From contig JAYENT010000026.1 in the NCBI GenBank assembly GCA_034722245.1, positions 461 through 64,460 of the forward strand: a stretch of 64,000 bases of DNA. The letters run 5' to 3'. Below the pieces are notes generated by a model that did not search any database, had not been told where the DNA came from, and saw only the letters and a program-made list of their open reading frames with translations. Numbering within the stretch: the stretch's first letter is position 1; the number at the start of each line of letters is the position of its first letter. A program made the translations under genes and the position numbers. The DNA is from Chloroflexota bacterium. Lineage in GTDB: Bacteria; Chloroflexota; Anaerolineae; UBA1429. Below are positions 1 to 64,000 of the stretch, in pieces.

Positions 1-56
1 ATACCTTGATGCGTTTGGATCTGCCTGCTGGCGTGGATATCGAGATCAAGCTCTAG
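1..56 (+). CDS. rpsJ: 30S ribosomal protein S10, 3' end only (window begins inside the gene)
   Basis: Frame from nt 3 reads TLMRLDLPAGVDIEIKL* which matches the conserved S10 C-terminus; stop TAG at 54-56; followed by rplC as in the S10 operon. Confidence 0.6.
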   Translation, partial: TLMRLDLPAGVDIEIKL

Positions 57-180
57 AGCCGGGCAGGGATGGGTCAAATTTCTTTGTAAACAAAGGGGGA
101 AGAGGCGCTGCCTTGTGGCCCAACTGGGACGATTGTCGTTCTAGCGGCTGCGCATTGTGCTCCCCTGGAGAGGTTATCAA

Positions 181-819
181 GTGAACAGAAAAGGTTTGTT
201 AGGTAGAAAAGTAGGCATGACACAGCTCTTCGATGATGAGGGGCGAGCGGTGCCAGTGACGGTTATTGAGGCTGGCCCCTGCTACGTGACGCAGGTCAAG
301 ACCGTCAACACGGATGGTTACAATGCTATTCAGGTCGGTTTTGGCCATGCGAAAAGCCTTGTCAAGCCAGCTCTTGGACACTTGGGGGATTTGCCCCCTC
401 TACGGCACCTGCGGGAGATAAAGACCGATGACGTGGATCAGTATGAGGTAGGTCAGATGCTTGATGTGACCACATTTGAGCCTGGCGAGGCCGTTGATGT
501 CACGGGCGTCTCAAAGGGTAGGGGGTTTGCTGGTGGCATGAAGCGGTACGGATTTAGTGGAGGTCCCAAAACGCATGGTCAGTCCGACAGGCACCGTGCT
601 GTGGGGTCCATTGGTTCCACCACTACCCCCGGTCGCGTAAAGAAGGGCAAGCGCATGCCCGGACATATGGGTGACGAGCGCGTGACCATGCTGAACCTTG
701 AGGTGGTGCGTGTATATCCCGAGAGGAACCTGATAGCCGTGCATGGATCGGTTCCTGGGCCAAAGCAAGGTTTGCTTCTGATCCGTGATTCCGTTAAGGC
801 TCGGGCGGCGCAAGGATAA
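181..819 (+). CDS. rplC: 50S ribosomal protein L3
   Basis: Translation KGLLGRKVGMTQLFDDEGRAVPVTVIEAGPCYVTQVKT... is canonical L3; GTG at 181 preceded by GGAGAGG SD; ORF track extends to 157 but 181 fits the usual L3 N-terminus. Confidence 0.9.
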   Translation: MNRKGLLGRKVGMTQLFDDEGRAVPVTVIEAGPCYVTQVKTVNTDGYNAIQVGFGHAKSLVKPALGHLGDLPPLRHLREIKTDDVDQYEVGQMLDVTTFEPGEAVDVTGVSKGRGFAGGMKRYGFSGGPKTHGQSDRHRAVGSIGSTTTPGRVKKGKRMPGHMGDERVTMLNLEVVRVYPERNLIAVHGSVPGPKQGLLLIRDSVKARAAQG

Positions 820-873
820 CCATTGGCATCGGTAAGAGGGCTCTTTTGTAAGTAGAGTATAGAGGTTATAGTG

Positions 874-1500
874 ATGCAACTACCCGTTTATAACATGGCT
901 GGGGAAGCCATAGAGGCAATAGAGCTTGCAGATGATATATTTGGTATCATCCCCAATGTGGCAGTGATGCATCAGGCGTTCGAGCGTCAGAGGGCGAATG
1001 CGCGTCAGGGCACACACAAGACCAAGAAGCGGTCGGAGGTCAGTGGGGGCGGGCGTAAACCCTGGCGACAGAAGGGTACCGGTAGGGCGCGTCAGGGGAG
1101 CATCCGCGCACCGCAGTGGAAGGGCGGTGGGACGGTCTTTGGTCCCCAGCCACGCAGTTATGACCAAAAACTGAATCTCAAGATGCGGCGTTTGGCGCTG
1201 CGCTCCGCCCTTGCGGTTAAGGCGGCGGACGAGCAGATCGTCGTCGTCGACAAGCTGGAGATGCCGAAGCCCAAGACCAAGGAGATGGTAGCCCTGCTCG
1301 AGCGTCTGGGGCTGGACACGCCAACTTTGATTCTGCTAGATGTGCCGGACCGGAACGTGGAATTGTCGGCGCGCAATCTTTCCCACGTCAAGACCTTGCG
1401 GGCCACTTATCTCAGTGTGCGAGATCTGCTGAGCTTTGATCGTGTGCTGATGTCTCGTCGTGCGCTTGAGGCGATTGAGGAGACGTTCGGCGCACCCTGA
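874..1500 (+). CDS. rplD: 50S ribosomal protein L4
   Basis: MQLPVYNMAGEAIEAIEL... and RKPWRQKGTGRARQGSIRAPQWKGGG motifs typical of L4; operon position after rplC. Confidence 0.9.
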   Translation: MQLPVYNMAGEAIEAIELADDIFGIIPNVAVMHQAFERQRANARQGTHKTKKRSEVSGGGRKPWRQKGTGRARQGSIRAPQWKGGGTVFGPQPRSYDQKLNLKMRRLALRSALAVKAADEQIVVVDKLEMPKPKTKEMVALLERLGLDTPTLILLDVPDRNVELSARNLSHVKTLRATYLSVRDLLSFDRVLMSRRALEAIEETFGAP

Positions 1501-1564
1501 TGGCGGAGCCGCGTTGTCTTGAGACCACGGACTTTGATTATAGTGGGGGACGGAGGGTGGTGTA

Positions 1565-1852
1565 ATGCAAGCACATAGAATATTAAAGCGGCCCATAGTC
1601 ACAGAGAAAAGTAGCTATCAGGCCGACATGTTGGGGCGCTACACCTTCGAGGTCGATTTGGAAGCGAACAAGCACGAGATTCGTCAGGCGGTCGAGGAGA
1701 TGTTTGACGTTGCGGTGGACGACGTGAATACCATGATCATGCCGGGGAAGCCGCGACGTTTTGGGCGTCGTTTCGGATACACGTCCATGTGGAAAAAGGC
1801 AGTCGTGACGTTGGCTCCTGGCGAAAGCATTAGCTTCTTCGAGGGCGTGTAG
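1565..1852 (+). CDS. rplW: 50S ribosomal protein L23
   Basis: ILKRPIVTEKS...YTFEVDLEANKHEIRQAVEEMF is canonical L23; operon order. Confidence 0.9.
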   Translation: MQAHRILKRPIVTEKSSYQADMLGRYTFEVDLEANKHEIRQAVEEMFDVAVDDVNTMIMPGKPRRFGRRFGYTSMWKKAVVTLAPGESISFFEGV

Positions 1853-1896
1853 CTGCACCATAGTCTGTATGCGGCAATAGTTGAGGAGATCCATTG

Positions 1897-2733
1897 ATGG
1901 CTGTTAAGACGTATAAACCGACGACGCCGTCTCGGCGAGGGATGACAAGTTATACCTTTGACGAGATAACAAAAGAAGAACCCGAAAAGTCCCTGCTGGC
2001 GCCCATAAAGCAAAAAGCGGGGCGTAGTGGTGGCAAGATCACCGTGCGTCATCACGGTGGTGGGCATAAGCGTAGATACCGCATCATCGATTTCAAGCGG
2101 GACAAAAGGGATATTCCTGCCAGAGTCGCCAGCATCGAATATGATCCCAATCGTTCGGCGCGTATAGCTCTGCTGGTGTATGCCGACGGAGAGAAGCGTT
2201 ATATTGTAGCGCCTTTAGGCCTTCAGGTTGGAGACGAGGTGGTGGCCGGGGAAGAAGCGCCAATCCGCGTAGGCAATGCTTTGCCTCTGCACAAAATTCC
2301 CGTCGGTACCACGATTCACAACATTGAGTTGCATAAAGGCAAAGGGGGGCAGTTAGCGCGGGCGGCAGGAACCGCGGCTAGATTGACTGCCAAGGAAGGG
2401 AAATACGTGCAGGTTCGTTTGCCCTCAACAGAGATCCGATTGATCCCTCGCGATTGTATGGCCACTATTGGTCAGGTGAGCAATGTGGAGCACGGCATCA
2501 TCAAGTTGGGCAAGGCGGGGCGAAAGCGCTGGTTGGGGAAAAGGCCGCAAGTACGTGGCTCGGCGATGCCGGCAGGCGAGCATCCGCACGGTGGCGGTGA
2601 GGGGCGCTCTCCCATCGGTATGCCCAGCCCCAAGAGTCCATGGGGCAAACGCACACTGGGCAAGAAGACACGTTCCAACAAGGCGACCGATAAGTACATT
2701 GTGCGTCGACGTGGAGAAGGCAGAGGCAGATAG
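1897..2733 (+). CDS. rplB: 50S ribosomal protein L2
   Basis: [16 protein letters not shown]...[15 protein letters not shown]...HPHGGGEGR motifs of L2; ATG 1897 after GAGGAG SD. Confidence 0.92.
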
Positions 2734-2769
2734 ATTGCATAGTTTGGTTGCTTTGGAGGAGGGTTTCAT

Positions 2770-3063
2770 ATGTCGCGATCTTTGAAAAAGGGTCCTTACG
2801 TTTCGGAGAAGCTGCTGGCCAAGATTGAAGAGATGAATCGTCAGGGAGAGAAAAGGGTTGTTCGGACCTGGTCCAGAGCTTCCACCGTGTTTCCTCAGAT
2901 GGTGGGGCACACCATAGCCGTTCATGACGGGCGGCGACATGTGCCCATCTACATCACAGAGGAGATGGTAGGGCATAAGCTGGGCGAGTTTGCGCCCACG
3001 CGTACCTTCCGTGGCCATGGTCGGAAACGCGAGCAGCGGACCACGATTATGGAAATAGTATAG
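2770..3063 (+). CDS. rpsS: 30S ribosomal protein S19
   Basis: [11 protein letters not shown]...[29 protein letters not shown] is canonical S19. Confidence 0.92.
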
Positions 3064-3147
3064 TTGCAGAGGCAAGTATTGTCTTGCGACAAAGAGTGCT
3101 GGTGTGGATTACCGTAAGCGCGTAAGAGGCTTTTTAGGAGAGCGTGC

Positions 3148-3495
3148 ATGGCTTTGGAAGTCAGAGCAGTGAGAAAATACATTCGTATGTCGGCACAAAA
3201 GGTGCGCTTGGTGGTGGATCTGGTGCGCGGGAAGGAAGTGGACGAGGCGTTAGCCATTTTGCAGTTCACACCAAAAGCGGCGGCCAAGGAAGTAGCAAAG
3301 ACGATATCGTCCGCGGTCGCCAATGCCGAAGAGAACTATGGGCTTTCGCGAGACGAACTGTTCGTTTCCCAGATCATGGCCGACGAGGGGCCCACGTTGA
3401 AGCGTGGCAGGGCGGGCGCGCGAGGGCGTTATAAGCCTATACTGAAGCGGAGCACGCACCTCACCGTGGTGTTGGCCGAGAAGGATGAGGGGTAG
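3148..3495 (+). CDS. rplV: 50S ribosomal protein L22
   Basis: MALEVRAVRKYIRMSAQKVRLVVDLVRGKEVDEALAILQFTPKAAAKEV... is canonical L22. Confidence 0.9.
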   Translation: MALEVRAVRKYIRMSAQKVRLVVDLVRGKEVDEALAILQFTPKAAAKEVAKTISSAVANAEENYGLSRDELFVSQIMADEGPTLKRGRAGARGRYKPILKRSTHLTVVLAEKDEG

Positions 3496-3578
3496 TTGAT
3501 TGTGAATTGTTCGTCACTTAAGGCGATGGCTTTGCCCATCTCTATGTGGCAAAGGGGTTATTATAGGTATGGGAGCTT

Positions 3579-3779
3579 ATGAAGGCACAAGAACTTCGTG
3601 AGATGACGCCAGAGGAATTGACCCGGACGCTGGAGGACTTGCAGCGGGAGATGGTGAATCTCCGATTTCAATTGGCAACGCGGCAGTTGGATAATGTGAG
3701 TCGAATGAAGCAGGTGCGGCAGGATATCGCACGGATCAAGACGATTAAGCGCGAGCGAGAGCTCGAAACGGAGGGATAG
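3579..3779 (+). CDS. rpmC: 50S ribosomal protein L29
   Basis: MKAQELREMTPEELTRTLEDLQREMVNLRFQLATRQL... is typical L29; it directly follows rplV with no rpsC/rplP in between. Confidence 0.85.
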   Translation: MKAQELREMTPEELTRTLEDLQREMVNLRFQLATRQLDNVSRMKQVRQDIARIKTIKRERELETEG

Positions 3780-3784
3780 ACGAC

Positions 3785-4033
3785 ATGCCGCGTAGGACAA
3801 TGCGTGGTTACGTGATAAGCGACAAAATGCAAAAGACCGTGATGGTGGAAATCATGAGGACGAAGCGCCATCCCCTCTACAAAAAGGTCTTGCGTACCAC
3901 CAAAAAGTTCATGGCTCATGACGAAGAAGAGGAGTGCAGAGAGGGCGATTTTGTCGAGATCGAAGAATGTCGCCCCCTCAGTCGCCGTAAGCATTGGAGG
4001 GTGACCCAGATTCTGAGGCACGCGGGGACATAG
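3785..4033 (+). CDS. rpsQ: 30S ribosomal protein S17
   Basis: RRTMRGYVISDKMQKTVMVEIMRTKRHPLYKKV... is canonical S17. Confidence 0.9.
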   Translation: MPRRTMRGYVISDKMQKTVMVEIMRTKRHPLYKKVLRTTKKFMAHDEEEECREGDFVEIEECRPLSRRKHWRVTQILRHAGT

Positions 4034-4106
4034 CGTCGGCGGCGGGGGTTGAAGGCTTTGAAAAAGCCGAACAACCTGCGAATATTAGAGTGTGGAGTAT
4101 TAGAAG

Positions 4107-4475
4107 ATGATTCAGGCGTATAGCAATTTGAACGTGGCTGACAATACCGGAGCGCGTCGCATCATGTGCCTACGGGTACTAGGGGGATCTGGACGCCGCT
4201 ACGCTGGGGTGGGTGATATTATTGTTGCGTCTGTTAAAGAGGCGGCCCCCGGTGGCTTAGTGAGCAAGAAGGATATCGTACATGCTGTCATCGTGCGTAC
4301 AGCAAAAGGGTATAGCCGCCCGGATGGCTCACACATAAAGTTTGACGATAACGCGGCAGTTATTCTGGACGACGCCACGAACCCCAGGGGAACACGGATA
4401 TTTGGGCCCGTCGCTCGTGAGTTGCGTGAACGTGGTTTCATGCGCATCGTTTCACTTTCACCCGAGGTAGTCTAG
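4107..4475 (+). CDS. rplN: 50S ribosomal protein L14
   Basis: [27 protein letters not shown]... is canonical L14. Confidence 0.92.
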
Positions 4476-4524
4476 AGTCGCTGTTGGCGCACGCAGGTTG
4501 GGCGGTTGTTTCAGGGAGTTGGCT

Positions 4525-4839
4525 ATGAAGATCAAACGGGGGGATACGGTCGAGGTCATAAGTGGTAACGATAGAGGGCTTCGAGGGACAGTGCGGACCG
4601 TTTTCCCAAAAGAGGACAGGGTTATCGTTTCTGGTGTGAATATTGTGCGAAAACACCAGCGACCTACGCAAGATAGATCGGCGCAGGTCGGTATTATCGA
4701 GATGGAAGCTCCTTTGCACGTGTCGAACGTCGCGCTTGTGTGTCCACATTGCAACAGGCCTATGCGAGTGGGCTATGAGGTGTTGGAGGACGGCACCAAG
4801 TCACGCGTTTGCCGCAAGTGCGGCGAGCTTATCGACTAG
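4525..4839 (+). CDS. rplX: 50S ribosomal protein L24 with a C-terminal Cys4 zinc-ribbon-like segment
   Basis: [47 protein letters not shown]... KOW domain of L24; ATG 4525 after AGGGAG SD; the ORF-track start at 4498 is an upstream in-frame extension. Confidence 0.85.
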
Positions 4840-4858
4840 ATTGGCTGGAGATTGGGGC

Positions 4859-5407
4859 ATGGCACCTAGATTGAAAGAACGTTACGAAAACGAAGTTGTG
4901 CCTGGGATGATGGAGCATTTTTCCTATGATAACGTAATGGAGGTGCCCCGCCTGGAGAAAGTCGTCTTGAACGTTGGTCTGGGGGAGGCACTGGAGAACC
5001 CCAGTGCTCTGGAGGCTGCCTCTGAAGACCTGGCCATGATCACAGGACAGCGGCCGGTCATCACTCGGGCGCGCAAGTCATTGGCGGTACATCAGGTCCG
5101 TGCTGGCGATCCCATAGGCATCAAGGTTACGCTTCGTGGCGAGCGGATGTATTCTTTTCTTGACCGACTGATGAATATCGCTTTGCCGCGCCAGCGCGAC
5201 TTTCGAGGCGTCAAGAGGACGGCGTTTGATGGACGCGGTAACTATACTCTGGGATTGAGTGAGCAGGTGATCTTTTTGGAAGTGGATTACGATTCTATCG
5301 ACCGTGTCCGTGGTTTGGAGGTGTGCATCGTAACCACAGCTGAGACGGACGAGGAAGGGCGCTATCTGTTAGGGGCCCTGGGGATGCCCTTTGCCAGGGC
5401 GCGGTAA
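4859..5407 (+). CDS. rplE: 50S ribosomal protein L5
   Basis: [44 protein letters not shown]... is canonical L5; ATG at 4859 (ORF-track start 4643 overlaps rplX in frame). Confidence 0.9.
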
Positions 5408-5483
5408 GGGTGTTTACTGGGGAGTACCAATTGGTCACATGTGACGTGGTCCGTTGATTTGGAAGGTGTGAAGGGGAGTTGTT

Positions 5484-5666
5484 GTGGCAAGGAAATGTCT
5501 GATTGAACGCGAGAAGGATCGCAAATATGAGGTGCGCGAGCATAACCGTTGCGCCATTTGTGGCAGATCGCGCGGATATATGCGCCGATTCGGTATATGC
5601 CGTGTTTGCTTTCGCGAGTTGGCGATGGAAGGAAAGATCCCTGGCGTAGTCAAGGCCAGTTGGTAG
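5484..5666 (+). CDS. rpsZ: 30S ribosomal protein S14, type Z (zinc-binding, 60 aa)
   Basis: [46 protein letters not shown] with CxxC...CxxC; size and position between rplE and rpsH. Confidence 0.85.
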
Positions 5667-5778
5667 AATAGGAGATAATTGGCTTGGACCTGTTACAGAC
5701 GCCGAGTTCATTCACCCTTTGGTCGAGGTCTTAGAGGTGTATGGAAGCCAGGATTGAGATATAGGGAGTTTGTCGCAC

Positions 5779-6177
5779 ATGACCGTAACTGATTCCGTTG
5801 GAGATATGCTGACGCGTATCCGTAATTCGCTGGCCATGGGGTATGATGATGTCATTATACCGTCTTCACGACTGAAGGAGGCCATCGCGCGTGTGCTGCA
5901 GTCGGAGGGGTATATCTATGGCTACGAGGTGGTGCGTGATGGCAGCTACCCGGTATTGAGGGTCCATCTCAAATATACGGAGGATGAGGAGCCGGTTCTC
6001 AGAGGGCTCGAGCGAGTTAGCAAGCCTGGTTGCCGTATTTACACCAAAAAGAAGGACATTCCCTGGGTCAAAGCAGGGCTGGGGAATGTGATATTATCAA
6101 CTCCCCAGGGTGTAATGACGGGTAGAGAGGCGCGTCGCGTTGGAGTAGGGGGAGAGATTCTCTGTAAAGTGTGGTAG
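5779..6177 (+). CDS. rpsH: 30S ribosomal protein S8
   Basis: MTVTDSVGDMLTRIRNSLAMG... is canonical S8; ATG 5779 with GGGAG SD (ORF-track TTG at 5770 abuts the SD). Confidence 0.9.
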   Translation: MTVTDSVGDMLTRIRNSLAMGYDDVIIPSSRLKEAIARVLQSEGYIYGYEVVRDGSYPVLRVHLKYTEDEEPVLRGLERVSKPGCRIYTKKKDIPWVKAGLGNVILSTPQGVMTGREARRVGVGGEILCKVW

Positions 6178-6211
6178 CCGCAGAGAGTGTTGGTAGTAGG
6201 AGGTATGGATT

Positions 6212-6775
6212 GTGTCTAGAATTGGACGCATGCCTGTTCCGGTGCCAGAGGGCGTTTCTGCCAGTATGACGGGCAATGTTGTGACGATAGATGGTCCCCG
6301 TGGAAAACTTATAAAAGAGTTTCATCCCAATATGACCATTCATTTGGAGGATGATACCATTACCGTCTCGCGACCCAATGATAGTCGTGTGAACAGAGAG
6401 TTGCACGGTTTAACGCGCGCCCTACTGGCCAATATGGTTGAGGGCGTGACAGAAGGGTTCGAGAAGCGACTTGTGATCAACGGAGTGGGGTATCGGGCGG
6501 AGAAGGACGGCGAGGCCATCGTTTTGCAGGTGGGCTTCAGTCACCCTGTAAGGGTTGAGCCGCCCGAGGGCATAACCTTTACCGTAGAGAATCGGGGACA
6601 GCTCATCATCGTGGGAGGCAGCGACAAAGAACTGGTTGGGCAGGTCGCGGCCCAGATACGTGCTGTGCGGAAACCCGAACCCTACAAAGGCAAAGGCATC
6701 GCTTATGAGGATGAGAGAATTCGACGCAAGGCTGGCAAGGCTGGCAGAGTCGGATTGGGAGTTGGAGGCGTATAA
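6212..6775 (+). CDS. rplF: 50S ribosomal protein L6
   Basis: [32 protein letters not shown]... is canonical L6; GTG start after AGGAGG. Confidence 0.9.
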
Positions 6776-7134
6776 TGGCTGATGCTCTTCAGGCACGGAA
6801 GCGTCGGCACCGTCGAGTACGTAGCCAGGTCGTTGGCACAACAGAGAGGCCGCGCCTGAACGTTTTCCGGAGTCTACGTCATATCTATGCTCAGATCATC
6901 GACGATTCTATCGGTCATACGCTGGTTTCTTCTTCGACAGTGGATAAAGAGATCAGGGATGAATGTGCAGAATTGTCCAAGACCGAGGCGGCCCGGATGG
7001 TAGGCGAGACGCTGGCTGAGCGGGCCTTGGATCGGGGTATCACCACCGTTGTCTTTGACCGTGGTGGCTATAGATATCATGGGCGTGTACGGGCGCTTGC
7101 TGAGGCCGCTCGTGAGGGAGGGCTGGATTTCTAG
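6775..7134 (+). CDS. rplR: 50S ribosomal protein L18
   Basis: [36 protein letters not shown]...[26 protein letters not shown]; start overlaps rplF stop (TAATG). Confidence 0.9.
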
Positions 7135-7192
7135 ATGATGCGAGACTATTCTGCGCGGCGGGGAACCGCAAGGGTGGTAGGCGGGGAGATGC

Positions 7193-7723
7193 ATGATGGC
7201 TGATAGGGACGAACGGGATAGAGAGCAGGAGCTGGACGAACGCGTTGTGAGTATCGCTCGTGTCTCCAACGTGGTAAAGGGCGGACGTCGTTTCAGCTTC
7301 CGAGCCCTTACAGTGGTTGGGGACAGAAGTGGACGCGTCGGAGTGGGTGTGGGGAAGGCGCGAGAGGTCCCGGCTGCAATACGCAAGAGTTTTGATCGCG
7401 CGCGAAAAAACATGGTTTCCGTTTCTCTGAGTGATGACCGGACATTGCCCCACGAACTGACGGTCGAGTATGGGGCGGCCAAGGTATTCATGAAACCGGC
7501 CTCTCCCGGAACGGGCATCATCGCTGGCGGCGGGGCACGCGCTGTTCTGGAGGCCGCTGGCGTGAAGGACGTGCTGTCCAAATCTTTGGGGAGCGACAAT
7601 ATTGTCAACGTGGTAAGGGCGACGTTCAAGGGTTTGACGGAGGTCATGGATCTGGAGTCGCGGGCGAGAGCGCGTGGCAAGTCGGTGGAGGATCTCCTTC
7701 CGCCGTGGAAGGTGGCAGGGTAA
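7193..7723 (+). CDS. rpsE: 30S ribosomal protein S5
   Basis: [49 protein letters not shown]... is canonical S5. Confidence 0.9.
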
Positions 7724-7724
7724 G

Positions 7725-7913
7725 ATGGCGGCTAAGCTCCGAATGAAATACGTCAAGAGTGCTATCGGTTACAGCAAAAAGCAGAAAGAGACGATACGGG
7801 CCTTGGGATTTCGTCATCTGAACGAGACGGTGGAGCGGGACGATAACGCCGTTATCCGAGGGATGGTGAACAAGGTACGGCATCTATTAGAGGTGGAAGA
7901 GATAGAGTCATGA
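7725..7913 (+). CDS. rpmD: 50S ribosomal protein L30
   Basis: [60 protein letters not shown] is L30; ATG 7725 chosen over the longer ORF-track extension. Confidence 0.8.
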
Positions 7914-8365
7914 AGTTGCATGAGCTGAAACAACCTGAGGGAGCCAAGCGTTCTGGCAAACGCCGTGGTCGCGGTATAGCGGCTGGCCAAGGAAAGACGG
8001 GCGGCTATGGCACCAAGGGGCAGAATGCGCGCTCCGGCCGGGGCGGCAAACCCTATTTCGAGGGTGGCCAGTTGCCCCTGGTCAGACGATTGCCCATCAA
8101 GCGGGGATTCAGGAATGTGAACCGCGTCGAGTATGAGGTGGTGAACGTATGGGCTCTGAATCGGTTTGAGGATGGCAGCACGGTCGATCTCAATGCCCTG
8201 TGCGAGGCCGGGTTGGTGAAAAAGGGTGATCGCCCTCTCAAGATTCTTGGAGACGGGGAGCTTGATCGCGAGCTGATAGTTTTAGCAGATGCCTTTTCCG
8301 AGACGGCGAGGGAAAAGATCGAGGCTGCCGGCGGCAGTGCCGAGACCACAGGGACTTTCGCCTAG
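7910..8365 (+). CDS. rplO: 50S ribosomal protein L15
   Basis: [57 protein letters not shown] is canonical L15; start overlaps rpmD stop. Confidence 0.9.
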
Positions 8366-8403
8366 AGGGATCGTCGCGCGAATGATGCAGACGGAGGGGA
8401 TTG

Positions 8404-9708
8404 ATGCTCCAAGCGGTTGCTAACGCTTTCAAGGTTCCGGATCTGCGAAAACGCATATTGTTTACGTTGCTGATACTCGTGATCTATCGATTTGCCGCCC
8501 ACGTTCCCCTTCCGGGGGTGGATGTAGAGGCTCTTAGGCAAGTCTTTCAGCAGAATCAACTGCTGGGCCTACTGGACATGTTTTCCGGCGGGGCTATGTC
8601 CAACTTTTCTGTGATGGCCATGGGAGTCTATCCGTTTATCACCGCACAGATCGTTTTGCAGTTGCTGACGCCGATCATTCCCATGCTCGATGCGTTGAGT
8701 CAGGAGGGAGCTGCTGGGCGACAGAGAATCAATATGTATACGCACTTGGTTACCATTCCCCTGGCTATGCTGCAGGGGTTCGGTCAGGCATCGCTCTTGG
8801 CGCGGTCGACGGGGGCGGCGGGCCCCGTTATTCGGAACTTTGGCTTTGGACCTGGTACGTGGCTTTCCACGCTGGCGACACTGCTGACTTTGACGGGCGG
8901 GACCATGTTTGCCATTTGGCTTGGAGAGCTGATTGATGAACAAGGCATCGGCAACGGTCTTTCCATCATCATCTTTGGTGGCATTGTGGCAGGGATTCCA
9001 CAGCGTTTGGCCCAGATGTGGGTGTCTAACCCCTGGGCTATCGTTGTTTTCGCCTTTATCACCGCGGTTACCGTGGTGGGTATCGTGTTTGTGCACGAGG
9101 GGCAGCGGCGCATACCGGTGCGCTATGCCAGGCGTGTCCGCGGTAATAAGGTATATGGGGGACAGAGCACACATATTCCCCTGCAGGTTAATTCGGCAGG
9201 CATGATTCCCTTGATATTTGCCGTCTCCATCGTTATGCTGCCGGGCGTGATATCCAGCTATTTTGTGAATTCCAACGTGGAGGTGGTGCGGAATATAGCA
9301 GTAACTGTGTCTGGGCTCTTTGATTCCACCAGCGCGTTCTATTGGATTCTCTATTTCTTGCTGGTTGTAGGTTTCACTTATTTCTATACGGATATCATAT
9401 TTCAACAGCAGGATCTAGCAGGCACCTTGAAACGGCAGGGAGGCTTTATTCCCGGAATTCGGCCTGGCGCGCGTACGAGGGAGTATCTTAACAGTGTGGT
9501 TACGCGCATCACCCTGGTGGGTGCTCTTTTCTTGGGGATCGTAGCCATTTTGCCGTTTCTTGTGCGCCCTATTGCTGGAACGAGCCAGATGTTGGTAACG
9601 AGTACAGGGCTGTTGATTGTGGTTGGGGTGGTGCTAGATACGATGAAGCAGTTGGAGTCCCAACTGATGATGCGGCATTATGAAGGATTCATACGGAAGA
9701 TGAGATAA
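8404..9708 (+). CDS. secY: Preprotein translocase subunit SecY
   Basis: 10-TM protein with MLQAVANAFKVPDLRKRILFTLLILVIYRFAAHVPLPGVD...; position after rplO. Confidence 0.92.
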   Translation: MLQAVANAFKVPDLRKRILFTLLILVIYRFAAHVPLPGVDVEALRQVFQQNQLLGLLDMFSGGAMSNFSVMAMGVYPFITAQIVLQLLTPIIPMLDALSQEGAAGRQRINMYTHLVTIPLAMLQGFGQASLLARSTGAAGPVIRNFGFGPGTWLSTLATLLTLTGGTMFAIWLGELIDEQGIGNGLSIIIFGGIVAGIPQRLAQMWVSNPWAIVVFAFITAVTVVGIVFVHEGQRRIPVRYARRVRGNKVYGGQSTHIPLQVNSAGMIPLIFAVSIVMLPGVISSYFVNSNVEVVRNIAVTVSGLFDSTSAFYWILYFLLVVGFTYFYTDIIFQQQDLAGTLKRQGGFIPGIRPGARTREYLNSVVTRITLVGALFLGIVAILPFLVRPIAGTSQMLVTSTGLLIVVGVVLDTMKQLESQLMMRHYEGFIRKMR

Positions 9709-10376
9709 TGGAGATGGCCATCGATTTGGTATTGTTGGGTCCCCCGGGTGCGGGCAAGGGAACCCAGGCAGAGTTGTTGAGCGATTGGCTTGATATACCT
9801 GCTGTGTCCACCGGTGATCTGTTTAGAAAGGCGATGGCTGAATCCACGGAGTTGGGAGTGCAGGCCAAGGGCTATATCGAGCGGGGGGATTTGGTGCCTG
9901 ATGAGGTGACTGTTGGTATGGTGCGGGAGCGCCTGACAAATTCCGACTGTGACGAGGGGGTGATCCTGGATGGATTCCCTCGCACTGTGCCCCAGGCAGA
10001 TGCTTTGGAAGCGTTGCTGGTAGACATGGGGCGTCGGCTCGATGCGGCACTCTACATTGAGGTCTCACGGGACGAGTTGCTGCGAAGGCTGGGAGAGCGC
10101 TGGACCTGCCGCGAGTGCGGTGAGGTGTATCATGAGATTTACGACCCTCCTGAGCAAGAAGGGGTGTGTGATAAGTGCGGGGGCGAACTTTATCAGCGCT
10201 CCGACGACACCCCAGAGGCACAGGAGCAGCGTGTCAAGGTCTATCTAGAACAGACGGCCCCTTTGTACGATTATTACGCGGAAGATGGGCTGCTCATCGA
10301 AATAGACGGGGAGCAGGAGATTGATGCTGTTCAACAGGAGATCAGAGAGGCGATTTCCAGATTGAAGGGAGATTGA
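9708..10376 (+). CDS. adk: Adenylate kinase with zinc-binding LID
   Basis: LLGPPGAGKGTQAELL P-loop; LID has CRECGEVY...CDKCG Cys4; overlaps secY stop by 1 nt. Confidence 0.9.
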   Translation: MEMAIDLVLLGPPGAGKGTQAELLSDWLDIPAVSTGDLFRKAMAESTELGVQAKGYIERGDLVPDEVTVGMVRERLTNSDCDEGVILDGFPRTVPQADALEALLVDMGRRLDAALYIEVSRDELLRRLGERWTCRECGEVYHEIYDPPEQEGVCDKCGGELYQRSDDTPEAQEQRVKVYLEQTAPLYDYYAEDGLLIEIDGEQEIDAVQQEIREAISRLKGD

Positions 10377-10434
10377 GGAAATAGGGTAGTTTACCATTTC
10401 CTTTGGTTAGTGATATTTTGTAGAGGTTGAGAAA

Positions 10435-10548
10435 ATGAAAGTTTCTTCATCTGTCAAGAAGCGTTGCGAAAAATGCAAAATCGTACGGCGTCATGGTGTT
10501 GTGTACGTGATCTGTGATAATCCCAAGCATAAACAGCGTCAGGGCTAG
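10435..10548 (+). CDS. rpmJ: 50S ribosomal protein L36 (37 aa, zinc-binding form)
   Basis: Hand-translated: [37 protein letters not shown]; not in the ORF track (under 60 aa); GAGAAA-ATG context. Confidence 0.85.
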
Positions 10549-10592
10549 CGCTGACGCTGTGCAGGCAGAGAATGATTTGAGGGAGGGAAGGT

Positions 10593-10979
10593 ATGGCGCG
10601 TATCGCGGGAGTTGATATTCCCAATGACAAGCAAGTAGAGATTGGCTTGACACACATTTACGGCGTTGGACGTACGCGAAGCCAGCAGATTCTAGCGAAT
10701 GCTGGCATCGATCCGCGGACAAAGGGCAAGGATCTGACCGAGTCAGAAATCGCGCGGCTACGTGAGGTCATCGATCGGAACTATAAGGTGGAAGGTGAAC
10801 TTCGCCGTGAGGTGCAGACGAACATCAAGCGCTTGATCGATATTGGTTCCTATCGTGGATTGCGCCATCGTCGGGGGTTGCCTGTGCGTGGTCAGCGTAC
10901 ACGGACGAATGCTCGGACGCGGAAAGGGCATGAGCGAAAAACAGTCGCGGGCAGAAGGCCTTCTCGCGAAAAGACGTAA
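10593..10979 (+). CDS. rpsM: 30S ribosomal protein S13
   Basis: [34 protein letters not shown]... is canonical S13. Confidence 0.92.
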
Positions 10980-10997
10980 TAGTCATCGGAGGTTGGA

Positions 10998-11390
10998 ATG
11001 GGACGAGGAAGAGGTGGGCGGTCTCGTAGCCGCCGCGTGAGACGAAATGTGCCACGAGGGCGCGCGTATATCAAGTCCACATTCAATAATACTATAATCA
11101 CCTTCACGGATGCGGATGGAGATGTGGTTTGTTGGCACAGCGCGGGGCAGGATTTTCGCGGTTCGCGTAAGAGCACGCCGTTTGCCGCCCAGATAGCCGC
11201 AGAGAACGCAAGTAACAAGGCTATGGATATGGGGATGCGTGAGGTCGATGTGTATATCAAGGGGCCCGGCCCCGGGCGAGAGGCCGCGGTGCGTCAGATT
11301 CAGGCAGCCGGGTTGCGCGTGTTAAGCATAACGGACGTGACTCCGGTCCCCCATAATGGGTGTCGCCCGCCCAAAAAGCGCCGAATCTAG
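10998..11390 (+). CDS. rpsK: 30S ribosomal protein S11
   Basis: [44 protein letters not shown]... is canonical S11. Confidence 0.92.
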
Positions 11391-11486
11391 CGTTTGATGG
11401 GGATTGCTAAAGAGCATAACAGTTCCATGATAGGGAACTGTTGAAATATTTTGTAACAGGAAGTGATAGAGGATTTGGGAGGTTAG

Positions 11487-12119
11487 ATGGGAAGACGTAG
11501 GGAGCCCTCTTGCAAGCTGTGTCGTCGTGAGGGCAGGAAGCTCTTTTTGAAGGGAGAGCGCTGCTTTTCAGATAAATGCGCTATGGAGCGACGGGGTCAT
11601 CCGCCAGGTGCGCATGGCCGACAGAGCCGCTTCCAAAGAGAGTCCGACTATGGAGAGCAGCTTCGCCAGAAGCAGGCCGCAAAGCGGGTTTACGGTGTTC
11701 GCGAAAAGCAATTCCGTCGTTACTATGAACTGGCGGAACGTGTTCGTGGTCGTACAGGAGCCGCTCTGCTGGGCATCCTGGAGCGACGCATGGATAACGT
11801 TGTGTATCGCTTGGGATTTGCGGACTCGCGTGCGCAAGCGCGTCAGTTGGTGGTTCATGGCCACTTTGACCTAAACGAGCGAAGGATGAATGTCCCCTCG
11901 GCTTTGGTGGAAGTGGGGGATGAAATCCGTGTACGCGAATCTAGCAGGAACAACGGGTATTTCAATGGCCTGATCAAGATTCTCGAACATCGCACTGTTC
12001 CCGAATGGTTGAGCCTTGACGCTACTAATATGAGCGGTACAGTTTTGAACTTGCCGACGCGCGAACAGATCGACACACCGATCGAGGAACAGCTCATCGT
12101 GGAGTACTATTCACGATAG
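11487..12119 (+). CDS. rpsD: 30S ribosomal protein S4 (zinc-finger form)
   Basis: CKLCRREGRKLFLKGERCFSDKC N-terminal Zn motif; VYGVREKQFRRYYELAE...; S4 domain. Confidence 0.9.
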   Translation: MGRRREPSCKLCRREGRKLFLKGERCFSDKCAMERRGHPPGAHGRQSRFQRESDYGEQLRQKQAAKRVYGVREKQFRRYYELAERVRGRTGAALLGILERRMDNVVYRLGFADSRAQARQLVVHGHFDLNERRMNVPSALVEVGDEIRVRESSRNNGYFNGLIKILEHRTVPEWLSLDATNMSGTVLNLPTREQIDTPIEEQLIVEYYSR

Positions 12120-12190
12120 CGATGTACTACTGTATATTGAACAGTGTGTCATAGACATGTGGTGTGTTTGCTGGTCTATGATATCGAACA

Positions 12191-13159
12191 GTGAGGAGGG
12201 TACCTTTGTTGGATCGAGTACTCCCCAAAATCGAAGTTGAAGCGAGTACGCGCGACTATGGGCATTATGTGATAGGCCCCATGGAGCGCGGATACGGCAC
12301 GACCCTGGGGATCGCTATGCGGCGGGTTCTACTCTCCTCGCTGCCTGGGGCGGCTATAACCTCAGTGCAGGTGACGGGAGTGCCCCACGAATTTATGACT
12401 ATTCCCGATGCCAGAGAGGATATGACCGAGCTCCTGCTTAACTTGAAGCGGGTGCGAGTGGTCTCCTATTCGGAGGAGCCAGCGCGCATGCGCGTAGTGG
12501 CAAGAGGGAAAAGTCTGATTACGGCCGGGGATATAGAGGCCCCCGCGGATGTGGAGATCGTCAACCCTGAGTTCCGCCTGCTGACGCTGGACACGCTGGA
12601 CTCGGAACTCGAGATGGAGCTGACCGTTGAGCGGGGGGTGGGATATTCGCCGGCAGAGGAACGCGAATCCGCGTCGATCGGAGAAATTCCCATTGACGCC
12701 GTTTTTAGCCCCGTCGTTAGGGTGAAGCATGCAATAGAGCGGACGCGTATTGAGCAGGTCACGAACTATGACCTCCTCGACTTGGAGATATGGACGGATG
12801 GAACGATGCGTCCGGCGGAGGCCATGGCAACTGCGGCTAGTATTCTGGTACAGCATCTTTCTCTCTTGGCCGAGTTCGAGGAAACCGAGATGATCCTGCA
12901 AACGGAGAGCGGGCGAGGGGAGTCCGAAATGTCGGCGTTTTACGACGTGGATATAGAGGAACTGGAGCTCACGGTCCGTGCGTTCAATTGCCTGAAGCGA
13001 GCGGGCATCGATACCGTGGGCGAGGTTCGAGAGCGCCTGGAAGATGGCAGGGACGAGATGCTGGCCATTCGTAACTTTGGGATCAAGTCGTTGGCCCAAG
13101 TGGTGGAGAAGATGAAGTTGAAGGGGTTTCTTCCACAGGATTTCGACTTTGAGGACTAG
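12191..13159 (+). CDS. rpoA: DNA-directed RNA polymerase alpha subunit
   Basis: YGHYVIGPMERGYGTTLGIAMRRVLLSSLPGAAITSVQVTGVPHEF... N-terminal domain plus C-terminal alpha-CTD; true start may be TTG at 12215 just after a GGAGG SD. Confidence 0.9.
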   Translation: MRRVPLLDRVLPKIEVEASTRDYGHYVIGPMERGYGTTLGIAMRRVLLSSLPGAAITSVQVTGVPHEFMTIPDAREDMTELLLNLKRVRVVSYSEEPARMRVVARGKSLITAGDIEAPADVEIVNPEFRLLTLDTLDSELEMELTVERGVGYSPAEERESASIGEIPIDAVFSPVVRVKHAIERTRIEQVTNYDLLDLEIWTDGTMRPAEAMATAASILVQHLSLLAEFEETEMILQTESGRGESEMSAFYDVDIEELELTVRAFNCLKRAGIDTVGEVRERLEDGRDEMLAIRNFGIKSLAQVVEKMKLKGFLPQDFDFED

Positions 13160-13243
13160 TTTCGCTCTTGCCCCCGTGATATGACGCAGGGGTTGCTGTG
13201 CTCTCTGGGGAGATGATAAGTATTATGAGAGAGGTAGTTTGAA

Positions 13244-13624
13244 ATGAGACACCGAGTAGCAGGGCGGCATCTTGGTCGAAACTCGGCCCACCGCACCGCT
13301 CTTTTCCGAAACTTGATGCGCGAACTGTTTCGCCATGAGCGCATAAGGACGACGAAGGCAAAGGCATCCGCAATACGCTCCGACGCTGAGCATCTCATAA
13401 CGCTTGCCAAGCGGGGCAATGCCCGAGCGGGTGAGGGCGAGGGGGGGGTACATGAGCGGAGGAGGGTGTCCTCCATACTTCAAGACGAGGAGGTGGCGAG
13501 AAAGTTGTTTGAGGAAATCGCCCCCAGATTTGTTGATCGCCATGGCGGATATACGCGGACATTGAAGTTGGGCGGGCGAAAGGGTGATGGTGCCGAGATG
13601 GTCATCATGGAGTTGGTCGAGTAA
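13244..13624 (+). CDS. rplQ: 50S ribosomal protein L17
   Basis: MRHRVAGRHLGRNSAHRTALFRNLMRELFRHERIRTTKAKA... is canonical L17. Confidence 0.9.
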   Translation: MRHRVAGRHLGRNSAHRTALFRNLMRELFRHERIRTTKAKASAIRSDAEHLITLAKRGNARAGEGEGGVHERRRVSSILQDEEVARKLFEEIAPRFVDRHGGYTRTLKLGGRKGDGAEMVIMELVE

Positions 13625-13661
13625 TCCCTTGTTCCGGCAGTACATCGAGGGAGCATGAGAG

Positions 13662-14474
13662 GTGGCCAACTATCGCGCTATCGTGGAGTATGATGGGACA
13701 GAGTATAGCGGGTTTCAGATTCAGGTCGATCAGTTAACAATTCAAGGCGCGTTGGAAGAGGCGCTGCGCCGGGTTACGCAAGAGAAAGTGCGCGTGCATG
13801 GGGCCGGACGTACAGACGCGGGAGTGCATGCGCGAGGGCAGGTTATCAGTTTCGAGACGGCCTGGACTCATACGCAGACCGACCTACAGCGGGCAATGAA
13901 CGCCCTGTTGCCAGCGGACATTGCTGTGCGGGATGTCGCGGTGGTCGATGCAAGGTTTCATGCGCGATTCAGCGCCAGGAGCCGTACTTATGTGTATCGC
14001 CTCTATATGGGCGAGGTTCGGTCTCCGCTCCTGGACCGCTTTGCGCACCATGTTCCTCACGATCTCGATGTAGAAAGCATGCGTCGGGCGACGGCCCAGT
14101 TAATTGGTCGCCGTGATTTCGCGGCATTTGGCCAGCCCACCTCAGGGGGCAATACCGTTCGGTATATGTATCGTGCTGATTGGTCGGCGTGGACCGGAGA
14201 GCCTTTTGTTGGTTCCTGTGGATCTATTCCTCAACTACGGCTGGAGGTTGAGGCCAATGGCTTTTTGCATGGTATGATTCGTCGATTGGTGGCTACGTTG
14301 ATCCTAGTGGGGCGGGGAAGATTGAAGGTGAAAGATTTTTCCGACATCCTGGTCTCGCGGGATATTGGCCGTCCAGGCGTGTTGGCGCCCCCCTGCGGTC
14401 TTTGTTTATGGCGCGTGCGGTATGACAACGGGTTTGAGGGTGGGGCATTCTCGGTGAATGCTATGGGAGGATAA
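13662..14474 (+). CDS. truA: tRNA pseudouridine(38-40) synthase TruA
   Basis: [15 protein letters not shown]...[21 protein letters not shown] catalytic Asp motif; located between rplQ and rplM as in many Gram-positive-type operons. Confidence 0.85.
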
Positions 14475-14488
14475 AGGAGTCAACTAGG

Positions 14489-14917
14489 GTGAAAACGTAT
14501 ATTGTAACGCCTACTGATGTTGAGCGCAAGTGGTTCGTCGTTGACGCAACGGGAAAGACATTAGGCCGATTGGCCTCCAGGATCACCCCCATCCTGCGCG
14601 GGAAGCATAAGCCGATTTTCACGCCGCGCATGGATGTTGGCGACTATGTAATAGTTATCAATGCTGAGAAGGTTGCCGTGACGGGGCAGAAGCGTCAAGA
14701 TAAGATGTACTATCACCATACGCAGTATCCAGGAGGATTTCGGTCCATGACGTTGGGGGAACTGTTGGAGAAGCATCCAACGCGTGTGATAGAGCTTGCC
14801 GTGCGGGGAATGCTCCCTAAGAACCGTCTAGGGCGGGCGGTGATGAAGAAGCTCAAAGTCTATGCGGGGGATTCGCACCCTCATGAGGCCCAGCAGCCCC
14901 AGCCGCTGGATCTGTAG
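14489..14917 (+). CDS. rplM: 50S ribosomal protein L13
   Basis: [45 protein letters not shown]... is canonical L13. Confidence 0.9.
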
Positions 14918-14953
14918 TTTGCATTGGATATGCTTGTTGAGGAGGATGTATAG

Positions 14954-15346
14954 GTGGCGTCAAGGTACTATGCGGGGCTTGGTCGGCGCAAAACCTCTGT
15001 TGCTCGTGTGAGAATCTATCCGGGCGAAGAAGGTTTCGTTATCAACGGTGTGTCCGCTGACGAGTATTTCTCCCGTGACTGGGATGTGGCCTGGGCGACC
15101 AAGCCATTACGCGTTACAAAGACAGAGGGGGATATTCGCATCACGGTCCAGGCTAAGGGGGGAGGGATGACGGGGCAGTCCGGGGCGATTCGCCTTGGAC
15201 TGGCGCGGGCTCTGGTGGCGTGGAATGAGGAGTTCCACGGCCCCCTTCGCGGTGCCGGTCTGCTGACACGGGATCCGCGGATGAAGGAAAGAAAAAAACC
15301 GGGGCTCAAGGGGGCGCGCAAGGCGCCGCAGTATACGAAGCGGTAG
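14954..15346 (+). CDS. rpsI: 30S ribosomal protein S9
   Basis: YYAGLGRRKTSVARVRIYPGEEGFVINGV...KPGLKGARKAPQYTKR C-terminus is canonical S9. Confidence 0.9.
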   Translation: MASRYYAGLGRRKTSVARVRIYPGEEGFVINGVSADEYFSRDWDVAWATKPLRVTKTEGDIRITVQAKGGGMTGQSGAIRLGLARALVAWNEEFHGPLRGAGLLTRDPRMKERKKPGLKGARKAPQYTKR

Positions 15347-15494
15347 TCTGCATTCGCCCACACCCGACGATTATACAAGTGTGGGAGGGGTCTCGGTAAA
15401 AAGCTGACGTGGTGACGGTTTGCTGAGAGGCTTGTCCCTGGGGAAAGGGGTGAAGGGATTGTAGGAGGGCGCTAGGGAAGCTATGGAATCTTTT

Positions 15495-15537
15495 GCGAGG
15501 CTGGCACGAAATTGTAGAGAGCGGCCTCGCTTTTTTT
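15495..15537 (+). terminator. Rho-independent terminator closing the ribosomal-protein operon
   Basis: GCGAGGC(15495-15501)...GCCTCGC(15524-15530) stem (extendable by U-G and G-C pairs), then TTTTTTT at 15531-15537; lies between rpsI and the convergent UbiA gene. Confidence 0.45.
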
Positions 15538-15548
15538 CCTCGAGGGAT

Positions 15549-16415
15549 CTAGGCGTAGAGAACGACCGCTGCAGTTAGCGCCCAAAGCACAAGGGTTGCC
15601 AGCATGGGTTTATCGTGCAGGATGATGTCCTCAGGGGCCCCGCCCAGATGTTTCTCGTGGATCAGGTACAGATAACGAAAAATGCCATAGACGACAAAGG
15701 GTATGCTCAGCATCATGGCGTGGTTCTCGGGCAGGTTGGGCGCCGAAAAGGTGTAGAAGGAATAGGCCACCAAAGTAGCGGAAGTTACAATGGAGGTCAT
15801 GTTATCTAGAAGGGCCTGGCTGTATTCCTGTAAGCTGGATCGATGATTGATGGCCTGGTCGGCTAGGAGGTTTAGTTCATGTCGGCGCTTATTGAGGGAG
15901 ATGAACAGGGCGAGCAGCGTAGTGCAGACATAGAGCCAGGGGGAGAAGCGGGTTACATCTATCACCGTTGTCCCCGCCCAAACACGAAGAACAAAGCCTG
16001 CCGAAACCGTCATCACGTCGATGATTACGATATTCTTCAAGACAAAGCTGTAAAGCGCCATTAGGGTCACATAGATGATTACAACGATCCCAAATAGGGG
16101 GCGGAGCCAAAAGGCGGTGGGGATCGCGATCAGCAGCAACAGCAGCATGGCTCCCTTGGCCGTAAGCGGGTTGAGCGCTCCCGAAGCGAGGGGGCGGTTT
16201 TTTTTCACTGGATGTGAGCGATCCTTCTCGATGTCCACCAGGTCGTTCAGCAAGTATATGGCGCTAGAGGCCAAACAGAAAAGCAGAAAAGCGAGGATGG
16301 TACGAAACAGGGCTTGTATTCGAAAAAATTTGGCGTCGAAAAAGATTCCCGCAAAAATAAAGACGTTCTTGGCCCACTGTTTGGGGCGCATGGTTCTTAG
16401 CAGACTCTTGGTCAT
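15549..16415 (-). CDS. UbiA-family prenyltransferase, decaprenyl-phosphate phosphoribosyltransferase (DPPR synthase, Rv3806c-like)
   Basis: LRTMRPKQWAKNVFIFAGIFF...SSAIYLLNDLVDIEKDRSHPVKKNRPLASGAL (NDxxDxxxD motif)...NKRRHELNL...GAPEDIILHDKPMLATLVLWAL aligns block-for-block with mycobacterial UbiA Rv3806c as I recall it; start at ATG 16415 (ORF-track extension to 16514 unlikely). Confidence 0.75.
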   Translation of the reverse strand: MTKSLLRTMRPKQWAKNVFIFAGIFFDAKFFRIQALFRTILAFLLFCLASSAIYLLNDLVDIEKDRSHPVKKNRPLASGALNPLTAKGAMLLLLLIAIPTAFWLRPLFGIVVIIYVTLMALYSFVLKNIVIIDVMTVSAGFVLRVWAGTTVIDVTRFSPWLYVCTTLLALFISLNKRRHELNLLADQAINHRSSLQEYSQALLDNMTSIVTSATLVAYSFYTFSAPNLPENHAMMLSIPFVVYGIFRYLYLIHEKHLGGAPEDIILHDKPMLATLVLWALTAAVVLYA

Positions 16416-16535
16416 GGTTACAATTTCCTCTCTCTGGACTCTTGAGAAGCATATCAGAAACGCGTGTATCGTCAAGACGCCTTTGGTGTTGGAATAGTGT
16501 GGTATGGAATACACTGGATTTGCTGTATCGCCTCT

Positions 16536-17315
16536 ATGAAACAGATCAGGTTGGATGTGCTTCTTCGACGGCGAGGGCTTGTCAGCAGCCGCGAGCGCGC
16601 ACGGCGGCTCATAGACGCGGGGCAGGTGCTGGTTAACGATAGGGTGGTTGCTAAAGCCTCCTCCCAGGTGGAGGAGGATGCGAGAGTCGAGATCCGGCGT
16701 GGTCTTCCCTATGTGAGCCGCGGAGGGTGCAAGTTGGCCAAGGCGCTTGACATCTTTGGCATAGACCCCGCGGGCTGGGTCGTGGCCGATGTGGGGGCTT
16801 CTACGGGAGGGTTCACCGATTGCCTATTGCAGCGAGGGGCGAGACGCGTGTATGCCATCGACGTCGGGTATGGTCAGCTCGACTGGCGGCTGCGCAATGA
16901 TTCGCGCGTCGTCGTGATGGAGCGCACAAATGCCCGTTATCTTGAAGCGCTTCCCGAAGCGGTTGATCTGGTGACCATCGACGTGGCCTTTATCTCACTA
17001 CGTCTGATCCTTCCGCAAGCCAGGAATTGGTTATCGCCAGATGGGCAGGTGGTCGCTCTTATCAAGCCACAATTCGAGGCGGGGCCTGATCGGATCGGCA
17101 AAGGGGGCGTCGTGCGCGATGAGAGCATTCACCGCACCGTCCTCCAGGATGTATTGGGCTGGGCTGTGGCTAACGGGTGGTCTTTGTGCGGTTTGACCAC
17201 GTCTCCTATCAAGGGGGCTAAGGGAAACGTCGAATTCTTGGCCTGGTTGGATACGGGGTCCCCGGAGCGTGATCTGAAGCGGGCCATCGATGGTGTTACA
17301 CAAGGGGCGGTCTGA
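16536..17315 (+). CDS. tlyA: TlyA-family rRNA 2'-O-methyltransferase (S4 domain plus FtsJ fold)
   Basis: MKQIRLDVLLRRRGLVSSRERARRLIDAGQVLVNDRVVAKASSQV S4 domain; VVADVGASTGGFTDCLLQRGARRVYAIDVGYGQL SAM-binding motif. Confidence 0.8.
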   Translation: MKQIRLDVLLRRRGLVSSRERARRLIDAGQVLVNDRVVAKASSQVEEDARVEIRRGLPYVSRGGCKLAKALDIFGIDPAGWVVADVGASTGGFTDCLLQRGARRVYAIDVGYGQLDWRLRNDSRVVVMERTNARYLEALPEAVDLVTIDVAFISLRLILPQARNWLSPDGQVVALIKPQFEAGPDRIGKGGVVRDESIHRTVLQDVLGWAVANGWSLCGLTTSPIKGAKGNVEFLAWLDTGSPERDLKRAIDGVTQGAV

Positions 17316-17337
17316 TGATCATGAGAGGCCCTAGTAT

Positions 17338-18480
17338 TTGAGGAGACGGAATACCGTGCCGTCGTGGTTTGATTCCCCCAGAAAGCGATATCGCATTGTT
17401 CTAGTTGTCGCCGTAAGCGCTCTTATTGTAGGCTTATTTTTGGCTGCCTGGACGGCTCTCCTTCCTTTCTTTGCAGGTATGATATTGGCCTATTTGTTAA
17501 TACCCGTCGTCAACTTTTTGGACCAGCATGCTCCTCGGGTCTTGCAGCGCAAGAACATATCCCGCCCGCTGGCTATCGTCATAGTATATATCGTGGGTAT
17601 CGGATTTGTTGTGGGGGTCGTAGCCTACTTTGTGCCCGTTATCAGTCAACAGATGAGGGCTTTTGGCAAGGCCGCTCCCTATTACTTTCGGCAGATTCAG
17701 GAACTTTTGCGCTACGATGTGGTCGAATTGCTTGATAGCCTGCCGCCCGCGGTTCGCACGTGGTTGGAGGCCAGTATAGCCAATCTTATGAACACATTGA
17801 CTAATGCCCTTCAAAGAGGTCTTGAGGCTACCATAAGGACGGTTTCTCGGACGGTCGGTTTTCTGTTGGGCGTTTTGATGGTGCCATTTTGGCTTTTTTA
17901 TGTCCTAAATGATGAGAACGAGATACGGAAGGGTTTTTATCGTCTGATTCCGGACGTGGCGCGGGCCGATGCCCGCTGTATCGTAAGGATCATCGATGAT
18001 CTGCTGAGCGCCTATATCCGTGGACAGCTCCTGTTGGCTTTGATCGTGGGCGTCGCGTCCACTGTTGCTCTTCTCCTTTTGGGCGTGAATCTGGCCGTGT
18101 TATTGGGGACCATTGCGGGTATTTTGGATCTCATTCCCATCGTCGGCCCCTGGATTGGAGGGGTGCCCGCTGTGCTCGTGGCTTTGATAGGAAAGCCGAT
18201 TCGGGCCCTTTGGGTGGCGCTTGCCTTCCTGGCTATCCAGCAGTTGCAGGGCTCCCTTTTAGTACCCCATATATCGGGACATGCAGTGCGCTTTCATCCC
18301 GCGACGGTTATGATCGTCGTGGTAGTGGGCGCTGAGGTGGCTGGACTTTGGGGATTGCTATTGTGCGTTCCGGTGGCTGCGATCATCCGCGATGTGTTTC
18401 ATTATCTTTATCTCCGTACCACGGAAAAGGGCGCCACGCCTGAGATGGCCCTTGAGTATCTGTGGTCGCGCCGAGTATAA
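17338..18480 (+). CDS. AI-2E family transporter (PerM/UPF0118)
   Basis: 8-TM protein with ILDLIPIVGPWIGGVPAVLVALI signature region of the AI-2E family. Confidence 0.8.
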   Translation: MRRRNTVPSWFDSPRKRYRIVLVVAVSALIVGLFLAAWTALLPFFAGMILAYLLIPVVNFLDQHAPRVLQRKNISRPLAIVIVYIVGIGFVVGVVAYFVPVISQQMRAFGKAAPYYFRQIQELLRYDVVELLDSLPPAVRTWLEASIANLMNTLTNALQRGLEATIRTVSRTVGFLLGVLMVPFWLFYVLNDENEIRKGFYRLIPDVARADARCIVRIIDDLLSAYIRGQLLLALIVGVASTVALLLLGVNLAVLLGTIAGILDLIPIVGPWIGGVPAVLVALIGKPIRALWVALAFLAIQQLQGSLLVPHISGHAVRFHPATVMIVVVVGAEVAGLWGLLLCVPVAAIIRDVFHYLYLRTTEKGATPEMALEYLWSRRV

Positions 18481-18505
18481 GCAGCGCGCTTATCTGGAAG
18501 GCGGA

Positions 18506-20380
18506 ATGAGACGAGATATTTGCAAGAGGCTACATAGGCCTTTGCTTCTGCTCATATTGGGGACGGCACTAGCCTTGCGAGTTTATGGCATCGCGTGGGA
18601 CGGTGGATACCTCTTTCACCCTGATGAGCGCCAGATCATGTTTGTCGTGGACGCTCTGTCCTTCCCCTGGCCGCCGGATTGGTCCGTCCTTCTCTCTCCA
18701 GAAAGTCCCTGGAATCCCCATTTCTTTGCTTACGGGTCGTTTCCCATCTATCTCTTGCGCATTGCTACCGGTATCGTAGCACAGTTCAAGGGGGATTTTA
18801 GGGTTTTGCGGCAGGGATACCTATTGGGGCGTGCCTTGTCGGCCCTATTCGACGTGGGAACGGTGTATCTCACCTATCGTCTGGGGAGAAAGTTGTATGG
18901 GAAAGCGGTGGGCTTGCTGTCGGGGGGCCTTCTCGCTTGCGCTGTCTTGCATATCCAGCTCTCTCATTTTTACACCGTTGACACCCTTCTCGTCTTCTTT
19001 GTGGTCTGGACCGTGTCACTGTGTGTCGACTTGTCTCGGCTTCCGTCGTGGAGTATTGCGCTTCCCCTTGGCTCTGTCTACGGCCTTGCGCTGGCCACCA
19101 AAGTGAGCGCTGCCCCTCTGATGGTGCCCATTTCCCTGGCCTGGGTTTTTGTGGCGCTGAGACACTCAGAGAATGTGGAGGGTGAGGTTTGGCGCGGGCG
19201 CGGCCGGTGGTTCAAAGCGCTAGGAGGCCTTGTGCTGACGAGCGTGATCGCCCTGGTTGTGTTCGTATTCTGCGAGCCTTATGCCGTCCTCGACATTAGG
19301 AGCTTTCTTGTTGATATTATGGAGGAAGGGTATATGGCGCGTGTGGGGGCAGGCATCCCTTACACGAAGCAGTATATCGGGACGCGCGCCTATGTCTATC
19401 CCCTTCGGCAGACGGTGGTTTGGGCTGTGGGAGTGCCACTCGGGATAGCGGGATTCGGGGGTGCCTTGGCAGTGCTGGGCAAGACGGTGAAGGAGATTGC
19501 TAAAGGTCAATGGGCCTGTGCAGCAGAGGGCTTTTTGCCCCTTTCGTGGGGCTTGGTCTATTTTGGCATTGTCGGTTCTTTCCATACCAAATTTCTTCGC
19601 TATATGCTGCCCATCATCCCTTTTCTCTGCATGTGGGCGGCATGGCTCCTGGTTAGCGTCCTGCGCGTGCCAGGTATCCGCCGGCGCATTCGTAACGCGG
19701 TCGGGGTTGGGGTCTTTATCTTGGTGTTGGTGCCCACCGTTCTTTATGCTTTGGCCTTCATGAACGTCTACAGGGAGACGCATCCCTGGATTCAGGAAAC
19801 GGCGTGGCTGTGTCGAAACGTCCCTCCGGGGAGTCAGATTATGGTGGAGCACTGGGATGATCCCTTGCCTCTTGTCCAGGGGCAGGGAGATCTCGATTGC
19901 CACGGAGATTACAGGATAAGCGTCTTCCCCGCCTACCATGTGGATGACGAAGAGAAGTTGGCCACATTGTTATATCGGTTGGAGACGAGCGATTACATTG
20001 TCCTTTCCACTAATCGACTCTATAATACCATTCCCCGCCTGCCAGATCGTTATCCGCTTACGAGTCGATACTATGAACTGCTTTTGGGGGAGGAACTGGG
20101 CTATGAGCTTGTTCACTACGTGGCCGTCTATCCGCGTCTGTTCGGTGCGAACCTGATGAATGACACTTTTTCGGATCCCGATCTACCTAAGCCACACCTG
20201 TTAGCACAGCAGGAGACGGCACGTTGTAGCCTGAATCTTGGGCGGGCGGATGAGAGCTTTACCGTGTATGATCATCCCAAACCCTTGATATTCAAGAATA
20301 CGGGCCACCTGTCGCGGGAGGCGTTGCTGGCCCAGTTTGGGGATATTGTGGAAGAGTTCTCCGAAGACGCTGGGGAGTAG
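18506..20380 (+). CDS. Large polytopic membrane protein, GT-C-like glycosyltransferase candidate (HPDE loop); paralog of the N-terminal module of the 2482-aa protein
   Basis: MRRDICKRLHRPLLLLILGTALALRVYGIAWDGGYLFHPDERQIMFVVDAL...; C-terminal soluble part YRISVFPAYHVDDEEKLATLLYRLETSDYIVLSTNRLYNTIPRLPDRYPLTSRYYELL...FTVYDHPKPLIF matches giant-protein residues about 500-650; ATG 18506 just after the AI-2E gene stop. Confidence 0.6.
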   Translation: MRRDICKRLHRPLLLLILGTALALRVYGIAWDGGYLFHPDERQIMFVVDALSFPWPPDWSVLLSPESPWNPHFFAYGSFPIYLLRIATGIVAQFKGDFRVLRQGYLLGRALSALFDVGTVYLTYRLGRKLYGKAVGLLSGGLLACAVLHIQLSHFYTVDTLLVFFVVWTVSLCVDLSRLPSWSIALPLGSVYGLALATKVSAAPLMVPISLAWVFVALRHSENVEGEVWRGRGRWFKALGGLVLTSVIALVVFVFCEPYAVLDIRSFLVDIMEEGYMARVGAGIPYTKQYIGTRAYVYPLRQTVVWAVGVPLGIAGFGGALAVLGKTVKEIAKGQWACAAEGFLPLSWGLVYFGIVGSFHTKFLRYMLPIIPFLCMWAAWLLVSVLRVPGIRRRIRNAVGVGVFILVLVPTVLYALAFMNVYRETHPWIQETAWLCRNVPPGSQIMVEHWDDPLPLVQGQGDLDCHGDYRISVFPAYHVDDEEKLATLLYRLETSDYIVLSTNRLYNTIPRLPDRYPLTSRYYELLLGEELGYELVHYVAVYPRLFGANLMNDTFSDPDLPKPHLLAQQETARCSLNLGRADESFTVYDHPKPLIFKNTGHLSREALLAQFGDIVEEFSEDAGE

Positions 20381-20399
20381 TGCTGGTACGGGATTTCTT

Positions 20400-20428
20400 T
20401 TGTGAGTCGCCCCGTTGGATGTTATAAT
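20400..20428 (+). promoter_or_regulatory. Sigma70-like promoter (-35 TTGTGA, 17-nt spacer, -10 TATAAT)
   Basis: TTGTGA 20400-20405 and TATAAT 20423-20428 read directly; 30 nt upstream of the 20458 start. Confidence 0.4.
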
Positions 20429-20457
20429 TTGCTTCCTGCCCTTGTAGCTATGGTGTT

Positions 20458-21471
20458 ATGAGATTGCATGAATTCCTGAAGAGGCGAGCCCGACTCCTGG
20501 TCGGAATCGTGGTCAGTCTGATCTGTTTCTATTTCGCCCTGCGTATTGTGGATCTGGCCAAGGTCTGGGAAACCTATCGTGGGGCCAACTATTGGTATCT
20601 CTTGCCCGCGTTGGGCATGTTGATAGTTATCAGTTGGGCGCGGGCTCGCCGCTGGCGCCTGTTAATGTACCCCAACGATCAGGTGCCTCTGGAGAGGCTT
20701 TTTTCCATCGTCAACATTGGCTATCTTTTTAACAATATACTGCCTGCCAAGGCGGGGGAGCTTGTGCGCGCCTATCTTGCGGGGCGTGTGTTGCCCGGGG
20801 GCGTGCCCCAAACGTTGTCCACACTTCTTGTGGAACGTTTGCTCGACGTGCTCATGGTGGTGGTTCTCCTGGTTGCCCTTTTTCCCTTTGTAACACTCCC
20901 ATTGTGGATCATGAGGGCGGGTCTGTTGTTTGGGGGGATAGCGGTCGGTGGAGCAGTGTTCCTTGTCCTGCTCGCCAGGCTTGGTGATCGCGGACTGGAG
21001 AAGCTCTGGGGGTTCTTGGCGAGGCTTCCCCTGGTTGGTCATCCACGGGTCAAGGAAGCCCTGCGCAACGTGTTGAAAGGACTGCGCGTGCTGAGCGTGG
21101 GCAAGTTTCTGCCCCGTATTATATTATGGTCGCTGTCCATCTGGCTGGGATATGGAATATTCAACTATCTCATCATGGCTGCTTTCAGGATGACGTACCT
21201 GCCCCTGCTTTCCGCGTTCGTTGTGCTCTGCGCTACGGGCTTTAGCATGATGGTCCCCTCCTCCCCCGGAGCCTTCGGTCCCTTTGAGGCCGCCGTAGTC
21301 CTGGCCCTGTCCCTGTATGGCGTGGCAGAGAGCGCCGCTTTCGGCTATGGGTTTGGCCTACACGCCTTCACAAATATCTCCCTTATCGTGCTTGGGCTGT
21401 GGGGCTTGCGTCAGGAGAGTGTTAGCTTCTCTGCGGTTCGAGAAAAGGCGTTGGAGCAAAAGGAGACGTAG
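20458..21471 (+). CDS. Flippase-like domain protein (UPF0104 / LPG-synthase TM-domain family)
   Basis: ANYWYLLPALGMLIVISWARARRWRLLMYP...IVNIGYLFNNILPAKAGELVRAYL matches the lPaR.GE..R hallmark of TIGR00374/PF03706; 8 predicted TM segments. Confidence 0.7.
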   Translation: MRLHEFLKRRARLLVGIVVSLICFYFALRIVDLAKVWETYRGANYWYLLPALGMLIVISWARARRWRLLMYPNDQVPLERLFSIVNIGYLFNNILPAKAGELVRAYLAGRVLPGGVPQTLSTLLVERLLDVLMVVVLLVALFPFVTLPLWIMRAGLLFGGIAVGGAVFLVLLARLGDRGLEKLWGFLARLPLVGHPRVKEALRNVLKGLRVLSVGKFLPRIILWSLSIWLGYGIFNYLIMAAFRMTYLPLLSAFVVLCATGFSMMVPSSPGAFGPFEAAVVLALSLYGVAESAAFGYGFGLHAFTNISLIVLGLWGLRQESVSFSAVREKALEQKET

Positions 21472-21609
21472 ATCTTGAAGAACGGAAGCGACAGCGGAAT
21501 CTGTCGGCGCGTCTTGTGGCGGAGGTAGCTGGGACAAGAAGGCATAGGATTTTTTGCTAGAGCAAGAGGTGTAGAAGCGCTGTTTCGTGGCTCGCCTCAC
21601 GGGGTTTGG

Positions 21610-23622
21610 GTGCGGGAGGTGGAGTGTGACAAAGCGGTGAGTAAGCAACAGAAGCGTGCTAATCTTTGGTTGCTGGGCCTTTCCCTTGTATTGGCTGTGA
21701 CAGGGCAATACTATTTGGCCAATAAGCGCCAGTTCATGTGGGATGGGATCTTACTTTACGCTCTGGCCATGGTCCTCTTTGCTTGGGTCAGCGCGCGTAT
21801 CGAGAGCGGTGGACGTGAAAAAGGCCAAAAAGGCTTTCCCGGCCTGTGGCGGGGTATCTGGCGAGCGCTGAATCACAGTGTGCTTCGTTTGGCTTTGTTC
21901 CTCTCTGGCATTGCTTTAGTTATGTTTGTGAGCTTTGCCGCTAGCTCTCGTTCCGGAAGCAGGCCCTTTTACGACCTTCTCGCCTTGTGGGGCGTGGGTA
22001 TTCTTACGACTGGTGGAGCCTGTATCCCCTGGCAGGATATGACATTCCACCCCCAAGAATGGTGGAAACGCACAGTCGAGCAAGGTCCCGAGGCGTTGTT
22101 GATCCTAGTTCTTGCCTTGGCCACGTTTCTCACGCGAGTCGTTAATCTTGAGAATATCCCTTTTGTGCTAGATGGGGACGAGGCCGCCATGGGATTGGAG
22201 GCCGTGGCTGTCATTGAGGGAAGAAGGGTTAATCCCTTTGTGACCGGCTGGCTTTCCCATCCCACGCTTTACTTCTTTTTACAATCCCTCTTTTTGCGGC
22301 TCTTTGGCATTTCCATTGCCGCCCTGCGTTTTTCCTCTGCCTTTATTTCACCTTTTATCGTCATCCTCCTTTACTTTTTCACTCGACGCTTGTATGGACG
22401 GTGGGTGGCCATCTTGAGTGCCACGTTTTTTGCCGCCTATCACTATCCCCTGCACTTTGGGCGCATTGCCCTGAACAATATCTGGGACCCCTTTTTCGCT
22501 CTGGGGGCCATCTATTTTTTGACGGTGGGGCTAGAGGAACGGCAGTTGGCTTCAGTGTTGGTCGGCGGTGTGCTGACAGGGATGGCTATCTACTTTTACA
22601 TGGGCTCGCGATTGCTGCCCATCATATTGGTGCTCTATCTCCTTTACTGGGCGTTGACGGAGACGAACTTTTTGTGGGAAAATGCGGTCTACCTCTTCCT
22701 CTTTGGGCTGATGGCTTTTCTAGTGGCGCTCCCCCTGCTAAACTTTTTTCGCACCCATCCAGAAGATTTGGTGGCTCGTTGGGAATGGGTGGGGGTTTTT
22801 TCCTCGGATTGGGCAAAAGGGGAAATGCAGAAGACGGGCAAGACAGTTTGGGGGCTTATGCCAAATCAGTTGCTCAAGTCAGTGCTAGCCTTCAACTATT
22901 TCTCCGATCCCACCTTTTTCTATCATCCCAATACTCCTCTTTTGCACTTTGGTAGTTCGATCTTTTTTGTCGTGGGCTTGACCTATTCCCTCAGGCGGTG
23001 GCGGGAGAGGAGGTACTTTTTACTGCTGCTGTGGTTCTTTTTAGTTATCCTCTTTGGAGGTGTACTGCTCGAGAACCCTCCATCGAGCGCACGGTTTGTA
23101 CTTTCCATTCCTCCTGTTGTGCTTTTTGTGGTTTTTGGGGTATTCAAGGTTTCGTCGTATATTCAGAATAGTGTTAAGGCCCTTCCCAAGGTCGCTATGA
23201 TCTTGTCCCTGGTACTGATTCTGTTCTTGAGTTATCATAGTCTGTACTTTTACTTCTGCGATTACTCGCCCCAGCATCTGTATTCCTCGTATGGCAATAC
23301 TGAAGTTGCAACTGCAATTGCCCAGTATTTGAACTTGTTGGATGCAGACTATCGCTGGTATTTTTTTGGCCCCCCTCGGATCTACCATGATTTCCCTGTG
23401 ATCTCTTTTTTAGCACCCGAGGCGAAGGGAATGGATGTGGAGGAGTCTGTTTCCGGCAGAGTAGATTTTGTGGATCCCGTCTACGACGCGGTGTTCGTAT
23501 TCTTGCCTGAACGCCGGTCAGAGTTTGAGACGGTTCGTCGCCGCTATCCAGCTGGCGCTTTTCGCGAATTCACTAATGGAGAAGGGCGACTTCTGTTCGT
23601 TTCCTACGAGGTCGATCTGTGA
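21610..23622 (+). CDS. GT-C fold glycosyltransferase, ArnT/PMT (GT39/GT83)-like
   Basis: First periplasmic loop with DGDEA acidic motif, then RRLYGRWVAILSATFFAAYHYPLHFGRIALNNIWDPFFALGAIYFL typical of PMT_2 proteins; long hydrophobic protein with a C-terminal soluble region. Confidence 0.6.
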   Translation: MREVECDKAVSKQQKRANLWLLGLSLVLAVTGQYYLANKRQFMWDGILLYALAMVLFAWVSARIESGGREKGQKGFPGLWRGIWRALNHSVLRLALFLSGIALVMFVSFAASSRSGSRPFYDLLALWGVGILTTGGACIPWQDMTFHPQEWWKRTVEQGPEALLILVLALATFLTRVVNLENIPFVLDGDEAAMGLEAVAVIEGRRVNPFVTGWLSHPTLYFFLQSLFLRLFGISIAALRFSSAFISPFIVILLYFFTRRLYGRWVAILSATFFAAYHYPLHFGRIALNNIWDPFFALGAIYFLTVGLEERQLASVLVGGVLTGMAIYFYMGSRLLPIILVLYLLYWALTETNFLWENAVYLFLFGLMAFLVALPLLNFFRTHPEDLVARWEWVGVFSSDWAKGEMQKTGKTVWGLMPNQLLKSVLAFNYFSDPTFFYHPNTPLLHFGSSIFFVVGLTYSLRRWRERRYFLLLLWFFLVILFGGVLLENPPSSARFVLSIPPVVLFVVFGVFKVSSYIQNSVKALPKVAMILSLVLILFLSYHSLYFYFCDYSPQHLYSSYGNTEVATAIAQYLNLLDADYRWYFFGPPRIYHDFPVISFLAPEAKGMDVEESVSGRVDFVDPVYDAVFVFLPERRSEFETVRRRYPAGAFREFTNGEGRLLFVSYEVDL

Positions 23623-23911
23623 GGTTAGGTCGATGATGGGCGAACGTCGAGATGGGCTCTATTGGCGTGATGGCAGCGGCGCGTGAGCGTGACTGCGCAT
23701 TGAGGGGCAGCGGTGGGACGATGAACTCGCTAAGCCGTGGCCGGGTTGTCCTCCCAAAGGGCGTAGCGCTGAAACGTTCGTGCGATGAGGGCATACTACA
23801 TCTATGGCCTTTTATGGAGAGCGATAGGTTCTTGGTGGAGAGTGGTTCTCGGGACGGCGAGAGAAAAGGGAACACGCCAGTGTCCTTCTTGCACGGTGTC
23901 ATCCTGGAGAC

Positions 23912-26900
23912 ATGGCTCCTATGACAGGAGAGGATAAGTTCGTGACGTGGCAAGATGCGTCGCACGCTGTAAAGACAGTGTGGTCTCGACTTGGCAACCT
24001 GTCCTCCGACCGCCGTATGATGCTCAACTTGATGATAGTGATTCTTTTGATTGCAGGCGCGTTGCGTTTTACGGGGATAGATTGGGACGAGAATCAGCAC
24101 CTTCATCCCGACGAGCGCTTCTTGACCATGGTCGAGGACAGATTGCGATGGCCCAGTTCCTTCAAAGAGTATCTGGACTCCTCTGTGAACCCCCTCAGCC
24201 CCTACAATCAGGGTCACGACTACTATACCTATGGTTTGCTCCCCGTGGTTGTGACCAAGTTCATTGGTGAGATCGTGGGCGAGACGGGTTATGATAGCAT
24301 CTATCTCGTGGGGCGGGCGCTGAACGGCGTGCTTGACCTGTTTTCCATCGTGTTGATCTTTATCATGGGCAAGCGTCTCTATGACGCCCGTGTAGGGCTT
24401 TTGGGGGCCTTGTTTCTCGCTTTCAGCGTGCTTAACATTCAGAGCGCTCACTATTTCACCGTAGATACGTGGGTCACCTTTTTTGTAACCTTGGCCCTTT
24501 TCTATGCAATTCGCGTGGCCCAGGGGGAGGGATGGGGGAGTGTTCTAGCCATGGCTGTGGCTTTCGGCCTGGCCACGGCTTCCAAGATCAGCGTTCTCCC
24601 CTTTTTGCTTGTCATGGGTTTGGCCTACACGTTGAGGATCTGGAGACGATGGCAGGCTCACAGAGGTGGGGACTCCTCGCGTTTGATCCATCTGAGAAAG
24701 CAGTGGGGACGGTTTAATATCTTGCTTCGAGTTGAACCGGATGACGAGTGTGAGCCGGTGACGGATGGCGAGCGCCTGTTTTTCGAAATCCTTCGGGGGA
24801 CGCTTTCTTTCTTGGTGGCATTGGTCGTAGCCGCCCTTGTCTTCCGCGTGGCGCAACCTCACGCCTTCACGGGGCCCGGGCTGTTCAATTTCAAGCTCAA
24901 TCCCACATGGAAAGACGACATGAGTCATATCAGCAAGCTGACGAGCGGAGAGATCACTTGGCCCCCTAGTTACCAATGGACGGGCCGGACGCCGGTCCTT
25001 TTCATGCTCAAGAATATGGTATTTTGGGGATTGGGGTTGCCGTTGGGCATCGCGGCATGGGTCAGCTGGGCGTTTATAGGCTGGGAGATGTACAAGAAGG
25101 AGAAGCTGACCCATCTCCTCCCTTGGATGTGGATGACCTTTATCTTCCTCTATCACAGCACCCAGCACGTCAAGACCATGCGTTACCTGCTTCCCATCTA
25201 TCCCACGGCGGCCATGGTGGCCGCCTATGGTCTGATCAAGCTGTGGGATGGGGCCAGGGCATGGAGGGTGCATTATGGTCCGGAGAGGCGTCGGATACGC
25301 TGGGCGGTCGGCGTCCTGATTCTCGTCGTGGTGCTGGGTACGGCCTTTTGGGCCGTCGCCTTTACCAGCATCTATACGCGGCCGGTGACCCGCGTGGCGG
25401 CCTCGCGCTGGATGTACCGCAATCTTCCCCGGGGCGCCTCGGTATCCTATGAGGTGTGGGATGATCCTTTGCCTCTGAATATAGACGGACGTCTGGCGAG
25501 TTCCTACTTTGATCAGGTAAAAATGGATCTCTATGCGGAGGATACACCTGAAAAGCGGGAAAAGCTCTACGACTGGATAGAGAGAGCGGACTATATCGTT
25601 CTTTCGAGCAACCGCCTTTATAAGTCGATTCCTCGTCTTCCCATGCGCTATCCCATGACCACGCGGTACTATGAGGCCCTTTTCTCTGGGGAGCTTGGTT
25701 TTGAGCGTACAGCCACCTTTACCTCACGGCCAAAGCTGTTCGGAATTGAGATCGTCGACGACAATGCGGAGGAGGCCTTTACCGTATACGATCATCCCAA
25801 GGTGATCATCTTTAGGAAGCGCGCCGACTTTTCCATGGTCAGGGTGCGAAGGCTCTTTGAGGAGTATTCCCTTGATCGCATTGTGCGCATGAAACCCACG
25901 CAGGTGACGTCTGCGCCTAATGCTTTGATGCTCAGCGAAGAGGAATGGGCCGTACAACGCGCTGGCGGGACCTGGTCGACGATCTTTTCCCGGAACAGCC
26001 TGTCGAACAAGTTCCCGACGGTAACATGGCTTTTGGCCCTCTTTTATGTGGGATTTGCCGCCTTCCCCTTGGCCTTTGTGGCTTTTTGGCGCATGCGCGA
26101 TCGAGGGTATCTGCTCTCCAAAACCGTGGGCTTGTTAGTTATGAGCTACCTTGCCTGGCTCTTGCCCAGTTTGAAGGTGCTGCCTTATAGCCGAGGGCTC
26201 ATCGCTGGCGTGCTGTTGGGAGTGAGCGCCCTCTCTGCTGTGGTGGGATGGGTGCAAAGGCGCCCTCTACTGGACTTTGTGCGGCGACGCTGGCGTCTCC
26301 TCATAGTCGGTGAACTGCTGTTTCTGGCCTTCTTTTTCCTTTTCTGGCTTATACGCTTTCTCAACCCCGATCTCTGGCATCCGGTCATGGGCGGAGAGAA
26401 GCCCATGGATATGGCCTATCTCAACGCCATCATCAAGAGTACCCACTTTCCACCCTATGATCCCTGGTTCGCCGGCGGCTATATCAACTACTACTACTTT
26501 GGCTGGGTCGTGGCGGCCACGCTGATCAAGCTGACGGCCATCGTCCCCTCGGTGGCCTACAACCTGGCTATTCCCACGTTCTTTGCTCTCATGGCCATGG
26601 GCTCTACGTCCGTTGTCTTTAACCTGATACCCGCCGGAGAGGACGAGGATGGCTGGTTTCCCAGGGCGTTGGGTTATGGGCTCGTGGGCGCTTTGTTGGT
26701 GGCTGTGGCGGGCAACCTGGGCGAATTGCAACTCCTGTGGAATGGCTTCAAGGAACTGGGCAGTAGGGTTTCCTTTGAGAGCACCATTCCCGGGCTTGTG
26801 ACTCTGGTGCAGGTGGTTCGTGGGCTCTGGGCTTGGGTCGCGCAAGGCGAAAGGTTGCCCTTTCGCAGCGAGTGGTGGTATTGGAACGCCAGTCGCATCA

Positions 26901-29900
26901 TGAAGCACGGGGAGATCAACGAATTTCCTTTCTTTAGCTTTTTGTACGCCGACCTGCACGCCCATCTGACGGCCATGCCCTTTGCCATTTGCGCCTTGGC
27001 CCTGGCCAGCAACTTTGTCGTTGAGCCCGTGCGGTGCCTGTTCGGCCCGGCTGACGATGAGGAAGAAGGGGATAAGAGCGAGGGGACGCACGCCGAGGAT
27101 GTAGAGGGAATCCCTGTAGAAACGCGCGCACCTTTCTTGCCGGGCGTGGTACGCTCTGTGCTGCACTTCTTGCAGGGCCTGTCGTCGTGCATCCACTGGC
27201 CTATGATCGCTTCCCTGACCCTGCTCGCGCTGATCCTTGGGGAACTGTGGTGCAACAACTCTTGGGATTTCCCCACCTATGCTGGCGTGTCCGTGGTGGC
27301 CTTGGCCATAGGTTCGTATGCTGAGGCTGACAGGATCAACAAGAAGGTGGTGGCGCACTTCGCTCTTCGCGTCGCCTGCGTGCTGGCACTGAGCATGCTT
27401 TTCTTCCTGCCCTACCACGCCAACTATGGCCTGGCCTATTCCAGCGTGGATCTGTGGAAGGGGGAGCGTACGTCCATCGGCTCTTATCTTATCATTCATG
27501 GGACATTTCTTTTTATACTCGCCTCGTATCTTTTGGTGCTCCTTTTCGACAGGAGGCGCCGGAATGGAATCGTGCGTGCAATACGGCTGTTTCTTCAAGC
27601 CTGGGAGCGGCGAAGGCGTGCGCTGCATCTTTACGACCTCCTCGTGCGTTGCCCAAAGCTGGGCTACGAGCTGGGATGGCTGGGATTGGTTGTCTTGGGG
27701 ATCGTACTGCTTATATTCTTCCTAAAGCAGGCGTGGATCCTGTTGCTGGCGGCGCCTATACTCGCCTTGGCCCTGAGTGTCGTCCTCTTTACCCGAGTGC
27801 GGGCGGAGCGGCGTTTCCAGGCTGCCCTTGTGGGGATCGGACTGCTGTTGACCTTGGCTGTGGAGTATATCGTGCTAAAGGGCGACATTGGCCGTATGAA
27901 CACTGTGTTCAAGTTCTCCTTACAGGTCTGGATCATGTGGGGGGTGGTGGGGGGCGCAGCGTTGGCTTATCTGATCCCCCGCCATTGGGCCTGGCCGTCG
28001 CGCGTGCGTTCCGTATGGCGCAAAATGCTCATCTTTCTTCTCATTGGCGTTTCCCTCTATCCTCTGTGTGGTACCTATGGAAAGGTGAGAGATCGCTGGA
28101 ACCCCGATCTGCCACCGGGATTGGACGGCATGCGCTTTATGACGGGGGCACACTACCGGGATAATAATCGCGATTTGGCTCTGGAATATGATTATCGTGC
28201 CATCCGATGGATGCAGGAGCATATCAAGGGTTCGCCCGTCATCGCCGAGGCCAACACCCCCCTTTACCGCTGGGGGAGCCGCGTGTCCGTCTATACGGGG
28301 CTGCCGACCATCGTGGGTTGGGACTGGCATCAGAAGCAGCAGCGCGCTGCGGTCGGTAGTCAGGTGGTGGACTGGCGACTGGAGGATTTGCGGCTGCTCT
28401 ACAATACGCCCGATCCCGTGATGGCCGCTAACATTCTTGAGTGCTACCAGGTGGGCTACATCTATGTAGGCGAATTGGAGAAGGCCTATTACGACACGCA
28501 AGGTCTGGCCAAGTTCGGACGCATGGTTGGGTCCACGTTGGAGGTCGCTTATAGGCAGGGACCGGTGACCATCTATCGCGTCAAGGGATCGGGCGCTGGA
28601 TTGGTATCCTCAGATCCTGGAGGAGAAAGTCTCTGGAACACCGCGAAACGCTGGTTTGCCAAGCGCTGGTTGCCGGGTGTGGTGAGGGCCGAGGAGCCCC
28701 AGAAGCGTCCTCTTGGCGGGCTGCAGGCGATGGTGGGAGAGCCCTCGCTGATGTTGGACAAACCCGTTGATCAGTTGCCGGTGGTCGATGATCGAGGCTG
28801 GAATGGTCTGGCTGCGAACAGGACGATCTTTGCCCTGTTCTCGTGGTGGGTCGTGTTGCAGCTCCTTGGTTTGATCGCTCTCCCCCTGGTGGGGTATGCC
28901 TTTTCCCCTCTGCCGGACGGGGGGTATTATCTGAGCAAAGGGATCGGGCTGTTGCTCGTCAGCTATCTTGTGTGGCTTGGAACCAGCCTGCACGTGGTTG
29001 CCAACCGCCCTCATGTGGCCTGGGCCGCTTTGCTGTCGGCGGGAGGATGCTCTTTTTTTCTGTGGTGGCGCCACCGCCGTCGTCTGCGCAGGGCGTGGCG
29101 CCGACAACGGAGATTGATTCTGGTGGAGGAGGGCCTATTTAGCATCGCTTTTCTGCTCTTCGTCGGCCTGCGTCTCCTCAATCCGGATCTTTGGCAGCCC
29201 TGGTTCGGCGGGGAAAAGATGATGGAGATAGCTTTCCTAAACGCCATCTGTAAATCCGCCCACATGCCGCCGTATGATCCCTATTTCGCTGACGGGTACA
29301 TCAACTACTACTATTATGGGCAATTCATCGTCGCCACGTTGATCAAGCTCACGGGGGTGTTTCCTCGGGTGGCTTTCAATCTGGCCGTGCCCACCTTCTT
29401 TGGGCTGACCGTCTCCCATGTCTTTGGCGTCTCCTATGGTCTCGTAGCTTTGGGTGAGGAAGGGGTGGAAGAGACTGGAAGAGCAGAAGACGACGCTGGA
29501 ACTGCTGGCATTGCTCCTCGTGCCAGTCCCATCTCCTCCAGGGGGCTGTGGGCAGGGATAGGGGCAGTGGTGCTGGTGGCCGTCATGGGCAACCTCTCTG
29601 GCATACTCCAGGTGCTGGAGTGGCTTGCGAGGGCGGGCGGGGCCTCCTTTCCGGAGGGTCACGTCGCCTGGGCGGATATCCCGTACATTATTCCGGGGCT
29701 GGTGCACACGATACGTCAGGGGATCCCATTGCATTTCGAATACTGGTACTATGGCACGCGCATCATCCCCCACACCATCAACGAGTTTCCCTTTTTTACC
29801 TTTCTCTTTGCCGATCTGCATCCTCATCTGATGGGCATTCCCTTCACTATACTTGTCGTGGGGCTGGCTGCCTCTTTGCTGTGGAGCAAAAGGCGTCCTT

Positions 29901-31360
29901 TAGGGCGCTCTGTCGTGGGCGGGATTCTGACCATCATCGCTCTGGGCGCTCTGGGAGTGATCAATACGTGGGATCTGCCCGCCTATGCGGCGCTTCTGGG
30001 GTGTGTATTGCTCTATTGTGGCTATATATACGGAGGATGGCGAGGAGCGTTGGCCGGCGGGGGCGCTTTCTCGGTCCTTTTTTTGCTTTCTTTGATCGCC
30101 TACGGGCCCTTCTACACCCACTATCGGGCCCAGTATGTGGGCTTGGGGATCGTCTCTCCGGGTGAGCGCACGCGCCTGGGGCCGTTTATGCTTATTTGGG
30201 GCTTTTACGTTTTTTTAACCATCTCTATGGCCTTTTTTTGGACGGGGCGGGCCTGGCCGTGGTCCCGTCTTGCCGCCTTGGTGCAAAGGCATGGACTGGC
30301 CCGCGTCATGCATCACCTTTGGACTTTACGAAGGGCAGGGACCGTGGCCTGGAGCATCTATTCTCTGTCGGTTGCGGCGTTGATGGCCGTGGGCATCTTT
30401 CTTGTCCTATCCGAGGTATGGCTATGGGCACTGCTTGTTCCCCTCGCAGGGTTAACGGGGCTGGCCGTCCTCTGCAGTGGGATGGATCGAGCCGCCTTTT
30501 TTCGGCGCCTGATGGCACTTGGGGCTTTTTGCATCCTCTGGTTGGTGGAAGTCTTTTACATGAAGGATTTCCTGGCCAGCTCCGAGTGGCGACGTATGAA
30601 TACCATCTTCAAGTTCTACATCCAGGCCTGGGTGTTGCTCGGTTTGGCTGTGGGCGGCACTTTGCCCATACTATGGGATAGGCTGAGGGGACACCTGGGC
30701 GCTGTGTGGAAGGGCGCCTTTCTCTTGGGGCTGTTCGCGTCTCTAGTGTACACGGCGTTGGCGATTCCCGCGCGGGTGACGCAGCGGTTTCTCGACGCCC
30801 AGCCGCCGACGGGCACCCTCGATGGCACGTCCTACATGAAGACGGCGGTCTACTCCTGGCCGGATGAGGAAGACGAGATCCACCTCAAGTACGACCGTCA
30901 GGCCATCGCCTGGCTCTGGGAGAATGTGCGGGGTACGCCAGTGCTCGCCGAGGCGCCGCTGGGATATTATCGAGAAGGGGGGCTGCGAGTCTGTTCCTAC
31001 ACCGGCTTGCCAATGATCATCGGCGCCCATGAGAATGAGCAGCGCCCCTGGGAGCAGTTGGGCTCGCGCCAGGAAGATGCGGAGGCCATTTTTCGAAGCA
31101 CGGATGTCGAGAGGGTGCAGGATCTCCTGGACAAGTATCGCGTGCGCTACATTTACGTGGGGCAACTGGAGCGCAACGCCTATGATGCGGCGGGGTTGGC
31201 CAAATTCGATGTCCTGGTAGATCAAGGGGCCATCACGCGCGTGTTCCACAACGCGGGAGTCGATATTTACAGAGTCGTGGAGGACAGGCTGTCTAAGAGA
31301 ACCGGGGCCCCATATTCGGAGATAGTTGTAAGGAGTTTTGGTCTGTGCTGCAGGTCCTGA
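23912..31360 (+). CDS. Giant (2482 aa) integral membrane protein: N-terminal GT-C-like module plus two tandem Chlor_Arch_YYY (DUF2298/TIGR03662) modules
   Basis: Single uninterrupted ORF; N-terminus HLHPDERFLTMVED...YEVWDDPLPLNIDGRL paralogous to the 18506 gene; two copies of PDLW(H/Q)P(V/W)(M/F)GGEK(P/M)M(D/E)(M/I)A(Y/F)LNAI(I/C)KS(T/A)H(F/M)PPYDP(W/Y)FA(G/D)GYINYYY(F/Y)G with YYYxG motif; each followed by conserved periplasmic tail GLP(T/M)I(V/I)G...YIYVG(E/Q)LE. Confidence 0.75.
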   Translation: MAPMTGEDKFVTWQDASHAVKTVWSRLGNLSSDRRMMLNLMIVILLIAGALRFTGIDWDENQHLHPDERFLTMVEDRLRWPSSFKEYLDSSVNPLSPYNQGHDYYTYGLLPVVVTKFIGEIVGETGYDSIYLVGRALNGVLDLFSIVLIFIMGKRLYDARVGLLGALFLAFSVLNIQSAHYFTVDTWVTFFVTLALFYAIRVAQGEGWGSVLAMAVAFGLATASKISVLPFLLVMGLAYTLRIWRRWQAHRGGDSSRLIHLRKQWGRFNILLRVEPDDECEPVTDGERLFFEILRGTLSFLVALVVAALVFRVAQPHAFTGPGLFNFKLNPTWKDDMSHISKLTSGEITWPPSYQWTGRTPVLFMLKNMVFWGLGLPLGIAAWVSWAFIGWEMYKKEKLTHLLPWMWMTFIFLYHSTQHVKTMRYLLPIYPTAAMVAAYGLIKLWDGARAWRVHYGPERRRIRWAVGVLILVVVLGTAFWAVAFTSIYTRPVTRVAASRWMYRNLPRGASVSYEVWDDPLPLNIDGRLASSYFDQVKMDLYAEDTPEKREKLYDWIERADYIVLSSNRLYKSIPRLPMRYPMTTRYYEALFSGELGFERTATFTSRPKLFGIEIVDDNAEEAFTVYDHPKVIIFRKRADFSMVRVRRLFEEYSLDRIVRMKPTQVTSAPNALMLSEEEWAVQRAGGTWSTIFSRNSLSNKFPTVTWLLALFYVGFAAFPLAFVAFWRMRDRGYLLSKTVGLLVMSYLAWLLPSLKVLPYSRGLIAGVLLGVSALSAVVGWVQRRPLLDFVRRRWRLLIVGELLFLAFFFLFWLIRFLNPDLWHPVMGGEKPMDMAYLNAIIKSTHFPPYDPWFAGGYINYYYFGWVVAATLIKLTAIVPSVAYNLAIPTFFALMAMGSTSVVFNLIPAGEDEDGWFPRALGYGLVGALLVAVAGNLGELQLLWNGFKELGSRVSFESTIPGLVTLVQVVRGLWAWVAQGERLPFRSEWWYWNASRIMKHGEINEFPFFSFLYADLHAHLTAMPFAICALALASNFVVEPVRCLFGPADDEEEGDKSEGTHAEDVEGIPVETRAPFLPGVVRSVLHFLQGLSSCIHWPMIASLTLLALILGELWCNNSWDFPTYAGVSVVALAIGSYAEADRINKKVVAHFALRVACVLALSMLFFLPYHANYGLAYSSVDLWKGERTSIGSYLIIHGTFLFILASYLLVLLFDRRRRNGIVRAIRLFLQAWERRRRALHLYDLLVRCPKLGYELGWLGLVVLGIVLLIFFLKQAWILLLAAPILALALSVVLFTRVRAERRFQAALVGIGLLLTLAVEYIVLKGDIGRMNTVFKFSLQVWIMWGVVGGAALAYLIPRHWAWPSRVRSVWRKMLIFLLIGVSLYPLCGTYGKVRDRWNPDLPPGLDGMRFMTGAHYRDNNRDLALEYDYRAIRWMQEHIKGSPVIAEANTPLYRWGSRVSVYTGLPTIVGWDWHQKQQRAAVGSQVVDWRLEDLRLLYNTPDPVMAANILECYQVGYIYVGELEKAYYDTQGLAKFGRMVGSTLEVAYRQGPVTIYRVKGSGAGLVSSDPGGESLWNTAKRWFAKRWLPGVVRAEEPQKRPLGGLQAMVGEPSLMLDKPVDQLPVVDDRGWNGLAANRTIFALFSWWVVLQLLGLIALPLVGYAFSPLPDGGYYLSKGIGLLLVSYLVWLGTSLHVVANRPHVAWAALLSAGGCSFFLWWRHRRRLRRAWRRQRRLILVEEGLFSIAFLLFVGLRLLNPDLWQPWFGGEKMMEIAFLNAICKSAHMPPYDPYFADGYINYYYYGQFIVATLIKLTGVFPRVAFNLAVPTFFGLTVSHVFGVSYGLVALGEEGVEETGRAEDDAGTAGIAPRASPISSRGLWAGIGAVVLVAVMGNLSGILQVLEWLARAGGASFPEGHVAWADIPYIIPGLVHTIRQGIPLHFEYWYYGTRIIPHTINEFPFFTFLFADLHPHLMGIPFTILVVGLAASLLWSKRRPLGRSVVGGILTIIALGALGVINTWDLPAYAALLGCVLLYCGYIYGGWRGALAGGGAFSVLFLLSLIAYGPFYTHYRAQYVGLGIVSPGERTRLGPFMLIWGFYVFLTISMAFFWTGRAWPWSRLAALVQRHGLARVMHHLWTLRRAGTVAWSIYSLSVAALMAVGIFLVLSEVWLWALLVPLAGLTGLAVLCSGMDRAAFFRRLMALGAFCILWLVEVFYMKDFLASSEWRRMNTIFKFYIQAWVLLGLAVGGTLPILWDRLRGHLGAVWKGAFLLGLFASLVYTALAIPARVTQRFLDAQPPTGTLDGTSYMKTAVYSWPDEEDEIHLKYDRQAIAWLWENVRGTPVLAEAPLGYYREGGLRVCSYTGLPMIIGAHENEQRPWEQLGSRQEDAEAIFRSTDVERVQDLLDKYRVRYIYVGQLERNAYDAAGLAKFDVLVDQGAITRVFHNAGVDIYRVVEDRLSKRTGAPYSEIVVRSFGLCCRS

Positions 31361-33747
31361 TCTGGTGGCTCGTCCTTCAAGTGATAGGCTTGCTCGCTTT
31401 GCCCATCACGTTGCGACTCCTGCGCTTCCTGCCCGACCACGGATTCGGGTTCTCCCGTCAAGTGGGACTGATCCTGTCGGCGTTTGCTTTCTGGCTGTTG
31501 GTGACTTTGGGGATCCTGCAAAATACCACGTCGTGCATCGTGTTTGTGTTGCTGCTTATGGGGGGCTTTTCCGCCTATCTGTGGTCGAAAGATGGGGAAT
31601 GGATGTTGGCCGCTCTGGGGGAGCGAAAGCGCGTTCTCCTCATCACAGAATGTGTCTTTATTGTGGGACTGGCCGGCTTTGCTTTGTTTCGCGCCTATAA
31701 CCCTGACATTGCAGGCACGGAAAAGCCCATGGAGTTCGCTTTCATAAATGGCATTCTGCGCAGCCGCACCTTTCCCCCGAACGACCCCTGGCTGTCAGGC
31801 TATGCCATCAGTTATTATTACTTTGGTTACGTCATGACGGCCATGCTGACCAAGCTCTCGGGAGTGCCCAGCGAGATCGCCTTCAACTTTATGGGCAGTA
31901 CCCTGTTTGCCCTCACCCTGAGCGGATCCTTCAGCCTCGTGTACAACATGGCACAGGCACACCTTGATCGACAGGACGGCGGCGTAACGAAGAACACCTC
32001 TTCCGTATCGGGAACTGCCGTGGGTGCCGGTTTTTTAGGGGTAGTCCTTGTGGCACTGATGGGCAATCTGGAGGGCGTCTTTGAGCTGCTGCGCGCCCAT
32101 GGTGCGGGGTCGGAGGCTCTGTGGCAGTGGTTGGACATAAAGAATCTACACGCCACGGCGCAGAGTGCCACGTGGTATCCCGACGATACCTGGTGGTGGT
32201 GGCGCGCATCCCGCGTCATCCATGACGTGGATGCGGCCGGCCGCTCCATGGAGGTTATCGACGAGTTTCCCTTTTTCAGCTTTCTTTTGGGGGACAACCA
32301 TCCCCACGTGCTCGCGTTGCCCTTTGTGTTGCTGGCGCTGGCGTTGGCCCTCAACCTCGTGCTGAATGGGTCGCGACAGGGTAAGGCACGATCCGATGCG
32401 GAGGAGGAGAGGGGCCTCTGGGAACGAGTTGTCGCCTTCTTTTTAAATCTCTGGCCCGGCGACACCCTGGAGTTCGTGCTCTATTCTATGATCGTAGGGG
32501 GCCTGGGCTTCCTCAATACCTGGGACTATCCGATCTATCTGGGGATTCTGGTTCTGGTCTATGCCATGCGCCATCAGGCAGAAGTGGAATTTGGCCAACA
32601 GTGGCTGTTGGACGTGCTTGCCGTCTTTGGGGCGCTGCTCTTCACGGGCATCCTTTCCTATCTCCCCTTTTACATAAGCTTTCGCTCTCAGGCCGGAGGC
32701 ATCGGCTGGGTGGGGGCGATCAAGACCCGTCTTCACCAATACCTGATCATGATGGGCGTCTTTGTTTCCATACAGATCGGTTTTCTGCTCTCCCTTGTAA
32801 CCCATCGGCGGAGGAAGGGTGTGGTTGAGGGGCCGCCCTCGTTGGCGAAATGGGTTGCCGGTCTGATGGCGCTCTTTGTGCTGTTTTGTCTGTTTCAGCG
32901 GTGGTGGACGGGCGCTTTCATATGGGCTATCGTGGCCCCCGCGGCTGCCCTCTGGCTGTGGGGCAGTCGGGACGGGTGGGGCGAACCCCTTTCGCCCACT
33001 ATGTCCTTTGCGCTCCTGTTGGTCGCGGTGGGTTTCGCGCTGACCGGAAGCGTGGAGTTCATCTTTCTGCGGGATACGTTCGGTACGCGCATGAACACCA
33101 TCTTCAAATTCTATTACCAGGCTTGGGTGCTGCTCGCTGTTTCCTCTGCCTATGGCCTGTTCCACGTGCTACACCGGTGGGAGCGATTGCGCTCCATGCT
33201 GGGGCGGGTTGCCACGGGAGCATGGTTGGCCGTATCGGGGGTGCTTGTACTGGCTGGGCTGAGCTACACGGTGGCCGCCATATCCAGTAAGGCCGGCGGT
33301 TTTCGGGGCCAGCCAACGCTCGATGGCACGCGCTATGTGCGCCAGTATCGGGAAGCAGACTATGAGGCCATCCAGTGGCTAAAAGCTAATGCTCCGGCAG
33401 GGAGCGTGCTACTGGAAGCCCCAGGAGGCTCCTATTCGGAGTACAACTGGGTCTCCGCGCATACGGGGATACCCACCGTGCTGGGGTGGGGCGGACACGA
33501 ACTGCAGTGGCGAGGAAACTATGATGAGGCCGGGCGGCGAGAGCCGGATATCGCCGCTATCTACCAGAGTCTCGACAAGGCGCAGAAGCGGCAGCTACTT
33601 GAGAAATACGACGTGGATTTCGTATACGTTGGCCCGCTGGAGAGAGAAAAGTACGGCCTGAACCTGGCCATGATCGGTGCTTTTGACGGTTTCATGCAGC
33701 GCTGTTACGAGGGGAAGGGCGTCATCATCTACTGCTGGTCGCCCTGA
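31345..33747 (+). CDS. Chlor_Arch_YYY (DUF2298) membrane protein, single-module form
   Basis: GTG start with AAGGAG SD, overlaps giant-gene stop by 16 nt; PDIAGTEKPMEFAFINGILRSRTFPPNDPWLSGYAISYYYFG; C-terminal tail GIPTVLGWGGHELQWRG...VDFVYVGPLEREKYG is homologous to the two tails in the giant protein. Confidence 0.7.
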   Translation: MLQVLIWWLVLQVIGLLALPITLRLLRFLPDHGFGFSRQVGLILSAFAFWLLVTLGILQNTTSCIVFVLLLMGGFSAYLWSKDGEWMLAALGERKRVLLITECVFIVGLAGFALFRAYNPDIAGTEKPMEFAFINGILRSRTFPPNDPWLSGYAISYYYFGYVMTAMLTKLSGVPSEIAFNFMGSTLFALTLSGSFSLVYNMAQAHLDRQDGGVTKNTSSVSGTAVGAGFLGVVLVALMGNLEGVFELLRAHGAGSEALWQWLDIKNLHATAQSATWYPDDTWWWWRASRVIHDVDAAGRSMEVIDEFPFFSFLLGDNHPHVLALPFVLLALALALNLVLNGSRQGKARSDAEEERGLWERVVAFFLNLWPGDTLEFVLYSMIVGGLGFLNTWDYPIYLGILVLVYAMRHQAEVEFGQQWLLDVLAVFGALLFTGILSYLPFYISFRSQAGGIGWVGAIKTRLHQYLIMMGVFVSIQIGFLLSLVTHRRRKGVVEGPPSLAKWVAGLMALFVLFCLFQRWWTGAFIWAIVAPAAALWLWGSRDGWGEPLSPTMSFALLLVAVGFALTGSVEFIFLRDTFGTRMNTIFKFYYQAWVLLAVSSAYGLFHVLHRWERLRSMLGRVATGAWLAVSGVLVLAGLSYTVAAISSKAGGFRGQPTLDGTRYVRQYREADYEAIQWLKANAPAGSVLLEAPGGSYSEYNWVSAHTGIPTVLGWGGHELQWRGNYDEAGRREPDIAAIYQSLDKAQKRQLLEKYDVDFVYVGPLEREKYGLNLAMIGAFDGFMQRCYEGKGVIIYCWSP

Positions 33748-33784
33748 GATGTGAAGTCGTGTACTGCGAGGAGGCGTGCGGGTG

Positions 33785-33793
33785 TGTTATAAT
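33785..33793 (+). promoter_or_regulatory. Possible extended -10 promoter element (TGtTATAAT)
   Basis: TGTTATAAT at 33785-33793, 50 nt upstream of the 33843 start; no good -35. Confidence 0.3.
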
Positions 33794-33842
33794 CTCGGTG
33801 ATTCCTACGCATTGGACTGGCAATTCGCGTATCGGCTAGGAG

Positions 33843-35657
33843 GTGAATGAGCCGCTCATGGCCGTCAATTCCACCGGGTTACGCTCATGGTCTCCTTCCT
33901 CTTTTGAGGAGGTGGCTTCTGGTATAGCAAGGGGTATCACGGAGCATGGCGTGGTGCCCCGGTCGCTGACCGTCGAGGTCGCGCTGTACGGGCTCATCAC
34001 CTTTGCCGCCTTGATAGTACGGTTGGCGGCGCTGGGGCGCTGGCCCCTTTTGGAGAACGAGGCGCACACAGCGCTGGCAGCATGGCGCGCTCTGCAAGGG
34101 GCGCCGCCCGTGCGTGCTTTTGACTATGTCCCGCTGCTTTACGATGCGAACCTGCTGCTCTTTGCCCTATCACAGGCCTCAGACGCGGCCGTGCGTCTGC
34201 TGCCCGCTTTCATGGGGGCTGCCCTTGTACTGCTTCCTTATTTCTGCCGGGATGTGTTGGGGCGTCAGGGAAGCCTGCTGGCTTCTCTGTTGCTCGCCTT
34301 CGCGCCTACGTGGGTCTTTTTCTCACGCACGGCAGAGGGGGCCATCCTCATCGCCACCTTGAGTGGGGTCATATTGCTCTCGGTCAGTCGCTATCTACAG
34401 GAGGGCCATGCAGGCCGTTTGCAGTTGGCTTTTGTCGCCCTGGGATTGGGACTGACCGCCGGGCCGGGGATGTACACCTTCTTGCTCTATGCTTTCCTGT
34501 ACGGCGGCGTGTGGTGGCTTACTCAGCGTGATGATGTCCCCCGCAACCGCCTGCGGAGATTGCTCGAAGGGGCTTTCACTAGACGCAATGTCCTGAGTCT
34601 TGTAGGAACATTCCTCCTTTTCGGCAGCGCCTTCCTGACCAACCCTGGTGGCATTGGGGCTAGTGTCAATCTGGGCGGTCAGTGGGTACGTGCGCTGTCC
34701 TCCGAGGCGGATTTGTCGTCCCTCGCCCTCGTGAAGACGTTGCTGACGTACGAGTTCTTGACCATGGCCCTTGCCCTTGTGGGTCTCGTGTGGGGGCTGC
34801 GGCAAAAGGACACTGTCACCCTTTTTCTGGCTTTGTGGATTTTTTGGGGACTGTTGCTGAGCATCCCCTTGGGGCACCGTGAACCACGCTGGCTACCCAA
34901 TTTACTGTTGCCACTGGTCATCCTGGCGGCGAGGGGGTTTCAGTATCTTTGGGATCACGTGCTCGCTGGCGCAGGTTGGGACGAGGGGATAGCATTTTGG
35001 GTGATGGTTGCTTTGACGGCCTTTGGTTTCCTGGAACTCTTTGCTTTTACACATACGGCGCAAGAGAGGTATCTCTTCTACGCTGCCGGAGGCTGCTTGA
35101 TGCTGTTGGCTATGTGGGTCGCGTGCTGGTTTTGGCTTGGTCGCCGTGGGGCCTTGGCCGTCGGCGCGGGACTCCTGCTGTTGTCCATGGGTATCATGAC
35201 TATCAGGGCTTCTACGGCGGTAGCTTACCAGACTGGACGCGATGCGAGGGAGGGATTGGTTTATCGTCCCGCGTCCATGCAACTGCGTTTACTGGAGCGC
35301 TTTTTGCTTGACCTCTCCAGTCGCCGAACGGGAGGGCTGCATGCTCTGGACATCGACTACGAGGAAGCGTTGGATCCCTGGATGAGTTGGTATCTGCGCG
35401 ATTATCCCAACGCGCGTTCCGTGCCACTTGCCGATTCCCAGACGGCGACGAGCGCCCTCATCACCAGTGAGCGCTCAGAAAAACAGTGGCCCGCGGGCTA
35501 TGCGGGACAGCGCTTCTATCTTTGGGAGCATCACCCGGCGCAGGACCTTTCGGGGCGGCAGTGGCTGCGGTGGTTTTTCTATCGCGATGCTGTGGGGACC
35601 ATAGAGGCCAGACAAGTTCAAGTGTGGATACGTCTTGGTGGAGATGGTGAGCAATAG
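33843..35657 (+). CDS. Polytopic membrane protein, TIGR03663-like (GT-C-related family co-occurring with YYY proteins)
   Basis: About 12 TM segments (LTAGPGMYTFLLYAFLYGGVWWL etc.) with a C-terminal soluble segment; N-terminal region similar in organisation to the N-terminal part of the 35679 protein. Confidence 0.5.
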   Translation: MNEPLMAVNSTGLRSWSPSSFEEVASGIARGITEHGVVPRSLTVEVALYGLITFAALIVRLAALGRWPLLENEAHTALAAWRALQGAPPVRAFDYVPLLYDANLLLFALSQASDAAVRLLPAFMGAALVLLPYFCRDVLGRQGSLLASLLLAFAPTWVFFSRTAEGAILIATLSGVILLSVSRYLQEGHAGRLQLAFVALGLGLTAGPGMYTFLLYAFLYGGVWWLTQRDDVPRNRLRRLLEGAFTRRNVLSLVGTFLLFGSAFLTNPGGIGASVNLGGQWVRALSSEADLSSLALVKTLLTYEFLTMALALVGLVWGLRQKDTVTLFLALWIFWGLLLSIPLGHREPRWLPNLLLPLVILAARGFQYLWDHVLAGAGWDEGIAFWVMVALTAFGFLELFAFTHTAQERYLFYAAGGCLMLLAMWVACWFWLGRRGALAVGAGLLLLSMGIMTIRASTAVAYQTGRDAREGLVYRPASMQLRLLERFLLDLSSRRTGGLHALDIDYEEALDPWMSWYLRDYPNARSVPLADSQTATSALITSERSEKQWPAGYAGQRFYLWEHHPAQDLSGRQWLRWFFYRDAVGTIEARQVQVWIRLGGDGEQ

Positions 35658-35678
35658 ACTGAAGGAGAGAGCACGCGA

Positions 35679-38600
35679 ATGAGCGAGAAAAAAGAGATCG
35701 CTTTTCTGGACAGGCCCATTATAGGAGACAGGATCGCGTGGTGGAAGGTGATATATGCCCTTCTCATACTTTTTGTCGTGTTTACCCGTTTGTGGGCCCT
35801 GGCCCCCCGTGGTTACAGCCACGATGAGAGCATTCATGCCTGGGAATCCTGGAAGCTGATTACAGGACAGGGATACAGTCATGATCCCACCTATCATGGC
35901 CCCTTTCTCTATCATTTCACGGCTTTTATTTTCGGCCTATTTGGGCACAATGACTATACGGCGCGCCTGAGTCCTGCGCTCTTTGGCATTGCGCTGGCCG
36001 TTCTGCCACTCCTGCTGAAAAAGTGGTTGGGCAAAAAGGGCGTCCCGGCAGCGACTTTTTTGATAGCCATCTCGCCCGTGATGATGCATCGCTCCCGTTT
36101 TCTGCGCCATGACGTATACGTCGCCGTCTTCAATTTGTTGCTGTTCATCAGCTCGCTTCGCTATCTGGATCAACGCAAGACCAAGGACCTTTATTTGGTG
36201 GCCGCGGCGACCTCTTTGGGTTTCTGCGCCAAGGAGACCACCTTTATCACCTATTTCATCTTTGGCACTTTTTGGGCCCTTCTTTTTCTTTCCCAATGGC
36301 TGCGCGAGCGCACGCGCCCCTGGCGCGAACTGCCCGTTTTCGACCTGATTATCGTCATGGGCACCCTCATTTTGCCTTTGGCCTCTCCTTTTCTCATCAG
36401 GGTGCTGGGAGGCGACCCGCTGGACTATACACAGCAGGGCATCCTTTTCTCTGGAGCCATATTCCTGGTGGTCTTGGGCATCTCTGCGGCCATCGGCTTC
36501 TGGTGGGACTGGCGCCGCTGGCTGGTGTGTGCGGGGATATTCTATGGCATCTTTGTGCCACTATTCACTACGATGTTTACTAACGGGCGGGGCTTTGCCA
36601 CGGGGACGGTGGGCCAGTTGGGATATTGGCTCTCCCAGCAGGGCGTGAGACGTGGCGATCAACCGCCCTACTACTACTTGGTACTGATGCCCATGTACGA
36701 GTTTCTTCCCCTGCTCGGGGCTATCGGCGGGGGTATATACTTTTTCTCTAAAAGGTCTCAGGACGAGGAAGCGGTAGAGGATGCTCCCACGGGAATTCCC
36801 TTCGTACCCATGCTCCTCTATTGGAGCGTGTTGGCCTTTGTGATCTATAGCTGGGCCGGGGAAAAGATGCCGTGGTTGACCATGCACCTGGCCCTCCCTC
36901 TCCAGCTCTTGGCCGGCTGGGCTATCGGTCGCCTGTTTGATGCGGATTGGGGCGAACTGCGTGAGAAAGGCGCGCTGTGGCTTCTTTTGCTTATTCCCCT
37001 TTTCATCTATGTGATACTACGACTTCTTAATCTCAATCCCTCGGCGGGCACGACAAGACAGGAGTTAAGCGAGACCATGGCCTGGTTGACCTCCCTGCTC
37101 GTCGGTCTGGGGCTCGTGGTTGCCATCTCGCGGATTCTTTACAGACTGAGTGGGGGGCAGCGATGGCGGATCGGTTTGGTGTCCCTTTTCATCATTCTCA
37201 GTATGCTGACGGTGCGCTTCGCTTGGATGGCATCCTTTGTCAACGCCGATCTGCCTACCGAGTTTCTGGTCTATGCTCAGGGCACGCCCGACGTGGCGCT
37301 GGTGGCGAAGGAGATCGAAGAGATGTCGCGCCGGCTGACCGGGGGCTTGCACATGAAGGTGGCCTACGATGATGACTCCAGTTGGCCCTTTGTCTGGTAT
37401 CTGCGCAAGTTCGACAATGCCCAGTTTTATGGTCAAGAGCCGGCAGGCCCTTTTGATGCCGAGGTAGTTCTCGTCGGGCCGCCTAACGAATCAGCGGTCA
37501 AGCCCCTGTTGGGCAACGATTACTATCGGCGGCAGTATCGGCTCATATGGTGGCCCAACCAGGATTGGTACATGAGTCCGGAATTGAAGAGCATTCGGCA
37601 GGGGATGAAGGAGAAGAGGATTGCGGGCAAGCTGTCGGATCTCTTATTATATTTGAAGACGATGCTGAAAAAGATTTGGCGGGTGGTCAGAGACAAGTCG
37701 GCGCGTCAGAATCTCTGGGATGTCTTCTTTTATCGCGAATACGAAGCCTCTTTGACCTCCTGGCCCCACGTGCACAAGTTCGCCTTGTACGTGCGGCGAG
37801 ACGTGGCGCAGCAGTTGTGGGACTATGGGCCCGAGGTGCTCACGGCGGCGGAGCCTCTGCCCGGGGACGAATACGTGGAGAAATGGGAGCAGATCATGGC
37901 GACCGACGCCTTTGGTTCGTCGGGCAGTGGGCCGGGGCAATTGAATAGGCCAAAGGGCATTGGCGTGGACGAGGACGGGAATGTCTATGTGGCGGATACC
38001 CACAATCATCGTATTCAAGTATTCGACGGGGATGGCCAATTCTTGCGCCAGTGGGGGGCGGAAGGCAATCAGTCTGGTCAGTTCAAGGAGCCGTGGGGTG
38101 TGACGGTGGGCCCCGAGGGGGACATCTACATCGCCGACACATGGAATCATCGCATACAGGTGTTTGATGTTCGGGGACAGCTCAAGCGAGTCTGGGGAAC
38201 CTTTGGTGAGGTAAAAGATCCCATGGGCTCTGGCGATCTTTTGTATGGTCCTCGTGATCTCGTCGTCGATGCAGAGGGGAATCTCTACGTCACCGATACG
38301 GGAAACAAGCGCGTGATCAAGTATGATGCCGAGGGCAATATGATCAAGGCCGTCGGAGGCGCCGGGAGTGAAGAGGGGCAGATGCAGGAGCCGGTGGGAC
38401 TTGCCTTGTCCCCGGAAGGCGATCTGTACGTGGCCGATACCTGGAATCAGCGCATTCAGGTCTTTGATAAAGACTTGGATTTCCTGCGCAGTTGGCCAGT
38501 ATACGCCTGGGAGGGCATGTCGGTGCTCAACAAGCCCTACTTGGCAGTGGATGCTGAGGGTAATGTCTATGCCACTGATCCGGAGGGCTATCGCGTGCTC

Positions 38601-38759
38601 GCCTTCGACAGCCAGGGTGAGCTCTTGCGTGTGTGGGGCCAGAAGGGCGGGGCTCTCTCTTCCATGAACCTACCCACGGGTGTTGCTGTGGACCCGTCGG
38701 GCCGCCTGTTGATCAGCGACTCGGAGAACGGTCGCCTGCTGGTCTTTGAGGAGCACTGA
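35679..38759 (+). CDS. Fusion protein: N-terminal GT-C-like polytopic membrane domain (about 730 aa) plus C-terminal six-bladed NHL-repeat beta-propeller
   Basis: N-terminus ...YSHDESIHAWESWKLITGQGYSHDPTYHGPFLYHFTAFIF... with many TM segments; C-terminus has six repeats such as NVYVADTHNHRIQVFD, DIYIADTWNHRIQVFD, NLYVTDTGNKRVIKYD, DLYVADTWNQRIQVFD, NVYATDPEGYRVLAFD, RLLISDSENGRLLVFE (NHL consensus). Confidence 0.7.
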   Translation: MSEKKEIAFLDRPIIGDRIAWWKVIYALLILFVVFTRLWALAPRGYSHDESIHAWESWKLITGQGYSHDPTYHGPFLYHFTAFIFGLFGHNDYTARLSPALFGIALAVLPLLLKKWLGKKGVPAATFLIAISPVMMHRSRFLRHDVYVAVFNLLLFISSLRYLDQRKTKDLYLVAAATSLGFCAKETTFITYFIFGTFWALLFLSQWLRERTRPWRELPVFDLIIVMGTLILPLASPFLIRVLGGDPLDYTQQGILFSGAIFLVVLGISAAIGFWWDWRRWLVCAGIFYGIFVPLFTTMFTNGRGFATGTVGQLGYWLSQQGVRRGDQPPYYYLVLMPMYEFLPLLGAIGGGIYFFSKRSQDEEAVEDAPTGIPFVPMLLYWSVLAFVIYSWAGEKMPWLTMHLALPLQLLAGWAIGRLFDADWGELREKGALWLLLLIPLFIYVILRLLNLNPSAGTTRQELSETMAWLTSLLVGLGLVVAISRILYRLSGGQRWRIGLVSLFIILSMLTVRFAWMASFVNADLPTEFLVYAQGTPDVALVAKEIEEMSRRLTGGLHMKVAYDDDSSWPFVWYLRKFDNAQFYGQEPAGPFDAEVVLVGPPNESAVKPLLGNDYYRRQYRLIWWPNQDWYMSPELKSIRQGMKEKRIAGKLSDLLLYLKTMLKKIWRVVRDKSARQNLWDVFFYREYEASLTSWPHVHKFALYVRRDVAQQLWDYGPEVLTAAEPLPGDEYVEKWEQIMATDAFGSSGSGPGQLNRPKGIGVDEDGNVYVADTHNHRIQVFDGDGQFLRQWGAEGNQSGQFKEPWGVTVGPEGDIYIADTWNHRIQVFDVRGQLKRVWGTFGEVKDPMGSGDLLYGPRDLVVDAEGNLYVTDTGNKRVIKYDAEGNMIKAVGGAGSEEGQMQEPVGLALSPEGDLYVADTWNQRIQVFDKDLDFLRSWPVYAWEGMSVLNKPYLAVDAEGNVYATDPEGYRVLAFDSQGELLRVWGQKGGALSSMNLPTGVAVDPSGRLLISDSENGRLLVFEEH

Positions 38760-38772
38760 CGGGGAAGAAGCC

Positions 38773-39426
38773 ATGATGCTGAACGTCGACGTGTTTCTCT
38801 TCGATTTCGATGGCACCCTGATCGAGCCCACTATCGATTTTGATTTGATGCACCGGAAGGTGCTCAAGATAGTGCGCGATTTTGGTGTGGCAGATCGTTC
38901 GCTGAGGCAGTTGCATACCCTGGAGACCGTAGAGACGGTCGAGGCGCGGTTGCGGGACGACCATGGTGCGCGCGAAGAATTTCTGAAACGGGTACATGCT
39001 TCTATCCTCGATCTGGAACTGGAGGCAGCGGAACATGCCCATGCCTATCCGGGCGTCCCCGAGATGCTGGACGAACTGGCCACCAGGGGATTTGGGGTAG
39101 GCATCGTGACGCGCAACTCTCGTGCTGCCGTGATGCGCATCCTGCGGCGATTCCCGCTCCACTATGACGTGCTCCTCACCCGGGATGACGTGGCCCATGT
39201 CAAGCCGGACCCTCGTCACCTATTGAGGGCTTTGGAACACTTTTCTGAGGGGCGACGGCGCGCCGCCATGTGCGGGGACCATCCCATGGATGTGGTCGTG
39301 GGCAAGCGTATCGGCGCCCTGACAGTGGGCGTTCTACAGCCCGGCATGTCGGAGGAGCGCTTTGCAGGAGTGGACCCCGATCTCGTGGTCTCGCACCCGC
39401 CAGAGTTGTTGGAGTATGTGGGTTGA
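38773..39426 (+). CDS. HAD-superfamily hydrolase (phosphatase)
   Basis: DVFLFDFDGTLIEP motif I (DxDG); GVGIVTRNSR...; K...GDHPMDVVVGKRIG motifs III/IV; ATG 38773 is 14 nt after the upstream stop. Confidence 0.75.
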   Translation: MMLNVDVFLFDFDGTLIEPTIDFDLMHRKVLKIVRDFGVADRSLRQLHTLETVETVEARLRDDHGAREEFLKRVHASILDLELEAAEHAHAYPGVPEMLDELATRGFGVGIVTRNSRAAVMRILRRFPLHYDVLLTRDDVAHVKPDPRHLLRALEHFSEGRRRAAMCGDHPMDVVVGKRIGALTVGVLQPGMSEERFAGVDPDLVVSHPPELLEYVG

Positions 39427-39581
39427 TTGGAACTGCCAGCCTGCCGTCGGAAATATCCTGACGGAGCCTTTACAAAGAGTCATAGTAGAGGGGGCCACGG
39501 AATGAGCGGCAGCGATCAACGTGCGGGCATCGGCTGCTCGATTGGAATAGGGATCAAAAGTACGGTAGGTCAGGGGGATCC

Positions 39582-40211
39582 TTGTCATCCATATCGCAAG
39601 AGGGAGAGGCTTCGGGTAGGGTAACCAATCCACACCCCGATCGCGTGGAGGTGGTTTCAACCGAACGCGCCTTCGACGGTTTTTTCAGGATCGACCGTGT
39701 GCGGTTCCGCCACGCTAGGTACGACGGCGGCATGAGTGACGAGATTACCCGTTTGGTCTTTGAGCGGGGCGATTCCGTCGCCGTGCTGCCCTACAACCGC
39801 AAGCGAAGTGAAGTTGTTCTCGTCAAGCAGTTTCGCTATCCCGCGCACGTACGGGGCGGTCCGGGCTGGCTGTGGGAGATCATCGCTGGCGTGCAGGAGG
39901 AGGGGCTGGCCCCGAAAGAGGTGGCGCGCAAGGAAGCCCTAGAGGAGGCGGGATACCAACTTGGCGATCTGGAAAAGATAATGACCGTCTATCCCAGTCC
40001 TGGGGCTTGCTCCGAACGCATACACATCTATCTGGCGCCCTTTGAGCAAACAGATCGTGTGGCGGAGGGCGGCGGCATTGAATCGGAGGATATCCTTGTG
40101 CGCACCTTCTCATTGGATGAGGCGCGCCGCATGATGGAGGACGGCGATATTGTGGATGCCAAGACGACGCTTGCTCTGCAATACTTGATCCTCCATTGGG
40201 ATGACGAGTAA
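39582..40211 (+). CDS. nudF: ADP-ribose/ADP-sugar pyrophosphatase (NudF-like Nudix hydrolase)
   Basis: FDGFFRIDRVRFRHARYDGGMSDEITRLVFERGDSVAVLPYN...EIIAGVQEEGLAPKEVARKEALEEAGY aligns along its length with E. coli ADP-ribose pyrophosphatase including the Nudix box; exact start uncertain. Confidence 0.75.
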   Translation: MSSISQEGEASGRVTNPHPDRVEVVSTERAFDGFFRIDRVRFRHARYDGGMSDEITRLVFERGDSVAVLPYNRKRSEVVLVKQFRYPAHVRGGPGWLWEIIAGVQEEGLAPKEVARKEALEEAGYQLGDLEKIMTVYPSPGACSERIHIYLAPFEQTDRVAEGGGIESEDILVRTFSLDEARRMMEDGDIVDAKTTLALQYLILHWDDE

Positions 40212-40275
40212 TGCAGGTTGATGCTGTCTTTGTGGGAGGGCTTGCTGTATCCGCATCAGGCCGTGATAGATTGAG

Positions 40276-41655
40276 GTGGTGGTGCGCAAAGCGCTTTTGA
40301 AACGTTGGCTTGATCAAGTACCTTTTTGGGATGCCACGGTCGGCATATTATCCGCTGCTGCACTGCGGACCTATGTGGTAGGTGGCTCCGTGCGCGATGC
40401 GCTTTTGGAGCGTCCTGGCCATGATGTCGACATCGCGGTGGCAGGGGAGGCGATGGCCCTGGCTCGGCGCGTCGCCGATGCTCTTGGCGGAGCGTACGTG
40501 CCCCTGGATGCTGAGCACGATGTGGCCCGCGTGGTGATTTTTGCGAGAGGCGATCAGTATCATCTGGACTTTGCGGGGCTTCGCGCGGAGGATATAGAGG
40601 GCGATCTTTGGGCGCGGGACTATACCATCAACGCCATGGCCGTGGCCGTCGATGATGGTCTGGGGGAATTCTACGATCCCACGGGAGGCGAAAGCGATCT
40701 GGCCTCCGGCCTGCTTCGGATTACCCAGGACAGAGCCTTTGCGGATGACCCCGTGCGTATACTGCGGGGTTTGCGACTGCGGGGCATTTTGGGGTTCTCC
40801 TTGACCCCAGAGACGGAGAGACTCGCCCGGCATTGGCTCTTTGCCCTGGCGAGAGTCTCTGCAGAGCGTATCCGAGACGAGGTCTTGCAGATTCTAGATC
40901 TCCCTTGCGCTGTACCTTCTTTGCGCTATGGAGCAGAGTTGGGTCTGTTTCGCGTCGTGCTGCCGGAGCTTGGACCGTATCTGGAGCGCGCGCTGGAAAC
41001 CTTGGCTGCTCTGGAACGATCCTTTTCCGGAGAAGAGGAGAATGATGATGTGGGGCACTTTAGACCATTTTGCAACGACTTGAGGAGCCACTGGGCGGAG
41101 AAACTGGCCGGGGGGCGCAGCCGCTGGACGGTCCTGAAACTGGCTGCGATGCTGAGCATCATCCCCGAGGCCGAGGATGTGGGGGCACGCGTTGCAAAGG
41201 GCCTGAGGCTGAGCACCAAAGAGGTGCATTTTGTTGGGAACGTGATCAGGGGCAGTCTTTGTGGGGATGTCTGGAAGCCAAGAGGTCGAGTGGATGCACT
41301 GACGGCGCACCGCTTCTTCCGTGAATTGGGGGCGGCCGGCGTCGACGCGGCCGTTACGGCTGCTGCTGGTCGCCTCGCCGCCGATGGCGTGCACGCGAGG
41401 GATCTGTCCCTTGAAGAGACCATTGCCAGGGGGAGGGGATTGCTGGATGCCTGGTTCAAAAGGCGTGCCGAGATTGTGGAGCCCCAGCCTCTGCTTTCTG
41501 GGCACGACGTAATTCGTATTTTGGATGTGGATCCAGGGCCCATTGTGGGGCGTGCCTTGAGACGATTGACCGAGGCCCAGGTCGAGGGGCGCGTGGAAAC
41601 AAAAGCAGAGGGTGTGGCGTATCTTCGTCAAGTCTTCGGGGCGGAGAGTGCGTAA
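40276..41655 (+). CDS. cca: CCA-adding enzyme / poly(A) polymerase-family tRNA nucleotidyltransferase (class II)
   Basis: YVVGGSVRDALLERPGHDVDIAV head-domain motif (GGxVRD...DxD), RDYTINAMAV, and ILRGLRL flag motif. Confidence 0.75.
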   Translation: MVVRKALLKRWLDQVPFWDATVGILSAAALRTYVVGGSVRDALLERPGHDVDIAVAGEAMALARRVADALGGAYVPLDAEHDVARVVIFARGDQYHLDFAGLRAEDIEGDLWARDYTINAMAVAVDDGLGEFYDPTGGESDLASGLLRITQDRAFADDPVRILRGLRLRGILGFSLTPETERLARHWLFALARVSAERIRDEVLQILDLPCAVPSLRYGAELGLFRVVLPELGPYLERALETLAALERSFSGEEENDDVGHFRPFCNDLRSHWAEKLAGGRSRWTVLKLAAMLSIIPEAEDVGARVAKGLRLSTKEVHFVGNVIRGSLCGDVWKPRGRVDALTAHRFFRELGAAGVDAAVTAAAGRLAADGVHARDLSLEETIARGRGLLDAWFKRRAEIVEPQPLLSGHDVIRILDVDPGPIVGRALRRLTEAQVEGRVETKAEGVAYLRQVFGAESA

Positions 41656-41664
41656 CAGGCGAAG

Positions 41665-41701
41665 GCCGGAGGCAACATTGGTGCATCTACTCCGGCTTTT
41701 T
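41665..41701 (+). terminator. Rho-independent terminator after cca
   Basis: GCCGGAG(41665-41671)...CTCCGGC(41690-41696) followed by TTTTT 41697-41701; 10 nt after the cca stop. Confidence 0.4.
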
Positions 41702-41759
41702 GTCTTTGCGTTGTTGTGATAGAATGCTTCTGGTTGGCTAGACAGGGGAAGCACAGACG

Positions 41760-42461
41760 TTGGAGATCCAATTCGGAGCGGCCAAGGTTGCCAAGTATGC
41801 CACGCATGAGAGTGGGGATACCCTCGAGTTCATCGAGCGTCCCCATGGGGGACTGTCGGCCGTGTTGGTCGACGGACAGCGGAGCGGTCGCTCTGCCAAG
41901 ATCATCAGCAACATTGTGGCACGGAAGGCCATCTCCCTCCTGGGCGAGGGTGTGAGGGATGGCGCGGCGGCGCGGGCTGCCCACGATTACCTTCTCACGC
42001 ACCGCGCCGGCCGAGTGTCGGCCGAGCTGCAGATCGTGTCCGTGGATCTTCGGAGTGAGTCGGTGGTGATCTCGCGAAACACTCGCTGCCCCGCTCTCAT
42101 CATGCATGAGGGGCGATTTCGTCGCTTTGACGCCGATAGCCGAGCCATTGGTATACACGTGGATACAAAGCCCGTGATCATCGAGTTGCCTTTGCGGCCC
42201 GACACCGTCGTGGCGGCCTTTACGGACGGGTTGAGTTGCATTGAGGAGGCGTGCCCCGATTGTGGAGATTTGGAGGAAATGGTAACGTACGCCGCCCGGG
42301 AGCATCTCTCCGCCCAGGCGCTTGCCGATATGCTTCTTTCCAGGGCGTTGGAGATCGAAGAAGGCCGGCCAACGGATGACATCAGCGTTTTGGCCATGGT
42401 GGCGCTTTCTCATGTGGTTCCCTACGGAGTGCGGCGCCTTTCGGCCAGTTTCCCCGTTTAG
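41760..42461 (+). CDS. PP2C/SpoIIE-family protein serine/threonine phosphatase (catalytic domain only)
   Basis: THESGDTLEFIERPHGG...LVDGQRSG metal-binding motifs; C-terminal TDGLSCIEE and DDISVLAMV motifs of PPM/SpoIIE/RsbU phosphatases. Confidence 0.7.
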   Translation: MEIQFGAAKVAKYATHESGDTLEFIERPHGGLSAVLVDGQRSGRSAKIISNIVARKAISLLGEGVRDGAAARAAHDYLLTHRAGRVSAELQIVSVDLRSESVVISRNTRCPALIMHEGRFRRFDADSRAIGIHVDTKPVIIELPLRPDTVVAAFTDGLSCIEEACPDCGDLEEMVTYAAREHLSAQALADMLLSRALEIEEGRPTDDISVLAMVALSHVVPYGVRRLSASFPV

Positions 42462-42523
42462 GTTCGTTTTTGGGATAGGGGCTTTTTGGTCGTTTACAAT
42501 CGAGTGCTGCCTGGAGGTGGCCT

Positions 42524-42925
42524 ATGACGGCATATTCAGGGGATGGTAAATCTCTTCCCGATTCCATCGAGGGGAGGATAGCCGTTGTCGGCGTGTGTGC
42601 CTCGGGCAAGACCGTGCTGGTGGAAAAGTTACGTGCCCTCGGATACGATGCCCACGCCTGTGCTCAGGAGCATTCCTATGTCCCCCCTATGTGGCGCCTT
42701 CTGGTTCGCCCTCAAATCCTTGTTTATCTGGAAGCCTCTTTGGAAACCGTACGGCAGCGGGGACGTGTATATTTCGATGCGGCCTATTTGCAGGAGCAAC
42801 ATCGCCGGCTGCGACATGCGCGTATGCATTGCGACATCTATGTGAATACGGACAACCTTGACGAGGATGGCGTGTTGCGCGTGGTTGCCAGCGCTTTGGA
42901 GGGCAGATTCCACCTGGTGGCATAA
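42524..42925 (+). CDS. Small P-loop NTPase/kinase-like protein (hypothetical)
   Basis: RIAVVGVCASGKTVLVEKL Walker A; about 130 aa; no further family assignment possible by eye. Confidence 0.45.
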   Translation: MTAYSGDGKSLPDSIEGRIAVVGVCASGKTVLVEKLRALGYDAHACAQEHSYVPPMWRLLVRPQILVYLEASLETVRQRGRVYFDAAYLQEQHRRLRHARMHCDIYVNTDNLDEDGVLRVVASALEGRFHLVA

Positions 42926-42953
42926 TTTACCAGATTCACCTCCTTAGACAGCC

Positions 42954-42982
42954 TTGACGCCTTTCAGGGGCGGCGATATAAT
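42954..42982 (+). promoter_or_regulatory. Near-consensus sigma70 promoter upstream of secDF (-35 TTGACG, 17 nt, -10 TATAAT)
   Basis: TTGACG 42954-42959; TATAAT 42977-42982; implies an mRNA leader of about 107 nt before the secD start at 43097. Confidence 0.45.
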
Positions 42983-43096
42983 GGGGGCTCGTGTGTGGCG
43001 TTGGGAAGCGTAGTGCGGCATCATCATCCATATGGGTGTAGCATCTGCAAGGGTGCTTATTTTCACTGTTTTATCGCATAAGAGGAGAACTGCCGG

Positions 43097-44455
43097 ATGC
43101 GGCAAAGGGATATACGCTTGCTCGTTTTGATCGTGATACTTGCTGCTTTTGCCGCTTGGGTGGCATGGCCGGGGAATCCAGGCATTCATCTTCGCTTGGG
43201 GAGTGCTAGATTCGATCGCGATCTGGATATGCGACTGGGCTTGGATCTACAGGGAGGGATGCGCGTTCTCCTGGAGGCCAATATGCCCGCTGATCAGACC
43301 GTTGATGCAAAGGCCATGGAAGCGGCTCGTAATATCGTGGAAAACCGCGTGAACGCTCTGGGTGTTACAGAGCCCGTCGTGCAGTCCGTTGGGAGCCGTC
43401 GCATCCAGGTGGACCTTCCCGGGATAAAAGATCCGGAAGCGGCTATCGAGACTTTGAAGGAAACCGGATTGATGGAGTGGATCGACACGGAGACAGAGTA
43501 CGTGCCCCCAGGCACCGTGGTGCAAACCGACTTTGGCGAGTCGGTAGAGGCGAGTGAGGAGGTTTCTCCCACGGAGAAGGTCTATCATACCGTCCTCACG
43601 GGGCGGCGGCTGCAGACGGCGCGGGTGGAGTTCGACCGCAATGGGCTGCCCGTTATCGCCTTCGAACTGGACAGCGAAGGCGCCCAGATCTTTGCCCAGC
43701 ATACGGCGAATAACATCGGCAAGTTTGTGGCCATCGTCCTGGATAAGAAGGTTATCTCCTGTCCCCGCATTCAGTCGGCGATTCCCGAGGGACGGGGCCA
43801 GATTACGGGACAGTTTAGCGTAGAAGAGGCCAAGTCCATGGTGCTACAGCTTCGATACGGTGCGCTGCCCGTTCCCCTTGAGGTGGTGGATACCCGCACG
43901 GTGGGCCCCACGCTGGGCGAGGATTCGGTTACAAAGAGCGTGCGCGCCGGGGCCATCGGTCTGGTCGTCGTGCTGCTGTTCATGCTCGTTTACTATCGTC
44001 TGCCCGGCTTTCTGGCCGACCTAGCCCTGATCATTTACGCTCTGTTGACGCTGACCATATTCAAGCTCGTGCCTGTCACGCTCACGCTGCCTGGTATCGC
44101 GGGTTTCCTGCTTTCTGTGGGTATGGCCGTTGATGCCAACATCCTGATATTCGAGCGCATGCGTGAGGAGATACGCCTGGGGCGTACCTTGCAGCGCGCC
44201 ATACAGTCTGGCTTTCGCCGTGCCTGGACGTCGATCTTGGACTCCAACGTTTCCACGTGGATCACGTGTTTGATCCTGTGGCTTTTTGGCAATAGTTTTG
44301 GCGCGAGCATGGTCAAGGGGTTCGCCGTCACGCTGGCCATCGGTGTGTTCGTGAGCATGTTCACCGCCGTAGTTGCCACACGGACGTTCATCCACGCCGC
44401 TTTCGCCGTGACGGGCGAGCGTTTGCAGGAAGAAGAATGGCTTTTGGGCATTTAG
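43097..44455 (+). CDS. secD: Protein translocase subunit SecD
   Basis: N-terminal TM, periplasmic domain, C-terminal 5-TM block LTLPGIAGFLLSVGMAVDANILIFERMREE characteristic of SecD. Confidence 0.9.
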   Translation: MRQRDIRLLVLIVILAAFAAWVAWPGNPGIHLRLGSARFDRDLDMRLGLDLQGGMRVLLEANMPADQTVDAKAMEAARNIVENRVNALGVTEPVVQSVGSRRIQVDLPGIKDPEAAIETLKETGLMEWIDTETEYVPPGTVVQTDFGESVEASEEVSPTEKVYHTVLTGRRLQTARVEFDRNGLPVIAFELDSEGAQIFAQHTANNIGKFVAIVLDKKVISCPRIQSAIPEGRGQITGQFSVEEAKSMVLQLRYGALPVPLEVVDTRTVGPTLGEDSVTKSVRAGAIGLVVVLLFMLVYYRLPGFLADLALIIYALLTLTIFKLVPVTLTLPGIAGFLLSVGMAVDANILIFERMREEIRLGRTLQRAIQSGFRRAWTSILDSNVSTWITCLILWLFGNSFGASMVKGFAVTLAIGVFVSMFTAVVATRTFIHAAFAVTGERLQEEEWLLGI

Positions 44456-44483
44456 GAAGGCGATAAAGTAATAAGGGGGACAT

Positions 44484-45422
44484 ATGTTCAGTCTTGTGCA
44501 GAAGCGGCGTTGGTACTTTTCCCTGTCTGCTTTTTTCATCGCCCTCGGTGTCGTGGCCATGGTTTACTCCGCCATCTCCTTCGGCTCGCCGCTGCGTCTA
44601 AGTATCGATTTTACCAGCGGTTCCTTGCTGGAACTGCATTTTCCGGACCCCGTATCGTTGGGAAAGGTGCGCGAAATTATCGCGGAGAACGGTTTTGCCG
44701 ACGCGACGGTACAGACCGTGGGAGACAAACGGACCGTGAGCATTCGTACGGAGCCCATGGATATCAATACAAAGAAGGCATTGCAAAACCGGCTTGAGGA
44801 AACGTTGGGTAAGCCCACTGAGCTTCGCTTCGAGAGTGTGGGGCCTACCATTGGCCGCGAGACCACCCGGGCCGCCGTCCTGGCCATTCTGGCCGCCTCG
44901 GTGGCCATTCTTTTCTTCATCACCATCGCCTTTAGAAAGGTGCCCAACGCCTTTCGCTATGGCGTGTGCGCCATCGCCAAGATGTTCCACGATGTGCTCA
45001 TCCTCCTGGGGGTGGCTAGCGTTCTGGGGTTGGCCATCGGGTGGGAGGTGGATTCGCTATTTCTCACGGCCATGGTCACCGTGGTGGGCTTTTCCGTGCA
45101 GGACGTCATCGTCGTCTTTGACCGCATCAGGGAGAACATTCGCCGTAGGCGCGGGGAACCTTTTGAGACCATCGTCAATCGGAGCCTCTTGGAGACCCTC
45201 CACCGCTCTTTGGCCACGCAGCTAAATGCCATTTTCATCATGGTCGCCATCATCCTTTTTGGTGGTATCACCATCCGCCAGTTCATGGTGGTGATGCTGA
45301 TCGGCATGGTGACGGGAACCTACTCCTCCTTGTTCTTTGCAGTACCTCTCCTCGTGGCCTGGGAAGAGGGGGAGATCGGCGCCCTTTTTGGTCGCTCGGG
45401 CGGGGAGCGGGCGGCGGCATAG
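44484..45422 (+). CDS. secF: Protein translocase subunit SecF
   Basis: GPTIGRETTRAAVLAILAASVAILFFITIAFR...VVFDRIRENIRRRRGEPFETIVNRSLLETLHRS typical of SecF; follows secD. Confidence 0.9.
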   Translation: MFSLVQKRRWYFSLSAFFIALGVVAMVYSAISFGSPLRLSIDFTSGSLLELHFPDPVSLGKVREIIAENGFADATVQTVGDKRTVSIRTEPMDINTKKALQNRLEETLGKPTELRFESVGPTIGRETTRAAVLAILAASVAILFFITIAFRKVPNAFRYGVCAIAKMFHDVLILLGVASVLGLAIGWEVDSLFLTAMVTVVGFSVQDVIVVFDRIRENIRRRRGEPFETIVNRSLLETLHRSLATQLNAIFIMVAIILFGGITIRQFMVVMLIGMVTGTYSSLFFAVPLLVAWEEGEIGALFGRSGGERAAA

Positions 45423-45474
45423 ATCCCTTTAACATCTATTTCGGCTTTTGACATCCGTGTAGTGGAGGCTGGCT

Positions 45475-46839
45475 ATGGTTACCGTTGATCCCGCTTTGTA
45501 CGAACGCGAGGGCGAGACAGGGGTCCATCGTCGACAGATTGTCAGCATTCTGGAGGAGGCGTTGGATGCTGTTGATCCCGCCACGGCGGTGAAGCGGCAC
45601 CTTCGGCGCGAGAGAGACGCTCTTTTTATAGGCGACGTCCGGTATGATTTGGATGATTTCTCTGATATTTATGTGGTAGGCGCGGGCAAGGCGGGGGCTC
45701 CCATGGCACAGGCTGTCGAGGAGGTCCTCGGTGACCGCATCACGGCGGGATGCATGAACGTCAAGTATGGGTATGCTCTGCCCACGCAAAGGATCGAGTT
45801 GACCGAGGCCGCGCATCCTATTCCGGATCAGCAGGGCGTCGAGGGTACGCGTCGCATCGCGGAACTGCTGGACGAGGCCGAGTCCGATGATCTGGTGCTC
45901 TGTCTCATATCGGGTGGCGGATCGGCCCTCATGACCCTCCCCGTAGAGGGCGTCACCTTGGAGGACATGAAGGCCCTGACCGATGCGCTGCTCCGCGCGG
46001 GAGCGACGATCAACGAGATCAATGCCATCCGCAAGCACGTGGATCGCCTAAAGGGGGGAAAACTTGCGCGCCTGGCCAGCCCGGCGCGCGTGGCCTCCCT
46101 CATCCTCTCTGACGTGGTGGGCGATCCCCTGGACGTCATCGCCTCCGGCCCCACCGTTCCCGACACGAGCACCTTTGCCGAGGCCTACAGCCTGCTTGAA
46201 CGCTATGAGTTGCTGGATAGGGTACCTGCTTCGGTCGTGGAGCATCTGCGGCGCGGTAAGGAGGGGGAAATCGAGGAGACGCCCAAGCCGGGGGATGCCA
46301 TTTTCGCCGCGTCCCAGAACGTGGTGGTGGCGAGCAACGAGATCGCGGCCCGGGCGGCGGCCCACAAGGCTACGGATCTAGGCTTCAGCGCATTGCTCCT
46401 ATCCACCTTTGTGGAGGGGGAAGCGCGGGAGGTGGCCAAGGTTTTCGTGGCCCTGGCCAAAGAGATTCGCAACTCGGGCAATCCCGTGCCCTGTCCCGCC
46501 TGTATCGTTGCGGGGGGTGAGACCACGGTGACCCTGCGGGGGGACGGGGAGGGGGGACGCAATCAGGAGATGGCTCTGTCGGCGGCCATAGGGCTGGACG
46601 GAATGGACGATGTGGCCATCGTCTGCCTGGCCACTGATGGCACCGATGGCCCCACGGACGCCTCGGGCGCTCTGGCCGATGGTACGACGCTTCAGCGCGC
46701 GCGGGAGAGGGGACTTGACGCCTGGAGCTATCTGGAGAACAACGATTCCTATCGCTTTTTCGAGCCCCTGGACGATTTGCTGATGACGGGGCCCACAAAC
46801 ACGAACGTTAACGATCTGACCTTCGTTTTCGTGTGGTAG
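45475..46839 (+). CDS. Glycerate 2-kinase (MOFRL / GckA-TtuD family)
   Basis: IYVVGAGKAGAPMAQAVEEVLGDRITAGCMNVKYGY...LVLCLISGGGSALMTLPVEG...GGETTVTLRGDGEGGRNQE...LATDGTDGPTDASGA are hallmark blocks of the DUF4147/MOFRL glycerate kinase family. Confidence 0.8.
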   Translation: MVTVDPALYEREGETGVHRRQIVSILEEALDAVDPATAVKRHLRRERDALFIGDVRYDLDDFSDIYVVGAGKAGAPMAQAVEEVLGDRITAGCMNVKYGYALPTQRIELTEAAHPIPDQQGVEGTRRIAELLDEAESDDLVLCLISGGGSALMTLPVEGVTLEDMKALTDALLRAGATINEINAIRKHVDRLKGGKLARLASPARVASLILSDVVGDPLDVIASGPTVPDTSTFAEAYSLLERYELLDRVPASVVEHLRRGKEGEIEETPKPGDAIFAASQNVVVASNEIAARAAAHKATDLGFSALLLSTFVEGEAREVAKVFVALAKEIRNSGNPVPCPACIVAGGETTVTLRGDGEGGRNQEMALSAAIGLDGMDDVAIVCLATDGTDGPTDASGALADGTTLQRARERGLDAWSYLENNDSYRFFEPLDDLLMTGPTNTNVNDLTFVFVW

Positions 46840-46874
46840 GTACTCGCTGAGATAGTCGCTTTTTGGAGGAGACG

Positions 46875-48194
46875 CTACGGCGCTTGGAACGTGGCGTGTA
46901 GTTCGTCCTGTTTTGCCTGCAGCTCTGGTGCAGCGTCCAGATCCTCGACGATGATCCGCTCGACGGTCGCCAGCAACTCTGCTCCCACCTTTTGCAGCGC
47001 AACGGAGCTTTCGGCGGGCAGCAAAAGCACGTTCTCAGAGAAAGTTCTGGCCACCTCGGCCACCGCTTCTCCGACCTGCTGCTCGTAGGTCTTTGCGTTC
47101 ACCAGGCTCTTGCGAGGTGGCAGCTTTTGCCCCGAGGCCTCTTGGTGATCTGAGAGGAATCGTAACAGCTTCAGGGCTTCCGTGGGGTGCTCACATTCGT
47201 TGGTGATGTAGTAGCCCTCCATGTCTCCGAGGCCAAAAGTGGCCCGATCCCTTGGCAGCGGAAGCATTTTCCATTCGCTGCTCCATTCGAAGGGCATGTC
47301 CTTTCCCCCACGGCTACTGTACCAGCCCAGCCACACCCCACAGGCGCCCCGAATGGCTGCCTCCATGACGCCGCCCCGCCGAAACGTTGTGCGAATAACC
47401 TCTGGATCGGGCGCCACTTGGTAGACATTGTACAAATCGGCGTACCATTGCACCGCCTCAATGGTCCGGGGGTCGTCCAGGGTCACCTGCGAGGGGGCGT
47501 TTAGATCGTCCACGATCTTGCCCCCATGCAGATAGATGAAGACGACGGGGTCGACGCTTTCGGGCGCGGTGCAATAGCCAAAGAGCCTGGAGCCCGCTGC
47601 ATAGGGCAGCCCCTGAGGATAGTCCATCTTGGTGGTGAGTTCCAGGAAATCGGAGAGGTCCCATTCGGCACCGGGAAGGTCCACGTGGAGGGCCTTGGCC
47701 TGGTCCACGTTGATATAGACCACCATCATGTCCAGGCCAGCGGGTATCCCCCATTGCTGGCCCGCTATCTGCAGCCCTTCCCATGCGCCTTTGTAATAGT
47801 CGTTGCGGATGCCCGCCCATTCCCCCAACTGGATATCGTCTAGGGGTTTCAGAAGTCCCTCTTGTGCGTAGCCAAGAGCCTGACGCCCCTCGATAAAGAT
47901 GTCCAACTGCCCCGTGTGAAGCAAGGCATCCAGCTCATTCCCGAAGCGCTGCACCTCGCGCGCCTCCACGGTTATCCAGGGGTGCTGCTCATGGAAGGCG
48001 GAGAACAGGGGTTGCAGCTGCCTTGTGTGTTCTCGGTAGGCGATACGAAGCGTCACAGGTTCGGGCGTGGGTGCCATGGCCATCTTGGGCGCACATCCCC
48101 CCCAGAAGAGCAGGAACAGGAGAGAGGGGATGCACATCAGGATGTGCGCGAATCTCCCTCTTATCAGGTGCTGGGATGGGCGCTCTTTCCCCAC
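46875..48194 (-). CDS. ABC transporter extracellular solute-binding lipoprotein (family 1, sugar-type)
   Basis: N-terminal signal with lipobox LLFLLFWGGC; length and sequence features of SBP_bac_1 proteins; true start may be the internal ATG near 48137. Confidence 0.7.
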   Translation of the reverse strand: MGKERPSQHLIRGRFAHILMCIPSLLFLLFWGGCAPKMAMAPTPEPVTLRIAYREHTRQLQPLFSAFHEQHPWITVEAREVQRFGNELDALLHTGQLDIFIEGRQALGYAQEGLLKPLDDIQLGEWAGIRNDYYKGAWEGLQIAGQQWGIPAGLDMMVVYINVDQAKALHVDLPGAEWDLSDFLELTTKMDYPQGLPYAAGSRLFGYCTAPESVDPVVFIYLHGGKIVDDLNAPSQVTLDDPRTIEAVQWYADLYNVYQVAPDPEVIRTTFRRGGVMEAAIRGACGVWLGWYSSRGGKDMPFEWSSEWKMLPLPRDRATFGLGDMEGYYITNECEHPTEALKLLRFLSDHQEASGQKLPPRKSLVNAKTYEQQVGEAVAEVARTFSENVLLLPAESSVALQKVGAELLATVERIIVEDLDAAPELQAKQDELHATFQAP

Positions 48195-48313
48195 GGGGTG
48201 CTCTCCTCAGGCGTCTTCTGTCACCGTGTCATTAGTGCTTACAACCTTTGCTTTGGCATAATAGTCCTGTGCACAGGAAGCGTCAAACGCGCAATCGATT
48301 TTTCCTCACTCGG

Positions 48314-48342
48314 TTGACATGCCCTTTCGTTCGCGCTATGCT
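48314..48342 (+). promoter_or_regulatory. Sigma70-like promoter (-35 TTGACA, 17 nt, -10 TATGCT) for the enolase-superfamily gene
   Basis: TTGACA 48314-48319 and TATGCT 48337-48342 in the divergent intergenic region between the SBP gene and the 48394 gene. Confidence 0.45.
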
Positions 48343-48393
48343 AGTGTTTGCTAACAGGGTTGATCTTTTCTGCAAACAGTGAAGAGGAGAGAC

Positions 48394-49551
48394 ATGGCGG
48401 ATAAACCGATAATCACCAGCATCGAGGTCACGGAATTCGAATACACGCTGCACGAACTGGGGACGGACTATAACGGGTTCAACCTGGTCTATGAGCCTGG
48501 CAGCACCATCACCCGCCAGAGCGCCGTGCTGCAGATCCATACCGACCTGGGCATCACCGGCGAGTACGTTACAGGGATGAGCCAGCTCTCCACCCTCCCT
48601 GGCCTGGCCCAATATCTGATCGGCAAGAACGCCTTGGAGCGCGAGCGTATCTACCAGGACATAAAGCGGGCCATGCGACAGATGGCGCGCATCGGTGTGT
48701 CAGTCATCGATGTGTGCCTGTGGGATATTGCGGGCAAATACTATGAGGCGCCCATCTGGGAGCTTTTGGGCGGCCACATTCGACCGCTCAAGTGCTACGC
48801 CAGCACGACCCACGGCGATCATAATGGAGGACTCGACTCGCCCGAGGCCTATGCGGATTTTGCCGAGCGGTGCCTGGATATTGGCTACCCGGCTTTCAAG
48901 ATTCACGGGTGGGGGCAGTCGCTCGTCGATCTGGAGGTCGCCAACATCCATGCCGTGGGCCAGCGGGTGGGCGATGAGATGGATCTCATGTTGGATCCTG
49001 CCTGTGAGTTAGATACGTTTGGTGATACCATAAAAGTGGGCAGGGCCTGCGACGAGGAGAATTTCTACTGGCTCGAGGATCCCTACAAAGATGGTGGCAT
49101 CTCCCAGTTTGCGCATCGCAAGCTACGCCAGCTTATCAGCACGCCGCTGCTGCAGACGGAGCATGTGCGCACCCTGGAGCCCCATGTGGACTTTGCCCTG
49201 GCCGACGCCACCGACTTTTTACGAGGCGACGTGGGCTATGATGGGATCACGGGCGTGATGAAGCTGGCCCATGCCGCCGAGGGCCTGGGAATCGATGTGG
49301 AGATGCACGGCCCAGGGCCGGCGCAGCGACACGTCATGACCAGTATCCGAAACACCAACTACTATGAGATGGGCCTGGTCAATCCGAGAAGCCCGGGGAC
49401 GGCATCGCCCGTTTACGTGGACTATCAGGACGGGCTTGAGGCCGTAGACGAGAAGGGCTGTGTCTATGCGCCGGAAGGCCCTGGGCTGGGCGTGACACTG
49501 AACTGGGATTACATCGAATCCCATCGCGTGGACGGCACTACGTTCGACTAG
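48394..49551 (+). CDS. Enolase-superfamily enzyme (mandelate racemase/muconate lactonizing enzyme family; acid-sugar dehydratase-like)
   Basis: N-terminal capping domain plus barrel with metal-ligand-like acidic positions (...MLDPACE..., WLEDP...); about 385 aa as typical for the MR family; start ATG 48394 or GTG 48379. Confidence 0.7.
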   Translation: MADKPIITSIEVTEFEYTLHELGTDYNGFNLVYEPGSTITRQSAVLQIHTDLGITGEYVTGMSQLSTLPGLAQYLIGKNALERERIYQDIKRAMRQMARIGVSVIDVCLWDIAGKYYEAPIWELLGGHIRPLKCYASTTHGDHNGGLDSPEAYADFAERCLDIGYPAFKIHGWGQSLVDLEVANIHAVGQRVGDEMDLMLDPACELDTFGDTIKVGRACDEENFYWLEDPYKDGGISQFAHRKLRQLISTPLLQTEHVRTLEPHVDFALADATDFLRGDVGYDGITGVMKLAHAAEGLGIDVEMHGPGPAQRHVMTSIRNTNYYEMGLVNPRSPGTASPVYVDYQDGLEAVDEKGCVYAPEGPGLGVTLNWDYIESHRVDGTTFD

Positions 49552-49562
49552 TAACTTTTATT

Positions 49563-50573
49563 ATGGAAGGTAGTATGGAAAAGAGAACGCTGGGAGATTC
49601 TGACTTTGAAGTGAGCGTCTTTGGGTTGGGATGCTGGCCCTTGGGAGGGGGCTCTGGCTGGGGAGACCAGGACGAAAAGGAGTCCATCGCCACAGTCCAC
49701 GCGGCTCTTGATCACGGTATGACCCTGTTTGACACCGCTGAGGCCTACAACGCTGGGCGCAGCGAGGAGGTGCTGGGCAAGGCGCTGGAGGGCCGGCGGG
49801 ATGAGGCCCTTATCGCCACCAAGATATCGCCCTCCAATGCGGAACCAGACACCCTTCGGGCTCACTGCGAGGCCAGTCTGGAACGGCTGCGAACCGACTA
49901 CATCGATCTCTATCAGGTACATTGGCCCATCACCGAATACCCGGTGGAGGATGCCTATGCCACCCTTGAGGATCTGCAGAAGGAGGGCAAGATACGCGGC
50001 ATCGGCGTCAGCAATCACGGCGTGAAGCAACTTGGGGAGGTGTTTGACACGGGCGTGCCCATCGTCAGCAATCAGCTATCCTACAGTTTGCTGAGTCGCG
50101 CCATTGAGACAGGGATCGCGCCCTTGTGCCGGGAGCAGGGTATCGGGATCATCGCTTACATGGCTCTCATGCAGGGTTTGCTGGCGGGTGTATGGGATTC
50201 GCCGGACGAGGTGCCGCCCTTCCGCGCGCGCACGCGCCATTTCAGTGGGGATCGCCCACAAGCGCGGCATGGCGAGGAAGGGGCGGAGGAAGAGATGTTC
50301 GCCGCCTTGGGGCGGATCGAGGAGATCGCCGGTGATTTGGGGGTTCCCATGGCCCACGTCGCCTTGGCCTGGGTTGCTGCAAAGCCTGGTGTGTCCTGCG
50401 TGCTCGTTGGAGGCCGCAAGGTACATCAGTTGGAGCGGAATCTGGGCGCGGCCGAGCTGGAACTGCCCCCTGACGTGATCGCCGCGTTGGATGAGGCCAC
50501 CGAGAAATTGCGCCTCAAGCTAGGACCCAACGCTGACTATTTCCAGGGTAGTGGAGAGGGCAGAATCGAATAG
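49563..50573 (+). CDS. Aldo/keto reductase
   Basis: LGDSDFEVSVFGLGCWPLGG...DHGMTLFDTAEAYNAGRSEEVLGKAL...IDLYQVHWP...IGVSNH canonical AKR blocks (catalytic D/Y/K/H). Confidence 0.85.
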   Translation: MEGSMEKRTLGDSDFEVSVFGLGCWPLGGGSGWGDQDEKESIATVHAALDHGMTLFDTAEAYNAGRSEEVLGKALEGRRDEALIATKISPSNAEPDTLRAHCEASLERLRTDYIDLYQVHWPITEYPVEDAYATLEDLQKEGKIRGIGVSNHGVKQLGEVFDTGVPIVSNQLSYSLLSRAIETGIAPLCREQGIGIIAYMALMQGLLAGVWDSPDEVPPFRARTRHFSGDRPQARHGEEGAEEEMFAALGRIEEIAGDLGVPMAHVALAWVAAKPGVSCVLVGGRKVHQLERNLGAAELELPPDVIAALDEATEKLRLKLGPNADYFQGSGEGRIE

Positions 50574-50712
50574 GGTGAGACCGTAGAGAGATTGTAGATC
50601 GCAGAGTTGCATCCCCTCTTCGGAGGGGACGGGGATTGAAACACGAACAGGGAAACGTGCACCAGCGACGTCGGAGAGTGTGCACACGTGATGCTTGCTT
50701 TTATGAACTTCC

Positions 50713-51456
50713 TTACTGGATCAGGTCCTCCAGCCGGTGTCTTGTGAGCTTCAATGCGGCCCAGTATAGGACTGAGGCAAAGAGGGCGCTGGCGCCCAGA
50801 TTCAACGTTAGGGGATAGTAGGCCTCCCCTTTGGCTATCAGGAGATACCGTAAGGCATCCACCATATAGGTAAGGGGGAGGAAGCTGGCCACGATGCGCA
50901 GGACGGCGGGCAGACGGGAGAGGGGGACAAAGACGCCACACAAAAAGACCATGGGGAAGCGAAAGTAGTTGGACATGGTCATGGCATCGAATACCTCACG
51001 CATCAGGAGGCTGATGACCACGCCCAGCAGGGAGAATGTTATGCTGCCCAGGAGGATGGTGACAAAGGCGCCCAACCAGGCGAAGCGCAGGCCCCAGGCC
51101 GCGCTACCGAGCAACCATACCAGGCAACCCGAGGCCAGTCCGAACAGGGCGCCACTGACCATCTTGCTCAGGACTAGCGTGAAAGGTGCTATGGGAGCCA
51201 TCAGCAGACGTTCCATGGCCCCGATGCGTTTCTCAAAGGTGATTACCACCGCCTCCAAGGAGGTTGCGCCAAAGAGGACGGTCATGCCGATCAAACCAGG
51301 GACTACAGACCGAATGTCGCCTGGATTCCGAATATAGAATGCCAGGATCATCACCAGGGGCAATATGATGCCCCAACTGATGAGCGGGGGCTTCATATAA
51401 TACGTACGCATATCTTTCCGCGTAATGTACCAAGCGCGTTTGAGTTGCACTTTCAT
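50713..51456 (-). CDS. ABC-2 type transporter permease
   Basis: 6-TM protein about 247 aa starting MKVQLKRAWYITRKDMRTYYMKPPLISWGIILPLV, typical ABC-2 family exporter permease. Confidence 0.75.
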   Translation of the reverse strand: MKVQLKRAWYITRKDMRTYYMKPPLISWGIILPLVMILAFYIRNPGDIRSVVPGLIGMTVLFGATSLEAVVITFEKRIGAMERLLMAPIAPFTLVLSKMVSGALFGLASGCLVWLLGSAAWGLRFAWLGAFVTILLGSITFSLLGVVISLLMREVFDAMTMSNYFRFPMVFLCGVFVPLSRLPAVLRIVASFLPLTYMVDALRYLLIAKGEAYYPLTLNLGASALFASVLYWAALKLTRHRLEDLIQ

Positions 51457-51459
51457 CGC

Positions 51460-52181
51460 TATTCTTCTCCCTTATTGCTGGAAGACTTTTCCCGTTCCAA
51501 CGTTTCCACGTCCATGCCGGTCAGTTTTACAAAAGCATCCTCCAGGGATACGTCCACCGTTTGAATCTCCTCGATGGGGGCATGATGTTGGTGCATGATG
51601 GTGCAGATCTCTCGCGCAAATCCTCATCCAGCGAATGCACGCCAAGGCGCAGGGAGTTCGTTCTCGAAGAGATGATAGTGATCTTTTCGGACGTCTCCAG
51701 ATCGCGGAGAAGCGCCTCGCTGGGGGACGGCGTCACCACCTCCACGCGCAGATTGTCGTCCTGATACCGTCTCCGCAGCGCAGAGGGGGTATCCACGATG
51801 ACCAGTTTGCCCTCCATGATGATGCCCACACGGTCGCATAAACGCTCTGCCTCGGCGATCAGATGTGTCGTGAGAAAGATAGTCACGCCCTCTGCGTGGA
51901 GATCCTGTATCATGCTGCGCAGGCTTCTGGCGCTTTGCACGTCCAAGCCCGTGGTGGGCTCATCCAAAAAGAGTATCTTGGGGCGGTGCACCAGGGCCGC
52001 GGCTATGGTGAGGCGGCGTTTCATGCCCCGGGAGAGGGCCCTGAAAGGCGTCTCGGCCCGCTCGGAGAGCCCGACCTGCTTCAGGAGTTCGTTCGCCCGA
52101 TTCCACCGTCAGGTTCAGATTATCGACGGAGCACAGCCCGTCATAATAACGGGTCAGTCCGTCAGTTTCTATGGATGCCAT
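51460..52181 (-). pseudogene. ABC transporter ATP-binding protein gene, disrupted (internal deletion removing Walker A region plus a frameshift near the 3' end)
   Basis: Three reading frames carry pieces: N-terminus MASIETDGLTRYYDGLCSVDNLNLTVESGE (51960-52181 frame); then directly ELLKQVGLSERA...LSRGMKRRLTIAAALVHRPKILFLDEPTTGLD (signature and Walker B) in the 51527-52024 frame, with no GxxGxGKT in between; C-terminal ...APIEEIQTVDVSLEDAFVKLTGMDVETLEREKSSSNKGEE* in a third frame ending 2 nt before the permease ATG. Confidence 0.55.
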
Positions 52182-52212
52182 TTGCCTCTGTCTGTATCTT
52201 CTATTGTATTGT

Positions 52213-54018
52213 CTAGCCAGCGTCTCCCTTGGCCCACTGTCGCTGGTAGAGGCGCCGATAGGTGGGATTGCTCTCCATCAGCTCGCCGTGGGATCCCTGG
52301 CCGACGATGCGGCCATCTTCGATGACGATGATGCGGTCGGCCTTGCGCAGGGTGGAGAAGCGGTGGGCGATGATGATGGTGGTGCGATCCTCCCGGATGG
52401 CGTCCATGGCCTGTTGGATCAAGGATTCGGTGTATGGGTCCACGTCGGCCGTGGCCTCGTCCAGGATAAGTATCTTGGGGTCGGCCAGCAGAGCGCGGGC
52501 AAAGGCCACGAGTTGCCGTTGTCCGCCCGATAGGAGCACGCCGCTCTCTCCCACCTGGGTATCGTATCCCTGAGGCAATCCCTGGATGAACTGGTGCGCC
52601 TGGGCCCGCCTGGCCGCTTCCTCGACCTCCTCATCCGTGGCCTGAGGGTCGCCGTAGCGGATATTCTCCAGGATGCTGTCGGCAAAGAGGAATACGTCCT
52701 GTGGCACCAGCATGACCAGACGGCGCAGATCCTCGAAGGCGATGCGCTGTACGTTTATGTCGTCGATGCTCACGATGCCCTCTTGTGTATCATAGAGTCG
52801 GGCCAGCAGGCGCGCCATGGTGCTCTTGCCCGCACCAGTGGGGCCCACCAAGGCGATGGTCTCTCCGGGACGCACGTGCAGGTTCACATCATGGAGCACG
52901 GTCTCCTCGTCGTAGCCAAAGGTGACGTTGGAGAAGGTGATGGCTCCCTCGAACCCGTCTTCCGGTGTTTGGGGCTCGTCGGGAGGCTCCACCTGTAGTG
53001 GTTCATTCATATACTCGCTGATGCGGTCCAGCGAGGCGGCCGCCGACTGGAAGGTGTTGTAGACCAGGCTCAGCTCCCGGAGGGGGCCGAAGAGGCGGTT
53101 TACATAACCCATAAAGGCCAGGAGCACACCGATGGTGAGGGCGCCTCGAGCCACCAGGGTGCCGCCGTAGCCCAGGACCAGGGCTGTGCCCAGCATATTG
53201 GTGATGGTCATGGCGGGAAACACGGCGGCGAATAGGAGGCTCACGCGGAGGTTAGCCTGGAGGTTGCGCAGGCTCAGGTTCTCGAACTGCTGCACGGTAA
53301 AGGACTCTTGGGAGAGGGACTGCACCACGCGCATGCCAGATACGCCCTGCTCCACGCCGGCGTTGACGGCGGCCAGCTCCTGCTGTACATGGCGGTAGGC
53401 CACCCGCATGCGCTTGCCAAGGTAGCCCATGCTGAGGATGACCACGGGAATGGAGATCATGGCCACCAGGCTGAGGCGCACGTTGAGAAGGAGCATGATG
53501 ATCACTATGCCGCCCAGGCTCAGCAGATCGCTGAACAGGTTGATGAGGCTGCTGGATACCATGTCCGACAGGGTGTTGACGTCGTTGGTGAGGCGGGAAG
53601 CGATCTGTCCCACGCGTTCCTTCTCGTGAAAGGCCATGGACTGCTGCAACACCCGATGCAGCAGATCCCGTCGGATGGCATAGATAACGTGTTCCCCGAC
53701 CCAGGTCGACAGATATCCCTGGGCATATCGTGCCGCCCAAAAGAGGCCGTTGACGCCCAGGTAAAGGAGGCAGATAAGGCTCAAGCCCCTAAAATCGCCC
53801 TGTGCAACGTAATTGTCGATGGCCACCTTGCTCAGGTAGGGCATCAGGAGCACGGACGCCGTCACCAGCAGCATGGCCCCCATGGCCAGGAGCAGGCGCC
53901 CCAGATGGGGCCGCAGATACCGCGCCAGCATGTGTACTGCCTGGCGATCCAGATGACGAAGACTGGCGGTCTCCTCCTCGCCTTGTAAACGTCCCATAAA
54001 TCCGCCGCGAATGGCCAT
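52213..54018 (-). CDS. ABC exporter, fused permease/ATPase (MsbA-like), second subunit of a heterodimeric pair
   Basis: Start ATG at 54018 overlapping the upstream stop (TAATG); 6-TM domain then Walker A GPTGAGKST, LSGGQRQ signature, ILILDEAT Walker B; the 146-codon upstream in-frame extension in the ORF track is not considered real. Confidence 0.8.
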   Translation of the reverse strand: MAIRGGFMGRLQGEEETASLRHLDRQAVHMLARYLRPHLGRLLLAMGAMLLVTASVLLMPYLSKVAIDNYVAQGDFRGLSLICLLYLGVNGLFWAARYAQGYLSTWVGEHVIYAIRRDLLHRVLQQSMAFHEKERVGQIASRLTNDVNTLSDMVSSSLINLFSDLLSLGGIVIIMLLLNVRLSLVAMISIPVVILSMGYLGKRMRVAYRHVQQELAAVNAGVEQGVSGMRVVQSLSQESFTVQQFENLSLRNLQANLRVSLLFAAVFPAMTITNMLGTALVLGYGGTLVARGALTIGVLLAFMGYVNRLFGPLRELSLVYNTFQSAAASLDRISEYMNEPLQVEPPDEPQTPEDGFEGAITFSNVTFGYDEETVLHDVNLHVRPGETIALVGPTGAGKSTMARLLARLYDTQEGIVSIDDINVQRIAFEDLRRLVMLVPQDVFLFADSILENIRYGDPQATDEEVEEAARRAQAHQFIQGLPQGYDTQVGESGVLLSGGQRQLVAFARALLADPKILILDEATADVDPYTESLIQQAMDAIREDRTTIIIAHRFSTLRKADRIIVIEDGRIVGQGSHGELMESNPTYRRLYQRQWAKGDAG

Positions 54019-55916
54019 TATCTCACTCCTTCCAGCATCTCGCCTTGGAACTGCAAATCGTACATCTCTTTGTAAAGACCCCCTTCCCTCATCAGGAGTT
54101 CGTGGGCCGATTGCCCCTCGGTGCCGTGTGCCTCTTCCGCTATGCGCCCCTCCTTCAGAACCACGATGCGGTCCGCCTGCTGCACGGTCCACAATCGGTG
54201 GGCGATGACGAAGGTGGTGCGCCCCTCGCGCACTGTCTCCATGGCCTGCTGCATGCGCCGCTCGGTGTCCGCGTCCACGCTGGAGGTTGGCTCGTCCAGG
54301 ATGAGGATGTGTGGATCCGTGAGCAGCACCCGTGCCAGGGCGATGCGCTGGCGCTGTCCGCCGGATAGGCGCACCCCCCTCTCTCCCACGGGGGTGCCGT
54401 ATCCCAGGGGTAGGGACGCTATAAAGTCGTGTATCTGCACCGTGCGCGCTGCCCATTCAATATCCTCCTGGCTGGCGTCCGCGCTCCCATAGGCGATATT
54501 CTCACCAATGGAGGCGTCGAAGAGGAAGACGGTCTGCAGGGCTATACCGATGGCGTCGCGCAGGCTCTTCAACGTGACATCGCGAATATCGTGGCCGTCG
54601 ATGGTGATGCGCCCCTTGTCCACGTCATAGAAACGGGGCAGGAGGTGGACCATGGTCGTCTTGCCCGTTCCCGAGGGGCCTACCAGGGCCACCATCTCGC
54701 CGGGAGCGACGTCCAGGGTGATGTCGTGGAGTACCTCGTCGCCCTCATTGTAAGAAAAGTGAACGTGCTCATAGCGAATTCGCCCCTCAACGGGCGGTAG
54801 AGGGTAGGCATCGGGGGCGTCTTTGACCTCGGGTTCGATGTCCAGAACGCCAAAGACGCGCTGTGCCGCCGCCGTGGCGCGCATGAAGGCGTTGAGCATC
54901 ATGCCCGTCTGGCGAATGGGGCGAAACAGCATGTTGATATAGGTGGTGAAGCCGATCAGCGTGCCCAGGGACACTACGTTGCGCATGACGCCTCCACCGC
55001 CGACCCAGAGGACAAAGGCCATAAAGACGCCGCTCAACACATTCACATAGGGCATCCAGAGGGCGCGGATCTTGCCCGCCTCGATGCTGACGTCCATGAG
55101 GTTCTCGCTCTGCCGGTCGATCCTTTCCTCCTCCAAGTCCTCGCGTCCAAACAGTTTGATGACCTGGATGCCCACCAGGCTCTCCTGGATGGCCGTGGTG
55201 AGGTCGGCCAGTTTTCGACGTATCCTGCCAAAGACCGGGCGCAGCCGCCGGGCGTAGATCAGCATGCCATGAATCATAAGGGGGAGGAAAAAGAGGTATA
55301 GCAAGCCGAGACGCCAATCCCATACCAAAAGGACCCCCAGGATGCCTAGCAGGGTAAGGGAGTTGCCCACCACGATCACCACGGCGCGGGAAAAGAAATT
55401 GCTCAGGGCGTCCACGTCCGCCGTGACGCGGGACATCAGATCGCCCGTGCGGGTGCGGTCGTAGAAGGAGAAGGATAACTGGCTCAGATGCTCAAAGATG
55501 GCGTTGCGGATGCCAAAGATGATGCGCTGGCCCACATAGGCTCCCAAATACAGCCGGGCAAAGTCGATGGCCCCTTGCAGGAGGGAAAGTCCCAGCAGTC
55601 CCCCCGCCACCCACCATAGACCTGCCGTTCGGCCCGCGAGGATGAACTGGTCTACAGCATAGCGAATCAACCAGGGCGGAGCCAGTTCCATAATCGTGGT
55701 GACCAGCACGGCCGCAAGAACCAGCAGCATCATCCCGCTGTGGGGCCTCATATACTGCAGCAATCGCTTGAGGATGGGACCTATATTGCGGGGTGGACGC
55801 CCCCCTTTGGTTCCTGGACCTTTTCCCTGCCCTCTAGTGGCCTGGGGCCCACTTTTTTCTCGTGAGGCTCCTTGCCTTTGACTCTTGTTTGGGGATGGAG
55901 CGCTTGATCTTTTCAT
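54018..55916 (-). CDS. ABC exporter, fused permease/ATPase (MsbA-like), first subunit; N-terminal basic Gly/Pro-rich extension
   Basis: 6-TM domain then GPSGTGKTT Walker A, LSGGQRQRIALAR signature, ILILDEPTSSVD Walker B; about 45-aa basic G/P/K-rich N-terminal tail. Confidence 0.8.
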   Translation of the reverse strand: MKRSSAPSPNKSQRQGASREKSGPQATRGQGKGPGTKGGRPPRNIGPILKRLLQYMRPHSGMMLLVLAAVLVTTIMELAPPWLIRYAVDQFILAGRTAGLWWVAGGLLGLSLLQGAIDFARLYLGAYVGQRIIFGIRNAIFEHLSQLSFSFYDRTRTGDLMSRVTADVDALSNFFSRAVVIVVGNSLTLLGILGVLLVWDWRLGLLYLFFLPLMIHGMLIYARRLRPVFGRIRRKLADLTTAIQESLVGIQVIKLFGREDLEEERIDRQSENLMDVSIEAGKIRALWMPYVNVLSGVFMAFVLWVGGGGVMRNVVSLGTLIGFTTYINMLFRPIRQTGMMLNAFMRATAAAQRVFGVLDIEPEVKDAPDAYPLPPVEGRIRYEHVHFSYNEGDEVLHDITLDVAPGEMVALVGPSGTGKTTMVHLLPRFYDVDKGRITIDGHDIRDVTLKSLRDAIGIALQTVFLFDASIGENIAYGSADASQEDIEWAARTVQIHDFIASLPLGYGTPVGERGVRLSGGQRQRIALARVLLTDPHILILDEPTSSVDADTERRMQQAMETVREGRTTFVIAHRLWTVQQADRIVVLKEGRIAEEAHGTEGQSAHELLMREGGLYKEMYDLQFQGEMLEGVR

Positions 55917-56023
55917 GACCTGGAGTATCTCCCTCGTTTCATTATCTCCGTCTGGGAATCTTTAGGGACGTATTTTGTAGCCGCACTCGCAAGCGTGGCA
56001 TGTGTATACCTTGTCGCCTAGGG

Positions 56024-56338
56024 CTACGATTTCGTTTCCAACTTATGAAACGCCTCGCCCAAGCACTCTCGAGCCAGACGCTGATAGGCGGCAACGCGTT
56101 CGTAATCCAAATAGTAGTGCAGCCGATAGCCTTTGCGTTCGCCCCGTACGAGCCTCAGATCCTTGAGTACACGTAGGTGCTGGGACACGGCCGAAGAGGT
56201 TACGTCCAATTCCTCCGCCAGCCGGCTCACGCAGAGGGCCCGACCAGGTCGCTGTCGGGCCAGAAGACGTATAAGGCGCAGACGGGTCTCGTCGGCCAGG
56301 GCTTTATAGAAGGGAACCAGTTCGTCTATTTCGTTCAT
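56024..56338 (-). CDS. ArsR/SmtB-family metalloregulatory transcriptional repressor
   Basis: ALADETRLRLIRLLARQRPGRALCVSRLAEELDVTSSAVSQHLRVLKDLRLV winged-HTH of the ArsR family; about 104 aa. Confidence 0.8.
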   Translation of the reverse strand: MNEIDELVPFYKALADETRLRLIRLLARQRPGRALCVSRLAEELDVTSSAVSQHLRVLKDLRLVRGERKGYRLHYYLDYERVAAYQRLARECLGEAFHKLETKS

Positions 56339-56347
56339 CGCTTTGAT

Positions 56348-56369
56348 TTAGTGATTACTTACACACTAA
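56348..56369. promoter_or_regulatory. Inverted repeat (TTAGTG-N10-CACTAA) immediately upstream of arsR; candidate operator
   Basis: Read directly at 56348-56353 and 56364-56369, 10-30 nt upstream of the arsR start in the divergent arsR/larC-like intergenic region. Confidence 0.25.
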
Positions 56370-56603
56370 TATAGTCGGAGATTTTAGGTTGTCAAATCTG
56401 CTAGCCGCATCGACCGCCATGAATCGGCTGGCCGGTCCTTCACTCATCAATGTTCTTTTGGAATCGAGATCAAGAGCTGATTTGACTTTCTCCACCGCGT
56501 CGATCAGGCTGTGGAAGTTGCCGCTCCTGGTGGCTCTCCCTATAATCGACGCGGACATGGTCATTGAAGGGAATCCATTCAATCGCGAAGAAAGGGGCTG
56601 GAT

Positions 56604-57521
56604 GTGTCGAATAGAATCGCGTACTTTGACTGCTTTTCGGGCGCCAGCGGCGATATGCTGTTGGGCAGTCTTCTGGATGCCGGTTTGGATTTTGAGCAAC
56701 TGAAGGAGGATTTGGGGCGTTTGGGGCTGTCCGGTTACGAGTTGGAGATGACTCCGCAATTGTGCCATGGTATTAGGGGCACCAAACTGGACGTTGTCAT
56801 TCGGGGAAATGAGCGTCCAGCGCGAAACTTGCGGGCAGTGAAGAGTGTCCTTGAGAAAAGCGATCTTCCCGAGGAAGTGATCGAGCAGAGCGTGGCGGTG
56901 TTTCAGCGTTTGGCCGAGGCTGAGGCAGAAATACATGGTGTGTCGGTGGACGATGTACACTTTCACGAGGTGAGGGCTGTGGACACGCTGATAGACATCG
57001 TGGGGTTTTGTTCTGCTGTGCATCGCCTCGAACTGGTGAAGCTCTATGCGTCGCCCCTGCGCGTCGGTAGGGGGACGGTTCGTACGGAGCACGGCTTGCT
57101 GCCCGTGCCAGCGCCTGCGACGCTGGCCCTGCTCGCTTCTGCCGATGCCCCCGTGATCTCTTCTGAGGGGGAAGGGGAGATGGTCACGCCGACGGGAGCG
57201 GCCCTGCTCACAACGCTGACAATCTTCTCCCAGCCCCCAATGCGCGTGCAGCGCGTGGGATATGGGTTTGGCACAAAACAGTTTCCCTGGGCCAATGTGG
57301 TGCGCGTGTGGATCGGTGAGGAGATAGCGGGGGATGGGCTCTCTCCCGAACACGGAGGACATCATCATGTCTACGGGGACCCTCATGAGCACCTGCACGA
57401 ACATGCAGCCGGGGATAAGAGCGTCCACGTTCACGAGCATGAGCTTGACGAACACGAGAGCGACCCTCATGCTCTAGGAGCACATGGGCGTGTCCGAGAG
57501 GAGCAAGAGGACGAACAGTAA
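56604..57521 (+). CDS. LarC-family nickel-insertion protein, N-terminal (LarC1/DUF111) domain with His-rich C-terminal tail; CTP-binding LarC2 domain absent
   Basis: MSNRIAYFDCFSGASGDMLLGSLLDAGL matches the DUF111/LarC N-terminal consensus; C-terminus HGGHHHVYGDPHEHLHEHAAGDKSVHVHEHELDEHESDPH; protein ends at 305 aa versus about 400-420 for full LarC. Confidence 0.65.
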   Translation: MSNRIAYFDCFSGASGDMLLGSLLDAGLDFEQLKEDLGRLGLSGYELEMTPQLCHGIRGTKLDVVIRGNERPARNLRAVKSVLEKSDLPEEVIEQSVAVFQRLAEAEAEIHGVSVDDVHFHEVRAVDTLIDIVGFCSAVHRLELVKLYASPLRVGRGTVRTEHGLLPVPAPATLALLASADAPVISSEGEGEMVTPTGAALLTTLTIFSQPPMRVQRVGYGFGTKQFPWANVVRVWIGEEIAGDGLSPEHGGHHHVYGDPHEHLHEHAAGDKSVHVHEHELDEHESDPHALGAHGRVREEQEDEQ

Positions 57522-57834
57522 TGACGGAGATTCATAGGTAAGGATGGTTCGCAGGTAGGAGAACTTTGCCGGACAAAACAGCACACCTTGAGCGGTCTGA
57601 GTCTATGTGCGGTCGGTGTAACTGCATCTTGCGCATCGATCTATCCGACGGGCGAATCCGGGCGCAACAGACGGGGCGTTACGTACCGGACTGCTGGGAA
57701 GTCGAGGACTGGCAGCGAAACCGGCCAAGATGCTGATCACGAGCGGCCTATCTTTTTAATCTCGCTACAATGCTGGCCAGTATCTTGTCCGTGGACTGGT
57801 TGCGTCTTGGATAACCCGCTTCTGGGGCGTTCGC

Positions 57835-58503
57835 TCACACCTGCTTTGCAGAGAACTTGAGGCGGCCAAAGCGTGCGGGAGTGTGATAGTCGATGCGTCC
57901 CGGCGGCGACCAGGCGCTGAATTCGTCTCCCTCACGGGCTCGGTCGATGCGGTAAAGGTTGACGTACCATTCGTCGCCCGGTTGGGGCGGTATGTTGGGA
58001 GCCGTGAGGAAGTCGGCCATGGGAATGGCCATCTCTACCGTCCATGAACGGTCATCCGTGAAGCGCCTCTTCGGGTTGCCATCCACGGTTACCGCCGTGT
58101 GCAGCCCCTTGCTATCCCAGTCCCACAGCCCCTTGCGCCGCTGGCCGTGAATGAGCATGAATAGGTCCAGCACCGCGTTCAATGGATTTACCTCGATCTC
58201 CACGTAGCCATGACCGTCACAGTCGGCGTCGACGAACACCTCCACCACCTCTTGGTTGTAGATATCCCGATCCCGCTCCGTTGTGGTGCCCCAGATGTCG
58301 GTATCCTGGCAGGTGAAGGCGACATAAAGATAGTCATCGTCCCAGAGGAGACGCACCTCGGTATCCTGACGGGGCGTTTCGCCGGTATCGGCCAGAACGA
58401 GATGCAAGGCAGGTGCCTTTTCCCATGATAGTTCCTTCAAGCGGCCGTCGACGGTGATCGGTGAGGACGCGCGGTAACAGGTGTATAGGGGGCGTTTGAA
58501 CAC
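57835..58503 (-). CDS. CBM9-like (DOMON-like) carbohydrate-binding domain protein
   Basis: ITVDGRLKELSWEKAPALHL...RLLWDDDYLYVAFTCQDTDIWGTTTERDRDIYNQEVVEVFVDADCDGHGYVEIEVNPLNAVLDLF resembles PF06452 family-9 CBM fold proteins; no obvious signal peptide. Confidence 0.55.
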   Translation of the reverse strand: MFKRPLYTCYRASSPITVDGRLKELSWEKAPALHLVLADTGETPRQDTEVRLLWDDDYLYVAFTCQDTDIWGTTTERDRDIYNQEVVEVFVDADCDGHGYVEIEVNPLNAVLDLFMLIHGQRRKGLWDWDSKGLHTAVTVDGNPKRRFTDDRSWTVEMAIPMADFLTAPNIPPQPGDEWYVNLYRIDRAREGDEFSAWSPPGRIDYHTPARFGRLKFSAKQV

Positions 58504-58662
58504 GCTTCTTCCTCCTTGTCACTTTATAATCCACTAGAAAGTAAGTGCCGCCGATGGAGCCTGGCCTTTTGATACTCTTGTATGTCGATGATGATTTTGA
58601 TAGTCATACAAGAGTATCAAACTTGCGCGCCTGTGTGGTAGGGTGCCTTTCTCTTGCACGGT

Positions 58663-59913
58663 CTATTCTCGTCGGCGTCCCAGGAACAGGGCGTGAAGCA
58701 GCGCCACGAGGCAACCTTGCCCGGGGGCGGGCCCCGGCGGGGGAGGCGTGGGCGTGGGTTCGGGGGCGGGCGATATCTCATTCTGATAGGCGCGCCAGGC
58801 GTCCGCACGACCGCTCCCTTGAGCATAGGCCGTGTCGCCCAGGTCAAGGCTCGTGCTCATCAGCCGCTCTTTCACCTCCTGTGGGCTTAGGTTGGGTTCC
58901 GCCTGCAACAGCAGGGCGCAGATGCCCGCAGCGTGAGGTGCGGACATACTCGTGCCCGATGCGGTCGTATAGTATTGGTTGACCGGGCTCCCCATCTTGG
59001 TCCCATTGGCCCGTGCTGAGATGATATTATTACCTGGCAGCACAATGTCGGGTTTTATGCGGCCGTCGGCCGTGGGGCCTCGGGAGGAGAATTCTGCCAC
59101 CTGATCCGCATCGTTGGTGCCTCCCACTGTGATGACGTCTTTAGCGCAACCGGGTGAGCCTATGGTATAATCGCTGGGCCCCTCGTTCCCAGCAGCCACA
59201 CAGACGACCACCCCTTCACGGACGGCTGCATTGCACATGTCGCACAGGGCATCCGTGCCATCGCAGAGGCCTGGGCTTCCCAAGGACAGGTTGATGATCT
59301 GTACTCCCTGTTGGACAGCCCAGTCGACACCGGCCATTACGTCGCTCATCATACCGCCGCCATTGGCTCCGAGTACTCTGGCAGAGTAGATGTGTGCTCC
59401 GGGCGCTACGCCTCTGTACAAGGCCTGGCTGGCGGCGCCCGATCCAGCCGCTATTCCCGCACAGTGGGTGCCGTGACCGTGCTCATCGGCTGGCCCGTGT
59501 CCCGTAAAGTCGGTGGTCTCAATGATACGTTGCTCGAAATCCGGATGTGCTTCATCAATCCCTGTATCTATGATGGCGATGCGCACTCCCTCGCCCGTGA
59601 GGCCCGCTTTCCAGACGCGCGGTACTTGAATGTGTGGTACCGACGTATCCAGAAAGGCGTGTACGGGCAAGTCCTCATATATCCTGACTGTGTCTGGATC
59701 GGCCTTGAGATTCCGTATGGCATCGGGCGTAGCATACATCTGCACAAAGGGTCTCAGTCGATACCGATATCCTTCCTGAATGCCGCGCCGCGGAGCGCGG
59801 TGGTGCAATATGTGCCTCCTAGCCTTGTACTGTACGATAATGGGCAGGGAGGTCTCTTCTTCTGTCTCGGCCAGAGTGCGCAGGAGACCACGTGTAATTT
59901 TCTCGTCTGTCAC
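58663..59913 (-). CDS. S8 family subtilisin-like serine peptidase with N-terminal I9 propeptide and Pro-rich C-terminal tail
   Basis: Catalytic triad blocks AIIDTGID (Asp), HGTHCAGIAAG (His), GTSMSAPHAAGICALL (Ser); C-terminus PAPEPTPTPPPPGPAPGQG. Confidence 0.85.
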   Translation of the reverse strand: MTDEKITRGLLRTLAETEEETSLPIIVQYKARRHILHHRAPRRGIQEGYRYRLRPFVQMYATPDAIRNLKADPDTVRIYEDLPVHAFLDTSVPHIQVPRVWKAGLTGEGVRIAIIDTGIDEAHPDFEQRIIETTDFTGHGPADEHGHGTHCAGIAAGSGAASQALYRGVAPGAHIYSARVLGANGGGMMSDVMAGVDWAVQQGVQIINLSLGSPGLCDGTDALCDMCNAAVREGVVVCVAAGNEGPSDYTIGSPGCAKDVITVGGTNDADQVAEFSSRGPTADGRIKPDIVLPGNNIISARANGTKMGSPVNQYYTTASGTSMSAPHAAGICALLLQAEPNLSPQEVKERLMSTSLDLGDTAYAQGSGRADAWRAYQNEISPAPEPTPTPPPPGPAPGQGCLVALLHALFLGRRRE

Positions 59914-59918
59914 TGTGT

Positions 59919-60179
59919 TTACCTCCCCAGGGCGCTGACCGGCCGGTCGGTCTCAATGCGTGTGATCCATGACCGCCGGGCCAACTTGAGGGCTGTGCGT
60001 CCCGTGCAACGTACACTGGCGCCGCCCGTCAGGCGGAAGCGGCGTTTGATCTCCACGCCGAGATCCTCCAAGCTCTTGCTCCGCTCGCCCAGGTTGCCCT
60101 CGGTGTGGATGATTAGATCGAAATCAGCGCTGGGATTGTTGCGCCAAGCCTTGCGAAGTTCGGCATCGACTTTGGCCAT
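59919..60179 (-). CDS. Small stand-alone peptidase-inhibitor-I9-like (subtilase propeptide-like) protein
   Basis: 86 aa from ATG 60179 (GGGAGGAAG SD); ends ...LARRSWITRIETDRPV, resembling the V.yIE.D..v end of I9 propeptides; immediately upstream of and co-directional with the S8 peptidase. Confidence 0.4.
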   Translation of the reverse strand: MAKVDAELRKAWRNNPSADFDLIIHTEGNLGERSKSLEDLGVEIKRRFRLTGGASVRCTGRTALKLARRSWITRIETDRPVSALGR

Positions 60180-60751
60180 AAGTTTCTTCCTCCCTCGATT
60201 GGTTCCATACACTACCTCATCATAGCAGCAGCGGTGGACCACGTCAAAGCCGACGACGGGGTCTTGCTTCCACATGTGAGCATGGGGGAGGCTTGTCCGT
60301 ATTCGAAGGATGCAATGGGCGCGTGCGCGCGATGTGACCTAGTTGCCTATGCTCGGACTGTATGCTGCAAGTTTGGCTGATCTGCGCGTAATCTCTCAAA
60401 CTTGCGCTTAGGCCGCGAACTGCCCTGAGGGGCACCTTGCGATTGTCAGCACGACGGTGGTGCTTGGGGCAAATAGCGGACTGAAATTTCGTTCGCTTCT
60501 GTCAACGCGTTCGCCTATAATTGTGGTAGCGGGGACGATGCATGGATGAGAGAGGGGATGTGGGCATCGAGTGTGAGTTGAGGAAACCTATATCTTTCGC
60601 GGATATAGTCGTCAGGAAAGAGGCTGAAAGGGGAAGGAAGTAATGATACAGACGGTAGCCTCGATACAGTCGCTTTTTCACCTGCCGGCGTGTGGATTCA
60701 CTGGTCAAAACTTGTAGGAGAACTCGTTAGAAAGCTGGGCAAGGGGGCAAG

Positions 60752-61672
60752 ATGACAGAAAAGCTGCATATAGGGTTTATCGGTCTGGGAACTATGGGGA
60801 AGCCTATGGCGCGGAGGCTCCTTCGGGCCGGGTATTCGCTAACCGTTCATAACCGTAGTCGGGAGTCGGTGGAAGAACTGAGTCAGGAGGGGGCCACGCC
60901 CGCGTTCTCTCCGCGCGAGGTGGGAGAGGCCTCCGACGTGGTGATCACCATGCTTCCCTCCTCCCCAAATGTACGTGAGGTGGTACTGGGACCGGATGGG
61001 GTGTTGGAGGGTATATCGCCTGGCGGCATCATCATCGATATGAGCACCATAAACCCTCTGGTGACTCGCGAGATTGCCGCCGAGGCACAGGAGAAGGGCG
61101 TGAAGATGCTCGATGGGCCGGTGAGTGGGGGCCCTTCTGGCGCCGAGGCAGGGACCCTCACTATCATGGTCGGCGGTGAGGAGGAGGTCCTGGAGGCATG
61201 CCGTCCGATCCTTGCGGTTTTGGGAGAGAGGATCTATCACGTGGGCGGGGTGGGGATGGGAGAGGTGGTCAAGGTGTGCAACAACCTCATCCTGGCCAGC
61301 AGCATGGCGGCCGTGGGAGAGGCCTTCGCTCTCGGGGTAAAGGCCGGCGCCGATCCCAAAGACCTCTATGAGGTGATCACCCACAGCAGCGGCTCCTGTG
61401 CCTGTCTGGAGACGGGCGTCCCTTATCCTGGCGTCATCTCCGATGGGCCGGCGGACAAGGAATTTGCCCCCCGCTTTACCCTAGATATGATGTTCAAGGA
61501 CGTGGGGCTGGGATTGGACGCTGCAAAGGATCTGAAGGTGCCTCTGCCCGTGGTGGGAGCCGCCTATCAGATGTACAATGCGGCGCGGGGGTGGGGATAT
61601 GGCGGGAAGGACTTTAGCGCCGTGGCCCGGGTCGTGCAGCGGATCACGGAGCAGGGAGAAGGAGATGGTTAG
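60752..61672 (+). CDS. NAD(P)-dependent 3-hydroxyisobutyrate/tartronate-semialdehyde reductase family (HIBADH/GarR-like)
   Basis: IGFIGLGTMGKPMARRLL Rossmann motif; DMSTINP; DGPVSGGPSGAEAGTLTIMVGG; KVCNNLILA blocks typical of the family. Confidence 0.85.
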   Translation: MTEKLHIGFIGLGTMGKPMARRLLRAGYSLTVHNRSRESVEELSQEGATPAFSPREVGEASDVVITMLPSSPNVREVVLGPDGVLEGISPGGIIIDMSTINPLVTREIAAEAQEKGVKMLDGPVSGGPSGAEAGTLTIMVGGEEEVLEACRPILAVLGERIYHVGGVGMGEVVKVCNNLILASSMAAVGEAFALGVKAGADPKDLYEVITHSSGSCACLETGVPYPGVISDGPADKEFAPRFTLDMMFKDVGLGLDAAKDLKVPLPVVGAAYQMYNAARGWGYGGKDFSAVARVVQRITEQGEGDG

Positions 61673-61888
61673 GAGGAATCCTGCCCCTGTAAAACCGCCG
61701 CCCGACGAGGGACCATGTGCGCGGATCTCGGGACAGAGGTGATCTGATGCAAAACGTTCCTCTCTTATCGCTGCCGTTGGATGGCTCGCGAGATGATCGG
61801 GGAGATGCTTTGTAGACAAGCTTTTTCCATGTGGGGCAGATGTTTTCTCAAGAGCGGAAGGACGCTGTAGAAAGGTTAGGAGGGGATA

Positions 61889-62719
61889 ATGATCGTAGAT
61901 TCTCACACTCATGCGTGGCTTCGCTGGCCCTACGAGCCTCTGGTGCCGGATGTGGACAACCGAGGCCGCGTGGAGCAGCTGCTCTGGGAGATGGACCGCC
62001 ACGGCGTGGATAAAGCGGTATTGGTCTGTGCGAACATCACCCACAATCCCGACGATAACGACTATGTGGCCGAGTGTGTGGCGCGCTATCCGGAGAGATT
62101 GATCCAATTCGCTGACGTGGATTGTAAATGGTCATCCACTTATCATCTCCCTGGTGCGGCCGGCCGTCTGCGGCAGGCCGCGGGTCGGTACCAATTGAAA
62201 GGGTTTACCCATTATCTGCAAGATGATACGGAGTGGTTCGCGTCGGAAGAGGGGCTGGCCTTCTTTGAAGTGGCTGCCGACCTGGGCCTGATTGCGAGTT
62301 TGGCCTTGTCGCCCGCGTGGCAGCCGGCCCTGCGTGAATTGGCCCGGCAGTTCCCCTCTGTGCCTTTCCTGTGCCATCACATGGCGGGCGCTAGGGTAGG
62401 ACAGGAGGAGGAACTAGAGGAAATCCTGCGCTCCGCTGAGGTTCCCAATATCTACATCAAGCTCTCCGGTTTCCATTATGCATCCCAGGTGAGCTGGGAC
62501 TATCCCCAGGCCGATACGCATCCCATCGTGCGTGCCCTCTATGATAACTTTGGCCCCGCGCGCCTGTGCTGGGGCTCAGACTATCCCGTGGTGCGCTTTC
62601 ACATGACGTACCAGCAGGCATTGGAAGCTTTTCGCACCCATTGTACCTTTGTGTCCGATGAGGACAAGGAATTGATCCTAGGAGGAAACTTGGAGCGTCT
62701 GCTGGCGAGTGCGGGGTGA
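61889..62719 (+). CDS. Amidohydrolase-2 family metal-dependent hydrolase (lactonase-like, e.g. L-fucono-1,5-lactonase type)
   Basis: MIVDSHTHAW... HxH at N-terminus, about 276 aa TIM-barrel amidohydrolase_2 pattern (...CHHMAG..., ...WGSDYP...). Confidence 0.75.
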   Translation: MIVDSHTHAWLRWPYEPLVPDVDNRGRVEQLLWEMDRHGVDKAVLVCANITHNPDDNDYVAECVARYPERLIQFADVDCKWSSTYHLPGAAGRLRQAAGRYQLKGFTHYLQDDTEWFASEEGLAFFEVAADLGLIASLALSPAWQPALRELARQFPSVPFLCHHMAGARVGQEEELEEILRSAEVPNIYIKLSGFHYASQVSWDYPQADTHPIVRALYDNFGPARLCWGSDYPVVRFHMTYQQALEAFRTHCTFVSDEDKELILGGNLERLLASAG

Positions 62720-63068
62720 TAGCCGTGATCATGATCAAGACACGAGTGCGACGCATGCGCTCCAAGGGTCTCGCTGCCGCATCTTCGACGTCCAGCCCGT
62801 TCTTCTGATCGAGCGGTACTGTACGCGCGCCTTTGCGAGGCTGTACGCCCTGTCCTACAATGGAACAGGCAGTGTAAAAACCGCTAACGCAGCATTCTTG
62901 GCGATCACCTGAACGGCCAAAGTCCCCCCACGTGTGCGGGAAACGCCCGGCAGGGCGTACACAAGGAATCTGACACTGCGCCTAGACTTCTATGGGCTCA
63001 GCGTATTCTCAACGGGTATTGGGGGCTAACGATAGTGTACAAGGTAGAGATGAGAAGGAGCGAGCAGC

Positions 63069-63908
63069 ATGAAGATCGTCGAGGTCAAACCATTCATCCT
63101 TCATGTCCCTGTGACACGGAATCAGATCGCCGACAGCACACATCAGATATCGCACTGGGGCGCGCCCGGCGTCATCATAGAAACCGACAGTGGGCATCGG
63201 GGCTATGGCTATGGAGGCACGCACGCCCATAGCCCTACGGATAGGTTGATCACCGACTGTATCGCCGAGGCGTATACCCCGCTATTGATCGGTGAAGATC
63301 CGCGAGATGTGCGGGCCTTATGGTGGAAACTGCATCATAACTCGCCCATTATGTGGGTGGGGCGCACTGGCATCACCCATCTGGCGCTAAGCGCGGTTGA
63401 TATCGCTTTGTGGGATCTGAAGGCAAAGGCGGCAGACATGCCCTTGTGGAAGCTCCTCGGGGGAAAGGGCGATAAAAAGATCGAAGCATATAACACCGAT
63501 GGCGGCTGGCTCAACTGGACGGCCGAACAGCTTGTCGAGGACTCGCGGCGGCTGGTCGAGGAGGAAGGCTATGGGGGCGTGAAGATAAAGATAGGCAAGC
63601 CCGATCCACAGGATGATCTTGAGCGACTTGCCGCAGTTCGTCGGGCCATCGGGCCACGAGCAAAACTGATGACCGATGTGAATGGACGCTGGGATCTCTC
63701 CACGGCTATCAACGTGGGCCGACACCTTTGCGATTACGACGTGATGTGGATCGAAGAGCCGCTGTGGTTTGACAATGTGAGCGGACACGAGAGGCTGGCT
63801 CGCGCCATTCAGACGCCAATTGCGCTGGGTGAGCAGCTTTATACGCTTGATGCTTTTACGGACTTTATCTCGCGGGGAGCCGTTCACCCGTATGCATCAA
63901 AATCGTAG
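63069..63908 (+). CDS. Enolase-superfamily dehydratase (L-fuconate/galactonate dehydratase-like), apparently C-terminally truncated at 279 aa
   Basis: MKIVEVKPFILHVPV...VKIKIGKPD (KxK), MTDVNGRWD (Asp), WIEEP (Glu), ALGEQL; ORF stops at 63906-63908 before the region that normally carries the catalytic His; next gene starts 48 nt later. Confidence 0.65.
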   Translation: MKIVEVKPFILHVPVTRNQIADSTHQISHWGAPGVIIETDSGHRGYGYGGTHAHSPTDRLITDCIAEAYTPLLIGEDPRDVRALWWKLHHNSPIMWVGRTGITHLALSAVDIALWDLKAKAADMPLWKLLGGKGDKKIEAYNTDGGWLNWTAEQLVEDSRRLVEEEGYGGVKIKIGKPDPQDDLERLAAVRRAIGPRAKLMTDVNGRWDLSTAINVGRHLCDYDVMWIEEPLWFDNVSGHERLARAIQTPIALGEQLYTLDAFTDFISRGAVHPYASKS

Positions 63909-63955
63909 AGGACGCTATATAGATTTGTAAGCGCTTAGCGAAGGAGTATGTTGAG

Positions 63956-64000
63956 ATGAAAGAAGCAAGCGATATATCGAACGTGGTGATTACCGGGGCT
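63956..64000 (+). CDS. Short-chain dehydrogenase/reductase, 5' end only (runs off window)
   Basis: AAGGAG SD then MKEASDISNVVITGA, the start of an SDR TGxxxGxG Rossmann motif; only 15 codons visible. Confidence 0.3.
   Translation, partial: MKEASDISNVVITGA

Follow-up and report, generated by a model that had tools for sequence, protein, structure and literature searches.

No gene arrangement in prokaryotes is better conserved than the S10-spc-alpha cluster, and the run rplV-rpsC-rplP-rpmC is among its stablest stretches. In the window, by which the whole 64-kb stretch of DNA analysed here is meant, rplV is followed directly by rpmC, and the genes for the ribosomal proteins S3 (rpsC) and L16 (rplP) are not found between them. 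The question raised by this locus is whether the junction belongs to the organism or to the assembly and, if to the organism, how it arose and where S3 and L16 are encoded.

The absence of rpsC and rplP between the end of rplV at 3495 and the start of rpmC at 3579, as given in the preliminary description of the sequence, was confirmed from the open reading frames, by direct reading of the sequence, and by Pfam, tblastn and HMM searches. The S10 part of the cluster includes the following features, some of them identified by comparison to the contigs L002, L003 and L175 of close relatives:

6-53, + strand: rpsJ (S10), of which the window includes the 3' end; tblastn match to residues 87-102 of E. 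coli S10
157-819, + strand: rplC; ORF translation, 87-95% identity to the genes of L002, L003 and L175
871-1500, + strand: rplD; ORF translation, 87-95% identity to the same three contigs
1565-1852, + strand: rplW; ORF translation, 87-95% identity to the same three contigs
1894-2733, + strand: rplB; ORF translation, 87-95% identity to the same three contigs
2770-3063, + strand: rpsS (S19); Pfam PF00203, E = 2e-37, full length
3148-3495, + strand: rplV (L22), 115 aa, intact, the final gene ahead of the junction; Pfam PF00237, E = 4e-38, profile positions 1-103 of 104
3496-3578, no strand: non-coding spacer of 83 nt in the place of rpsC-rplP; direct sequence reading
3579-3779, + strand: rpmC (L29), 66 aa, intact, the opening gene past the junction; Pfam PF00831, E = 2e-22, profile positions 1-57 of 57
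3785-4033, + strand: rpsQ (S17); Pfam PF00366, E = 3e-32

The order rplC, rplD, rplW, rplB (157-2733) is that of the canonical proximal S10 operon, and the counterparts of these genes in L002, L003 and L175 were assigned to the Pfam families Ribosomal_L3, L4, L23 and L2. The rplV gene is closed by a TAG stop codon at 3493-3495, and the C-terminus of its product (...VVLAEKDEG) aligns to that of the relative L004 (...VVLAEKEA). On the other side of the junction, L29 begins with MKAQELREMT in the window and with MKAQELRDLS in L004. As S19, L22, L29 and S17 were all recovered as full-length Pfam domains, the flanking genes are intact and there is no truncation at the junction. The rpsC-rplP span of relatives, in comparison to the 83 nt of the window, covers approximately 1.1 kb.

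The spc and alpha operons follow complete and in canonical order on the + strand (4107-13624). Their genes were read as ORFs, the Pfam assignments being based on the identical Logan contig L001 and the collinear contig L175, and L36 was located by tblastn:

4107-4475, + strand: rplN
4525-4839, + strand: rplX
4859-5407, + strand: rplE
5484-5666, + strand: rpsN (short form)
5770-6177, + strand: rpsH
6212-6775, + strand: rplF
6775-7134, + strand: rplR
7193-7723, + strand: rpsE
about 7725-7913, + strand: rpmD
7910-8365, + strand: rplO
8401-9708, + strand: secY
9708-10376, + strand: adk
10435-10548, + strand: rpmJ (L36)
10593-10979, + strand: rpsM
10998-11390, + strand: rpsK
11487-12119, + strand: rpsD
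12191-13159, + strand: rpoA
13244-13624, + strand: rplQ

The first 13.6 kb of the window consists of one + strand ribosomal-protein cluster reaching from rpsJ to rplQ. Nine of the 11 genes of the canonical S10 operon are present in the same order and on the same strand, rpmC and rpsQ lead into the spc operon (rplN and onwards) as in the canonical organisation, and the complete spc and alpha operons come thereafter. In L002, L003 and L175, tuf is situated upstream and rpsJ is complete. The canonical operon has rpsC and rplP between rplV and rpmC, whereas the members of the clade formed by the window and these closest relatives have a spacer of 76-89 nt. The MAG contigs of the clade all stop within or at tuf, immediately ahead of rpsJ (L002:1-445; L003:1-433; L175:1-1203), probably because tuf is duplicated and the repeat broke the assemblies, and sequence upstream of the S10 operon was seen in the clade as far as tuf.

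The further statement that the cluster is otherwise canonical was essentially right. In the window adk is directly followed by rpmJ and rpsM (9708-10979) with neither map nor infA present, and this absence is common in the class. The order adk-rpmJ without map and infA was found in 17 of 60 Chloroflexota loci and the order adk-map-rpmJ-rpsM in the other 43, and the absence was rejected as a second clade-specific change, being an ordinary variant. The S14 protein encoded by rpsN (5484-5666) is short, 60 aa, and its cysteine pattern suggests the zinc-binding type.

Neither S3 nor L16 was detected at any other position of the 64-kb window. The tblastn searches produced chance matches only with the E. 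coli proteins (best E = 0.075) and no match at E ≤ 1e-4 with S3 and L16 of Anaerolineae, and the best E value was 0.7 when HMMs built from 169 S3 and 138 L16 sequences were run with the --max option on six-frame ORFs of at least 25 aa. Likewise, neither protein was found in the 14-15 kb loci of the relatives.

The L22 sequences nearest to that of the window are from uncultured Chloroflexota labelled as Anaerolineae or Anaerolineales. When the Chloroflexota were scanned with the window L22 as the query, including one genome per species and annotating the loci by tblastn, 77 of the 80 loci had S3 and L16 right after L22, two were without them, and one was uninformative, as its contig ends too early. 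The rarity attributed to the missing rpsC and rplP was thus upheld in this sample. The two loci passing directly from L22 to L29 represent the closest relatives of the window: L002 (CAZMOW010000041), with an L22 93% identical to that of the window, and L003 (JAWLEV010000054), with an L22 89% identical. A further contig, L175 (JAWOEC010000074, assembly GCA_046482965.1), has rplV and then rpmC within the same gene order from tuf through rplQ. It shares 99.9% identity with L003 over 13.9 kb, and at this level of sequence identity the two are one species recovered as two deposited MAGs.

In a separate Logan assembly, that of run SRR26901925, the junction matches the window in every base (100% identity). 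Also the NCBI L22 entry MEA3407008.1 (P0002), on a contig of 79.7 kb, is 99% identical to the window L22 over 113 aa, and it probably represents the same gene with its start called two codons downstream. The loci looked up individually in addition (L082-L088, L173 and L178) all have the canonical order L22-S3-L16-L29, and an L22 at 81% identity to that of the window belongs to a canonical operon of a different organism. The nearest relatives retaining S3-L16, L034 and L004, are approximately 73-74% identical to the window in their ribosomal proteins.

The comparison with close relatives, which had been suggested as a means of recognising a lineage trait, showed the same junction in L002, L003 and L175. 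The gene order of the window is followed collinearly by L002 and L003 for 13.5 kb, with approximately 82% nucleotide identity; they are approximately 90% identical to it over 16 ribosomal proteins, and their mutual nucleotide identity is 87%. With nucleotide identities of approximately 82-87% and ribosomal-protein identities of approximately 90%, the junction is present in at least three species. Approximately 76% of the nucleotide differences in 11 genes of the cluster are at third codon positions, and this bias indicates strong purifying selection on the cluster, unlike what a duplicate in decay would show.

The spacer measures 83 nt in the window, 89 nt in L002 and 76 nt in both L003 and L175. 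The spacers can be aligned, the first ca. 15 nt past the rplV stop and the last ca. 35 nt ahead of the rpmC start being conserved and the middle part being rich in indels across the clade. Independent assemblies of diverged relatives thus share the junction and a recognisably homologous spacer that has changed since, as is expected of an inherited trait. Since the spacers are homologous and yet have diverged by substitutions and indels, they point to one ancestral event, and since L034 and L004 retain S3-L16, the excision can be dated to the stem of the small clade. Judged from these sequence comparisons, the junction is a structural variant of the S10 operon that has been inherited vertically within a small group of uncultured Anaerolineales (Chloroflexota).

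All members of the clade have a conserved GGGAG motif resembling a Shine-Dalgarno sequence 5-6 nt before the ATG of rpmC. The rpmC gene of the clade has a leader and a ribosome-binding site of its own, whereas in canonical relatives its start overlaps the stop of rplP, as was seen in six of them. The overlap implies translational coupling in those relatives, and the translation of L29 appears to have changed in the clade from coupled initiation to independent initiation at its own GGGAG site. No promoter or terminator was found in the spacer in a scan for sigma-70-type promoters and canonical intrinsic terminators. As the spacer is without such signals, transcription most likely runs from rplV into rpmC, and the operon would still be co-transcribed.

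Two other roles of the spacer were considered and rejected. As a regulatory element it has little to offer: no Rfam family was matched, the scan for promoters and terminators was negative, shuffled sequence is predicted to fold just as stably (z-score 0.01), and a small hairpin in the window spacer is not conserved in L002 or L003. A remnant of the S3 or L16 genes was not recognised either, as the blastn-short matches were at chance level. These included a match of 12 nt, GGCAAAGGG, to the part of the L16 gene of one relative that codes for MGKGKG (E = 0.03), and the global alignment of the spacer to the 3' ends of the L16 genes of the relatives was no better than that of shuffled sequences.

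The reading that joins these results, to which we assign a probability of roughly 0.88, is that of an inherited operon variant which originated in a single excision of rpsC-rplP, is still transcribed across the junction, and is accompanied by S3 and L16 genes kept elsewhere in the genome. In an ancestor common to at least three species, the neighbouring genes rpsC and rplP would have been removed in one event from between rplV and rpmC, leaving a short spacer, now 76-89 nt, while the other genes from rpsJ to rplQ would have stayed together as one cluster on the same strand. A second copy of rpsC-rplP would have come first, arising through segmental duplication or being acquired from a close relative, and the copy within the operon would have been deleted thereafter.

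Events of this kind have been described from other bacteria. Brandis 2021 counted 163 alteration events in the ribosomal operon cluster (PMC8046335), among them cases in which essential genes were deleted, for example rplJL in Haemophilus influenzae Rd or secY in Bacilli. The essential genes deleted from the cluster always had a copy elsewhere in the genome, and the route proposed was a duplication or a transfer from a close relative followed by the loss of the copy within the cluster (PMC8046335). By analogy with those taxa, duplication followed by deletion is most likely the route also here. In the cases of Brandis 2021, one or two adjacent essential genes are gone and the order and concatenation of the remaining genes are intact. 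The window clade shows the same pattern, the cluster being collinear in three species and having no promoter or terminator signal at the junction. The genes (here rpsC-rplP) and the phylum (here Chloroflexota) are different from those of the published cases, and the second copy was located in complete genomes in those cases, whereas we infer it for the window clade. No prior report of a displacement of the rpsC-rplP pair was found in a literature search that was not exhaustive.

With regard to the present location of the two genes, the preliminary description had considered a relocation within the genome as a rare rearrangement. This stands to the extent that the junction is common to close relatives; the relocated copies themselves did not appear in the searches, and the six S3 candidates that were read proved canonical. 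S3 and L16 are universal and essential core components of the ribosome, and on account of this essentiality functional copies of both are probably present elsewhere in the genomes of the clade. The S3 of the clade was searched for with the S3 of L004 as the query, and the 120 best matches listed were clustered, those on contigs with the length of an L22 contig were set aside, and the others were ranked as candidates by correlated identity profiles and by their fit to the expected profile. Six of these candidates were read (P0125, P0160, P0162, P0205, P0173 and P0223), and all were from canonical operons of other organisms. According to a calibration of S3 identity against the identity of 16 proteins, the clade S3 is expected at approximately 73-76% identity to the query, which corresponds to the tail of the list. 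No S3 entry matched the accession series MEA34..., MFO79... or MGM04..., most of the entries being without an accession.

In another, much larger lineage of the Anaerolineae rpsC was found apart from the S10 operon. In a metagenome scan with an S3 alignment, for which the 80 loci listed are a sample, two loci (L094 and L095) have S3 without a nearby L22 or L16. The S3 family to which these two belong is large, with 78% identity or higher in at least 120 clusters. In all eight loci read (L094, L095, L169-L172, L176 and L177), which comprise three NCBI MAGs, two metagenome contigs and three Logan contigs, S3 is directly downstream of a cold-shock-domain gene and carD. The NCBI MAGs with carD-linked rpsC are JBUDPG01, CAYPOY01 and DAOUDT01. 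The solitary rpsC and the genes following it in JBUDPG01 were located as follows:

L094:5946-6617: solitary rpsC
L095:887-1558: solitary rpsC
L169:1420-2091: solitary rpsC
L176:7013-7684: solitary rpsC
L177:1141-1812: solitary rpsC
L169:2257-6464 (JBUDPG010000114.1): region with rpsL (S12) at 4380-4811 and rpmJ (L36) at 4915-5037, followed by rpoD

In JBUDPG01, S3 precedes a pentapeptide-repeat gene and an S1-domain gene, after which come rpsL, rpmJ and rpoD. As rpsL normally heads the str operon, rpsL and rpmJ of JBUDPG01 may form a secondary cluster of translation genes or be second copies. The carD-rpsC lineage is of the same class as the window clade, and its S3 is likewise away from any L22 or L16 gene; by affinity it is a different lineage, however, and S3 was seen there alone, with no L16. 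As an independent precedent, this lineage, known from its solitary-rpsC loci alone, shows that rpsC can reside outside the S10 operon in Anaerolineae. It also suggests that the displacement of rpsC has taken place more than once in the class.

By analogy with the carD-rpsC locus, for which the model order is a cold-shock-domain gene, carD, rpsC, (rpsL), rpmJ and rpoD, S3 and L16 of the window clade might be under separate control in a secondary neighbourhood of translation and transcription genes. This extension of the main reading is rather unlikely. If it were true, the synthesis of S3 and L16 would be uncoupled from the S10 operon and might follow growth-rate or stress regulation, and the Anaerolineae would be repeatedly dismantling the most conserved operon in bacteria.

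It is also conceivable, but improbable, that S3, possibly together with L16, was acquired from another source such as the carD-linked type in a xenologous or paralogous replacement, after which the genes within the operon were redundant and were deleted. The large S3 family with lone members behind a cold-shock-domain gene and carD, with rpsL and rpmJ nearby in one genome, is compatible with such an origin, and deletion after the gain of a second copy is a documented route (PMC8046335). The carD-linked S3 is, however, 68-70% identical to the S3 of the group of L029, L009 and L026 and only 63% to that of L034 and L004, while the window clade has the opposite affinity in 16 ribosomal proteins, being on the side of L034 and L004. 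Furthermore, JBUDPG01, CAYPOY01 and DAOUDT01 are not assemblies of the clade, another member of the family (MDY7077410.1) is outside the accession series of the window-like L22 entry MEA3407008.1, and no L16 accompanies the carD-linked S3. Because of its affinity to a different Anaerolineae group and because the assemblies are not those of the clade, the carD-linked S3 was rejected as the S3 of the clade in the main reading.

Nor is it at all probable that the cluster of the window is a partial second copy and that a complete canonical S10 operon is present elsewhere in the same genomes. In three species the cluster genes are all intact and evolve under strong purifying selection, and the L22 search did not reveal a second canonical L22 near the clade. 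Among the L22 matches at 88-100% identity, all the contigs read (L001, L002, L003 and L175) have the junction, P0003-P0005 (92-96%) being matches with contigs unread, and the next L22 examined in its context, at 81%, is that of the different, canonical organism mentioned above. It would also be unusual for more than 25 duplicated ribosomal genes to be kept across speciation.

The suspicion that about 1.1 kb had been lost or misassembled was refuted, as three diverged species, assembled independently, all have the L22-L29 junction. An assembly artefact, in which the 1.1 kb of rpsC-rplP was collapsed or skipped and the genes are truly between rplV and rpmC, is accordingly a very slight chance. 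All members of the clade are metagenome-assembled genomes, strain mixtures can break assemblies at conserved ribosomal operons, and L002, L003 and L175 do break at tuf. Such an error would, however, need to have been repeated in the window and a separate Logan contig as well as in two further species from unrelated data sets and in a second MAG, whereas S3-L16 was recovered normally in the assemblies of all other relatives. Moreover, an artefact would not evolve into homologous spacers diverged by substitutions and indels. That the clade would make its ribosomes without S3 and L16 is next to impossible: the only point in its favour is that the genes are missing in the 64-kb window and in the relatives' loci of 14-15 kb, while both proteins belong to the universally conserved core of the ribosome, purifying selection acts normally on the other translation genes of the cluster, the ribosomal-protein losses reported in reduced lineages are of peripheral proteins, and a free-living bacterium without S3 and L16 is not known.

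As an inherited excision with S3 and L16 kept elsewhere, the junction would be a Chloroflexota example of duplication followed by deletion, of which cases are known in Gammaproteobacteria and Bacilli. The clean, inherited removal of two essential genes would mean that even the most conserved core of the cluster can be edited. The mechanism is conventional, involving no new principle and opening no long-standing question, and the case is mildly surprising with respect to the evolution of gene order. The junction may be of use as a simple synapomorphy of the clade. S3 and L16 also belong to the set of 16 syntenic ribosomal proteins on which concatenated trees are widely based, and they are common single-copy markers for the completeness of MAGs. 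In this clade they are absent from the ribosomal contig and may be missed if they are on short, unbinned contigs, in which case the alignments would be shorter and the completeness estimates of the MAGs of the clade lower.

Beyond the ribosomal-protein cluster, the window includes some long ORFs. An ORF of 2482 aa (23912-31360) has a DUF2298 membrane-protein domain (E = 1e-221) and is followed by a second DUF2298 ORF of 800 aa (31345-33747). An ORF of 1026 aa (35679-38759) combines PMT_2 glycosyltransferase and NHL-repeat domains.

What the first reader, a model, noticed from the sequence alone, without database searches (positions are those of the whole stretch)
15549..16415. DPPR-synthase (Rv3806c-type UbiA) homolog 2 kb upstream of the GT-C array points to a polyprenyl-phospho-pentose donor
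The minus-strand UbiA protein aligns with the mycobacterial decaprenyl-phosphate 5-phosphoribosyltransferase as I recall it. The shared blocks are RP(K/R)QW(A/V)KN, YL(L/V)ND(L/V)xD(I/V)ExD(K/R)xHP, (N/G)KR(R/Y)xEL(N/H)L and G(A/E)PEDI. In mycobacteria this enzyme makes the lipid-linked pentose donor used exclusively by GT-C arabinosyltransferases (Emb/Aft). The enzyme is adjacent to a phosphatase that dephosphorylates DPPR. Here the UbiA gene sits next to a GT-C-like array that ends with a HAD phosphatase and a NudF-type Nudix hydrolase. NudF is linked to ADP-ribose and ribose-5-P metabolism. This suggests, by inference only, that the membrane proteins use a polyprenyl-phospho-ribose or -arabinose donor. 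No DprE1/DprE2 epimerase is present in the window.
Basis: partly seen in the sequence, partly recalled or inferred. Interest (0 to 1): 0.55.

Follow-up and report, generated by a model that had tools for sequence, protein, structure and literature searches.

The report
Polyprenyl-phosphate phosphoribosyltransferase gene in an Anaerolineae genome
The gene is a genuine relative of the mycobacterial enzyme that loads phosphoribose from PRPP onto a lipid carrier, already labelled so in public databases; it probably supplies a lipid-linked ribose-type sugar to membrane glycosyltransferases, but its tie to the neighbouring gene array is only moderately supported.

Summary
**Observation: confirmed.** Window 15549-16415 (-) encodes a 288-aa UbiA-fold protein.
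- It passes NCBI's curated DPPR-synthase models: NF008977 scores 276 bits (cut-off 234).
- It matches M. tuberculosis Rv3806c (PDB 8J8J) over its full length, E = 5e-38. The predicted fold agrees (TM 0.86).
- It keeps 10 of the 12 structure-defined PRPP/Mg2+ contacts.
- The identical protein is already named "decaprenyl-phosphate phosphoribosyltransferase" in NCBI.

**Interpretation: partly supported.**
- Relatives of the neighbouring GT-C and flippase-like genes lie within 10 kb of the ortholog in 15 of 42 Anaerolineae loci with enough flank, in three arrangements.
- The commonest neighbours are instead tlyA, the ribosomal operon, or a tight mevalonate-kinase/isopentenyl-phosphate-kinase operon.
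- The closest homologs found in plasmid records (haloarchaea, about 41% identity) sit in compact clusters with a PHP phosphoesterase, an LPG_synthase_TM protein, an SDR epimerase and GT-C enzymes. This supports a synthase/flippase/GT-C module.
- The HAD link is unsupported. It lies 22 kb away and shares only motif I with known phosphoribose phosphatases.
- The Nudix link is unsupported. It travels with the CCA-enzyme gene.
- No DprE1/DprE2 was found, so ribofuranose is more likely than arabinose.

This is a new member of the pentofuranose glycosylation systems described by Kelly et al. (2024).

The parts
15549..16415 (-). Polyprenyl-phosphate 5-phosphoribosyltransferase (DPPRS/PPPRS, Rv3806c-type UbiA), 288 aa
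   Evidence: NF008977 scores 276.4 bits (cut-off 234). PDB 8j8j matches at E = 4.7e-38. The AF2 model has pLDDT 83.5 and its best PDB match is 8j8j, TM 0.86. R10, K16, Y54, N57, D61, K71, R74, Y122 and K127 are invariant in 120 homologs.
16416..16463 (.). 48-bp divergent intergenic region shared with tlyA. Promoter-like hexamers on both strands overlap it.
   Evidence: the sites are not above the shuffle expectation. The tlyA-UbiA divergent pairing is seen in 48 of 67 related loci.
18392..20380 (+). GT-C glycosyltransferase, PMT_2 type (GTC1). Candidate user of the lipid-linked pentose.
   Evidence: Pfam PMT_2 1.7e-9 and PMT 3.9e-6. It is 31% identical to the N-terminal 655 aa of the giant protein and shares the HPDER motif. 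Orthologs lie within 10 kb of UbiA in 10 loci. The link to UbiA is inferred.
20458..21471 (+). LPG_synthase_TM / flippase-like membrane protein. Candidate flippase for the polyprenyl-P-sugar.
   Evidence: PF03706 1.8e-47 and TIGR00374 flippase-like domain. The same family is adjacent to DPPRS homologs in three haloarchaeal plasmids and lies in the same cluster in Streptomyces. The function is inferred.
21610..23622 (+). GT-C glycosyltransferase, PMT_2 type (GTC2). Candidate user of the lipid-linked pentose.
   Evidence: Pfam PMT_2 1.5e-12. It co-occurs with the LPG_synthase_TM gene near UbiA in related loci.
23912..31360 (+). 2482-aa membrane protein: a GTC1-like N-terminal module followed by Chlor_Arch_YYY (DUF2298) repeats. 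Only a possible member of the pathway.
   Evidence: DUF2298 737 bits. TIGR03662 1026 bits in 3 stretches. N-terminus homologous to GTC1, E = 2e-73.
31345..33747 (+). Single-domain Chlor_Arch_YYY (DUF2298) membrane protein. Possible member.
   Evidence: TIGR03662 562 bits.
33843..35657 (+). TIGR03663/Agl23-like GT-C-type membrane protein (below cut-off). Possible member.
   Evidence: TIGR03663 101 bits against a cut-off of 126. PMT_2 5.9e-5.
35679..38759 (+). TIGR03663/Agl23-family GT-C-type protein with a C-terminal NHL beta-propeller. Possible member.
   Evidence: TIGR03663 288.8 bits against a cut-off of 126. NHL repeats 1.9e-53. The core array is conserved down to 40% identity in 80 metagenome loci.
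38746..39426 (+). Generic HAD-IA hydrolase overlapping the stop of the previous gene by 14 bp. Weak candidate for the 5'-phosphatase.
   Evidence: It falls below all equivalog cut-offs. It shares only motif I with DPPRS-linked HAD proteins. It lies downstream of the GT-C-NHL gene in 15 of 80 loci.
39582..40211 (+). ADP-ribose-pyrophosphatase-type Nudix hydrolase. Probably unrelated to the pathway.
   Evidence: TIGR00052 158 bits. It stays next to the CCA-enzyme gene, also where the HAD is absent (L110).

Best explanation
The gene encodes a nine-helix UbiA-fold membrane enzyme of the Rv3806c/PPPRS family.

**Proposed pathway**
1. At the cytoplasmic face the enzyme transfers 5-phosphoribose from PRPP to a polyprenyl phosphate. 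Homology and active-site conservation are shown here. The activity is inferred.
2. A still unidentified phosphatase removes the 5'-phosphate.
3. The polyprenyl-P-ribofuranose is flipped outward. The LPG_synthase_TM protein at 20458-21471 is the best candidate flippase.
4. Extracytoplasmic GT-C enzymes use it as donor. The PMT_2-type genes at 18392-20380 and 21610-23622 that flank the flippase-like gene are the best candidates. The YYY and TIGR03663 genes downstream are weaker ones.

No epimerase is nearby, so the transferred sugar is predicted to be ribofuranose rather than arabinofuranose.

The gene looks like a core, housekeeping gene of the class, not an accessory serotype module. It is found across Anaerolineae-type MAGs, sits beside the ribosomal operon, and in other lineages is fused into an operon with mevalonate kinase and isopentenyl-phosphate kinase.
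For: **Enzyme identity**
- Curated DPPRS models are passed. All four top NCBIfam hits are DPPRS/PPPRS-type, and the next family scores only 52 bits.
- The full-length match to 8j8j has E = 4.7e-38.
- The model (pLDDT 83.5) fits 8j8j best, TM 0.86, against 0.72 for AfUbiA.

**Active site, Mtb numbering (residue roles from PMC10994848)**
- The Mg2+ ligands N73 and D77 are invariant in 120 Anaerolineae homologs.
- So are the pyrophosphate contacts R22, K87, R90 and K143.
- So are Y138 and the 5'-phosphate contacts K28 and Y70.
- The paper states that the phosphoribose contacts are not shared with ordinary UbiA prenyltransferases.

**Known logic**
- PPPRS + phosphatase + flippase + GT-C is an established pathway (PMC11127046).

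**Gene context**
- GT-C/LPG_synthase_TM orthologs lie within 10 kb in 15 of 42 loci, in three arrangements (Pfam-annotated examples).
- Haloarchaeal homologs (about 41% identity) sit in DPPRS-PHP-LPG_synthase_TM clusters flanked by an SDR epimerase and GT-C genes.
- Streptomyces has SDR-UbiA-GT2-EEP-GT2-LPG-synthase-domain. Legionella has DPPRS-GT39.
- No GT2-type polyprenyl-P-hexose synthase is in the window array or recurs near it in 80 loci. The UbiA enzyme is therefore the only donor synthase in the vicinity.
- The UbiA and mevalonate kinase genes overlap or lie at most about 100 bp apart in 12 loci (kinase identities).
Against: - No biochemical data exist for any Chloroflexota member.
- Two Rv3806c contacts differ: Q135 (ribose O3) is Met in 110 of 121 sequences, and K208 is Ser or Ala.
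- UbiA is divergently transcribed and separated from the GT-C genes by tlyA and an AI-2E transporter gene.
- 27 of 42 adequately long loci have no GT-C/flippase-like gene within 10 kb. There the neighbours are housekeeping genes such as POR, AFOR, Lon and an integrase.
- None of 80 loci centred on the GT-C-NHL gene has a UbiA within 10 kb.
- The window-like arrangement could be inherited synteny.
- No phosphatase of a type known to partner with DPPRS (PAP2, PRP-type HAD, PHP) lies next to the gene.
- TIGR03663/Agl23 relatives in Haloarcula are linked to hexose-P-dolichol, not to pentose (PMC11182771).
Confidence: 0.6

Rival explanations
1. The enzyme has the same phosphoribosyltransferase activity, but its closeness to the GT-C array is inherited gene order without functional meaning. 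Its product would be used by partners encoded elsewhere, or would serve another role tied to isoprenoid metabolism.
For: - The most frequent neighbours are tlyA (48 of 67 loci), the S9/L13 ribosomal genes, or the mevalonate kinase/isopentenyl-phosphate kinase operon.
- Many loci have unrelated neighbours.
- The YYY/TIGR03663 core array occurs in 80 loci without a UbiA within 10 kb.
- The gene is divergently transcribed from the array.
Against: - Array orthologs recur near UbiA in three different arrangements, including a same-strand YYY-GTC3-GTC4NHL...UbiA order in L030, L040 and L071.
- The same protein families cluster tightly with DPPRS homologs in haloarchaea, Streptomyces and Legionella.
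Confidence: 0.3
2. A mycobacterial-style DPA pathway. The polyprenyl-P-ribose is epimerised to polyprenyl-P-arabinofuranose by DprE1/DprE2 homologs encoded elsewhere in the genome, and the GT-C enzymes are arabinosyltransferases.
For: - DPPRS homologs do pair with an FAD oxidoreductase and an SDR (DprE1/E2-like) in some lineages, for example the Flammeovirgaceae plasmid.
- Araf systems with DprE1/E2 are reported by Kelly et al..
- The rest of the source genome could not be searched.
Against: - No DprE1/E2-like gene is in the 64-kb window.
- tblastn with the Flammeovirgaceae DprE1-/DprE2-like proteins found nothing real in the window or in 165 related loci.
- The one nearby FAD protein (L029) is GlcD: 68 bits on the DprE1 model against a cut-off of 500.
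- The GT-C genes are of PMT_2/DUF2298 type. No Emb/Aft-type family appears among their Pfam matches.
- Where an epimerase is linked in relatives, it is a GalE-like SDR.
Confidence: 0.12
3. A conventional UbiA prenyltransferase that attaches a prenyl chain to an aromatic or glycerol-type acceptor. This is what JGI's automatic name '4-hydroxybenzoate polyprenyltransferase' for several homologs suggests.
For: - JGI names several homologs this way.
- The protein has a generic Pfam UbiA hit.
- The operon link to mevalonate-pathway kinases in relatives would also suit a prenyltransferase.
Against: - The 4-HB, heme-O, DGGGP and homogentisate models score only 22-27 bits, against cut-offs of 180-350.
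- The PRPP-specific contacts K28 and Y70 and the K/R cluster are invariant.
- The fold match to 8j8j is clearly better than to AfUbiA, ApUbiA or DGGGP synthase.
Confidence: 0.04

Closest known systems
M. tuberculosis Rv3806c (UbiA), decaprenyl-phosphate 5-phosphoribosyltransferase, PDB 8J8J/8J8K
   Same: - Full-length homology (E = 4.7e-38) and the same fold (TM 0.86).
- Same NDxxDxxxD motif, K/R pyrophosphate cluster, 5'-phosphate contacts K28 and Y70, and KRxxEL motif.
   Different: - Sequence identity is only about 26% in the structural alignment.
- Q135 is Met and K208 is Ser.
- There is no adjacent PAP2 phosphatase (Rv3807c type), no DprE1/E2 nearby, and no Emb/Aft-type GT-C.
- The lipid acceptor is unknown.
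- The gene sits beside the ribosomal operon and tlyA, not in an arabinan locus.
Three-component pentofuranose glycosylation systems (Citrobacter youngae ORF15 PPPRS-PRP, ORF14 MATE flippase, ORF12 GT136), Kelly et al. 2024, PMC11127046
   Same: - Same logic: a UbiA-type PPPRS makes polyprenyl-P-Ribf, which is flipped and used by an ArnT-like GT-C.
- The default sugar is ribofuranose when no epimerase is present.
   Different: - No PRP domain is fused, and no PRP-like HAD is adjacent.
- The candidate flippase is an LPG_synthase_TM protein, not a MATE.
- The GT-C candidates are of PMT_2/YYY/TIGR03663 types. Similarity to GT136 was not tested.
- The genes are not a compact operon.
- The gene appears core to the class rather than a serotype-diversifying accessory.
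Haloarchaeal plasmid clusters (Haloterrigena sp. KLK7, Halostagnicola larsenii, Natronococcus sp. CG52), uncharacterised
   Same: - These hold the closest homologs found outside Chloroflexota (38-41% identity).
- The same family set is present: DPPRS, LPG_synthase_TM and PMT_2-type GT-C, plus an SDR epimerase as in some Anaerolineae loci.
   Different: - The haloarchaeal cluster is compact (DPPRS-PHP-LPG_synthase_TM in one direction) and includes a PHP phosphoesterase absent from the window.
- The accessory proteins belong to the same families but are not close orthologs.
Haloarcula hispanica Agl22/Agl23 (TIGR03663 family)
   Same: The window's 1026-aa protein scores 289 bits on TIGR03663, the Agl23 family. 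That family handles polyprenyl-phosphate-linked sugars on the outer face.
   Different: Agl23 is linked to hexose-P-dolichol made by a GT2 (Agl22), not to a PRPP-derived pentose. No GT2 is present in the window array.

Membership tests
DPPRS/PPPRS (Rv3806c-type polyprenyl-phosphate 5-phosphoribosyltransferase, EC 2.4.2.45) | Scores above the curated family HMM cut-off and better than other UbiA subfamilies | tested here: met
   NF008977 scores 276.4 against 234 and NF008978 215.7 against 207. The best non-DPPRS-type family scores 51.8 bits.
DPPRS/PPPRS (Rv3806c-type polyprenyl-phosphate 5-phosphoribosyltransferase, EC 2.4.2.45) | UbiA-type helical membrane fold closest to the solved DPPRS structure | tested here: met
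   The AF2 model has pLDDT 83.5 and pTM 0.80. Foldseek ranks 8j8j_A first at TM 0.86, against 0.72 for AfUbiA.
DPPRS/PPPRS (Rv3806c-type polyprenyl-phosphate 5-phosphoribosyltransferase, EC 2.4.2.45) | Mg2+-binding N73/D77 within the NDxxDxxxD motif | tested here: met
   N57, D58, D61 and D65 are invariant in 121 sequences. Residue roles come from PMC10994848 and from mutagenesis in PMC11127046.
DPPRS/PPPRS (Rv3806c-type polyprenyl-phosphate 5-phosphoribosyltransferase, EC 2.4.2.45) | Pyrophosphate-binding K/R cluster (R22, K87, R90, K143) and Y138 | tested here: met
   R10, K71, R74, K127 and Y122 are invariant.
DPPRS/PPPRS (Rv3806c-type polyprenyl-phosphate 5-phosphoribosyltransferase, EC 2.4.2.45) | 5'-phosphate contacts K28 and Y70 (plus Y157, which is Phe in some mycobacteria) | tested here: met
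   K16 and Y54 are invariant. Position 157 is Phe in 112 of 121 sequences.
DPPRS/PPPRS (Rv3806c-type polyprenyl-phosphate 5-phosphoribosyltransferase, EC 2.4.2.45) | Ribose O3 contact Q135, and K208 of the positive cleft | tested here: not met
   Q135 is Met (110 of 121 sequences). K208 is Ser or Ala, while the adjacent R207 is invariant. In Mtb the Q135A mutant keeps about 30% activity.
DPPRS/PPPRS (Rv3806c-type polyprenyl-phosphate 5-phosphoribosyltransferase, EC 2.4.2.45) | PRPP-dependent phosphoribosyl transfer to a polyprenyl phosphate | not testable with these tools
   This needs a membrane assay with PRPP and farnesyl-, undecaprenyl- or decaprenyl-phosphate.
Three-component pentofuranose glycosylation system (Kelly et al. 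2024) | PPPRS gene clustered with a GT-C glycosyltransferase | tested here: inconclusive
   A PMT_2 GT-C lies 2 kb away but is divergent and separated by two genes. The association holds in 15 of 42 related loci. Similarity to GT136 was not tested.
Three-component pentofuranose glycosylation system (Kelly et al. 2024) | Dedicated flippase (MATE, or GtrA/SMR type) in the cluster | tested here: inconclusive
   No GtrA homolog was found, and no MATE or SMR family appears in the Pfam results for the array genes. An LPG_synthase_TM flippase-like gene sits between the two PMT_2 genes. The same family partners DPPRS homologs in haloarchaea and Streptomyces.
Three-component pentofuranose glycosylation system (Kelly et al. 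2024) | Phosphoribose 5'-phosphatase fused or adjacent (HAD-type PRP, PAP2 or PHP) | tested here: not met
   Nothing of this kind lies next to UbiA. The HAD 22 kb away shares only motif I with the Lactococcus HAD-IB and the Mesorhizobium PRP-like protein. No PAP2 hit was found. The only PHP hits in the loci (L065, L027) are not adjacent to UbiA.
Mycobacterial DPA (arabinan donor) pathway | DprE1/DprE2 epimerase pair | tested here: not met
   The pair is absent from the window and from 165 related loci. The rest of the genome could not be searched.
Mycobacterial DPA (arabinan donor) pathway | Emb/Aft-type arabinofuranosyltransferases as the GT-C partners | tested here: not met
   The array proteins hit PMT_2, DUF2298/TIGR03662 and TIGR03663. 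No other GT-C family is reported for them.

The most novel reading that the evidence does not exclude
Anaerolineae, and independently haloarchaea, may use a so far undescribed variant of the lipid-linked pentofuranose pathway.
- A core DPPRS-type synthase would be co-regulated with the mevalonate pathway.
- An LPG_synthase_TM-family protein would act as the polyprenyl-P-pentose flippase.
- PMT_2, Chlor_Arch_YYY and TIGR03663 GT-C enzymes would build a housekeeping ribofuranose-containing (or xylofuranose-containing) envelope glycan.

This would be a Chloroflexota counterpart of the mycobacterial arabinan. It would also give the function-unknown YYY (DUF2298) family its donor substrate.
Probability: 0.25. 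Interest if true: 0.65.

Novelty: new member of a known kind. Interest (0 to 1): 0.4.

Why it matters
- **Envelope chemistry.** If the prediction holds, a very large and mostly uncultured bacterial class carries a core enzyme for lipid-linked ribofuranose. That implies pentofuranose-containing envelope glycans in Chloroflexota, whose envelope chemistry is poorly known.
- **Testable candidates.** It names candidates for the unknown steps: LPG_synthase_TM as flippase, and PMT_2/YYY GT-C enzymes as transferases.
- **Wider reach.** It extends the pathway described by Kelly et al. (2024) to Chloroflexota and haloarchaea.
- **Limits.** The enzyme assignment itself is not new, because NCBI's pipeline already gives it this name. 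The link to the array is circumstantial.

Tried and rejected
1. **HAD as DPPR phosphatase.** NCBIfam shows only generic HAD-IA similarity, all below cut-offs. BLASTP against a Lactococcus HAD-IB encoded next to a DPPRS gene, and against the PRP-like protein upstream of a Mesorhizobium UbiA, aligns only motif I. The HAD follows the GT-C-NHL gene in 15 of 80 loci, mostly close relatives. The idea remains a weak candidate.
2. **Nudix as part of the pathway.** It travels with the CCA-adding enzyme gene, also where the HAD is absent. Rejected.
3. **DprE1/DprE2.**
   - Pfam and NCBIfam scans of the window's larger ORFs (150 aa or more, plus several smaller ones) found none.
   - tblastn with Flammeovirgaceae DprE1-/DprE2-like proteins against the window and 165 loci found none.
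   - The weak FAD hit in L029 is GlcD.
4. **Other known partners.** Searches for PAP2, GtrA and PHP partners in the window and loci found no adjacent homologs.
5. **GT2 synthase.** I looked for a GT2 polyprenyl-P-hexose synthase that would explain the array without UbiA. None is in the window array, and none recurs near it in 80 loci.
6. **Literature.** Searches for DPPRS or DprE1 in Chloroflexi or archaea, and for DUF2298, returned nothing relevant.
7. **RNA and promoters.** The Rfam scan of 12-42 kb found nothing. The promoter and terminator scan was not above shuffle expectation.
8. **Exact-protein look-up.** It gave only one 11-kb Logan contig, so the rest of the source genome could not be examined.
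Full report
**1.

Window 15549-16415 on the minus strand is an ATG-initiated ORF of 288 aa. A longer mechanical ORF reaches a GTG at 16514. The 288-aa form is identical to a protein already in NCBI (P0001, 100% identity, 288 aa), and homologs are about 285-295 aa long.

Family scans:

| Model | Bits | Cut-off |
|---|---|---|
| Pfam UbiA | 76.5 | 34.2 |
| NF008977, DPPR synthase equivalog | 276.4 | 234 |
| NF008978, DPPR synthase equivalog | 215.7 | 207 |
| NF006088, HAD-UbiA fusion type | 173.3 | 351 |
| NF008976, third DPPRS model | 156.5 | 474 |
| Best other family (PRK12884) | 51.8 | 269 |
| 4-hydroxybenzoate prenyltransferase | 27.1 | 275 |
| Heme-O synthase | 26 | 210 |

- Against all PDB sequences, the best match is M. 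tuberculosis Rv3806c (8j8j), E = 4.7e-38, query residues 4-283 against chain residues 16-296.
- An AlphaFold2 model built on 34 homologs (pLDDT 83.5, pTM 0.80) matches 8j8j best (TM 0.86). AfUbiA follows at 0.72, then DGGGP synthase.

**2. The active site is that of a phosphoribosyltransferase**

Gao et al. (PMC10994848) define these contacts in Rv3806c:
- Mg2+ ligands: N73 and D77
- pyrophosphate cluster: R22, K87, R90 and K143, plus Y138
- 5'-phosphate contacts: K28, Y70 and Y157
- ribose O3 contact: Q135
- positive cleft: K208

They state that the phosphoribose contacts are not shared with ordinary UbiA prenyltransferases.

In a MAFFT alignment of 120 Anaerolineae homologs with the Mtb sequence:
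- R22, K28, Y70, N73, D74, D77, D81, K87, R90, Y138, K143, R192, E195 and R207 are invariant.
- Y157 is Phe, as in some mycobacteria.
- Q135 is Met in 110 of 121 sequences.
- K208 is Ser or Ala.

So 10 of 12 contacts are kept, including those specific for PRPP. The two differences concern residues whose loss only lowers activity in Mtb. I therefore rate the enzyme assignment at about 0.85-0.9. The activity itself is inferred.

**3. Source and distribution**

- The exact protein is named [quoted passage not shown] in NCBI. JGI calls several homologs "4-hydroxybenzoate polyprenyltransferase", a generic name that the HMM scores contradict.
- In one genome per GTDB species, 525 of the first 600 pattern matches encode relatives. 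The best 80 all come from Chloroflexota MAGs: Anaerolineae, Anaerolineales, Caldilineae, Thermoflexia, Ardenticatenales and a few labelled Chloroflexia.
- The gene therefore looks like a widespread, probably core, gene of this class.

**4. Gene neighbourhood in the window**

Upstream, on the plus strand, lies the ribosomal-protein, secY, adk, rpoA, L17, truA, L13 and S9 block. The UbiA gene follows on the minus strand. The genes after it are all on the plus strand:

| Coordinates | Gene or family |
|---|---|
| 16464-17315 | tlyA; shares a 48-bp divergent intergenic region with UbiA |
| 17338-18480 | AI-2E transporter |
| 18392-20380 | PMT_2 GT-C (GTC1) |
| 20458-21471 | LPG_synthase_TM flippase-like protein |
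| 21610-23622 | PMT_2 GT-C (GTC2) |
| 23912-31360 | 2482-aa protein: GTC1-like N-terminus (31% identity, E = 2e-73) followed by Chlor_Arch_YYY/DUF2298 repeats |
| 31345-33747 | second YYY protein |
| 33843-35657 | TIGR03663/Agl23-like protein |
| 35679-38759 | TIGR03663/Agl23-like protein with an NHL propeller |
| 38746-39426 | HAD |
| 39582-40211 | Nudix |
| 40276-41655 | CCA-adding enzyme |

No FAD oxidase/SDR pair, PAP2, PHP or GT2 is present anywhere in the window.

**5. Is the neighbourhood conserved?**

I compared 80 Anaerolineae loci with up to 10 kb of flank.

- The most constant neighbour is tlyA, divergent, in 48 of 67 loci with at least 1 kb upstream.
- Downstream lies either the S9/L13 end of the ribosomal block (32 loci by tblastn) or mevalonate kinase and isopentenyl-phosphate kinase.
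  - The kinase arrangement occurs in 14 of 70 loci with at least 1.5 kb downstream.
  - The kinase genes are co-directional with UbiA. They overlap it or lie within about 100 bp in 12 of those loci.
  - TIGR00549 scores 259.8 bits and NF040647 161.7 bits.
- Relatives of the window's GT-C/LPG_synthase_TM genes lie within 10 kb in 15 of 42 loci with at least 8 kb upstream. They occur in three arrangements:
  - window-like
  - a mevalonate-kinase type with LPG_synthase_TM, an SDR epimerase, GT4, a methyltransferase and two PMT_2 genes (Pfam-annotated examples with LPG_synthase_TM, GT4, methyltransferase and PMT_2)
  - a same-strand YYY-GTC3-GTC4NHL...UbiA order in L030, L040 and L071
- The remaining loci have unrelated neighbours: POR, AFOR, Lon and an integrase.
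- In 80 metagenome loci centred on the GT-C-NHL gene, the YYY-YYY-GTC3-GTC4NHL core is conserved down to 40% identity. No UbiA lies within 10 kb, and no GT2 donor synthase recurs.

The linkage is real but partial.

**6. Independent lineages**

tblastn against plasmid records shows that the closest homologs outside Chloroflexota are haloarchaeal, at 38-41% identity.

| Lineage | Genes around the DPPRS homolog |
|---|---|
| Haloterrigena, Halostagnicola, Natronococcus | DPPRS, then PHP phosphoesterase, then LPG_synthase_TM protein; flanked by an SDR epimerase and one or two GT-C genes (PMT_2, Mannosyl_trans4) |
| Flammeovirgaceae | DPPRS, FAD oxidoreductase, SDR (DprE1/E2-like) |
| Lactococcus | 533-aa hypothetical protein, DPPRS, HAD-IB, GtrA |
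| Marivivens | DPPRS, PAP2 |
| Legionella adelaidensis | DPPRS, GT39 |
| Streptomyces | SDR, UbiA, GT2, EEP, GT2, LPG-synthase-domain protein |
| Mesorhizobium | PRP-like protein, UbiA, SDR, 623-aa hypothetical protein |

This is the modular pathway described by Kelly et al. (PMC11127046): a PPPRS, a phosphatase of variable family, an optional epimerase that sets the pentose, a flippase of variable family, and a GT-C.

The repeated pairing with LPG_synthase_TM proteins is the strongest argument here. It suggests that the window's 20458-21471 gene and the two PMT_2 genes flanking it work with the UbiA enzyme.

**7. Parts of the interpretation that fail**

- The HAD is a generic HAD-IA protein with PpaX/Gph-like similarity, all below cut-off.
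  - It aligns with the DPPRS-linked Lactococcus HAD-IB and the Mesorhizobium PRP-like protein only at motif I.
  - It follows the GT-C-NHL gene in 15 of 80 loci, mostly close relatives.
  - Its 14-bp overlap with that gene suggests co-transcription, so it stays a weak candidate.
- The Nudix (TIGR00052, ADP-ribose pyrophosphatase family) stays with the CCA-enzyme gene even without the HAD (L110). It is best seen as unrelated.
- Arabinose is not indicated.
  - tblastn with DprE1-/DprE2-like proteins found nothing in the window or in 165 loci.
  - The only nearby FAD protein is GlcD.
  - Where an epimerase is linked, it is a GalE-like SDR, as in the xylofuranose systems of Kelly et al.

**8. Most likely mechanism**

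1. PRPP and a polyprenyl phosphate give polyprenyl-P-5-phosphoribose, made by the UbiA enzyme.
2. An unidentified phosphatase removes the 5'-phosphate.
3. The LPG_synthase_TM candidate flips the lipid-linked sugar outward.
4. PMT_2-type, and possibly YYY or TIGR03663, GT-C enzymes transfer ribofuranose to an unknown envelope acceptor.

Homology, active-site conservation and partial, multi-lineage gene linkage are shown. Activity, lipid, sugar identity, partners and acceptor are inferred.

The main rival is that the enzyme is as described but the proximity to the array is inherited synteny.

**9. Novelty**

- The enzyme family, its structure and the pathway logic are known.
- The annotation already exists.
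- No paper in the searchable library discusses the Chloroflexota or haloarchaeal members.
- I file the gene as a new member of a known kind.
- There is a moderately interesting, unproven possibility of a variant that uses LPG_synthase_TM flippases and YYY-type GT-C enzymes for a core envelope glycan.

Noticed in passing
L021, L024-L027, L043, L044, L048, L049, L057, L059, L072, L073, L077 (just downstream of the UbiA match): In 14 Anaerolineae loci the DPPRS-type gene is followed co-directionally by mevalonate kinase (TIGR00549, 259.8 bits) and, in 10 of them, by isopentenyl-phosphate kinase (NF040647, 161.7 bits). The UbiA and mevalonate kinase genes often overlap. This is an apparent operon tying the enzyme to the alternative mevalonate pathway.
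   Followed up: partly
window 16416-17315, and 48 of 67 related loci: The tlyA (rRNA 2'-O-methyltransferase) gene is the most conserved neighbour. It is divergently transcribed, with an intergenic distance of about -100 to +50 bp. No functional reason is apparent.
   Followed up: partly
L052, L060, L064, L075, L081: These loci carry tandem duplicates of the DPPRS-type gene. The second copy in L081 scores 221.7 bits on NF008977, just below the cut-off of 234, so it is a diverged paralog.
   Followed up: partly
window 23912-38759; L086-L165: The array of a giant protein (GT-C-like N-terminus plus YYY repeats), a single YYY protein, a TIGR03663-like protein and a TIGR03663-NHL-propeller protein is conserved down to 40% identity in 80 metagenome loci. 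DUF2298/Chlor_Arch_YYY has no known function and almost no literature (2 papers mention it).
   Followed up: partly
L166 (Haloterrigena), L167 (Halostagnicola), L171 (Natronococcus) plasmids: These carry a compact, uncharacterised haloarchaeal cluster: an SDR epimerase and GT-C gene(s) next to DPPRS, a PHP phosphoesterase and an LPG_synthase_TM protein. It looks like a complete lipid-linked pentofuranose system in archaea, with PHP as the likely 5'-phosphatase.
   Followed up: partly
window 35679-38759: The Agl23-family membrane protein carries a C-terminal NHL beta-propeller. The propeller also resembles the scytonemin-cluster protein ScyF (212 bits, below the cut-off of 350). It may be an extracytoplasmic substrate-binding domain.
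   Followed up: no
window 39582-41655; L091, L098, L100, L104, L108-L110: The ADP-ribose-pyrophosphatase-type Nudix gene and the CCA-adding enzyme gene form a conserved adjacent pair, independent of the HAD and the GT-C array.
   Followed up: partly
window 17338-18480: An AI-2E family transporter gene sits between tlyA and the first GT-C gene in the window and in about 15 related loci. Its role is unknown.
   Followed up: no
window 16001-38000: AT skew drops to about -0.2 to -0.3 across the membrane-protein array, while GC skew stays positive over nearly the whole window. This is consistent with T-rich codons for hydrophobic residues on the coding strand.
   Followed up: no
MT837543.1 4928-5749 (phage collection, hit H1): A 6.6-kb unannotated 'Bacteriophage sp.' contig from human faeces encodes a DPPRS-type protein (34% identity, E = 3e-34). 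This agrees with the report by Kelly et al. of a phage-borne pentofuranose system.
   Followed up: no

Follow-up and report, generated by a model that had tools for sequence, protein, structure and literature searches.

A phylum-wide Chloroflexota array of GT-C modules that probably builds or decorates a cell-envelope glycan

Architecture of the array

What might seven adjacent genes, all encoding large polytopic membrane proteins, do together? ORF calls place such a run on the + strand (18506-38759) in an uncultured Chloroflexota bacterium, within what we call the window, the 64,000-nucleotide stretch of DNA analysed here. The original prediction had described seven co-directional genes of the same lengths and spacings, one pair overlapping by 16 nt, and had read them as a self-contained machine transferring lipid-linked sugars to an extracytoplasmic acceptor. 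The ORF calls agree with this layout, profile searches (Pfam/NCBIfam) agree with the family claimed for each of the seven proteins (P1 to P7), and the motifs HPDE, YDPWFAGGYINYYYFG and the rest occur in the translations as claimed. From P1 to a Nudix hydrolase gene further downstream, successive intergenic distances are 77, 138, 289, -16, 95, 21, -14 and 155 nt, the start of P5 overlapping the end of P4, and promoter and terminator scans of the array returned matches at chance level.

P1 (18506-20380, 624 aa) is a stand-alone HPDE GT-C glycosyltransferase, GT39/PMT_2-like; its longest possible start is at 18392, and the NCBI product, named GT39, has 612 aa. The HPDE motif occupies aa 38-41 (nt 18617-18628), the C-terminal soluble domain comprises ~200 aa, and a profile search with P1 matched no PDB sequence. 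P4 (23912-31360, 2482 aa) begins with a GT39-like module of the same type (module 1, 23912-25990), which has its own C-terminal domain, is 31% identical to P1 over P4 aa 28-655, and conserves HPDE at aa 65-68 (nt 24104-24115), a motif present in 25/25 sequences of the family alignment. P3 (21610-23622, 670 aa), a PMT_2-type GT-C glycosyltransferase, scores 48.4 bits against PF13231 and, like P1 and P7, exceeds the Pfam PMT_2 cut-off; the Asp of its motif GDEA (aa 189-192, nt 22174-22185) is invariant in 14/14 sequences. The HPDE, P3, P6 and P7 families are mutually homologous (hhalign probability 92-100%; 99% for P3 against the HPDE family, 98.6-98.9% for P3 against P6 and P7).

The remainder of P4 comprises two YYY/DUF2298 modules, A (module 2, 25991-28800, aa 703-1555) and B (module 3, 28801-31360, aa 1645-2453), and P5 (31345-33747, 800 aa) is a stand-alone YYY/DUF2298 protein, to which they are about 29-30% and about 33% identical, respectively. 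DUF2298/TIGR03662 matches fall in P4 and P5; module 2 matches both PF10060 and TIGR03662, and the best TIGR03662 stretch in P4 (aa 1641-2455) corresponds to module 3. The three-module nature of P4 was absent from the original prediction. Because P4 contains one HPDE and two YYY modules, the array holds eight GT-C modules, namely two HPDE GT39-like (P1 and the N-terminus of P4), one PMT_2 (P3), three YYY/DUF2298 (two in P4, one in P5) and two Agl23-like (P6 and P7), together with one flippase-like protein. The latter, P2 (20458-21471, 337 aa; UPF0104), belongs to the MprF transmembrane-domain family, covering the whole PF03706 (LPG_synthase_TM) model over aa 14-313 (162.7 bits, cut-off 33.4) and also passing TIGR00374 (69.8 bits, cut-off 43.2); phmmer matched it to no solved structure.

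The YYY modules share a set of motifs: GEKP (aa 828), PYDPW (848), YYY (860-862), DLHAH (1014) and RMNTVFKF (1328) in module 2, and PYDPY (1787), YYY (1799-1801), DLHPH (1968) and RMNTIFKF (2228) in module 3. Among 136 YYY modules, 55 positions are conserved in at least 93%, and all three modules of the array retain every invariant polar residue; module 3 has Asp in place of one invariant Gly (P5 position 152) and keeps the other invariant residues. The active site of the family is thus far putative rather than mapped. P5 is predicted to adopt a GT-C fold, extended by three additional helices at the N-terminus and by a globular C-terminal domain resembling that of AglB. The loop after its first helix is Arg-rich, which would place the N-terminus outside, a predicted topology that would suit the P4 fusion, in which the C-terminal soluble domain of each module precedes the next YYY helix.

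GT-C folds and the nature of the acceptor

Fold searches bore out the proposed GT-C fold: two structure models, both confident, were topped by GT-C enzymes only. The accompanying claim of conserved acidic residues holds for the HPDE, P3, P7 and YYY families and fails for P6, which lacks the Asp of the DE motif, and the motif that had been assigned to a first loop follows the fourth helix in the YYY family. By sequence, YYY modules have no detectable homology to the other GT-C families (hhalign probability <36%), and a P5 profile search matched no PDB sequence.

The best structural neighbours include AglB, PglB, STT3B, Pmt1/2/4 and DPY19, all protein glycosyltransferases, and together with the GT39 name of P1 and the origin of Agl23 in an archaeal S-layer glycoprotein pathway (PMC11182771) they suggest that YYY and HPDE modules could be OST- or PMT-like enzymes modifying Asn, Ser or Thr of surface or secreted proteins (S-layer, sheath, pili), with the NHL propeller of P7 and the AglB-like C-terminal domains binding polypeptide. 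However, AftA, ALG12, ArnT and AftB, which act on glycan or lipid acceptors, score level with or above the protein glycosyltransferases; the profile search gave no STT3 or OST Pfam match, WWDYG is absent, and P1, P4 and P5 lack even WWD. Moreover, a carbohydrate-binding-type PA14 domain is fused in relatives, eight modules far exceed the needs of known protein glycosylation systems, and the 80-locus survey described below revealed no conserved candidate target protein in the array. The AglB-like domains are equally compatible with a protein and with a glycan acceptor, and we regard protein glycosylation as possible, if somewhat unlikely; the array probably builds or decorates a cell-envelope glycan instead.

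Two Agl23-like proteins

P7 (35679-38759, 1026 aa) combines a GT-C module (aa 1 to about 720) with a C-terminal NHL beta-propeller (aa about 750-1026; 176 bits over five stretches). It matches PMT_2 at 43 bits and TIGR03663 at 288.8 bits (cut-off 126.25), and its HDES motif (aa 48-51) is retained in 19/19 orthologues. Its paralogue P6 (33843-35657, 604 aa; hhalign probability 100% against P7) falls below both cut-offs (101 bits for TIGR03663, cut-off 126; 23.8 bits for PMT_2, just under 26.1). The P6 motif is ENEA (aa 71-74), in which the Glu is invariant in 42/42 family sequences and the preceding position varies; P6 probably either lacks catalytic activity or serves another role.

A haloarchaeal Agl23 gene overlaps a gene of the GtrA family, the usual partner of GT-C transferases. 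The original prediction had supposed that neither the YYY nor the TIGR03663 family has a defined function, and for YYY this stands, an open-access text search for biochemistry or genetics having yielded incidental mentions only; TIGR03663, by contrast, is the studied Agl23 family, currently titled 'flippase activity-associated protein Agl23', for which genetic and in-vitro data exist (PMC11182771). Purified Agl23 of Haloarcula hispanica moved lipid-linked oligosaccharide in liposomes and rescued a yeast rft1 deletion, and it was reported as a flippase (PMC11182771). Given these data, the TIGR03663 membership of P7 and the missing Asp of P6, some or all Agl23-like and YYY modules might be flippases or scramblases for polyprenyl-linked sugars rather than transferases. 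This is very unlikely in our view: the HPDE and HDES motifs and the acidic and His residues of YYY are invariant, as expected for catalysis, the structural neighbours are all transferases, P2 already provides a dedicated flippase-like protein, and large extracytoplasmic domains (NHL, AglB-like) are unnecessary for flipping. With the GtrA pairing also against it, a transferase role is the more likely prediction for the array's Agl23-family protein.

Conservation across Chloroflexota

Among 80 species-representative Chloroflexota loci, most have the same gene order, so the arrangement is not due to chance, and co-conservation, a check that the original prediction had called for, proved strong. 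The order PMT_2, HPDE+YYY, YYY, P6, (P7) is kept in Anaerolineae, Caldilineales, Ardenticatenales, Thermoflexus and Chloroflexia loci. Most often HPDE and YYY modules are fused, in proteins of 1500-1950 aa, and giant multi-module proteins recur within the family. Genes recurring upstream encode LPG_synthase_TM (15 loci, at one or other end of the array), GT4 (21) and methyltransferase (18) proteins, and in relatives a soluble GT4 and a SAM methyltransferase lie between P2 and P3. PMT_2 modules of relatives are fused to PA14 and NHL domains, a GT2 is embedded there as well, and on a Firmicute plasmid a DUF2298 gene lies within a surface-polysaccharide cluster.

The array also contains evident paralogues (P1 and P4 module 1; the three YYY modules; P6 and P7), and copy number differs between clades (YYY 2 or 3, P3 1 or 2, P7 present or absent), as might be expected if the genes were tandem duplicates, each serving an unrelated glycan and adjacent through history alone. 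Yet the four-family order persists in several classes whose proteins are 35-45% identical, HPDE and YYY are fused in most genomes despite lacking detectable homology, and genes overlap or lie just 21-95 nt apart, which makes this the least probable of the readings weighed here.

Neighbouring genes and the donor

A HAD phosphatase (P8, 38746-39426) and a YffH/AdpP-type Nudix hydrolase (P9, 39582-40211), both family matches on the + strand, follow P7. They adjoin it only in nearer relatives (L004, L005, L087); in two loci (L002, L007) sucCD intervenes, and distant arrays in the 80-locus survey lack both genes. They are neighbours whose membership in the system is not supported. On the - strand, 2 kb upstream of P1, lies a gene for a UbiA-family polyprenyl-phosphate phosphoribosyltransferase (15549-16514; NF008977, 275.9 bits, cut-off 234), which exceeds the cut-offs of two NCBIfam equivalog models for decaprenyl-phosphate phosphoribosyltransferase, the name NCBI gives it, and is 60-85% identical across Anaerolineae.

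These neighbours raise a donor-specific version of the envelope-glycan reading, in which UbiA would make polyprenyl-phospho-ribose-5-phosphate, HAD dephosphorylate it, P2 flip the product and the GT-C modules polymerise or attach pentofuranose (ribofuranose or arabinofuranose), much as in mycobacterial arabinan synthesis or three-component pentofuranose systems. In known systems such a synthase is indeed found together with a flippase, a GT-C enzyme and a phosphatase of the HAD family (PMC11127046), and UbiA has the same position in four further loci (L088-L090, L097). However, UbiA stays beside rpsI/rplM in L094 and L095, where its opposite flank lacks the array, so that its proximity reflects clade synteny, and it lies within 10 kb of P5 in none of the 80 loci: UbiA goes with the ribosomal operon rather than with the array. 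The HAD protein best matches PpaX and phosphoglycolate phosphatase types and is missing from distant arrays, and the window ORFs that were scanned include no DprE1/DprE2-like epimerase. We therefore consider a pentofuranose pathway unlikely, with UbiA a possible donor-making enzyme of the genome that is unlinked to the array. Nor does the window's array contain a donor synthase (polyprenyl-phosphate sugar GT2 or similar), and since relatives carry GT4 and methyltransferase genes inside theirs, the array is not self-contained. The glycosylation reading is partly supported: checks of fold, acidic residues and co-conservation, the three that the original prediction offered for its own refutation, did not refute it, and it loses its claim to self-containment.

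Proposed function

On balance, we favour a phylum-wide Chloroflexota array for glycosylation at the outer face of the cytoplasmic membrane, whose GT-C modules would act stepwise on a common acceptor; most likely, an envelope glycan or lipoglycan is glycosylated from polyprenyl-phosphate sugars. Enzymes encoded elsewhere would load sugars onto polyprenyl phosphate in the cytoplasm, and in relatives the in-array GT4 and methyltransferase probably synthesise or prime an acceptor that is lipid-linked or a glycolipid. P2, perhaps with the Agl23-like proteins, would flip lipid-linked species, after which the GT-C modules would add sugars sequentially to a shared acceptor outside the cytoplasm, for which an envelope polysaccharide or lipoglycan is the likeliest candidate. 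HPDE and YYY modules may form a physical hetero-oligomer, as suggested by their fusion in one polypeptide in most genomes, P6 could be a non-catalytic partner or carrier-lipid handler, and the NHL propeller of P7 may hold the acceptor.

Comparison with known systems

The nearest studied relatives are Agl23/Agl22 of Haloarcula hispanica, which P7 resembles in passing the TIGR03663 cut-off, in being PMT_2-like and in its invariant DE-type motif. The Agl23 pathway uses polyprenyl (dolichyl) phosphate hexoses at the membrane's outer face (PMC11182771). Unlike Agl23, P7 carries a C-terminal NHL propeller within an array of seven other GT-C modules, no Agl22-like GT2 adjoins it, and P6 lies below the family cut-off without the Asp. 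P2 matches the full Pfam model of the MprF flippase domain (PF03706) but lacks the lysyl-phosphatidylglycerol synthase domain. Compared with protein O-mannosyltransferases (GT39, PMT/PMT_2) and ArnT (GT83), sequence identity is 12-15%, MIR domains are absent from the array proteins, and the C-terminal domains differ (AglB-like in P1, an NHL propeller in P7). AglB, PglB and STT3 are set apart by their Pfam and WWDYG signatures and by the lack of any profile match to PDB sequences, whereas the three extra N-terminal helices and the motifs EKPME, PPxDPW, YYY, DxHPH and RMNTxFKF are specific to the YYY family.

Mycobacterial arabinogalactan and lipoarabinomannan assembly relies on AftA-D, EmbA/B/C, PimE, PimA-type GT4 priming and polyprenyl-phosphate donors. 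The array differs in showing no detectable sequence relation (the P5 and P1 profile searches reached no PDB sequence), in having no DprE1/2 found in the window, in the covalent fusion of its enzymes, and in belonging to a Chloroflexota bacterium. Three-component systems (GtrA/GtrB/GtrC-type, and pentofuranose systems with GT136) pair a flippase with a GT-C transferase that draws on a lipid-phosphate sugar donor (PMC11127046), the same logic as in the array, where P2 would be the flippase analogue. P2, however, is of the MprF-TM family rather than GtrA, MATE or SMR, the array contains no donor synthase, and eight GT-C modules stand against one; and whereas those systems decorate a polymer produced elsewhere, the array may make the polymer itself.

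Organization of the Gene Array

As originally predicted, seven open reading frames for membrane proteins follow one another on the + strand, with the lengths and spacings claimed for them: P1 (18506-20380, 624 aa), P2 (20458-21471, 337 aa), P3 (21610-23622, 670 aa), P4 (23912-31360, 2482 aa), P5 (31345-33747, 800 aa), P6 (33843-35657, 604 aa), and P7 (35679-38759, 1026 aa). They are followed on the same strand by genes for a HAD hydrolase (P8, 38746-39426, after P7) and a Nudix hydrolase (P9, 39582-40211, after P8), and the spacings from P1 to the Nudix gene are, in order, 77, 138, 289, -16, 95, 21, -14, and 155 nt. Read from its first TTG, the HAD frame would share 14 nt (38746-38759) with the end of P7; because two ATG codons are available 9 and 10 codons downstream (the first at nt 38773, just past the P7 stop), this overlap is uncertain. 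Scans for promoters and terminators returned counts at the level of shuffled sequence, and are uninformative on co-transcription. An extended -10 promoter-like site (TTGTGA, 17 nt, TG-TATAAT) was seen at 20400-20428, within the 77-nt gap between P1 and P2, and Rfam and tRNA scans of the window gave no matches.

The window comes from the chromosome of an uncultured Chloroflexota bacterium of the Anaerolineae type, with housekeeping genes on both flanks of the array (rpoA, truA, and rplM upstream; those for CCA-adding enzyme, SecD, and SecF downstream). P5, P1, and the product of a UbiA-family gene upstream of P1 each have a 100% identical counterpart in a Chloroflexota MAG at NCBI, on a contig of 79.7 kb. 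Strongly negative AT skew (-0.16 to -0.30 over 18000-38000) sets the array apart from the rest of the window, where values are mostly about zero, and is presumably due to T-rich codons for hydrophobic residues. GC skew stays positive almost throughout the window, and up to 46 kb nearly every gene is encoded on the + strand. The downstream region 45475-64000 is unrelated to the array: it holds glycerate 2-kinase-like, sugar-acid dehydratase-like, and aldo-keto reductase genes (45475-50573), two ABC exporter genes (52213-55916, - strand), a CBM9 protein gene adjoining a subtilase gene (57835-59913, - strand), a solute-binding protein gene, and further enolase-superfamily and amidohydrolase genes.

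Family Membership and Predicted Fold

P1 matches PMT_2 and PMT models in Pfam and NCBIfam (PMT_2, PF13231, 38.5 bits against a gathering cut-off of 26.1), as do P3 (PF13231, 48.4 bits) and P7 (PF13231, 43.1 bits), the last of which also carries an NHL propeller of five stretches. P6 falls below the same PMT_2 cut-off (23.8 bits), yet aligns to P3 and P7 with hhalign probabilities of 98.9-100%. Of these proteins, only P7 is placed in TIGR03663, the Agl23 family (288.8 bits; curated cut-off 126.25), a cut-off missed by both P6 (101.4 bits) and P1 (24 bits). P4 and P5 belong to the YYY family (DUF2298/Chlor_Arch_YYY), with scores far beyond the cut-offs of PF10060 (737 and 382.5 bits, respectively; cut-off 27.8) and TIGR03662 (1026 and 562.4 bits; cut-off 300). 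P2 covers positions 2-302 of the 302 in LPG_synthase_TM (PF03706, 162.7 bits against 33.4) and contains a TIGR00374 flippase-like domain (69.8 bits against 43.2).

By pairwise BLAST, residues 28-655 of P4 are 31% identical to P1, with which they form a family (termed here HPDE), and residues 703-1555 and 1645-2453 constitute two YYY modules (A and B), each about 30-33% identical to P5. P4 is thus an HPDE+YYY+YYY fusion, and the seven proteins contain eight GT-C-type modules in addition to P2; the YYYxG motif occurs in all three YYY modules of the window. When profiles built from orthologues in related loci were compared by hhalign, the HPDE family, P3, P6, and P7 proved mutually homologous (92-100% probability), YYY had no detectable sequence relationship to any of them (<36%), and P2 was unrelated. 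With 7,547 representatives at 50% identity (E <= 1e-10), YYY is a large family, and about a dozen of its best 150 matches are multi-module proteins of 1,700-2,750 aa.

Because PDB sequence searches gave no match (neither with profiles of P5 and P1 homologues nor with the single sequences of P7, P2, and P3), we placed YYY by predicted structure. A model of P5 based on 69 homologues (pLDDT 90.3, pTM 0.94) yielded eight Foldseek matches at E <0.001, namely AglB, AftA, DPY19, and PglB, such that its polytopic membrane core is recognizable against solved GT-C enzymes by structure comparison. On the strength of this model, YYY proteins are predicted to combine a GT-C fold with a C-terminal domain like that of AglB. 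Pfam gave no STT3 match for any of the nine proteins, and WWD is absent from P1, P4, and P5 (i.e., they do not bear the WWDYG signature of oligosaccharyltransferases). The AglB-like C-terminal domains and the PMT and oligosaccharyltransferase structural neighbors both speak for a protein as the acceptor of the transferred sugars, making this a serious rival to the glycan or lipoglycan acceptor that we favor.

Conserved Residues and Topology

As in GT-C enzymes, conserved acidic residues occur in the predicted first extracytoplasmic loop, which follows the opening helix of the core, the Asp of P6 being the exception. The HPDE motif is invariant (25/25), as are the P3 Asp (14/14) and the HDES motif of P7 (19/19 orthologues). 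The corresponding Glu of P6 is also invariant (42/42), but the position that precedes it may be D, A, E, S, or H, and since this position varies, P6 is unlikely to use the same catalytic Asp. This pattern suggests that P6 may be a GT-C-fold protein whose catalytic role has been lost or altered. The site in question (aa 71-74) corresponds to nt 34053-34064, and P6 and its 41 orthologues lack the conserved Asp of the DE motif.

Conservation reaches at least 93% at 55 positions across 136 YYY modules, and the three modules in the window keep all of these positions, bar a single Gly to Asp change in module B. The polar ones, numbered as in P5, are E126, D147, Y157-159, R290, E307, D317, H319, H321, N391, D394, R582, N584, K588, Q592, E691, H718, R723, R732, and E766; among these, E126 (kept in 135 of the 136 modules) and D147 (132 of 136) lie in the loop after helix 95-118. 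The YYY motif had been expected in the first loop of the protein, but the model of P5 places the EKPME and PPxDPW...YYY segment after the fourth helix (95-118) instead. In two weak hhalign alignments, helix 95-118 falls on the first helix of PMT_2, and E126 falls in the column of the DE Glu.

Arg residues abound in the loop that follows helix 1 of P5, which by the positive-inside rule would place the N-terminus outside. In P4, the C-terminal soluble domain of each module leads directly into helix 1 of the YYY module that comes next, an order of fusion that would fit an N-terminus-outside topology. Our hydropathy-based count of transmembrane segments is crude, with overlapping segments, and served only to locate soluble domains.

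Conservation Across Chloroflexota

Relatives with 49-78% identity have the same gene order, i.e., (P1, P2, GT4, methyltransferase), P3, the giant protein, YYY, a P6-like gene, and a P7-like gene with NHL, and their giant HPDE+YYY+YYY protein is 2346-2518 aa long. To survey the phylum, we scanned one genome per species (565 relatives) and retained 80 loci from Anaerolineae, Caldilineales, Ardenticatenales, Thermoflexus, and Chloroflexia, whose contents were determined by tBLASTn and by unbiased clustering of all ORFs. Within the limits set on these counts by 10-kb flanks and short contigs, YYY is present in all 80 loci, Agl23-like genes in 58, and PMT_2/HPDE-type genes in 40, and the recurrent accessory genes encode GT4 (21), LPG_synthase_TM (15), and SAM methyltransferases (14 and 4). 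The commonest layout begins with LPG_synthase_TM, GT4, methyltransferase, and PMT_2 (~750 aa) and continues with an HPDE+YYY fusion (1500-1950 aa), YYY (~850 aa), and a P6-like gene (~600 aa), followed by a P7-like gene in a subset of loci only.

Compared with this layout, the window has an extra stand-alone HPDE gene and a triple fusion, but neither GT4 nor methyltransferase: its P2-P3 gap (21472-21609) measures 138 nt, where relatives (L088-L090 and 21 other loci) have genes for GT4 and a SAM methyltransferase. L097, the locus with the closest relative of P1, breaks off directly behind that gene, short of the place where GT4 and the methyltransferase would be. In L088-L090, LepA sits between an AI-2E transporter gene and P1, and it is missing from the window and from L097. 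One locus (L086; JBAWAP010000337.1, 17921-22562) extends the array by PMT_2 modules fused to PA14 and NHL (1286 and 1060 aa), between which lies a 243-aa GT2, a candidate polyprenyl-phosphate sugar synthase. Another (L066; JAIWHF010000015.1), labeled as a Methanosarcinales archaeon MAG, has the layout of the Anaerolineales locus L064 with near-identical hit coordinates and a coverage of 0.38; its DNA probably belongs to Chloroflexota and was misbinned into an archaeal MAG, and it therefore does not constitute evidence for the array in Archaea.

Neighboring Genes

Upstream of the array, on the - strand, lies a UbiA-family gene (15549-16514) that scores 275.9 bits to NF008977 (cut-off 234) and clears the NCBIfam equivalog cut-offs for decaprenyl-phosphate phosphoribosyltransferase, the name that NCBI gives to its product. 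Such an enzyme brings to mind the three-component systems for pentofuranose as well as arabinan synthesis in mycobacteria (PMC11127046). The protein is 60-85% identical across Anaerolineae, better conserved than the GT-C genes, and its gene is always divergent from rpsI. We rejected UbiA as a part of the array: it lies beside P1 in the clade of the window, yet in two other Anaerolineae (L094 and L095) it stays at rpsI/rplM with unrelated genes, and no array, on its other side, such that its proximity to the array reflects clade synteny. None of the 80 loci showed it within 10 kb of P5, and we found no linkage of the phosphoribosyltransferase to GT-C genes of the kind that defines a three-component pentofuranose system. 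Possibly, UbiA is a donor source for the array, a suggestion that finds no support in gene context; the gene itself implies a putative polyprenyl-phospho-ribose or -arabinose pathway in Chloroflexota.

Nor is there support for the HAD and Nudix hydrolases as parts of the system, which they adjoin at P7 only in near relatives, as a HAD-Nudix-CCA block. In L002 and L007, sucCD lies between P7 and HAD/Nudix, and HAD, Nudix, and CCA are all absent from distant arrays. P8, considered as a possible counterpart of the HAD-family phosphoribose phosphatase that accompanies the synthase in three-component pentofuranose systems, is a HAD-IA hydrolase whose best models (PpaX and phosphoglycolate phosphatase) all score below their cut-offs, and it is not adjacent to UbiA.

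Relatives in Other Contexts

The original prediction regarded TIGR03663 as uncharacterized, but NCBIfam now names it after Agl23 of Haloarcula hispanica, for which there are functional data: Agl23 is a putative hexose-P-dolichol flippase, and the purified protein moved lipid-linked oligosaccharide in liposomes and suppressed a yeast rft1 deletion (PMC11182771). On plasmid pHBOR02 of Halogeometricum borinquense (locus L096, 284541-286912), a gene annotated as Agl23 and one of the GtrA family share 4 nt. An overlap of this type is the usual arrangement of a GT-C transferase with a separate small flippase. By analogy, the pairing sits oddly with Agl23 as the flippase and suggests that flipping may be performed by a partner, and we thus consider it possible that Agl23-like proteins act as transferases. 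For P7, whose HDES motif is invariant, such a role appears the more likely.

In the Firmicute Pseudobutyrivibrio xylanivorans (plasmid pNP95, locus L092, 70272-72527), a DUF2298 gene lies inside a surface-polysaccharide cluster, together with genes for two GT2s, a glucosyltransferase-domain protein, an aminotransferase, an O-antigen ligase family protein, and a sugar epimerase/dehydratase. By analogy, this cluster is an independent context for a putative role of DUF2298 in envelope glycans. That context, along with the PA14 fusions, the number of modules, and the GT4 and methyltransferase of relatives, leads us to favor a glycan or lipoglycan as the acceptor. The only YYY match on archaeal replicons in PLSDB (Halarchaeum) spans the record origin, with uninformative neighbors.

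In the open-access full text searched, DUF2298 and TIGR03662 receive incidental mentions only, and our search there found no functional study of DUF2298, under the family names TIGR03662/TIGR03663, or on GT-C enzymes of the Chloroflexota cell envelope.

Discussion

The array was originally read as a self-contained, uncharacterized machine for envelope glycosylation, a reading that is partly supported: the predicted GT-C fold, the acidic residues, and the conserved gene order agree with it, whereas P6 does not share the Asp, and membership of the HAD and Nudix hydrolases finds no support. The best-supported reading is that of an extracytoplasmic glycosylation pathway, of which we infer the donor, the acceptor, the topology, complex formation, and co-transcription. 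In such a pathway, lipid-phosphate-linked sugars would be flipped by P2, and perhaps also by Agl23-like proteins, and would then be used by the eight GT-C modules on a common acceptor, with the HPDE and YYY modules, fused to each other, working as a hetero-oligomer and P6 as a partner that handles lipids or has no catalytic role.

Little is understood of how the Chloroflexota cell envelope is composed and built, and an array conserved in several classes of the phylum offers a specific set of genes for finding an envelope glycan. The predicted GT-C fold, the AglB-like domain, and the habitual fusion to GT39-like modules supply a testable hypothesis of enzyme activity for what has been a domain of unknown function, and one polypeptide with three GT-C modules would provide a natural model for cooperation in GT-C hetero-oligomers. 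The importance would be modest if the function were the ordinary decoration of a known type of glycan. A bolder proposal, which we advance tentatively and consider rather unlikely, is that YYY/DUF2298 represents a hitherto unrecognized oligosaccharyltransferase-related branch of GT-C enzymes, whose tandem GT39-like fusions and Agl23-like partners form a membrane assembly line for an undescribed major envelope polymer or protein-linked glycan of Chloroflexota. Archaea also possess both the YYY and the Agl23 family, so this pairing might likewise account for an unassigned step of archaeal surface glycosylation.

As a kind of system, GT-C enzymes combined with a flippase are already known, and the TIGRFAMs descriptions already record single- and double-copy TIGR03662 architectures and their co-occurrence with TIGR03663. 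The likeness to the oligosaccharyltransferases (STT3/AglB/PglB) is structural only, the profile of P5 homologues being without a PDB sequence match. What is new is the assignment of YYY to a predicted GT-C fold with an AglB-like domain, its tandem fusions, and the phylum-wide array of eight modules.
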